A DNA stretch of 32,000 nucleotides from Candidatus Saccharimonadota bacterium (GCA_965231145.1 OZ246420.1:840001-872000); one strand, 5' to 3'. Shown: positions 1 to 32,000, counted from the first letter of the stretch. The notes: generated by a model from the sequence alone, not told the origin. A program made the numbers and translations.

Positions 1-34
1 ATATCTTAGTATATCTCCTGTCCTCTTTACTGAC

Positions 35-58
35 AAAAAAAGGCTCCCCTCTGGGAGC
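35..58 (-). terminator. Intrinsic terminator downstream of the Nudix/NrtR-like gene
   Basis: Stem GCTCCC (43-48) / GGGAGC (53-58) with a 4-nt loop. It is preceded on the + strand by an A7 run (35-41), which is a U-tract on the - strand. Confidence 0.5.
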
Positions 59-145
59 AATCGGCCGCAAAAAATATCGTTTTTTTGCTATTAATGATAT
101 AATGTTTGACTTTATGCTCTTTTTGTATGATATATTAGCGATGAT

Positions 146-814
146 TTATAATATTTGCTGCACTTCAAGCTCTTTATTGATGAACTCATAAAGCGAAGCG
201 GGTCTATGGGTAACCCCCACCTCTGTTTTGTCTGTTTGTCTGATCAAATGTAGACTTTGTATTTTCTTTCTAAAATTCCTCACATCTAGGCTTTGTCCAA
301 GGATGACCTCATAGACATTTTGCAGTTGCTTCAGTGAAAAATACTTTGGCAGAAAGTACTGTGCAGCATTTGTAGATTCAAGTTTTGATCTAAGTCTTTG
401 ATAAGCATATCTGATGATTTCCAGATGATCAAATGCAAGAGACGGAAGCTCTTTGATGGAAAAATACTGCGACTTTGTAGCATCGCTTCCTGCTGTCGTT
501 TTACTATGTATCTCATGACAGATAGCCATGTATGCTGTTGTGATCACTCTACCTCTGGGATCTCTATGAGGATTTGAAAATGTATAAAGTTGTTCCAGAT
601 AGACGTTTGTTACTCATGCTTCTTCACGAAGTCTTCTTCTCGCTGCTTTTTCCAGCGACTCATCTTCGAGCACAAACCCTCATGGCAGAGCCCGATAGCC
701 TTTATATGGAGCTCCTCCTCTTTCGATAAGAAGCAGCTGCAGCGTATTATCTGTAATCGTAAAGATCACATTATCCGTTGCCACTAAGATAGACTGGATA
801 ATTTTGTCTCCCAT
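146..814 (-). CDS. Nudix hydrolase domain fused to an NrtR-like winged-helix C-terminal domain (222 aa, table 25)
   Basis: ATG at 812-814, TAA at 146-148. The Nudix box reads LP-G-GFVLEDESLEKAARRRLREEA-G-V, with both marked glycines encoded by TGA (680-682 and 614-616). The C-terminal half (FSLKQLQNVYEVILGQSLDVRNFRKKI...HRPASLYEF) resembles the NrtR wHTH domain. The 133-aa track ORF 146..547 is only the 3' part. Confidence 0.8.
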
Positions 815-988
815 GAGGTATAATATACGATTTAAAAAGACCTTGATATTGTTTTGTTTACAATATCTAATCTCATATAAGATACAAGACTTATCTCATA
901 CTTATTGTATATATCACATTAAGAGCTTGAAAGCTTATTTTATCCGCATAGAGATAGGCATGCTTTTATCTTGATTACCACTTATACG

Positions 989-1552
989 ATGAACGGAAAT
1001 GAAGCACAGTTTAAAGAAATGATGTTAGATAAAGTTTTGTTTGGCGGACTATTGGCAACACACGATGAAGATATGACCGCATGAAAAAGACTCGAGATAC
1101 TCAACGGGGTAAAAGAAGATCTCTGTGATGCACTCACCGCCTTTACTCCCGATCTTCCGCATCAGTTTAGCTCTCAAGTAGAATCCATCGTAGGTAACAT
1201 AAGAGATCAGATAGAGATGATTTGGGATGACGACGAGTTCATGGGATTTATGGAACTCTATAAGATCAAGCTTGACGGCATCAATGCGATGATGGACCAA
1301 GGTCACAAAGAGTCGGGAGATATATGATCTGAAGAACAAGATGAGAAAGACAACTTTGATGAGCACACGAATATCAGAGCGAAGATGCTTAACTTCGAAG
1401 TAAACTTTACAAAGATATATGAAAAGATGAAAGAACGCGGCCTGGAAAGCATGAGTATGAACGGTCTCAAAATGTGGATAGGTATGTTCAAAAAATCAAA
1501 TGCTGAAAGAGTTGAATGGATGAAAAGATTTTCAGACGACAAAAGTGAATAG
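989..1552 (+). CDS. Hypothetical protein (187 aa, table 25)
   Basis: ATG 989 to TAG 1550-1552 with two in-frame TGAs and no TAA/TAG. The sequence is acidic and helical (MNGNEAQFKEMMLDKVLFGG...). I recognise no family. Confidence 0.55.
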
Positions 1553-1575
1553 TATTTTTACTCTTTATCAAGGTA

Positions 1576-1599
1576 ACGACGACGACGACGACGACGACG
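1576..1599. repeat. Perfect (ACG)8 trinucleotide microsatellite abutting the ATG at 1600
   Basis: Direct reading gives aacgacgacgacgacgacgacgacg followed by ATG. It lies in the 47-nt gap between the TAG at 1550-1552 and the next start codon. Confidence 0.95.
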
Positions 1600-2340
1600 A
1601 TGATTACTACTCTCAGAACATTTACACACCAAGAAGATCCATATGGTGTTCAGACAAGCTTGGAAAAATTTCTTAAAGAGAAAAATACGGCTGCTTTGGT
1701 AGAAGTTCTGATGGACCCCTATGAGATAGGTACACACGGGTCGACCACGAAGATGATCATGATGTCAGACTATGCAAGATGTACTCCCGAAGTACAGCAA
1801 GAATTACTGGAGACATTGAACTGATTCGATCTTGCATCATTGGAAACAACAGAAAAGGTAAGAGAGATGGTTTCATTTACTTATTTAGCCCTCTCACAAG
1901 ACAGGATGTGTAAAAAGATTAAGCTGATCGTACAAGTCCGAGATAAACGAGTAGATGATTTTCGTGCTGGAAAATTCAGTTCACTTCCACTGAGCGCACA
2001 GTGAGACATACTGATCAATTCCTCTCATGGTACTCGTCCTCTCTCTGAGGAAGAAATAGATGCACTTACAGAATTACAAGCACACGAGTACTGAAGATAT
2101 TGGTCTACTCTTATGTTTAAAACTAATCCATATAAAGCTATAGACTTTGTTGCAGCTCAAAATGATGGGAAAAGGCTTACACGCTTTGCCATCATAAATG
2201 GCATCAATCAACCAGGAACACAAATAGACTCTATCAACTATATTTTCGAGAAGTATGGCTATCTACTCTCTGATGAAAATAGAAATTCGCTCAACGAATG
2301 GCGCGAATTGACTGTAGAGAAAATAGAAAAGAAAGAATAA
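1600..2340 (+). CDS. Hypothetical protein (246 aa, table 25)
   Basis: Track ORFs 1600..1824 and 2113..2340 are in the same frame (513 nt apart). They are joined through three in-frame TGAs with no TAA/TAG, and the gene ends at TAA 2338-2340. Confidence 0.6.
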
Positions 2341-2367
2341 AAAAACGACTCAGATGAGTCGTTTTTT
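2341..2367 (+). terminator. Intrinsic terminator, potentially bidirectional
   Basis: AAAAA-CGACTC-agat-GAGTCG-TTTTTT lies immediately after the stop at 2340. A-tract and T-tract flank the stem. Confidence 0.7.
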
Positions 2368-2394
2368 AGCATTTATTATACATGACTTACATAC

Positions 2395-2430
2395 GGGGAG
2401 GACGAGGCATGGCCTCGTTCCTCCACCCCC
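2395..2430. other. Long GC-rich imperfect hairpin between two terminators
   Basis: GGGGAGGACGAGGC-atg-GCCTCGTTCCTCCACCCC forms about 14 bp of pairing with small bulges. Its composition is atypical for this AT-rich window. Confidence 0.6.
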
Positions 2431-2436
2431 AACATA

Positions 2437-2465
2437 TCAAAAAGGACGCATTTTCATGCGTCCTT
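2437..2465 (-). terminator. dnaK intrinsic terminator
   Basis: Stem AAGGACGCA (2442-2450) / TGCGTCCTT (2457-2465). On the - strand it is followed by TTTTT, 28 nt downstream of the dnaK stop. Confidence 0.75.
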
Positions 2466-2492
2466 ACAAGATGGATAACCCATTCCATGGGT

Positions 2493-4391
2493 TTATTTCT
2501 CATCTGCATCGATAACCTCTCCTTGTGCCGCTCCTGCTCCAGTGCTTGGATCAATGATGTCTTCAGGATTTGGCTGATTTGCTGCGTTGTTCTGTGCACC
2601 AAATTTCTGGTACATCTTTGTGAACTCTGCTTCAAATTTTGCACATTCACTATCGATCTTTTCCTTAGTAGCATTTTCATCTTCCTTGATCGCTTTTGCT
2701 TCTGCTAACATCTTTGTGAGAAGTTCTTTTTCTTCTGCAGGAAGCTTGTCAGCATTATCTTTTTCCATAGTTTCCATCTGGTAGATAAGAGCTTCAAGCT
2801 TGTTTTTTGCTTCAACAACCTCTTTACGCTTCTTATCTTCTTCTGCGAATCTCTCCGCATCAGCTTGCGCCGCCTTGATCTCTTCATCAGAGATACCTGT
2901 TGCACCCTGGATCGTTACTTTCTGCTCCTTACCAGTTGTCTTTTCTTTCGCAGCAACATGAAGGATACCATTTGCATCGATATCAAATGTTACTTCGATC
3001 TGTGCCTGTCCTCTTTTCATCGGAGGAATACCATCAAGATTGAACTGACCAAGAGATTTATTATCTTTCGCAAACTGTCTTTCACCCTGAGTTACATGGA
3101 TCGTCACTGCTGGTTGATTGTCAGTTGCTGTGGTGTATGTGTTCGACTTCTTTGTCGGAATAGTTGTATTTCTTGGGATCATCACATGTGCGATACCACC
3201 TTCTACTTCTACTGCCAAACTCAATGGAGTAACATCGAGAAGAAGAATGTCTTTCACATCACCCTGGATGATACCTCCTTGAATCGCAGCACCCTGTGCA
3301 ACTGATTCGTCCGGATTAACAGTAGCCTTAGGCTCTTTTCCAAGAATATCTCCCACGAGTTTCTTGATCGCAGGGATACGAGTTGATCCACCCACAAGAA
3401 TGATTTCATTGATATCATCTTTACTGAGTTTACTATCTGCAAGCGCGCTCATCACTGGCTGCTTACAACGATCGATAAGATCTGCACACATCTTTTCAAA
3501 CTGTGCTTTTGTCAAAGTTTCCTGGATATGTTTCGGCTCACCCTCTACCGTAGTGATGAAAGGGATATTGATATCTACGCTATCAGTTTGTGAAAGTTGC
3601 TTCTTCGCATTTTCAGCCTCATCTTTGATACGCTGAAGAGCCATAGCATTTTTTGAAAGATCGATTCCGTTCTTTGCTTTAAATCCTGCAAGTAACCAAT
3701 CCATGATTCTCTGGTCGAAGTCAGCACCTCCAAGATGCGTGTCACCCGACGTTGAGAGAACCTGAAATGTTCCTTCAGAACCGATATCGAGAACGGTAAC
3801 GTCGAACGTTCCACCTCCGAGATCAAATACCACGATCTTTTCATCCTTGTTTCTATTTTCACCGTATGCGAGCGAAGCTGCTGTCGGTTCATTGATAATT
3901 CTTTCTACCTTAAGACCCGCGATCTCACCGGCAGCTTTCGTTGCATTACGCTGTGAGTCATTGAAGTATGCTGGTACTGTAATAACTGCTTGCGTGATTT
4001 TTTCACCAAGAAATTTTTCACAGTCTTCTTTGATCTTCTGGAGAATGAATGCAGAGATCTGCTCTGGCTTATACTCCTTTCCATCTACAACGATAAGCAC
4101 TCCCCCATCTGATCCTTCTTTGATCTCATATGGAACAGATTTATCCTGTGCAGTAAGCTCAGAAAACTTACGACCGATAAATCTTTTTACTTCGTAGATC
4201 ACATTTTTCGGTTCAAGCACTGCTTTGCGCTTTGCGAGATTTCCAACGAGAAGCTGATCTCCTTTGATATATACTGTTGATGGAGTTGTTCTTGCTCCCT
4301 CAGCATTTGAGATAACTTCTGACTTGTCATTGAGCAGGTATGCTGCACATGAGTTGGTTGTACCAAGGTCAATACCTATAACTTTTGCCAT
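2493..4391 (-). CDS. dnaK: Molecular chaperone DnaK (Hsp70), 632 aa
   Basis: Full-length Hsp70 hallmarks are present: GIDLGTTNS, DLGGGTFD, LVGGSTRIP and a C-terminal lid. The ORF is intact with no in-frame TGA. Confidence 0.98.
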   Translation of the reverse strand: MAKVIGIDLGTTNSCAAYLLNDKSEVISNAEGARTTPSTVYIKGDQLLVGNLAKRKAVLEPKNVIYEVKRFIGRKFSELTAQDKSVPYEIKEGSDGGVLIVVDGKEYKPEQISAFILQKIKEDCEKFLGEKITQAVITVPAYFNDSQRNATKAAGEIAGLKVERIINEPTAASLAYGENRNKDEKIVVFDLGGGTFDVTVLDIGSEGTFQVLSTSGDTHLGGADFDQRIMDWLLAGFKAKNGIDLSKNAMALQRIKDEAENAKKQLSQTDSVDINIPFITTVEGEPKHIQETLTKAQFEKMCADLIDRCKQPVMSALADSKLSKDDINEIILVGGSTRIPAIKKLVGDILGKEPKATVNPDESVAQGAAIQGGIIQGDVKDILLLDVTPLSLAVEVEGGIAHVMIPRNTTIPTKKSNTYTTATDNQPAVTIHVTQGERQFAKDNKSLGQFNLDGIPPMKRGQAQIEVTFDIDANGILHVAAKEKTTGKEQKVTIQGATGISDEEIKAAQADAERFAEEDKKRKEVVEAKNKLEALIYQMETMEKDNADKLPAEEKELLTKMLAEAKAIKEDENATKEKIDSECAKFEAEFTKMYQKFGAQNNAANQPNPEDIIDPSTGAGAAQGEVIDADEK

Positions 4392-4493
4392 AGTGCGTTA
4401 GATATAATGATGTAAATTGTGTCATGTTTCAAATCCTCCGGTCTCATGATGCGAGACCACCTCCTTTAATAAAGGAGGCCGCTAAAGGATCTA

Positions 4494-4519
4494 GTAGCAC
4501 GTAATCAATATAGTGCTAT
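4494..4519. promoter_or_regulatory. CIRCE-like inverted repeat 1 (HrcA-operator-like), overlapping the -10 box
   Basis: The site reads gTAGCACgt-N8-taGTGCTAt, versus the CIRCE consensus TTAGCACTC-N9-GAGTGCTAA. GCAC-to-GTGC spacing is 12 nt, versus 13 nt in the consensus. Confidence 0.45.
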
Positions 4520-4534
4520 TTTTTGTAATTTCAA
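4507..4534 (-). promoter_or_regulatory. Candidate sigma70-type dnaK promoter
   Basis: On the - strand the sequence reads TTGAAA (4529-4534), 16-nt spacer, TATATT (4507-4512). This predicts a leader of roughly 100 nt. Confidence 0.4.
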
Positions 4535-4540
4535 GAGAAA

Positions 4541-4567
4541 ATAGCACGAATTTTACTTTCGTGCTCG
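4541..4567. promoter_or_regulatory. CIRCE-like inverted repeat 2, just upstream of the -35 box
   Basis: The site reads aTAGCACga-N9-tcGTGCTcg, with the same half-site/spacer geometry as CIRCE (13 nt GCAC-to-GTGC). The arms are internally complementary (AGCACGAA/TTCGTGCT). Confidence 0.45.
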
Positions 4568-4572
4568 AATAC

Positions 4573-4599
4573 AAAAAAAGCCCGTTTAAAACTGGGCTT
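4573..4599 (-). terminator. Intrinsic terminator of the small upstream gene
   Basis: On the - strand: AAGCCC-agttttaaac-GGGCTT followed by TTTTTTT. Confidence 0.6.
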
Positions 4600-4634
4600 A
4601 TAAGCTATTAGCGTCTTATGGATAAACCGCAGAC

Positions 4635-4805
4635 CTATGATTTCTTTTTCATTCTGAACCGATTCATTTTCTTTTTCTGCAATTCATAGTCTTTATTGGT
4701 AAATGTTTGCTTTTTCTTATTTCTCAATATTTTTTCAAGCTCTTGTAGCGTGAAAGCGATAAAAACATGTGTATTACCAAGAGTTGCTACCTTAATTTTA
4801 CACAT
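4635..4805 (-). CDS. Small basic hypothetical protein (56 aa)
   Basis: Below the track's length cutoff. The context AAAGGAGGcgcatATG gives a strong SD at good spacing. The protein is MCKIKVATLGNTHVFIAFTLQELEKILRNKKKQTFTNKDYELQKKKMNRFRMKKKS, ending at TAG 4635-4637, with its own terminator downstream. Confidence 0.5.
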   Translation of the reverse strand: MCKIKVATLGNTHVFIAFTLQELEKILRNKKKQTFTNKDYELQKKKMNRFRMKKKS

Positions 4806-5018
4806 ATGCGCCTCCTTTTATGAGATGAACAAATATCAACAATAAGCATCAGTGAGTCAGCAAGCAGTAAATTATATTTCTTCATAAGTTGGTAATTTAG
4901 CATATGTTAATGAACGGATTATGTTTACTCGGAAATAGTATTCTTTGCGATTGTCAAGTCAACGATAAATCATGCTCTTTTCTAACAAAACAACAAACTA
5001 ATAATGTCCTCATATTGC

Positions 5019-5049
5019 AAAAAAAAAGACAAGGCAATGCCTTATCTCT
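5019..5049 (-). terminator. Intrinsic terminator of the two-component operon
   Basis: On the - strand: AGATAAGGC-att-GCCTTGTCT followed by T9, 22 nt after the response-regulator stop. Confidence 0.75.
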
Positions 5050-5070
5050 ACAATATGGTATTTTATTATA

Positions 5071-5715
5071 TTACATAATCCTATAGCCAAATCATTTAAT
5101 CGTTTCTATCGCATCTTTCCCCAGCTTTTTTCTGAGATTTGCCACATAAACATCTAATGTCGAATCGTTCTCCCAGCTATCTCATCACCAGATGTAGTCT
5201 ATGAGATCAGTACGAGAGACTGCATGTCACATGCGCTGCGCAAGATATTCGAGCAAGAGAAATTCTTTGAGAGGAAGTTTGACCTCCTCTCCTGCTTTGA
5301 TGACGCGTTGCTCATCTATAAGCACTTCTATATCGTGCCAACGATACACGGTAGGGATCTCTGATCTTTTTAAGATAGCTTTGATACGCATAAGTAACTC
5401 CTCAAGTGCAAATGGTTTCACCAGGTAATCATCTGCTCATGCCTCAAATCATTCTCATTTATCTTCTAACTGCCCTTTCGCCGTCGTCACAATAATAGGC
5501 ACTTTTTTCTTTTCACGCACTGCTTTAATGATCTCCATGCCATCAGCATTGGGAAGCATCCGGTCAATAATGAGCAGCTCATAGGTCTGAGAAGTCGCCT
5601 TCTCTAATCCCTCTTTACCATCATGCACCATATCGACTTCAAATCACTCAAGCTCCAAATAGCGCTTAATATTGCGAGCAATTTGCACCTGATCTTCTAC
5701 CAACAATATTTTCAT
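5071..5715 (-). CDS. OmpR/PhoB-family response regulator (214 aa, table 25)
   Basis: The receiver domain (MKILLVEDQ..., IIDRMLP, PIIVTTAKG, ADDYLVKPF) is followed by a winged-helix domain (LEYLAQRMG, VYVANLRKKL, IKGFGYRIM). By my count, eight in-frame TGAs account for 8 of 15 glycines, including ELE-G-F, EA-G-ADDY, IW-GG-D and IK-G-FGY. Confidence 0.95.
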
Positions 5716-5717
5716 AG

Positions 5718-7010
5718 TTAGAAATCTTTAGAAAATAGAAAGATTACTTTTGTTCATTGTTCACCATTTTTCTCTACTCTTACTTTCCACCCGAGGACGT
5801 CTGATAGTTTCTGCACAATAGAAAGTCCGAGGCCCACTCCATCTTGGCGGTTTTTATCCGCCTGCCGGAACGGCTGTCGGATGTTTTCTCTGTGTTCGTC
5901 AGCGATACCAATCCCTGTGTCTGCAATGATGCACGATGTATCAGTCAGAGTAATAGATATATTTCCTCCTTCCGGAGTATATTTGTATGCATTATCTATA
6001 ATGTTTGAAAGAATGCTTTCTGCTGCGCCTTCGTGTGTAGTAATGAAAACAGGAGTAGCAATATCTTTCTGGATAATAATATCTTTGCCATCATATTTTT
6101 TCTCCATGTTTTGCAATGTTCTTTCCAGAAGTGTACTCATGTTTACCTCGGTCGTCGACATTTTTCCTGTCTGCGCCATAGTTAATACCAGTAGTCCATC
6201 GAGTAACGTTTGCATCTGCTGCACCGTCAGTGTATTTTTTTCTACCAGATCATCATACTCTTTCGTCTTCTTCGCAAGATCTATGTCTGAACGCATGACC
6301 ATAAGCGGTGTTTTAAACTCATGCGACACATGAGATACAAAGTCTTTTATCGATTGGACTTGATGATGTATTTTCTTTTTCATCGTATCGATCGCTCTTG
6401 CAACTATGTTAATCTCATCATCTTCGGGAAGATGGTCCATGGTAAGATCGGTATGCAGCGTATCGATGGTCGCACTTTTTACGCCATCGGAAAGCGTATA
6501 CAGATCTCTGAGACCACGCGACACCAATCGACGAGAAAGTCAGTAACTCAGGAAAATCATAATTGTCAGGATGACAACACTGAGCCACGCAAGATCTATT
6601 TGTCTCTGTGCATTCTCAGTAATATCGAGCAAGACAATTCTTCCGTCTCTTGCGTTGTACACCATATACCAGCGATTGTCATTTGCATGAATGATATCTA
6701 CTAACTTACGTGAATAGTTCACCACATTTTCCTGAGGTCATGCTGGATAGAATACCGTCGTAGTAATAGGTCTTGTTGGCACGCCATGCACTGCGATACC
6801 AATAGGCATGACAAAGCGTTTATTTGACTGCTGTAATGCTGCCTGGAATGCCTGCATGTTATTTTGTTGTATCGCCATAGAAGTCAGCTGATCGCGATCA
6901 TTGCCGTGCCAAATCAGGAAAAAACTGACATTGATACAAAGCAATATCAGAAATGTAGAAACTGCAGTGAAAACAGAGAACTGTAATGCGATGCGTGAAG
7001 AGGTCTTCAT
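5718..7010 (-). CDS. Sensor histidine kinase (430 aa, table 25)
   Basis: Track ORFs 5754..6527, 6540..6725 and 6738..7010 share one frame and join via TGAs at 6738 and 6540. The TGA at 5754 reads through (GEQ-G-TKVIFLFSKDF) to TAA 5718-5720. The protein has two TM segments, an H-box (SHVSHEFKTPL), an N-box (NIIDNAYKYT) and G-boxes (DTGIGI, GVGLGLSIV). It ends 3 nt before the regulator ATG. Confidence 0.9.
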
Positions 7011-7060
7011 CTCATGAACTTACAAACTAATAATATTATACCAGCAGATAGATTATAGAT

Positions 7061-7108
7061 GTTAGATTTTAGCAGAAAAATGCCAATATCTAAAATCTAA
7101 GATCTAAC
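7061..7108. promoter_or_regulatory. Inverted-repeat cluster upstream of the kinase/regulator operon (candidate operator)
   Basis: Perfect 11-bp arms TTAGATTTTAG (7062-7072) / CTAAAATCTAA (7090-7100) are separated by 17 nt. A nested pair GTTAGAT (7061-7067) / ATCTAAC (7102-7108) is also present. The cluster lies 50-100 nt upstream of the kinase ATG, with further TAGAT copies at 7046-7060. Confidence 0.35.
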
Positions 7109-7161
7109 TGCTAGCAGTGAAGTATGAGAATAGTATGCTGTTAGGACCTTAAAACAAGCTT

Positions 7162-7188
7162 AAATAAAACGCCCCGATTTCTCGGAGC
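7162..7188 (-). terminator. Intrinsic terminator of the secreted repeat-protein gene
   Basis: On the - strand: GCTCCGA-gaaa-TCGGGGC (one G-U pair) followed by GTTTTATTT. Confidence 0.6.
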
Positions 7189-7212
7189 GCTCTTTGGGAT
7201 GACAACTAACAA

Positions 7213-7887
7213 TTAGTTTATTTTTTCGTTTTTGATCATTTTTACTTTCATCATCTTTTGTGGATTTTTCATGTTAGCAAATTCATCTTCTGTCATATCT
7301 GCAAACATAGGCATGTCTTTCGTTGCAGTCTTAAACGCCTCATAATCCTGAGATTCTATAGCATCATGGATAGCTTTCTGCGACGCGCGTTCTTTTACGA
7401 TGTTATCAAACTCTTCTCTCGTAGGAGTTGTCGCTTTTACATATGCGTCATAGTCATTGTTCTCAAGAGCTGTTTCTACAGCTGTATGCTTCTTTTGCAT
7501 CTCAACCATTTTAGTAAACTGCTCTTGTGTTGGCACAGTTGCATTTGAAGGTTTATTTTCATTAGCATTCCATGCAGCCACAAATGCACTGTAGTCATTA
7601 TTTTCTATAGCGGTCTTTGTTGCTTCATCGCCTCCAAAGAATCCAATGAATTTCCCAGCCATAGCAACACCTTGCTCACCGCGTCACATCATATGCATCA
7701 TGGCGGGTTTAGCAGCTCTGCTGAACATTACATTTTGGCCTCCTGATATCTGCATCGTTCTTGCAGTAAATGTAGGAGTTGCTGAGCTTACTGTTGTTGC
7801 TTCATTTGCGGATGCCATAGAGAGAGCACCAATAGTCAAAGCAGATCCAAGTCCGATACCCGCCAAGATAAGTGATTTGTTTTTCAT
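7213..7887 (-). CDS. Secreted protein with three internal helical repeats (224 aa, table 25)
   Basis: Track ORFs 7213..7662 and 7684..7923 share a frame and join at TGA 7684-7686. I place the start at MKNKSLILAGIGLGSALTIGALSMASA, which is signal-peptide-like. Three repeats are visible: AIENNDYSAFVAAW, ALENNDYDAYVKAT and AIESQDYEAFKTAT. Confidence 0.7.
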
Positions 7888-8055
7888 CTGAGATATATAC
7901 ATAAAGTATAAAAGCGTGTGCACACTATTCCACTAAATGGGAACGACGCTCTTATACGGACGAATATTAACTAAATCTTAATAATGTATAAAACGTAAGA
8001 CACAAGACACTTCTTTCCGCACTAACAAACTCAGCAGACTTTTGCGAGATGTATT

Positions 8056-8079
8056 AAAAAAACTCTGCAATAGCAGAGT
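8056..8079 (-). terminator. Intrinsic terminator
   Basis: On the - strand: ACTCTGC-tatt-GCAGAGT followed by T7, 22 nt after the TAA at 8101. Confidence 0.75.
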
Positions 8080-8100
8080 CTTTATAAAATGAATATGTTA

Positions 8101-8769
8101 TTATTTTCTCATATCAATACTGCTAGATGAATCTGACATGTCGGCATATTTATTTTTTTTATCAAACATAAGCTTAAGCAATTTCAATCTTATGATCAGA
8201 AATGCTTCAAACTCTGCTGTCTTAGTAGAATCAATATATGGCTGAACAGCTGTCTTATATGCTGCCACTGCAATTTCGGCTTGATTGTCCCACAATGTTT
8301 TTGGCATTGGAGTGCCTGCCTTTACGCCATCATCATAGGCTTTATTCATATTTTTTTGTGCTGCAAGAAAATCCTTTATCGCTTTTATGACTGCCTCTCC
8401 AAAAGCAAGCTTCTCCTCTCTTGTCGGCGTCTTAAGATAGCGAACAACATAACCATTTTCTTCACGATATGCTTTTACATCTTCAGCGTTTTGTTGTACT
8501 ATAGCCTTAATGACTGTTCCTGTCTTAACTACCTGGCCTGTTGTAGGAACAGGAAGTTTTATTCCGGTTGAAGTTTTCACATTTCCTGTCATAGCAGGAG
8601 CAGGTTTTTTCACTGGCACTACTGGACGCTTATCAAGAAGTTTTTTAAGTGCAGGACGAACAAGTGGTTTTGTCACAGTTTTTGTAGGCGCTACCGGAAG
8701 TGTTTGTGTCGCAAATGCAGCTCCTGTAAGAGCAAGTACGCTAACAGCGAGAATAAGGTATTTTTTCAT
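8101..8769 (-). CDS. Secreted hypothetical protein (222 aa)
   Basis: Intact ORF ending in TAA. It has an N-terminal signal peptide (MKKYLILAVSVLALTGAAFA) and a Pro/Lys/Thr/Val-rich linker. It contains no TGA. Confidence 0.8.
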   Translation of the reverse strand: MKKYLILAVSVLALTGAAFATQTLPVAPTKTVTKPLVRPALKKLLDKRPVVPVKKPAPAMTGNVKTSTGIKLPVPTTGQVVKTGTVIKAIVQQNAEDVKAYREENGYVVRYLKTPTREEKLAFGEAVIKAIKDFLAAQKNMNKAYDDGVKAGTPMPKTLWDNQAEIAVAAYKTAVQPYIDSTKTAEFEAFLIIRLKLLKLMFDKKNKYADMSDSSSSIDMRK

Positions 8770-8882
8770 AATGTGCGTCTATGAATTATAAAGATACCAT
8801 ATCAATATATGCAACTCTCTATCAAAGACAACTGTTGTTTTTTTCTTGCTCTGCAAAAGACATATTTCGGCTAAGCAAGCAC

Positions 8883-8910
8883 TTGACTTCTTTCTTTCGA
8901 AAATTACAAT
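8883..8910 (+). promoter_or_regulatory. Candidate sigma70-type promoter for the 8935 gene
   Basis: TTGACT (8883-8888), 16-nt spacer, TACAAT (8905-8910), 24 nt upstream of the ATG. Confidence 0.4.
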
Positions 8911-8934
8911 TATCGGGCACTAAAACACATACTC

Positions 8935-9231
8935 ATGAAAAAAATATTATACATTACTGCAGCTATTCTTATACTGGGATGGTGGATTAGCATTACCCAA
9001 TATAAGCCAGGACGAGCTATTAACATCATGCTATATCTCGGATTATTATCGCTCTTTCTGGGCATATTTGACACCTGGCGACGCTTTTTTGGAGCGATTG
9101 GTGTCTCTGCCCTAATCATAGCAGCTATATTATTTGGAGAGTGGGGTTCTTTTGCTTCTATCGGTGTAGCTATTGTAGCATTTGTTCTACTAGCAAGGAC
9201 AGCGCACAATAAACATATATATACCAGTTAA
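8935..9231 (+). CDS. Small integral membrane protein (98 aa)
   Basis: Intact ORF ending in TAA. Three or four hydrophobic spans are visible (ILYITAAILILGWWI, IMLYLGLLSLFLGIF, AIGVSALIIAAILF, ASIGVAIVAFVLLA). Confidence 0.75.
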   Translation: MKKILYITAAILILGWWISITQYKPGRAINIMLYLGLLSLFLGIFDTWRRFFGAIGVSALIIAAILFGEWGSFASIGVAIVAFVLLARTAHNKHIYTS

Positions 9232-9282
9232 ATAGCTCCAATACACATGTTATATCTTAGAGAGTATATGCTCCCTAAGATT

Positions 9283-9320
9283 TTTTTTATAAAGAAAAAC
9301 CACCCTTTTATTCAGGTGGT
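9283..9320 (-). terminator. Intrinsic terminator of the giant gene
   Basis: On the - strand: ACCACC-10-nt loop-GGTGGT followed by TTTTTCTTTATAAAAAA, starting 17 nt after the TAA at 9337-9339. It may also act on the convergent + gene. Confidence 0.6.
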
Positions 9321-9336
9321 TTTCACTATTTTTCTA

Positions 9337-12300
9337 TTATCTATTTTCTTTCTCTAGTTTCTGTGCGAGTCTGTACAGAGTGAGGAATGGTACGAACCTC
9401 TGCGCTTTCACCATCGGCTCTTTTCTGTTGATCAGTCATTCCTTATACAACTGCTCCATATGATACTCGTAGAATGGATGTTCTTCACTTTCTACGTTCG
9501 TCTGCTCGTACGTTTTACCATACAGCATTCTTGAAAGCACAGTCATATATTCTCCTCTCGTCAGTATATCATTTGGTCTTGTCATATTCATCAGTCAGAG
9601 CTGACATGCCTGGATCATATATGCTGCTAGTCCGTCTGGATCTTCTCCTGTAAACGTACATTGCTTACTCTTATCTGGCAGCTTGCCCATAATATTTTTT
9701 GCAAACTCTCCCATGATCTTCGCAAGCTGCGCTCTCGTGATCTGATCGTAGTAACGTGCCTGCATGAATGTAGGCATCGTCGTTGACCCAATAGCACGAT
9801 TGAAGCAGTATGATTGATGCTCTTCTCCATTTTGTGTTGTACATTTGTTCAACGCGAGGCGAAGTATACCATCTTCAAGATTCGGAAGACCTATGCTACT
9901 ACATGTTCCATCATAATAACTCAGTGAGTAATCTCCGTTTGGACACACATCCTTCGTCAGATACACTCATCCTCCTCCTCATGCAGATTGTACCGATGGA
10001 GTTGTGGCTAATGGCACTCCAAAAATCGTGAAGTTTGAAAAGTGCGTTGTGTCACATGTTACCGTCTTCGCTATCGTATCTACTGAACAATTATCCAGCT
10101 CTGACCAGCTTGTTCCATTGTGACTATAGATCTTCAACGTACTTTCATCTACTCCATCCACATCCTGATCGCGATAACTTAACGTCATCGTCAATCATGT
10201 CGTGAAGGTTGTTATACGCTCTACGTCACCGCTATATGCCTGTAAATCATAGAGTGCTGAGACTTGGATTAACGATGGATCTGGTTTACCAAGTGAGGTT
10301 ATTACAACTCCTCCGTCCAATTGTTTCCCTTGGAAGATAAGGGTAGGCGCTATTGTTATTATGTCCTCAGGTATGATTAAGTCTAACGTCGTTCCCAATG
10401 TTGACGTCATAGAGAACACTCATCCTACTGACACTTCTACAATCTCTTCTTCTTGGGTAAGAATCGTCGCATTGTTCGTACATCCTAGCGTCGTAAACGT
10501 CCCATTGCTTCACGTATAACGATACCCTTCATCATCTCAACCTATAAGTCTATAATTATACGTCGTACATGTCAGCAATCACTGGAGATTTCCACTATGG
10601 AAGGTCACACGTGTTGAGGTATCTGTCTCCGTATTTTGTAATGTATATCAGGTCGTAATACTATACTGGATCTGTGTAGAAGATTCGTTTGTCGTCGACC
10701 AGTTCAATATCATACTTGTTGTTGATGGAATATCTGCCACTCCATAAGCAAACAACTCCGCTGGCGTAACACTCACCGAATCACCGGATCCTTCACCATT
10801 TCCATTCACTGCTGACACACTCACTGTATATGGTACTCCGTTCTGCAGTCCCGTGAGCCTTATCGGGCTATTCGCTCCTGTCTTTATGAGAGCACCTGTC
10901 GATGATCTAATCATATAGTAATCTATCAGCAATCCTCCGTTATCTGTAGGACTACCAAAGCTTATCAATGCTGATCCACTTCATCACACTGCTGTGATAC
11001 TTGTCGGCTCGCTCGGGATAGTCGTTGGCGTCGTGACCGTAAATGTTACCCCTCCGCTCGCTCATTCTCACTGCGCATTCACTGCTGAAATATAATAAGT
11101 ATATGTCTCCCAGTTCGTCAGTCAGCTTACTGTTAGCGGCGCATTGGTCCCCGTTGTTACCAACTGTCCAGTAGACGATCTCAGCACGTAATATAACAAG
11201 GTTGAACCTCCGCTATACACTGGTGCATCAAAATCAAATGTCGCTTCTCCTAACGTTCCTGCTCCCTGGATATTCTGCGGTACTCCAGGCACCGTCACCG
11301 GTATCACACTATTTGATGCGCTACTTGTTGTTCCCGTTCAGATAGCGTTTCTCGCTCTGACTGTAAAAGTGTATGAGACACCATTGGTCAATCCTGAGAT
11401 AGTGATCGGACTTCCGCTTCCTGTGACACTGATGTTTCCTGGATTTGATGTCACGACGTAATAAAGAATTGTTGATCCTCCGTTATCTGTTGACCCACTG
11501 AACGCTACTACCGCTTGTCCACTACTCGCTGTCGCTGCTACATTCGTCGGTGCATTCGCAACTGTCGCAGGAACTACTGCGTTTGAGGCGCTACTCGACG
11601 TTCCCGTTCCGGCTCCATTATATGCTGCTACCGTAAATGTGTAGCTCACTCCGTTCGTCAATCACGTTACCGTGATTGGACTTCCTGTTCAAGTTGTAAC
11701 TATATTACCAGTACTTGATGTTACGATATAATAAAGAATTCCTGTGCCTCCGTTATTTGTCGATCAGCTAAATCTTATCGTTGCCTGCTGATTACCTCCC
11801 GTTGCTACCAGATTTGTCGGCGCATTCGCTGTAGTGATCGGCACGACGGCATTTGATGCACTACTTGCTGTTCCCGTTCCGATCGCATTGTATGCAGATA
11901 CTGTAAATGTGTATGTTGTTCCATTCGTTAAACCTGGTACCGTAATTGGACTATTTGTTCATGTTACTACTATATTACCTGTACTCGATGTCACGATGTA
12001 ATACATGATCGCAGATCCTCCATCATCCGTTGAGCCGCTGAACGAGATGATTGCTTGTCCGCTGCTTGCTGTCGCTGCCACATTCGTCGGTGCATTTGCA
12101 ACTGTTGCAGGAACCACTACGTTTGATGAGCTACTTGCGTCTCCTGAACCTACTCTATTTCTTGCGATAACAGTAAACGTATAACTTACTCCATTCATCA
12201 ATCACGTTACCGTGATCGGACTTCCAGTCCCGACAAATGAGATGTTTCCCGTGCTTGATGTCACAACATAATCCACAATTCCCGTTCCTCCGTTACTTGC

Positions 12301-15300
12301 AGGTGCCGTAAATGAGATAGTAGCTTGTGTGTTTCATCATGTCGCACTCACACTCGTTGGCACTCATGGTAATGTCACAGGTACCACTCCATTTGACGCA
12401 CTACTTGCCGTTCCCGTTCCTACTGTAGTATAGGCAGAAACCGAGAACGTATAACTCGTTCCGTTCGTCAGTCACGTTACCGTGATCGGACTTCATGTTC
12501 ATGTAAAACTAATGTTTCACGGTGATGATGTGACTATGTAATACAGAATCGCAGACCCTCCACTATACGTTGAGCCGCTAAATGCTACCACCGCCTGGCC
12601 GCTACCCGCAACTGCTGCAACATTCGTCGGTGCGTTTGCTACACTCACAGGCACAACTGCGTTTGATGGCGCGCTTGTTGCTCCAGTTCACAATACGTTA
12701 TAAGCTGCTACAGTAAACGTATAGCTTACGCCATTTGTTAAACCCGTCACCGTTATCGGACTTCATGTTCATGTCGTAACAATGTTACCCGTGCTTGATG
12801 TAACAATATAGTAGAGAATATTTGATCATCAACTATATGTTGACCCACTAAATGAAACAACTGCTTGTCAGCTACTTGCGGTTGCATTAATACTTGTCGG
12901 CGCGTTTGGCACAGTCGCGGGGATTACTGCGTTTGACCCACTACTTGCCGCTCCAGTTCCGACAGCATTATACGCTGCTACTGCGAATGTGTAACTCACT
13001 CCGTTCGTCAGTCACGTTACTGTGATCGGACTTCACGTTCATGTAAAGCTTATATTTCACGGTGATGATGTCACAATATAATACAAGATCTCTGATCCTC
13101 CACTATTTGTGGAACCACTGAATGACACGGTTGCTTGTCCACTACTGGATGTCGCTACTACGTTCGTCGGTGCGTTCGGCGTTGTCGCGGGGATTACTGC
13201 GTTTGACCCACTACTTGCCGCTCCAGTTCCGACAGCATTATACGCTGCTACTGCGAATGTGTAACTCACTCCGTTCGTCAGTCACGTTACCGTGATCGGA
13301 CTTCATGTTCATGTAAAGCTTATATTTCACGGTGATGATGTTACAATATAATACAGGATGGTAGATCATCCGTTATCTGTTGACCCACTGAACGCTACTA
13401 CCGCTTGTCCACTACTCGCTGTCGCTGCTACATTCGTCGGTGCATTCGCAACTGTCGCAGGAACTACTGCGTTTGAGGCGCTACTCGACGTTCCCGTTCC
13501 GGCTCCATTATATGCTGCTACCGTAAATGTGTAGCTCACTCCGTTCGTCAAAGCTGGTACTGTAATTGGACTATTTGTTCCTGTCACTACAATATTTCAC
13601 GTGTTTGACCTCACGATATAATAAAGGATTTCTGAACCTCCTGAATATGTCGATCCACTAAATGAAACAACCGCTTGTCCACTACTTGCTGTCGCCGCCA
13701 CGTTTGTCGGTGCGTTCGGTGTTGTCGCTGGGATTACTGCATTTGAGGCACTACTTGCTGCTCCGGTATTTACACGATTTTTTGCAGCAACAGTAAATGT
13801 ATATGAAATACCATTGGTCAATCACGTTATCGTGATGGGACTTCCAGTCCCCGTAAATGATATGTTTCAAGGACTTGATGTCGCGATGTAATACACGATA
13901 CCTGTTCACCCATCATCAGTAGAACCACTAAACGACACAACAGCCTGGCCGCTACTTGCAACTGCTGTTACGTTCGTTGGGGCATTTGGATAACCCGCTT
14001 CTGGAATAATATCTTCCTCAAAGGTTACCGACCAATTGTACAAAGGTAGTCCTGTACTATCAATTGATGGCGAAACACTAGTATCACTATCACGAATATT
14101 TCCTCATACAAACAATCCTGAAGTAGCGTTTCCACATGCTCCGTATGATGCCGCTGGTCCTTTTGGACAAGACCACGCATAACGTAGCTTCTGGTCTGTC
14201 CCATTTGCAGCACCGCTAAGGATAATTTTTACTTGTGTATTTCCGCTTGCCAATGATACTCAACTAATAGTAGTTGTTGTTCCTCCACTCTGTACAAATT
14301 CAAAACCATAATTTGCACGTTGTGCGACACTTCATGTGTCAATATTTAATGTACCTACTGGGATATTATAAGATACCGTAACAACATTACCCGACTTTGT
14401 AACAGCCGTCGGCATAAGTGGATTCCACGTTTCTCAGTTGAGGACAACCTTATCTATCACTTTAGCGAACATTTCACCCATATATTTTGATCCGGTATTG
14501 GTAAGGTGAATATTATCAGTAGAATAAGCATAGGAATATTTAGGCCCTACAAGAATAATCTTTCCAGGGTTTTGTTTATGCGCCAAAAACTGGCTCACTG
14601 CTACCCCTCACGTCCACGCTGTATTCACCTGATTTATAAACATCGGAAAAACAACTCACGATGTTCACATATACGTATTTACATCATTTTGATAATCGTT
14701 TTGCCATTCCTCAAGATATCATTTATATTGAGTATAGTTCCCTGCTACCGCATCATGTTCTCCATGAACTATCGTCACGCCGATAGGTCTATATATACCT
14801 GACGACGCTTCTACAAGCGCTTTTACTCAAGTAAGCTGTAAAAGTCACTTCTGGTATGGTGCTGTTCATTTTTTCAAATCAGAATAATACGTCGCGGAAA
14901 GCCCATGAAGTGAAACCACGACGCGACGTGAATTTTCATCGTAAGCATATAAACTATTAGCCAGACCTGCAGAAGGAGTTTCTATAGTAGTTTCAACAAG
15001 TGGAATCAAAGGTCACATGGTGCCCTGTACTCCTCATGACAGAGAAAAGTTACTATATGGCTGAGTTGTGGAAATAACTGGCGAAGCAGTGAGCCCCACA
15101 GATAGACTCTGTCAGTTAGAAAGAACATGAAGATACGTAAAAACAGCCACGGGCATAGATGTGATAACCGATGAAGCATCTCATACTCACAGAGAATTAA
15201 TAGCACTTATACGGAAATCATAACCCAATCCATTTATGAGTCCGGTCACCGTCGCGCTCTTGAGAGAGCTGACTCCATCAGAAAAAACATTTCGCGTAGA

Positions 15301-17112
15301 TCATGTATGAAACTTATATTCTATCTGGTAATCAGTAATAGTAGGAGATACTCAGAGAATATTTCGGGACAAAGAAACGGATCCACTTCATGGATCAACA
15401 CTCACACTATATGGTGCGCCAGGAAGAGTTGATGCTATACCTAAGTTTCCATCATATACTGAATAGACTTCTGTGGCGTTGAGTGCTGCATCCCACATTT
15501 GCACATCATCCATAAATCATGACCAATTATAAATGGTGTTGATTGTGTTGAGGGCTCAGATAAGAGTACCCGTACTAGGCCAATGAGGCACAACTCCCGT
15601 TCAAACAGCCATCAATAAACCATTTTGATACAGACTATATCTTTTAGTAACTACATCAAAAGTTGCGGCAACATGTACCCATTGTCCAGTTGGAAAAACA
15701 GAAGAAACGGTAACCATCCTCTGTGTTGCGGCTCATCCAGAAAAATGACCTATAGAAAGAGCTCCTCCATTGACATCAAAATAATTTGAATAAGCTCCAT
15801 ATGATGGACCATGGGACATTATATTACGAAAATTCATAAGCGTACCTGGAGTTGCATAAACTCGGGCAGCTTTTGTGAAGCTAGCTGGCAAAGGAGTACG
15901 GACGCCAATATAACTTGTTGATCCATTGAACTTGGCGACATTTCAACGAGTACCGTCAGATACTATCGTTACGGCATTATTTTGTCAGTTATTGTTATAA
16001 GACGATGAATCGTTAAAGTCTCACTCAAATAGAAAGGTAAATTTCGGTTCGGGAATGTCAGGGTAAGCTGCCGTACCCGACAATACCTTACTTGGTACGC
16101 CCACTCAACTTCAGTTAACTGCGGAAACCCTGACATCATAGGTCATATCTGGAATCAGTCATGTAAGAAAGGTAGAGACTCCCGTACTTACTCCATCAGA
16201 AAAGACATCCCACACAGATCATGTGTGAAACTTGTATTCTATCTGATAGTCTGTGACTTCAGGAGTGGCAGCGACTCCTGACCAGTTAAGCCTCATTCCT
16301 CCGCTAAGAAGGGAGTAGATAGCGAATTTGGTTGGGAAAGTCGGAATATCCGGATATAGTCCTCCATTATTTTGAACCATAACCTCAGCTATCTGTGACT
16401 CACTCAATACACTATCCCACAACTGTACATCATCTATCCATCCACTCCAATTATATGCATGAGAAAAACCTCCTATCGACTGTATCGTACTTGCTGGAGA
16501 AGATGTTGTCCCGGTTCCCACTGCAATCAATACTCCGCTCTGATAAAGTCTATATTCTTTATTTACTCAATTATAAGTTACAGCGACATGCACCCACTGA
16601 CCGGTTACAAATCCAGTATTACTCCATACTGCATTCGTAACAGATGAATTTGTTGGCGGTCATGCTTTCAATCATAAAACACTACTTCCTCCATTTATAG
16701 ATGCAACAGTAAAAGTGTCACTATTCAATGTCGCGGTCCCCCCATCAGAAAGGATACTATACAAACCGCCTGCTGAAGCCTGAAATTTTACCCATGCTGC
16801 TTTCGTATAGCTAGAGGGCAATGTATTAATCACACGCACCTGTGCTCCACTTCCTGTTACAGCACCACGGAGCTGGAGTACCTTTCCGCGTTCCGCATCA
16901 TTTATGATAGTCGCGGTTGCTCCTGGCAGCGTATCTTTGTCATTACTTGAATGATCCAAAAAATCGCCATTGAATGTTATCAGATAGCTTGGTGTTGGAA
17001 CGGCGGCGTATACTTTATCGGGCATACCCGGAACAAACAATGAGAGCAATGCATACAAGAAAAAAACGCTAAGAATGGATATTTTGAATCCTTTTTGCGT
17101 CATCAGTGCCAT
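9337..17112 (-). CDS. Giant secreted multidomain surface protein (2,591 codons, table 25)
   Basis: I scanned every codon of this frame from 17112 to 9337. There is no TAA/TAG and roughly 80 in-frame TGAs by hand count, and all twelve track fragments in this frame join. Order from the N-terminus: signal peptide, LamG-like domain (WSGWIDDVQLWDSVLSESQIAEVM), FN3, second LamG-like domain (NWS-G-FMDDVQMWDAALNATEV) and FN3. Then comes an SGNH/sialate-O-acetylesterase-like domain (LSN-G-QSLSVG ... VHGEHDAVAG ... DNIHLTNTG). It ends with twelve tandem FN3 units, beta-sandwich domains (HFSNFTIFG), a GGGGG linker and an SLH-like tail (ITRAQLAKIMGEF, LTRGEYMTVLSRML). The start could alternatively be 17103 or 17154. 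Confidence 0.85.
10753..13992 (-). repeat. Tandem array of twelve 270-nt (90-aa) FN3-type coding repeats inside the giant gene
   Basis: The 270-nt period is seen in the recurring ccgttcgtca(g/a)tcacgttac motif at 11651, 12191 (variant), 12461, 13001 and 13271. Consensus unit: APTNVAATASSGQAVVSFSGSTxxGGSxILYYIVTSSPGNIxxTGxxSPITVTGLTNGVSYTFTVAAYNxxGTGxxSSxSNAVxPAT. Confidence 0.9.
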
Positions 17113-17336
17113 TACTCTACTGAAAAATGCATATCATGGAATTTTATTAAACATAGTTTTAAGAAAACATAATCTAAATCAATTGATCACTTATACACTT
17201 TCTAGCATATATTACAAGATTATAACCTATTTACATTAACCAAAAACATGATTTGTTTATACATGCAAAAGTTAAGATTCTTACACAAGAAAAGCACTTT
17301 TACACTAACTTACTTAAAGTATTTTATTATCCTTAG

Positions 17337-17372
17337 TTTTTTATAAAGAAAAACCACCCGAAAGACGGGCAG
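17337..17372 (-). terminator. Intrinsic terminator after the lipoprotein gene
   Basis: On the - strand: CCCG-tcttt-CGGG followed by TGGTTTTTCTTTATAAAAAA. The 23-nt tail is identical to that of the terminator at 9283-9305. Confidence 0.5.
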
Positions 17373-17820
17373 TTTTATTTCATATTCATATAATACATCA
17401 GAAGCCTCCTCGATATTCGGGACGACGACGGATATGAACTTTATGCGTAGGCGCATTTTTTTCAAATACCTGTTCAATTTCTAAAGAGAATGTTCCTGAG
17501 CTATCAGAACTAATCCAGTGCTTATTGACCACCACTTCAGTAGTTCCTATAGACAAGGTATCAGACCGGTAGTAGGCAGTATCAGTTATCTTCTCATTAT
17601 TCTCACTGAAATATTTTTCAGAACAATGCGTAGAGCAATACAGTTTTCCTTGTTTCCAGCTTGTATCTCTTGTTGGACATTTTATCTCTTCTTTCACCAA
17701 TTTTTGATGTTGATTGGATGCCTCTCTTATGTCTGGTAAAGAACCATCATTACATGAACTTATGCCGAAGGCGGCCATTAGGATCAACATGATAAAAAGG
17801 ATGTGTTTTATTTTTTTCAT
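17341..17820 (-). CDS. Putative lipoprotein (159 aa under table 25; 140 aa if the TGA at 17398 terminates)
   Basis: MKKIKHILFIMLILMAAFGISSC gives a signal peptide plus lipobox Cys. There is no TGA in the first 140 codons. The TGA at 17398-17400 is followed by 19 more codons (GCIIGIGNKTARLSGGFSL) to TAA 17341-17343, running through the terminator hairpin. Confidence 0.7.
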
Positions 17821-17859
17821 AAAAGTTGTTTTATATTTTTCGTGAATAATAATTTCTGT

Positions 17860-17890
17860 AAAAAAATAGTCCCGTGTTATAGCACAGGAC
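17860..17890 (-). terminator. Intrinsic terminator
   Basis: On the - strand: GTCCTGTG-ctataa-CACGGGAC (one mismatch) followed by TATTTTTTT, 30 nt after the TAG at 17920. Confidence 0.7.
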
Positions 17891-17919
17891 CGATGGTGAA
17901 CAAATACGTTTTCTTTTTA

Positions 17920-18789
17920 CTATAAGCTTATAAGTGTATAGAGGCTTGCTCCGTTATTTTCGTATGTATACGCGAGGGCAAGGATGCCTTTTACATATTT
18001 CATACTAAAGGTTTTAGAGAAACCACTTCCCCATCGCACAATGGTGCTTGTCTTACGATCATAGCCAAAGTCTGTGAAAAGATAGACAGAACGTTTTCGA
18101 CTAATAAGCAGACTAGAGAAGTCTCCAATAGCATCAGTTTTCACAAATGCAGTATTGAAAAGACTTTTACCACTATATGTTATAGCACCACATGTGACAT
18201 TGGTTGCCGTCTGATAATAGCCGCTTAACTGTATACGACGAATCGTCGTAGTTACTTGGTACTCAGACATATTATCCCGCACAGATATACCAGCACCAAA
18301 GAGTGTTTTCGCATTGGGAATATACTTTAGATTGCAGGTATATCCAACGCCTGGTAAACGCGCCTGCGTCCAGGTTTCAAATTGCCCGTACTGAGATACG
18401 GGAAACGGACGATGCTGTTGAGCAACAAGAGTCGACCCCTTACCCGCTTCGATAGCAATTTTCTTCAATGGACGATACTGTAACCACATGGCATGAATAC
18501 CAAATGAGGATCCTGTTACGGCCTCATACTCTCCTACTGCAAAGGTCTTGAGCGTCAGTTTTGTACCCATATGCCACAGAGCAGAAGCCCCGAAGCGGAA
18601 TGAGGCAAATGCTGTGCTAGTGTCCTTACCACACAAATAGGCTGAGCCTGCTAACGTCCCGGCATACACTTTGTCTATAACGACAGTGCTGTCAGACGTG
18701 GCGGCAACGCCTGATATTTGTGCATATGATGTAACTGTAAATACTATCATGGTAATAACGCCTACCACTGCGATGATATGTTTTTTCAT
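17920..18789 (-). CDS. Secreted protein with porin-like beta-barrel sequence pattern (289 aa)
   Basis: Intact ORF ending in TAG. It has a signal peptide (MKKHIIAVVGVITMIVFTVTSYAQ). Many short alternating hydrophobic/polar strands follow (LTLKTFAVGEYEA, FGIHAMWLQY, GYTCNLKYI, IQLSGYYQ, VYLFTDFGYD, GILALAYTYE). By my count it has 26 glycines, none encoded by TGA. Confidence 0.75.
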   Translation of the reverse strand: MKKHIIAVVGVITMIVFTVTSYAQISGVAATSDSTVVIDKVYAGTLAGSAYLCGKDTSTAFASFRFGASALWHMGTKLTLKTFAVGEYEAVTGSSFGIHAMWLQYRPLKKIAIEAGKGSTLVAQQHRPFPVSQYGQFETWTQARLPGVGYTCNLKYIPNAKTLFGAGISVRDNMSEYQVTTTIRRIQLSGYYQTATNVTCGAITYSGKSLFNTAFVKTDAIGDFSSLLISRKRSVYLFTDFGYDRKTSTIVRWGSGFSKTFSMKYVKGILALAYTYENNGASLYTLISL

Positions 18790-18865
18790 ATAGTTGTTTT
18801 ATGTTTTGTTTATACCGCATACTCTATTGCTAACAACAAATATGTCAACAATGTATGTGATAATT

Positions 18866-18888
18866 CTGTTGTTTGACTCAACCAACAG
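18866..18888. promoter_or_regulatory. 23-bp near-perfect palindrome in the divergent promoter region (candidate operator)
   Basis: CTGTTGtTTGAcTCAAcCAACAG matches its own reverse complement at 20 of 23 positions. It lies 90 nt upstream of the TrmB-like start. Confidence 0.35.
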
Positions 18889-18977
18889 CTACTATAATAA
18901 GGGAAATTTGCGGTAATAGCAGATTATCCATATAATTGTAGAGTAAAGCCAATTATCCGAAATTTATCTTTTCCCAA

Positions 18978-19727
18978 ATGACTATGGAATCCTTGTTACT
19001 CACTCTCCAACAGTACTGACTTTCAGAGAAAGAAGCGAAAGTCTATCTCACTACCCTGCAGCTTGGCTCTGCACCTGGAAGTTCTATCGCCAGAAATAGT
19101 GGTGAAAATAGAGCAACAGTCTATACTGTGCTTAAAGAGCTTCAGAAGAAGTGAATCGCCAATGAAGTCAAGAAAGGTAATATGACCTATTTTTCCGTGA
19201 TAACGCCTGAGCTCCTGCTCAGGGAACTCGAAGATAAGTACACGAGCTTTAAGGAGAAGCTTCCGGAATTTCTTGTGCTAGCTGAGAAATTTGGAAATAA
19301 ACCAAAGGTACAGTTTTTTGAAGGCATCGAAGGCGTAAAAAAAATGTATGAAGATTTGCTTACATCAAAAACAGAAATCTTATCGTTTCTTGGAATCGAA
19401 CATAGCAATAAAGAACTGATTCACTATCTGAGCAGAGATTTTCTTGTTCGTCGTATTAAAAGTGACATCCACGCAAAGGTGATCCTGTCGGATACACCGG
19501 CAAACCAAAGATACGCCGGTATCGATGAAAAAGCGAAGAAACAATCGATCCTTATCCAAAAGAACTGATTCACTCTTGAGTGAGAGATAAATATCTACTG
19601 ACCAAACAAGATCAGCATAGCGCTTATGAATGACCATGAGATGTCTGGTCTTATCATCTCCAGCGAACAGCTGTATAACACATGTAAAAATATTTTTGAT
19701 TTAGTCTGGTCTCAAAATAACAAGTAG
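18978..19727 (+). CDS. TrmB-family HTH transcriptional regulator (249 aa, table 25)
   Basis: The N-terminus reads LLTLQQY-G-LSEKEAKVYLTTLQLGSAPGSSIARNSGENRATVYTVLKELQKK-G-IANEV, the TrmB-type wHTH pattern. TGA supplies the two marked glycines (the first at 19017-19019). There are five in-frame TGAs, and the gene ends at TAG 19725-19727. Confidence 0.85.
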
Positions 19728-19729
19728 GC

Positions 19730-22624
19730 ATGAGTAAAAATATGCCATTGTCGGCATGAGTTAGCCACAATAGAGAGTCAACCAAAGTTGATAAGATTTG
19801 AACGTATCTTGATCAGTTATTTGACCCTCAGCAAGAACCAAATGGAATTTTCCTCTATGATTGGGAAAATTCACATACCGGAGAAAGCGGTGCTGCCCTT
19901 TTTTCACATGTTGCACACTCCCCTGCATATAAAGCGTTTACGGACAAAGAAGTTGAACTATTTATACTCAATAAACATGCTATCATTGCTGCCTTCACTC
20001 ATAAGAACGTAAATAATATCGTCGACATGGGACCAGGTAATGGACACAAGAGTGCAAAAGTATTAGGAGAGACTCTCTGAGAAAAGCTTCAGGGAAAGAC
20101 CTATATCCCTGTTGATATCAGTCCTTACTTCACTCAGCATGCGTCTCATGAAGTACAGCATCATTTACATTCAACATACCATAGCACTCGCATAAAATCT
20201 GCAGGATTAGCGATAAATTTTCTTGAATCGAATGCTGCGCTGAAGGACTTAAAAGATAAGATGTATTTTTTTCTTGGATGAAGTATCTGAAACTTTTCTG
20301 ACGAACAGATAGTACAAATCCTTAAAAATATGGCATCCGATGGTGGCAAAAAAAACAATATCATTTTCTCATATTTCACCGCTCCCGATAAAAATGCTGA
20401 AGATTATGAACAACAAATTCAAAAGATGTCCGCAACCTATGGCGATCCTGATCATCATAATCCGTACTACGACCAAGAAACTCACGACGCTATCAAAGCA
20501 TGGATCATGGGATGATTTGATTCTCTTGGTATCGACACAAGCAAACTAGAATTTTTCGTTCGTTACGATGAAGCACATACCAAAATAGTACTCTGAGCCA
20601 AGATAAAGGAAGATATCACCGTGAAGCACCATGGAAAGCTTTATGCAAAAGAAGCATGAGATGAACTTTTGGCAATCCAATCAAAAAGATTTACACGTAG
20701 TAAAATATACAACCTTGCCGATCTGGCTAAGACAAAAGTGAAACAGATCGATGATCATGCGTGAATAGGCATGAGTATCATGGAATCAGATCGGACACCT
20801 GAGGCGAAAGAAAGAAGAGAAAACAAAAAGAAATGGTGAATAAGAGGCGCTATTGCAACCACCTTACTAGCCGGAGCTATTAAGTGAGGCATGGTGTATG
20901 AAAAGACTAAACAAGATAAAAACATGAAAGAGAATCTTGAGAATGTTTTACACAATAAGCTTGAACCCAAGCAGTACAACAGCGGTTATTACACAAATCT
21001 TAATGACGAGGCAAAGAGAAACTTATTTACTAAAAAAGCTCACGAGTTCTTTGAGGTTTTATACGAAAGATATGATCTAAGTGATTTTTCTGAAGCAAAA
21101 CAAGAGTTTATAAAAACTCTTCTATTTCAATGGTTAATAAACCAAAACGAATCAACTATCAATATTACAACTATTTCAGCATGACAGTGAATTGCATGAT
21201 ATCCAAATCACACGTATGAAAAGACATCTGAGCTTATAGAAGTATTTATAGATGAAAATAGTTATACGCTTACTGCAAATGATGTAACATTACATTTGCA
21301 TAGCAAACTTGCTTCACAAGAAAAAGCATTAAAAAACACACTAGAAAGCAAAGAGAACTTTTCTATTCGTCAGCGAAGCACATCTGCACAAGCCCGCTCT
21401 GTAAACAGCACCAGACAAAATTATGATTGGATCTGACCCTATACGACATCAAATGGAGAAAGCTATCTTGTAGGGAAATGCAAAAAGTGAGACAAAGAGT
21501 ACATAGTAGCGTGTTCTTTCTATATCCCCTGAGAAACACATGAAGAAAAACAAAAACGGGTGAAATCCTATAAAGATGGCACACTATCAACTAATTATAA
21601 CAATATAAACCTCACGACAAATAATACAAATATCTATGAAGATCTCACTATTGAAAATGGCAAGATAATTGCTGAGGACTACTACAAGAAACCTTATTTC
21701 AATAAGCTAGCAGAAAAAGTTGTTGCGACTCTTAAAAAAGATCCGCAAGCAAGTCAGTATGATATTGCAATTATTATCTCACATATGACATATAGTTCAA
21801 AAGAGTGATATGACTTTTCATGGTTAATAAATACCAAAAATAATAAAGACATCTCCGTCTTCGCTCATACCTATTTATCCCAGTTTTTCACTGCTACTAG
21901 TTCAGAATTTGATAAATCCACAGCTATACATAATATTTTTGATGTGGCGGTGAATAAATATATGACGTCTATAAAAGATAATGTATACAATGATGCTAAA
22001 GGGAAGGGCAAGCTAGAAAGTGCCATCTTCCATAGACTGTGCAGCAAGGAATTGCGTATCCAGTCTAGTATATCTATTCAGAAATGGATAAATGAGAATG
22101 AAGATATTTTTACTCCTCGAATACCGAAGAACACGTATCCTCGTATAAATCCGGAGAAAGCATCTATTCTCGACAAAGTAACGCTGTATAAAAAACAAGA
22201 TGCTGAAGATATTAAACACGATCCAGGACTCGTAAATATGAACATTTATCTGTACGAAGATCTTGAAGGAAATCAGTATGAAATAGGACTCTATAAAGGC
22301 GATCTCTACGCACGCTATATTATACCAGATTTAGAAAAATTCTATCTTGGAACAACACCTACATACATAAAACACTTAAGAGATAATATAATTGCATGAT
22401 GCAAGAAAGAATGACTAGGAGTATTTAGTCCTGAAGTTATGGAGAGAAAAAAAACGTTTCATAAAACATCATCTGAATGATTTATAGCACAAGGTGATGA
22501 GATGTATATTAAAAGCATTACCGACAAGTTATTCGCTCATAACACTGAAATAGGAAATATAGTACTCCAAGACTACTGGAAAAGAAAGAAATACTCAGTT
22601 GGCGATGGTATTGCTCCGCATTAG
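19730..22624 (+). CDS. EgtD-like SAM-dependent methyltransferase (Methyltransf_33-type) fused to a ~630-aa region of unknown function (964 aa, table 25)
   Basis: Track ORFs 20330, 20891, 21560 and 21944 share one frame. I read 19730 to TAG 22622-22624 with about 21 TGAs and no TAA/TAG. The N-terminal ~330 aa carry IVDMGPGNGHKS, YIPVDIS, FFLG-G-SI-G-NF (both marked glycines are TGA) and AIQSKRFT. A hydrophobic segment (IRGAIATTLLAGAIKGG) follows, then unassignable sequence. The start is 2 nt after the TrmB-like stop. Confidence 0.7.
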
Positions 22625-22628
22625 TATT

Positions 22629-22656
22629 AAAAACCTCTCCTGAAGGAGAGGTTTTT
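22629..22656. terminator. Bidirectional intrinsic terminator between convergent genes
   Basis: AAAA-ACCTCTCC-tgaa-GGAGAGGT-TTTT. A-tract and T-tract flank a perfect 8-bp stem. Confidence 0.8.
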
Positions 22657-22695
22657 ATCATATTATATTCGTAATTGTTCATTCGTAATTCGTCA

Positions 22696-25600
22696 TTATT
22701 TTTTGACCTTCCCCTGCTCCAAGTACACCACCTCATCCGCAAATTTCAGCAGTGTCTTATCATGTTCTATCATGAGAATAGTGTCTCATTTGTCGAGAAA
22801 CTGCTTGAGGACGAGGAGCAGTTTCTCGATATCCGAAGGATGAAGACCAACCGTTGGTTCATCGAGGAAGTAGATGGTATGTCACTTGTATTGTTTCAGA
22901 AGATGTTTGACAAGTTTGATACGTTGTGATTCACCACCAGAAAGTGTATGCGCTGGCTGCCCCATTCTGAGGTACCCAAGACCAATGTCTACCATAAGTT
23001 TGAGTTCATCCGCGATGAAGCCGATATCTTTGAATAGTTCATACGCTTGATACACATACATTTCTAGTATGTCGGCGATATTGTTTCCATGCCAATAGAT
23101 CGACAGGATCTCTGACTTGTAACGTTTTCCATGACAGAGTTCACATGGCACATAAGTATCAGGAAGGAACTGAAGCTCCACTTTCTTATAACCATATCCT
23201 TCACATGCAGGACAGGCACCCTTCGACGAGTTGAACGAGAAATGCCCAGCCTGGAAGCCCATAAATTTCGCCTGGTCTGTTCCGGCGAAAATCTTACGGA
23301 TGTTGTCGAATGTTCCGATAAACGTTCCCGGACAGCTACGTGGCGTCTTACCAATACTACTCTGATCAACGTAAAGTACATTTTCTACTTTCTCATGACC
23401 AGTCACTGTTTCCACTCCTATCGTGCTATAGAACTCCTGCAATGCGAGATTTTCCAAGTGCTCATACTCTTCACGCTTCATCACAGGTGACGCAACGATC
23501 TCACTTCGTGAGAGTCCTTTTTTCAAAAGTTGTAATCTGATATATCCTTGAACAAACTTTGTTTTCTCTTCAAAAAACTTAAACAATGTCTCAAACATAA
23601 GCGTGGTCTTACCAGCACCCGATGGTCCAGTCACGATAGTAAAGCCTCCGAGACGGAAGTTTACATCGATGTTTTGCAGATTATTCTGCGATGCTTTTTT
23701 CACCTTAATCCATTTGTCATCTGCTTTATGTTCAAACTCTACATGTATTGCTTTCTTTCATGTGATGTAATCAGCAGTGAGTGTTCATGACTTGAGAAAT
23801 TTTTCATACGGTCCTGAGAACAAAAGATGTCCTCCAAAATCTCCCGAGCCAGGTCAGATCTCCACGATCCAGTCAGATGCTTTGATAAACGCTTCATTAT
23901 GTTCTACGACGACGATCGTATTTCCCATGTCTTTCAGCGATTTAATCGCTGCAATCGTACGTTCAATCTCACGATCATCGAGTCCGATCGTCGGCTCATC
24001 GAGTACATAAATAATTCCCGTGAGTTTATTACCGAGTTGCTTCGCGAGCCTTAAACGCTGAATCTCTCCTCCGGACAATGTATCTATCTGTCTGTGCAGA
24101 TTGAGATGGCCGAGTCAGAGATTTGCGATAGTATTAATTCTATCGAGGAGAGGCGTTAAAATACGCCCGACGAGCACATCTGGCTTATCGGTCGTCTCTC
24201 TATAGAGCTGCAGTCTCTCGATCAGATCAGTGATCGTCATCCTTTGCAGATCATAGATCGTAAACATCTCCTCTGCATTTTCTTCGAAAATATTTGTTGG
24301 TTGCTTACCTGGCTTCCCCATATAGAGAAATACGTACATCGACTCTTTACGAAGTTTACTTCCATGACACTCCGGACAGAGCTGCATGTGAAACATCGCC
24401 TGAAAGTCGACGCTCAGTACTCACTTATTATATTGCGATGTAAGCACATCTTGTATACCGTTATAGTTCATACTCACATATTTCCCTCCCATTCAGAGAC
24501 GCAACAACTCTCCATCACCATCTATTACCACCTGCTGAAACCACTGCGGAAGCTTTGGCCATGGAAGGTCTTCATCGATAGAATATTTTTGTGCGAGCTT
24601 CTTCAAAATAGTTTGGCCAAGTACACTATCTTTCCATGGGATCACTGCTTTTGAAAGCACAGCTGTCGTATCGATGATACGATCCATATCTACTTGGAGT
24701 ATCTCACCCAGTCCATGACAGTGCTGACATGCACCCTCTGCTCTATTTGGTGAAAAATGCTGAGTGGTAAACTCAGGATATGAAATATCATAGTCTGGAT
24801 CATAGTTTTTATCAGTGAACCAGCGAATACTATTTGACACGGTAAACACCTCTTTATCAAGTTTTTTTGAAATATCCGTGTCGTCCTCTTGCTTTGCTTC
24901 AAGCGCTTCATAGATACCAAACTTTTTAGTAAGCGACAAAATCTTGATGATATCATCTTTCAAACGCCCAAGTTTCGCCTCCTCTATCGTCACACGGTCG
25001 AAGATACCATAGACCTGCACAGGAAAAAACTTTTCTGGAATATGCGGAGATTCAAGATAGAAATATTCGATCACGCTTGCATCAGCTACCGAATCCATGG
25101 CTTGATGCTTATGTTCTTCACGCACCTGCGCAACAATATTTACATTACTATTCAATGTTGCTAGTCACGAGTCGCTAGTCACTTTGCCTTTTTTTCATTT
25201 TTCTTTCTCTTCTTTTTCATCGGACGCAACATGTTGCGTCCCTACATTATTAGTATTATTGTTCATCAGCAATAGGTATCTCGTGAAACCCTCACCATTT
25301 TCTACCTTGAGACGGTTCTTTTTCACAAACTTCAAGAAACTCATCTCATCTTCAAATTTTCCTGCTTCTTGCACAAGATAGACTTTTTTACCATTGTATC
25401 TTTGCTTAATATCATCAACGATCTGATCAATGCTCTGTGGCTTGATCATTTTTCCTGAACCGTATGAGTAGATATCTCCGAGCTTCGCATACATGAGACG
25501 AAGGTAATCATCGATCTCGGTCAGCGTACCAACGGTCGAACGCGCGTTACCCACACGCTTGTTTTGCTCGATCGCAATAGCTGGTGAAAGGCCTTCTGTG

Positions 25601-26010
25601 TAGTCAATATCAGGCCTTTCTCATAAATTGAAAAACTGCCTCAAGTACGACGAAAGAGACTCGATATAACGATATTGTCCTTCTTTATAAATCGTATCGA
25701 ATGCGAACGAAGATTTTCCTGATCCTGATACACCGACTACTGAAATAATATTATTTTTCGGTATCGTCACATCGATATCGCGAAGATTGTGTGTCTTCAC
25801 GCCGCGGAAGACGATCTTGTCACCTGTAGGCGCATGCACTTCTGAAGTGATATGCTGTCCTGCAGCTACGACATCATCGACCTTTATGACCTCTGATTTT
25901 TTCGACTTTGCTGCTGTCTTACCAGCGATAGATTTAGCTGCTGCAGCTGGTTTCTTTTTTCCTGATCATGCTAATCTATCTGATATCTTTGGAGTGCGTG
26001 CCATGCTCAT
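22696..26010 (-). CDS. uvrA: Excinuclease ABC subunit A (1,104 aa, table 25)
   Basis: Six track fragments (22882..23703, 23854..24078, 24115..24396, 24493..25155, 25195..25554, 25621..25839) share one frame. My codon scan found about 12 TGAs and no TAA/TAG. Motifs present: Walker [10 protein letters not shown] and GPSGAGKTT, zinc modules [25 protein letters not shown] and CELCHGKRY, signature LSGGE, and [15 protein letters not shown] (TGA at 23851-23853). ATG at 26008-26010 (or 26002-26004), TAA at 22696-22698. Confidence 0.92.
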
Positions 26011-26105
26011 CTCTAATACGATAAATCGAATATTCCGTTATACCTTTCTTTTTCAAAAATACAATCAGAAACACCTATTATCTATTATTGAGAAGTTTTT
26101 TTTAT

Positions 26106-26248
26106 AAAAAAAACGGGACCATACTGAGAACAGCACAGACCCTAACTAACCCATTAAATTCACAACCGTATATGCAATACTATACGAGGCAACTCACAAA
26201 CCTCGTCGAGCCGGAGAGGCTCTCATACTGGATGTGAATATATATTGT
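26106..26248 (-). ncRNA. Candidate small non-coding RNA or transcribed leader (unclassified)
   Basis: The interval is ORF-free. It is bounded on the - strand by a promoter-like TTGTAT (26278-26283), 17-nt spacer, TAAAAT (26255-26260). At the other end is a terminator, GGGTCTGTGCTG-ttct-CAGTATGGTCCC (26114-26142), followed by G and T8. Internal hairpins are GAGCC-tctcc-GGCTC and CGAGG-N11-CCTCG. Confidence 0.25.
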
Positions 26249-26281
26249 GCTCATATTTTACTAAAAAGCAAGACTTTATAC

Positions 26282-26310
26282 AAAAGACGCCCCGGACGAT
26301 ACCGAGGCGT
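26282..26310 (-). terminator. Intrinsic terminator
   Basis: On the - strand: ACGCCTCGG-tatcgt-CCGGGGCGT followed by CTTTTG. The single non-Watson-Crick pair is G-U only on the - strand. Confidence 0.55.
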
Positions 26311-26390
26311 GTAAAACTGTACTTTTATATTGTTTTTAAACTATTTGAGTAAGCTATAGGATCTTTACAGGAAGGCAACGTAAAGACACT

Positions 26391-26693
26391 TTAGCATATA
26401 GCGGCTATATAGGATGGAATATGATATAGCATCTCTATAGTAGGCAGACTAAATGCAAATACAAGCATAAAAAAAACTCTGGCAAATACCAGAGCAGCCT
26501 CCCTCACAAGACAAGGCAACAATATGTCAAATGCTATTGCATCTCGTGTATGTGGGCGAAAGGAATGATGAGCCCTTAGAAATGATGCAATAGCGGTGGG
26601 ATTACTATACATATAATATAGTATAATGATTGTATCTATGAGCGAAGAAAAAGCAATATAAGAAATTTTCTGAAGTGTTGCCTTAGTAATCAT
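26391..26693 (-). CDS. Hypothetical small membrane protein (100 aa), weak call
   Basis: The ORF runs from ATG to TAA, and its start overlaps the upstream stop (TAATG). It is hydrophobic. However, it contains a terminator-like hairpin plus T8 on its own strand (26469-26494), which lowers confidence. Confidence 0.3.
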   Translation of the reverse strand: MITKATLQKISYIAFSSLIDTIIILYYMYSNPTAIASFLRAHHSFRPHTRDAIAFDILLPCLVREAALVFARVFFMLVFAFSLPTIEMLYHIPSYIAAIC

Positions 26694-26914
26694 TAGCGGA
26701 TGATATATTCGCTGTTATTTTTGAAATAGCAACGACTTTCTATACAAAACTCAATGATGTTATAAAAAAAGACTAAGGTGGAAACACCTCGGTCTTCATT
26801 TGCTTTACTATATAAAGGATTAACAGTATGGTAGAAGTCCCTCAAAGAAGGGAAATGAAAAGCGACTCCTACCGGTAGGCAGAGAAATGATAGTCCATTT
26901 AGTATAAAATGCAA
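26693..26914 (-). CDS. Hypothetical protein (73 aa), weak call
   Basis: The ORF starts two codons after the FtsA-like TAA and is stop/start-overlapped with the next ORF. I recognise no family. Confidence 0.35.
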   Translation of the reverse strand: MHFILNGLSFLCLPVGVAFHFPSLRDFYHTVNPLYSKANEDRGVSTLVFFYNIIEFCIESRCYFKNNSEYIIR

Positions 26915-26920
26915 TATACT

Positions 26921-27892
26921 TTATCCCGCAAAGTTAAGCATGGTAAGTACATCAATCTCATCGCTTTCCCATTGTCTTTGGAAAGTATGGAGATCACTAG
27001 TATGATGAAGCGGCACGATAAAGCCGTTGGTGTGCTTCTTATACTGTTGGTTAAATCTCTCGAGAAAATATTTATTGGAGATAAGCGAAGAAACAATGAG
27101 TAAGTCCTGCCCCGGCACCATGAACTCTTTCATCCAGCGCATAAGCGTTTCGACAAAGAAGTCTACCGACTGGATGACCAGATTTTTCGCGAACTCATTG
27201 AGTTCGATCTCTTCCGATGTTTTGAAAAAATATGGAAGCACATTGTTTTCCTTGTAAATATCTTTCAGCATACGAACTCCCAGATTAATCTTTTCGCATC
27301 TCGTGTATTTTCCGTGATTGAGTGTAATAACTTTTGCATACTCATCGAAAAGATACAGTATTTGTAACTGTGGCTTATGAAGAGTCTTTTTAAGATACCC
27401 AACTGTATAAAAACTCTGTGGATAGATTTTGATCTTCGGGGTATCGCGACCGAAGGTCGCTTTTATGAGATTGTATGTACGCTTTTGAATGAAGACGAAC
27501 GTGAGTGTTGCATGTATTGTTCAGAGTTCTCCAAGGATATATGGTTTTTCCTGCCCATTAACGTTGATGTTATCGATAAGATAGAAAAGTTTTTCGCCAC
27601 CCGCTTTATAGTGTTCTTTGATGTAACCAAGCCTTTCATTGACGATGTTTTGGATATCCCTGACGCTGATCTTTTCAGTAGAACAAAAATCAAGATCAAC
27701 GGTATAGAGATCAAATTGATCTTCATCCAGAAGCAAAACGATAGTTTCTTTCTTCTCGTGAAAACTATAGGCGTCACGAAGCATCTCCTTCATCTCACCC
27801 GTTTTATGTGATGTCTGAAATTTACCTCCATGCTTGTGGAAATATCTGTATCATCACTTATCCTCGCTTCGTCTTTCTACAAAAATATGCAT
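26921..27892 (-). CDS. Divergent actin-fold (FtsA/PilM-like) protein (up to 323 aa, table 25)
   Basis: Track ORFs 26921..27271 and 27521..27793 share a frame and join through TGA. The segment order resembles FtsA: IDNINVNGQEKPYILGEL-G-TIHATLTFVFI, then KIYPQSFYTVGYL, then ILYLFDEYAKVITLNHGKYTRCEKINLGVRMLKDIY. The start is either 27892 or 27793. Confidence 0.45.
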
Positions 27893-28071
27893 CTCACTAA
27901 CTCACTTATAAAGCTGATACAGATGACTGATACTGATACCGCAAAACAGTATCTGTATCTTGTATCAGTATCTATGTTATACGAAGAAGGTTATAAGAAT
28001 AACAAGGTTCGCATCAAGTCTAAGAAAAAAGATTGTATTCATCGGCTATTCTCCATATAAACTACTCAAAT

Positions 28072-28155
28072 GTGTAACGTTGTCTAAACATTGAGTAATA
28101 TCGTGTAATATTGATAGTAACTATGTTACACGCGAAGCTTTACACCATGTTACAC
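28072..28155. promoter_or_regulatory. Cluster of five TTACAC/GTGTAA hexamers in a divergent intergenic region
   Basis: GTGTAA occurs at 28072 and 28103. TTACAC occurs at 28126, 28140 and 28150. The cluster lies between the divergent FtsA-like and MraY/WecA-like genes. Confidence 0.3.
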
Positions 28156-28181
28156 TTTTATGTCTGTAAGTATATAAGTCG

Positions 28182-29282
28182 ATGAATAGCATGTTTCCCT
28201 ATATATGATCTGCGATCTTATGTTTCATGGTAGCTGTTTTTGGTATAGAGGTATTTACCAAGCGAAAGATCCTCGACAAGCCGGGTCCTGATGTACCAGA
28301 TCGCAAAGGAGTACCAAATATGCAAGGCATCTTCCTCATCCTTGGATTTGTTGGATCAATGCTCATTTTCTTTCCGGAGTATCTGCACCAGAAACAGTTT
28401 CTTGGACTTCTCTTTGGTGGACTTCTGATCGGAGTGGTTGAAACCATCGACACTCTCATAGGCTTGAACTATACAGGACTGAAGACAAAAGGATTAAATA
28501 AGAAAATAAGAGTGATCGTGCAAATCATCGTCGCCATGATCGCCATGTTTGTCGGCGGCATCAACATCGATACATTTATGATAGGCAATCTTACTATTAC
28601 ACTTCCGTTTATCATTGCAGCTATCATCCTCATCGTCTGGTTTGGCGGTTTCATGAATGCCATCAATCGGATTGACGGGATCAATAGTCTTTCAAGCGGT
28701 GTTTCAACGATCGGTTTTCTTACTATCTATCTCCTCTTGCAACAAGTCGTCTTTCCTTCTTATCCAGGCATGAGTCCAGACAATGCAATCACCCTGTCGA
28801 TGATTACCAATATCGCATTTGTGATGACCATCCTCGGAATCATCTATACCACCATTGAATATAAACCAATGGGAAGACTCAGAGACATAGGAACCATGTT
28901 TCTTGGCTTTACTCTCGCATATCTTGCCCTGCTCGGCGGCGCAAAGATTGGAACGATCCTCGTAGCACTTTCATTGCCTATCTTCGACGCTATCTGGGTG
29001 TTTATCAACAGGATATTTATCATGAAAAAGTCTCCTCTGAAAGGCGACTATACACATATTCATTATAGACTACTCGCGCTTGGGCGAAATCGTCATGAAA
29101 TCCGCTGGTTCGTCCGAGGACGATCGCTGTTCTTCATGACTATTATCCTCCTCCAGTGAACAGACAGAACAGCAAAAATCATCATCTTCGTCATGATGGC
29201 CCTCATCTTCTTCGGCGTGAATATCTACTTGTTCTGGGTAAAGAAGATGCCGATGGAATACCGCATTGAAAATAAAAAATAA
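28182..29282 (+). CDS. MraY/WecA-family polyprenyl-phosphate sugar-phosphate transferase (366 aa, table 25)
   Basis: Polytopic membrane protein with ILDKPGPDVPDRKGVPNMQG and the family motif NAINRIDGINSLSSG. The TGA at 29157-29159 reads through to TAA 29280-29282, adding a final TM helix. An upstream in-frame TGA (28206) allows a start at 28182, which adds the expected first TM helix. Confidence 0.85.
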
Positions 29283-29338
29283 GAAACCATAAATAAAAGA
29301 TATTTCTTATCTCTTAGCTCTTATTTTTTATTTGTTTT

Positions 29339-31657
29339 ATGCAACTCCTCGCAACCACCTATCAAAATATTTGACCGTTTTTAGGCCGTACGATTACGGT
29401 GGTTTTTCAGAAAGGGAAATATTTGATCAAAGCGCCAATAGGAAGTGGAAAATCATTTATGTTTTTCGATGGGCCGGTATTTGGCTTGTACAAGTATAGT
29501 TGACGCACCATGCTCAGCATGAAAGCTGAGGAAGGTTATATCAAAGCTCTTTTTGAAGTCGGCGGAAATTACTATCTTGTTGTCAGAGCGCTTACTCGTA
29601 CAAAATCAGGTTGAGATGGAGTGAAGTCAAAACTCTTCACATTAGAAAATATTCCTACAGATCTATGACTGAAAGATGTCATAAATGAATCTGCAGATAT
29701 AGAAAATATTCTCCGTGATCAGTGAGTAGCTCTCGAAGAAGTTATCTTCAAAAATGAGACTGATTTGCAACAGAACTTAGCCGATTTTCTGCCACCAAGA
29801 GAAGTGTTTACCAGCACGACATTTCTCATGCAGGACAGTGAGAACATGTTCGAGATGACTGCAGCAGATAGGATCAATGTCTTCAAGAATATTTTTTGAC
29901 TCCTCGATATCGACGAAGCAAAAGAACTCATTGCAAATGAGAAAAAAGATGTCTCTGCAACCATTAAATCGAGAAAAAACACTGATGACGTCAACGCAAA
30001 GCTCCAGCGTGGAGTTAACGAATATATTACTATTGTGACGAACAATAAAGATGCAGCATCTGATGCTATCATTTCTCATGCAGAAGATTGGTCTATGGTG
30101 CAAGATAAGCTTGGCACAGAAAACTTTGATATTGCATCGCTTCCGCTTAGCTCATGGCAGACATTGCATGAACAATATGACAAAAAAAGAGCTGAGTACC
30201 AAGCGAGCATGGGTGAACGTAAGGCGCTAGAAACACAACAACTACAGACTTCTCAGGAAATTGAGAAGTTGAAAGAGCAAAGAGCAAAGAGCAAAATTAT
30301 GATTGAGAATCTCGAGAACAAGCTAAATACTGACAATAGTACTATCATCAAAGATTTTGTGATCAAAAAGCAGGACCTGCTTGCTCAGCAGGAGCTTATT
30401 ACTCATGAACTACCGCTAGAAGCACTTGGTCTCAGCAATGTCTACGAACTCAATACATATATCATCGAGCTGGTTCAAAAAGGAAAAGATCTCGCAAGCA
30501 AGAAAGAACAAAGCAAGCAAAAATTAGACTATCTCGAAAACGATCTTAAGAAGATCGATGAACGTAAAAACGGTATTGCGCAGCAATTAGCTATTGTAGA
30601 TGAGTCGCGCTCAAAACAACAGTTTTTCTGTACAAAGATTGAAGACAACTGTCCATTTTTGGAGCAGATAAACCAAGGAATGTTTAAACGTCTCGATGAA
30701 CAAAAGTCTCTTTTAGAAAAAGAGTTAGCATGACTCGATAAAGAAAAAATAGAGGCCGAACGCATCAAAGCAACCAAGGAATTAGAAGATGCAAAGGACG
30801 CCTATGATCGTGCCATTGAAGAGTATAAAAAATATGATTTCAAGAAAATAAAAGAACAGATAGATGAATATAGCAAGCTTGATAGAGAACGCGGTGAAGT
30901 CGATAAGAAAATAACCGTGCTTGATAAAGAAAAAGAATTACAGGAGGGTTATAGGACCGAGATCATACAGCTGCAGTCTCAGATAAAAAGCAATGAAGAA
31001 AGCATGAGCACCTTGAATACTCACTTAGTAAAGCTTGATACGCAGCTCAAGAAATTGCAAGAGACAACAAACATTAATGAGCTCGACAAAGTAGAAGCAA
31101 TGCTCTCCTCTATCGCGAGAGCGACGAAGATCCTTGAGTGAATAAAAGATCTCGTCGAGACACATAAGAATAATATGCTTCTCATTAAGCAGCTCGAAGA
31201 GAGAGAAGCGATGCTTGGACAGCTCTATACGATCTTTAGTAAAGAGATCATGATCCATGTACTGCAGCAAACGCTGCCACTTTTTGCCGATGTGTTGAAT
31301 AATTTATTAGCGAAGGTAGTAGAGTATACTGTCAGCTTTGAGACAAAAAATACCGGAGAGAAATTAGAGCTCGAGATTAAGGTACATGATGCCAAGGGAG
31401 AAAGACTCGTGAAATCACTTTCGGGAGGACAAAAAACTATCCTCAGGCTCACATGGACGCTTGCTATCTGTATTTTCACTCGCAGCAATGCGCTCTTCCT
31501 CGACGAAACGATTAATAATATCGACAAAGAAACCATAGGAAAAGTCGCTGACCTTATCGATGATTTCACGAAAACACACGATATTATGTTCTATATTATC
31601 ACACACTCAGAGACTATTCAGGAGATGGAGATTTGGGATAAGGTGATTAGTCTTTAA
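29339..31657 (+). CDS. SbcC/Rad50-family coiled-coil ATPase (772 aa, table 25)
   Basis: Track ORFs 30035, 30917 and 31175 plus the untracked 5' part share one frame. I translated 29339-30035 and found only TGAs. Motifs present: Walker A APIGSGKSFMFFDG, FKNIF-G-LL, a long heptad-rich middle, signature SLSGGQKT, Walker B LFLDE and D-loop ITHS. It ends at TAA 31655-31657. Confidence 0.85.
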
Positions 31658-32000
31658 AGCAAATTATTCGGCTGAAGAAATTTTTCTTTCATAGCAACAT
31701 TCAACTGGGAATAAAGATGTTTAATTTCTTTTTCATGGTTAAATTTCTTCCAATCTTCAAAAATAAGTCCTGTTGTCATAGTCAGATGTCGTAGTTTATA
31801 GTTTCACTGAGGCAGAGATCACATATTTTCGCTATATTGTTTCATGGTCTCATCTTTACGAACATTATGACTCACTCACCTATCCAACAATTTATAAAGA
31901 TGTTGTTCAAAAGCCTTGTAGACTTCCGCTCCTGTTTTTTGTGATAAAAAGTCTTCTTTTATACCATTTATAGTGACAAATCCTTTTCTCGAGTGCGATG
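31654..32000 (-). CDS. Hypothetical protein, 3' part only (runs off the window)
   Basis: The open frame from the window edge to TAA 31654-31656 contains three in-frame TGAs. The C-terminus is ...GLIFEDWKKFNHEKEIKHLYSQLNVAMKEKFLQPNNLL. I recognise no family. Confidence 0.45.

Follow-up and report, generated by a model that had tools for sequence, protein, structure and literature searches.

Glycine at UGA and probable tryptophan at CGA and CGG: codon usage in a 32,000-nt window from a probable UGA-recoding Patescibacteria genome

Gene content and reading frames

The window, by which we mean the whole 32,000-nt stretch of DNA analysed here, carries the genes compiled in Table 1. In the giant surface protein, an array of 11 FN3 repeats (about 11100-14070) accompanies two Laminin_G_3 + FN3 modules and a central region. 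The small membrane protein gene was missing from the gene list of an earlier interpretation made from the DNA alone (the sequence-only reading).

Table 1. Genes of the window and positions of their in-frame TGA, CGA and CGG codons
Product	Coordinates	Strand	Match	TGA	CGA/CGG
NrtR/AraR-like Nudix + winged-helix regulator	146..814	-	Pfam NUDIX + NrtR_WHD	680-682, 614-616	CGG 692-694
Hypothetical (TAG stop)	989..1552	+	no Pfam match	2
Hypothetical	1603..2340	+	no Pfam match	3	CGA 1939-1941, 1948-1950
DnaK	2493..4391	-	HSP70 Pfam annotation on identical Logan contig	none	none
OmpR-family response regulator	5071..5715	-	PDB 1kgs, 2oqr, 8jo2	8: 5644-6, 5455-7, 5449-51, 5437-9, 5227-9, 5185-7, 5182-4, 5092-4	CGG 5560-2
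Histidine kinase	5718..7010	-	Pfam HisKA + HATPase_c	6738-40, 6540-2, 5754-6	CGA 6528-30, 5877-9; CGG 5865-7
Hypothetical secreted protein	7213..7902	-	no Pfam match	1: 7684-7686
Lipoprotein-like hypothetical	8101..8769	-		none
Small membrane protein	8935..9231	+			CGA/CGG in Trp-like contexts KPG-w-AIN, DTW-w-RFF
Giant surface protein, ~2,590 aa	9337..17112	-	Pfam	82	CGA 15862-4, 15364-6, 15292-4
Hypothetical lipoprotein	17341..17820	-	no Pfam match	17398-400, 17386-8, 17380-2, all within 7 codons near the C-terminus	CGG 17566-8; CGA 17410-2
Lineage-specific secreted beta-rich protein	17920..18789	-		0	CGA/CGG 18277-9, 18097-9, 18034-6
TrmB-family regulator	18978..19727	+	Pfam TrmB; no PDB match	5, incl. 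19017-19019
EgtD-like Methyltransf_33 domain + long C-terminal extension	19730..22624	+	Pfam	21, incl. 20279-81, 20288-90	CGG 20792-4, 21557-9; CGA 21374-6, 22118-20
UvrA	22696..26010	-	PDB 2r6f, 3pih	12: 25966-8, 25621-3, 25195-7, 25165-7, 24493-5, 24421-3, 24115-7, 23854-6, 23785-7, 23758-60, 22882-4, 22786-8	CGA 23506-8
Hypothetical, conserved in relatives	26921..27892	-		3 internal	CGA 27869-71
Glycosyl transferase family 4 (GT4) membrane protein	28182..29282	+	Pfam Glycos_transf_4	28206-8, 29157-9	CGA 28263-5, 29085-7, 29115-7, 29121-3; CGG 28668-70
SMC_N/SbcC-like ATPase	29339..31657	+	Pfam SMC_N below cut-off	8

When TGA is read as sense, a set of 17 genes occupies 86% of the window, and its 9,192 codons include 153 in-frame TGA (1.7% of codons, distributed over 14 of the 17 genes) and neither a TAA nor a TAG, all frames being unbroken. 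Each out-of-frame register of the same set holds 231-356 TGA, 145-255 TAA and 123-188 TAG. The sequence-only reading had described genes interrupted at TGA only, in a single frame and free of TAA and TAG, a description that these counts bear out. The genes end in TAA (13) or TAG (4) and UGA was seen as a terminator in none of them; at a TGA share of 20% among stops, its absence from this small sample of 17 genes would have P = 0.02. With TGA read through, ORFs of 100 aa or longer bounded by TAA or TAG sum to 21,725 aa (longest, 2,617), as against 8,443 aa (longest, 634) for ORFs of that minimum length under the standard code, and far smaller totals result if TAG or TAA instead of TGA is dropped as a stop. 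A greedy selection of non-overlapping ORFs gave 54 ORFs with a median of 98 aa covering 64% of the window under table 11, and 24 ORFs with a median of 243 aa covering 92% with TGA as sense.

UGA at glycine positions

In orthologues, in paralogues within the window and in comparison with standard-code homologues, UGA behaves as a synonym of GGN, and CGA and CGG behave as synonyms of UGG. For the genes of the window, glycine as the meaning of UGA is strongly supported by these alignments. Residues opposite TGA were tabulated for UvrA, the response regulator, the Nudix regulator and the kinase against solved standard-code homologues: most homologues carry glycine at 13 of the 20 alignable sites (binomial P = 2.5e-10 against an 8% glycine background) and tryptophan is found at none. 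Both UvrA structures have glycine at five of nine alignable sites and tryptophan at none, and five of the eight response regulator sites are glycine in at least two of its three homologues. The two Nudix sites face G/G/G and G/A/G, respectively, in 5bs6, 3gz5 and 2fml, the C-terminal kinase site (5754-5756) faces glycine in 6paj, and the response regulator TGAs in the GADDY and C-terminal G-x-GY motifs fall on glycine. The remaining seven sites are not glycine in the standard-code homologues, examples being UvrA 25621-3 (M/L) and response regulator 5455-7 (V/V/I), although the former is glycine or TGA across the whole lineage.

Codon partners agree with this picture. In four related contigs, whose UvrA is 82-89% identical to that of the window, the 133 partners of window TGA codons comprise 58 GGN, 48 TGA, 27 other codons and no TGG, and the same TGA usage recurs in four independent assemblies. 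The TrmB codon at 19017-19019 is GGT, GGT and TGA in orthologues; of the two TGAs in the EgtD-like motif FLG-TGA-S-I-TGA-NF, the first is kept in all, and three relatives (L002, L004 and L005) have GGA at the second. Sites of the conserved gene at 26921..27892 pair with GGN or TGA, and those of the SMC_N/SbcC-like ATPase mostly with TGA or GGN and in some cases with Ala, Asn or other codons. The FN3 array consists of 11 in-register 90-codon units without indels, its 35 TGA fall into 13 columns, and the column-mates are 74 GGN, 34 other codons and no TGG.

The claim of the sequence-only reading that the TGAs lie on conserved glycines is thus upheld, and the codons it had cited for the Nudix box, the kinase C-terminus, the TrmB protein and the FN3 repeats (GGA at 11392-11394 against TGA at 11662-11664) are exactly where it placed them; the TGA of the UvrA EI-X-PGSG motif is also present, but at 23854-23856 and not at 23851-23853. 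Counting TGA as glycine raises the glycine content from 6.3% to 7.9%, and TGA makes up 21% of the glycine codons in the window.

CGA and CGG at tryptophan positions

A partner analysis of all 64 codons in the relatives, based on 12,004 pairs of non-identical codons in conserved context, returned three deviating codons, TGA, CGA and CGG; no further codon departs from the standard code. Non-identical partners encode glycine in 79% of cases for TGA, and are TGG in 51 of 52 cases (98%) for CGA and in 23 of 25 (92%) for CGG. CGT, CGC, AGA and AGG stay arginine, and no arginine partner of CGA or CGG was seen in these conserved contexts. To judge from such alignments, CGA and CGG behave as tryptophan and not as arginine codons, CGG having fewer supporting sites than CGA and one ambiguous site in egtD.

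Individual genes provide examples. The three CGA codons of the giant gene, in the order of Table 1, pair with TGG at 16792-4, 16282-4 and 16210-2 in its internal duplicate, and the Nudix CGG, in the GxWxLPGG box, faces W/W/W in 5bs6, 3gz5 and 2fml. In PDB alignments the kinase CGA 5877-9 falls on F/F/F/G/F and its CGG on F/F/Y/Y/Y, and the response regulator CGG falls on I/L/L, not on arginine. The UvrA CGA is TGG in all four relatives, and among the 120 closest homologues its column reads W 67 / R 53, seven UvrA columns being strictly W/R in that set. The five GT4 codons are TGG in two or three of the four relatives and CGA or CGG in the remainder; CGA 21374-6 and CGG 21557-9 of the EgtD-like gene are TGG in L004, and CGA 27869-71 is TGG, CGA, TGG and CAG in orthologues.

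In the window CGA, CGG and TGG occur at 18, 9 and 70 per 10,000 codons, and CGA and CGG together account for about 28% of tryptophan codons. The earlier observation that tryptophan is always TGG therefore fails to generalise, since some 26 CGA/CGG codons also lie at tryptophan positions.

Alternative readings

One alternative is that CGA and CGG are ambiguous or gene-dependent, mostly tryptophan with residual arginine, as in an unfinished sense-codon reassignment. In the beta-rich protein gene (17920-18789), relatives have CGC, CGT, AAG, AGC or GCA opposite the three CGA/CGG codons, and opposite egtD CGG 20792-4 they have CGA/AGA/AAA, a pattern that would look synonymous if arginine were decoded; moreover, one CGA in the former gene is shared with the closest relative, L004, whereas L005 and L002 have CGT and CGC, and Codetta, in its entries for some Absconditabacterales, gave "?" or arginine for CGG and raised possible ambiguity. 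Against this, the gene is fast-evolving (38-55% identity, against 82-89% for UvrA), its sites are variable, with S, A and K also occurring, and conserved contexts lack arginine partners altogether. Because its arginine codons are rich in CGT/CGC, CGY-to-CGR changes giving true R-to-W replacements are to be expected there. We regard ambiguous decoding as unlikely.

Table 25 is reportedly the code of Candidate Division SR1 and Gracilibacteria, going back to Campbell and to Rinke in 2013. The sequence-only reading held that the window needs it, and this stands insofar as UGA encodes glycine and UAA and UAG are the terminators; it does not stand for all of the remaining 63 codons, which table 25 keeps standard, for CGA and CGG exchange with TGG and act as tryptophan. 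That table 25 is nevertheless sufficient, with CGA and CGG still arginine, could draw on the sites just described in gene 17920-18789 (CGC, CGT, AAG) and egtD (AGA/AAA), and on the annotation of this lineage by NCBI with that table. Against it stand the TGG partner counts, the TGG paralogues (3/3) and the Nudix tryptophan, and CGT/CGC are almost never paired with CGA/CGG while synonymous GGT-GGA pairs are plentiful. In distant GT4 homologues (103 of the 130 aligned representatives) the five columns are hydrophobic or aromatic, mainly L/W/F, W/F, L/F/W, Y and I/L/V, with arginine outside the six commonest residues listed; that of CGG 28668-70 reads W 49 / F 42. A GT4 column with tryptophan in 100 of the 103 reads W 18 / R 9 for the close lineage in database translations. 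We therefore consider an arginine meaning very improbable.

The possibility that UGA is tryptophan, as in table 4 (used by Mycoplasmatales and several endosymbionts), merits almost no credence. Of the 120 closest UvrA homologues, drawn from a public protein collection, 113 have tryptophan at the TGA positions, which shows only that these genes were called with table 4, and NCBI-named proteins, translated with table 25, carry glycine at the same columns. The codon-partner counts, without one TGA-TGG pair among the orthologues or in the FN3 array, refute it, and no TGA faces tryptophan in the PDB homologues. Equally negligible is the standard code with its in-frame TGA put down to sequencing errors, pseudogenes, programmed read-through or selenocysteine, a reading that has in its favour the raw presence of in-frame TGA and nothing further: the frames are intact without TAA or TAG, TGA is used in the same way in the independent assemblies, and for selenocysteine the TGAs lie on Gly and not on Cys/Sec, at an incompatible density and in 14 of 17 genes. 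Pseudogenes and selenocysteine are excluded.

Avoidance of the reassigned codons

The reassigned codons are minority codons, and DnaK avoids them, as does one secreted protein that is probably abundant. DnaK has no TGA among 47 glycine codons (P = 1.6e-5 given the 21% share), and gene 17920-18789 none among 26, together with no AGA or AGG; over all four orthologues of the latter, TGA is found at 0 of 94 glycine codons (P = 2.5e-10).

Lineage and comparison with known codes

The source is very probably a member of the UGA-recoding Patescibacteria (class JAEDAM01), with Absconditabacterales/SR1 as the most likely order. The closest named UvrA homologues belong to this order, and CGA as tryptophan agrees with Absconditabacterales and not with BD1-5; the window clade forms a group of its own, its UvrA being 61-64% identical to the named sequences, which share 68-86% among themselves, and identity this low makes the order-level placement tentative.

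For Absconditabacteria, the Codetta study predicted UGA to be glycine and CGA/CGG to be tryptophan, in genomes that have tRNA(UCG), tRNA(CCG) and tRNA(GCG) but lack tRNA(ACG) (Shulgina & Eddy 2021, PMC8629427). The window shares all three reassignments with no other deviation, including CGU/CGC/AGA/AGG as arginine, although AGA is less dominant among its arginine codons (PMC8629427). The tabulated frequencies, 18-37 CGA and 58-76 UGG per 10,000, are comparable to those of the window, whereas its GC content of 0.40 exceeds the 0.31-0.33 of those Absconditabacterales rows that were compared and the 0.26-0.38 quoted for reassigned clades (PMC8629427). BD1-5 ("Gracilibacteria"), of the same class, also have UGA as glycine, but in the Codetta table their CGA is arginine or uninferred and their CGG tryptophan, arginine or uninferred, where the window has tryptophan for both. 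Table 4 lineages (among them Mycoplasmatales, Hodgkinia and Zinderia), for which RF2 loss is described, likewise captured UGA as sense in small, AT-leaning genomes, but as tryptophan. A CGN-box arginine codon was also reassigned in low-GC Anaerococcus and RFN20 Bacilli (CGG to Trp) and in Peptacetobacter (CGG to Gln), where, as far as the account goes, CGG alone changed and CGA stays arginine through tRNA(ICG) (Shulgina & Eddy 2021).

By analogy with the literature on the lineage, rather than from this genome, RF2 (prfB) would have been lost before UGA came to be decoded as glycine by a tRNA(UCA) with glycine identity (G1:C72, C2:G71, G3:C70, U73). CGA and CGG would be read by tRNA(UCG) and tRNA(CCG) of tryptophan rather than arginine identity (G73, no A20), and their joint change in the window is what a tRNA(UCG) reading both would lead one to expect; CGU/CGC would have been kept as arginine through tRNA(GCG), with AGA/AGG also arginine. 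A tRNA search of the window and of five related loci (L001-L005) gave no gene, and no Rfam family matched anywhere in the window. In a pattern scan of GTDB genomes, a few MAGs (L012, L018, L019), all of other organisms, showed a tRNA(UCA) of the form GCG...CGC-U73, and the L012 flanks do not discriminate the code.

Conclusion

The code needed here is very probably UGA = Gly, CGA = Trp and CGG = Trp, with UAA and UAG the sole stops and UGA-recoding Patescibacteria as the source. This combination is the one predicted for Absconditabacteria in 2021 and listed again in 2026 papers; it is known, not new, and the sequence-only reading was right to judge the UGA reassignment as already described. Table 25 would misread about 26 of roughly 90 tryptophan codons in the window as arginine.

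Reading frames and stop codons

In the 32-kb window (40% GC), stop-to-stop open reading frames of at least 100 aa add up to 8,443 aa under the standard code, the longest being 634 aa, and to 21,725 aa with a longest frame of 2,617 aa when TGA is read through. Removal of TAG or TAA as a stop in place of TGA gave far smaller totals. Seventeen single-frame genes cover 86% of the window and end in TAA (13) or TAG (4); their in-frame codons include 153 TGA and no TAA or TAG, whereas each of the three triplets occurs hundreds of times in the out-of-frame registers. Under table 11 (standard stops) the genes break up into 54 fragments, of median length 98 aa. These counts confirm the observation, made in the sequence-only reading, that the genes are broken only at TGA. 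The example coordinates then proposed for the Nudix, kinase, TrmB and FN3 codons were exact, and that of the UvrA EI-X-PGSG codon was off by one codon (true site, 23854-23856).

UGA encodes glycine

The proteins, with TGA masked as X, were aligned to solved structures from standard-code organisms. In UvrA, five of the nine alignable TGA sites, including ones in the ABC-signature neighbourhood and the D-loop/H-loop regions, face glycine in both 2r6f and 3pih. In the OmpR-type regulator (structures 1kgs, 2oqr and 8jo2) five of eight sites are glycine in at least two structures, among them those of GADDY and the C-terminal G-x-GY. The two sites of the NrtR-like Nudix protein match glycine in 3/3 and 2/3 structures, and the kinase C-terminal site does so in the sole structure alignment extending that far. 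Pooled, glycine was found at 13 of 20 TGA sites and tryptophan at none (P = 2.5e-10 for glycine against an 8% background). The other seven sites lie in variable columns with one exception, the response-regulator TGA at 5455-5457, which occupies a conserved hydrophobic column (V/V/I in the three structures) immediately before the G-x-x-x-GADDY motif, where glycine is atypical. PDB sequence searches with the Glycos_transf_4 (GT4) membrane protein, the EgtD-like N-terminus and TrmB returned no usable match; sites in these proteins were tested against orthologues instead, and those of GT4 also against 130 library representatives.

A codon-level comparison, in which the codons of four contigs from relatives with 82-89% identity in UvrA (L002-L005) were threaded through protein alignments, is independent of any translation table. 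The partners of window TGA were GGN (58), TGA (48) and other codons (27; Ala, Asp, Glu, Lys, Asn, Ser and more), and never TGG. Within the FN3 array of the giant gene, whose 11 in-register 90-codon repeats contain 35 TGA in 13 columns, the column-mates were GGN in 74 cases, other codons in 34 and TGG in none. Glycine content is 6.3% without TGA and 7.9% when TGA is counted as glycine. The assignment of UGA to glycine in the sequence-only reading is right, as was its view that this reassignment was already described, namely as table 25 (Campbell 2013; Rinke 2013).

CGA and CGG encode tryptophan

The first sign of a further deviation was the presence of TGG opposite CGA and CGG in the codon tables of the relatives. 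The window and its relatives were then compared in all pairwise combinations, and the partners of each of the 64 codons were tabulated (12,004 non-identical pairs with conserved flanks); only TGA, CGA and CGG departed from the standard code. The partner residue was glycine for 79% of TGA (85-90% for GGN codons) and tryptophan for 98% of CGA (n = 52) and 92% of CGG (n = 25), with CGT, CGC, AGA and AGG still behaving as arginine codons. Pairs of CGT/CGC with CGA/CGG are practically absent, whereas synonymous third-position changes are plentiful in all other boxes.

The giant gene provides an internal comparison. Its duplicated Laminin_G_3 and FN3 modules share 126 of 283 aligned residues, and every CGA of the gene (15862-15864, 15364-15366 and 15292-15294) stands opposite a TGG of the other copy (16792-16794, 16282-16284 and 16210-16212, respectively). 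Among solved homologues, the Nudix CGG at 692-694 falls on the tryptophan of GxWxLPGG in 3/3, two kinase CGA/CGG codons fall on F and F/Y of the HATPase 'iFerFyr' motif, and a response-regulator CGG falls on an I/L/L column. GT4 was queried with its TGA-free stretch (28209-29156) and with arginine placed at CGA/CGG, which biased the search against a tryptophan reading that emerged nonetheless: in 103 distant library representatives the five CGA/CGG columns hold L/W/F, W/F, L/F/W, Y and I/L/V, and arginine is absent from the commonest residues listed. A GT4 column that is tryptophan in 100 of the 103 distant members is W in 18 and R in 9 members of the close lineage, and seven UvrA columns hold nothing but W or R in the 120 closest homologues. 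The arginine at these W/R columns is CGA/CGG translated with the wrong table.

The main gene set contains 16 CGA and 8 CGG beside 61 TGG, and addition of hypothetical genes brings CGA/CGG to about 26. Table 25, which the sequence-only reading had called for, is thus necessary for UGA and not sufficient, since it leaves as arginine two codons that act as tryptophan. In the window UGA means glycine, CGA and CGG mean tryptophan, and no further codon deviates; the window is correctly translated with the code already known for Absconditabacteria from computational prediction.

Lineage and decoding apparatus

The nearest named UvrA homologues belong to Candidatus Absconditabacterales, Absconditicoccaceae and candidate division SR1, and one labelled 'Gracilibacteria' is 81% identical to an Absconditicoccaceae sequence. 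The window and its close relatives form a separate UvrA group with 61-64% identity to the named sequences. Shulgina & Eddy 2021 (PMC8629427) predicted that Absconditabacteria also read CGA and CGG as tryptophan, with CGU/CGC served by tRNA(GCG), CGA/CGG by tRNA(UCG) and tRNA(CCG), and tRNA(ACG) absent. The part of their table that covers these orders gives CGA as tryptophan in Absconditabacterales and as arginine or uninferred in BD1-5. Compared with those Absconditabacterales entries, the window has the same CGA pattern and similar CGA usage but somewhat commoner CGG and a higher GC (0.40). That paper still termed the reassignment a prediction needing experimental confirmation; two papers of 2026 give it as known.

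Judging from the literature, UGA would be read by a tRNA(UCA) with glycine acceptor identity, RF2 would have been lost, and the CGR-reading tRNAs would carry tryptophan identity. ARAGORN found no tRNA gene in the window or in L001-L005, and an Rfam scan of the window at gathering thresholds gave no match. GTDB genome contigs gave 17 matches to a tRNA(UCA)-Gly pattern so strict that it misses most of the lineage; on reading, three matches (L012, L018 and L019, from MAGs of organisms other than that of the window) were tRNA(UCA) with glycine acceptor-stem identity (G1-C2-G3...C70-G71-C72-U73). The flanks of L012 hold no TGA-dependent ORFs and are uninformative on the code, so that the pattern matches serve as illustration only.

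Codon avoidance and exceptions

A chaperone gene and the gene of a surface protein that is probably abundant appear to avoid the reassigned codons. DnaK uses TGA for none of its 47 glycine codons (P = 1.6e-5) and has no CGA or CGG. A lineage-specific secreted protein uses TGA for none of 26, as do its three orthologues (0 of 94 together, P = 2.5e-10). Horizontal acquisition of this TGA-free gene was rejected, since three relatives carry it in a syntenic position, likewise without TGA.

The same gene holds the sole cluster of exceptions to the tryptophan reading: its CGA/CGG codons at 18277-18279, 18097-18099 and 18034-18036 stand opposite CGC, CGT, AAG, AGC or GCA in the relatives, not TGG. 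Elsewhere, one egtD CGG faces CGA, AGA or AAA. From the sequence comparisons, the three are most likely real replacements of arginine by tryptophan. The gene is fast-evolving (38-55% identity, against 82-89% for UvrA), the sites are variable, and its arginine is written almost solely as CGT/CGC, so that a third-position change to a tryptophan codon is the easiest mutation. The occurrence of CGA/CGG at arginine-type sites of such a protein could also be taken to mean that reassignment is unfinished or ambiguous in this lineage, with residual arginine decoding, a reading that the same features of the gene make quite improbable. Were it true, ancestral arginine sites would keep CGA/CGG in this gene while conserved genes are all tryptophan, highly expressed genes would shun both UGA and CGA/CGG, and the window would represent an intermediate stage of bacterial sense-codon reassignment in a clade that is separate from the described SR1 genomes and has a higher GC.

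Other loci

The giant protein carries, besides its duplicated modules, 11 near-identical 90-aa FN3 repeats without indels, a Pur_ac_phosph_N-like FN3 domain, a Cys-rich C-terminal part and a central region without Pfam match; it was not found in the syntenic regions fetched from L002-L005. Reading CGA/CGG as tryptophan makes the small membrane protein Trp-rich. The tail of a small lipoprotein gene has three TGA in 7 codons and a CGA (...EY-w-GGF-g-CII-g-I-g-NK...), an unusually high density, and the predicted gene end is uncertain. The gap between uvrA and the next gene holds no convincing ORF in either code, tRNA or Rfam match, and measures about 365-625 bp in the relatives. The TrmB regulator and Methyltransf_33 (EgtD-like) pair is present once in the window and twice in each of two relatives.

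Coordinates of the features discussed
Feature	Contig	Position	Strand	Remark
DnaK	window	2493-4391	-	
Small membrane-protein gene	window	8935-9231	+	98 aa; absent from the sequence-only account
Giant protein	window	9337-17112	-	about 2,590 aa
Small lipoprotein gene, tail	window	17380-17412		
Secreted protein	window	17920-18789	-	
TrmB + Methyltransf_33 pair	window	18978-22624		one copy
TrmB + Methyltransf_33 pair	L003	18209-18949, 22205-22960		two copies
TrmB + Methyltransf_33 pair	L004	12319-13062, 15812-16549		two copies
Gap, uvrA to next gene	window	26011-26920		about 900 bp
GT4	window	28182-29282	+	

Consequences for protein prediction

In the public collection searched, 113 of the 120 closest UvrA homologues (P0001-P0120) have W at conserved glycine columns, which indicates table-4-style gene calls (UGA as tryptophan), and 115 have R at otherwise-tryptophan columns. 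UvrA entries named by NCBI (table 25) have the correct glycine and are still wrong at the tryptophan columns. Mistranslation of this lineage's proteins is systematic in that collection. Both the UGA reassignment and the combined Absconditabacteria code are already known. The value of these results is practical more than conceptual: the choice of code governs every protein predicted from the window. Table 4 places tryptophan at 153 glycine positions, and table 25, the official choice, places arginine at about 26 tryptophan positions, among them that of the Nudix box and several in GT4 membrane segments. The window, whose clade does not include the named SR1 genomes, also provides independent, alignment-level support for a predicted sense-codon reassignment.
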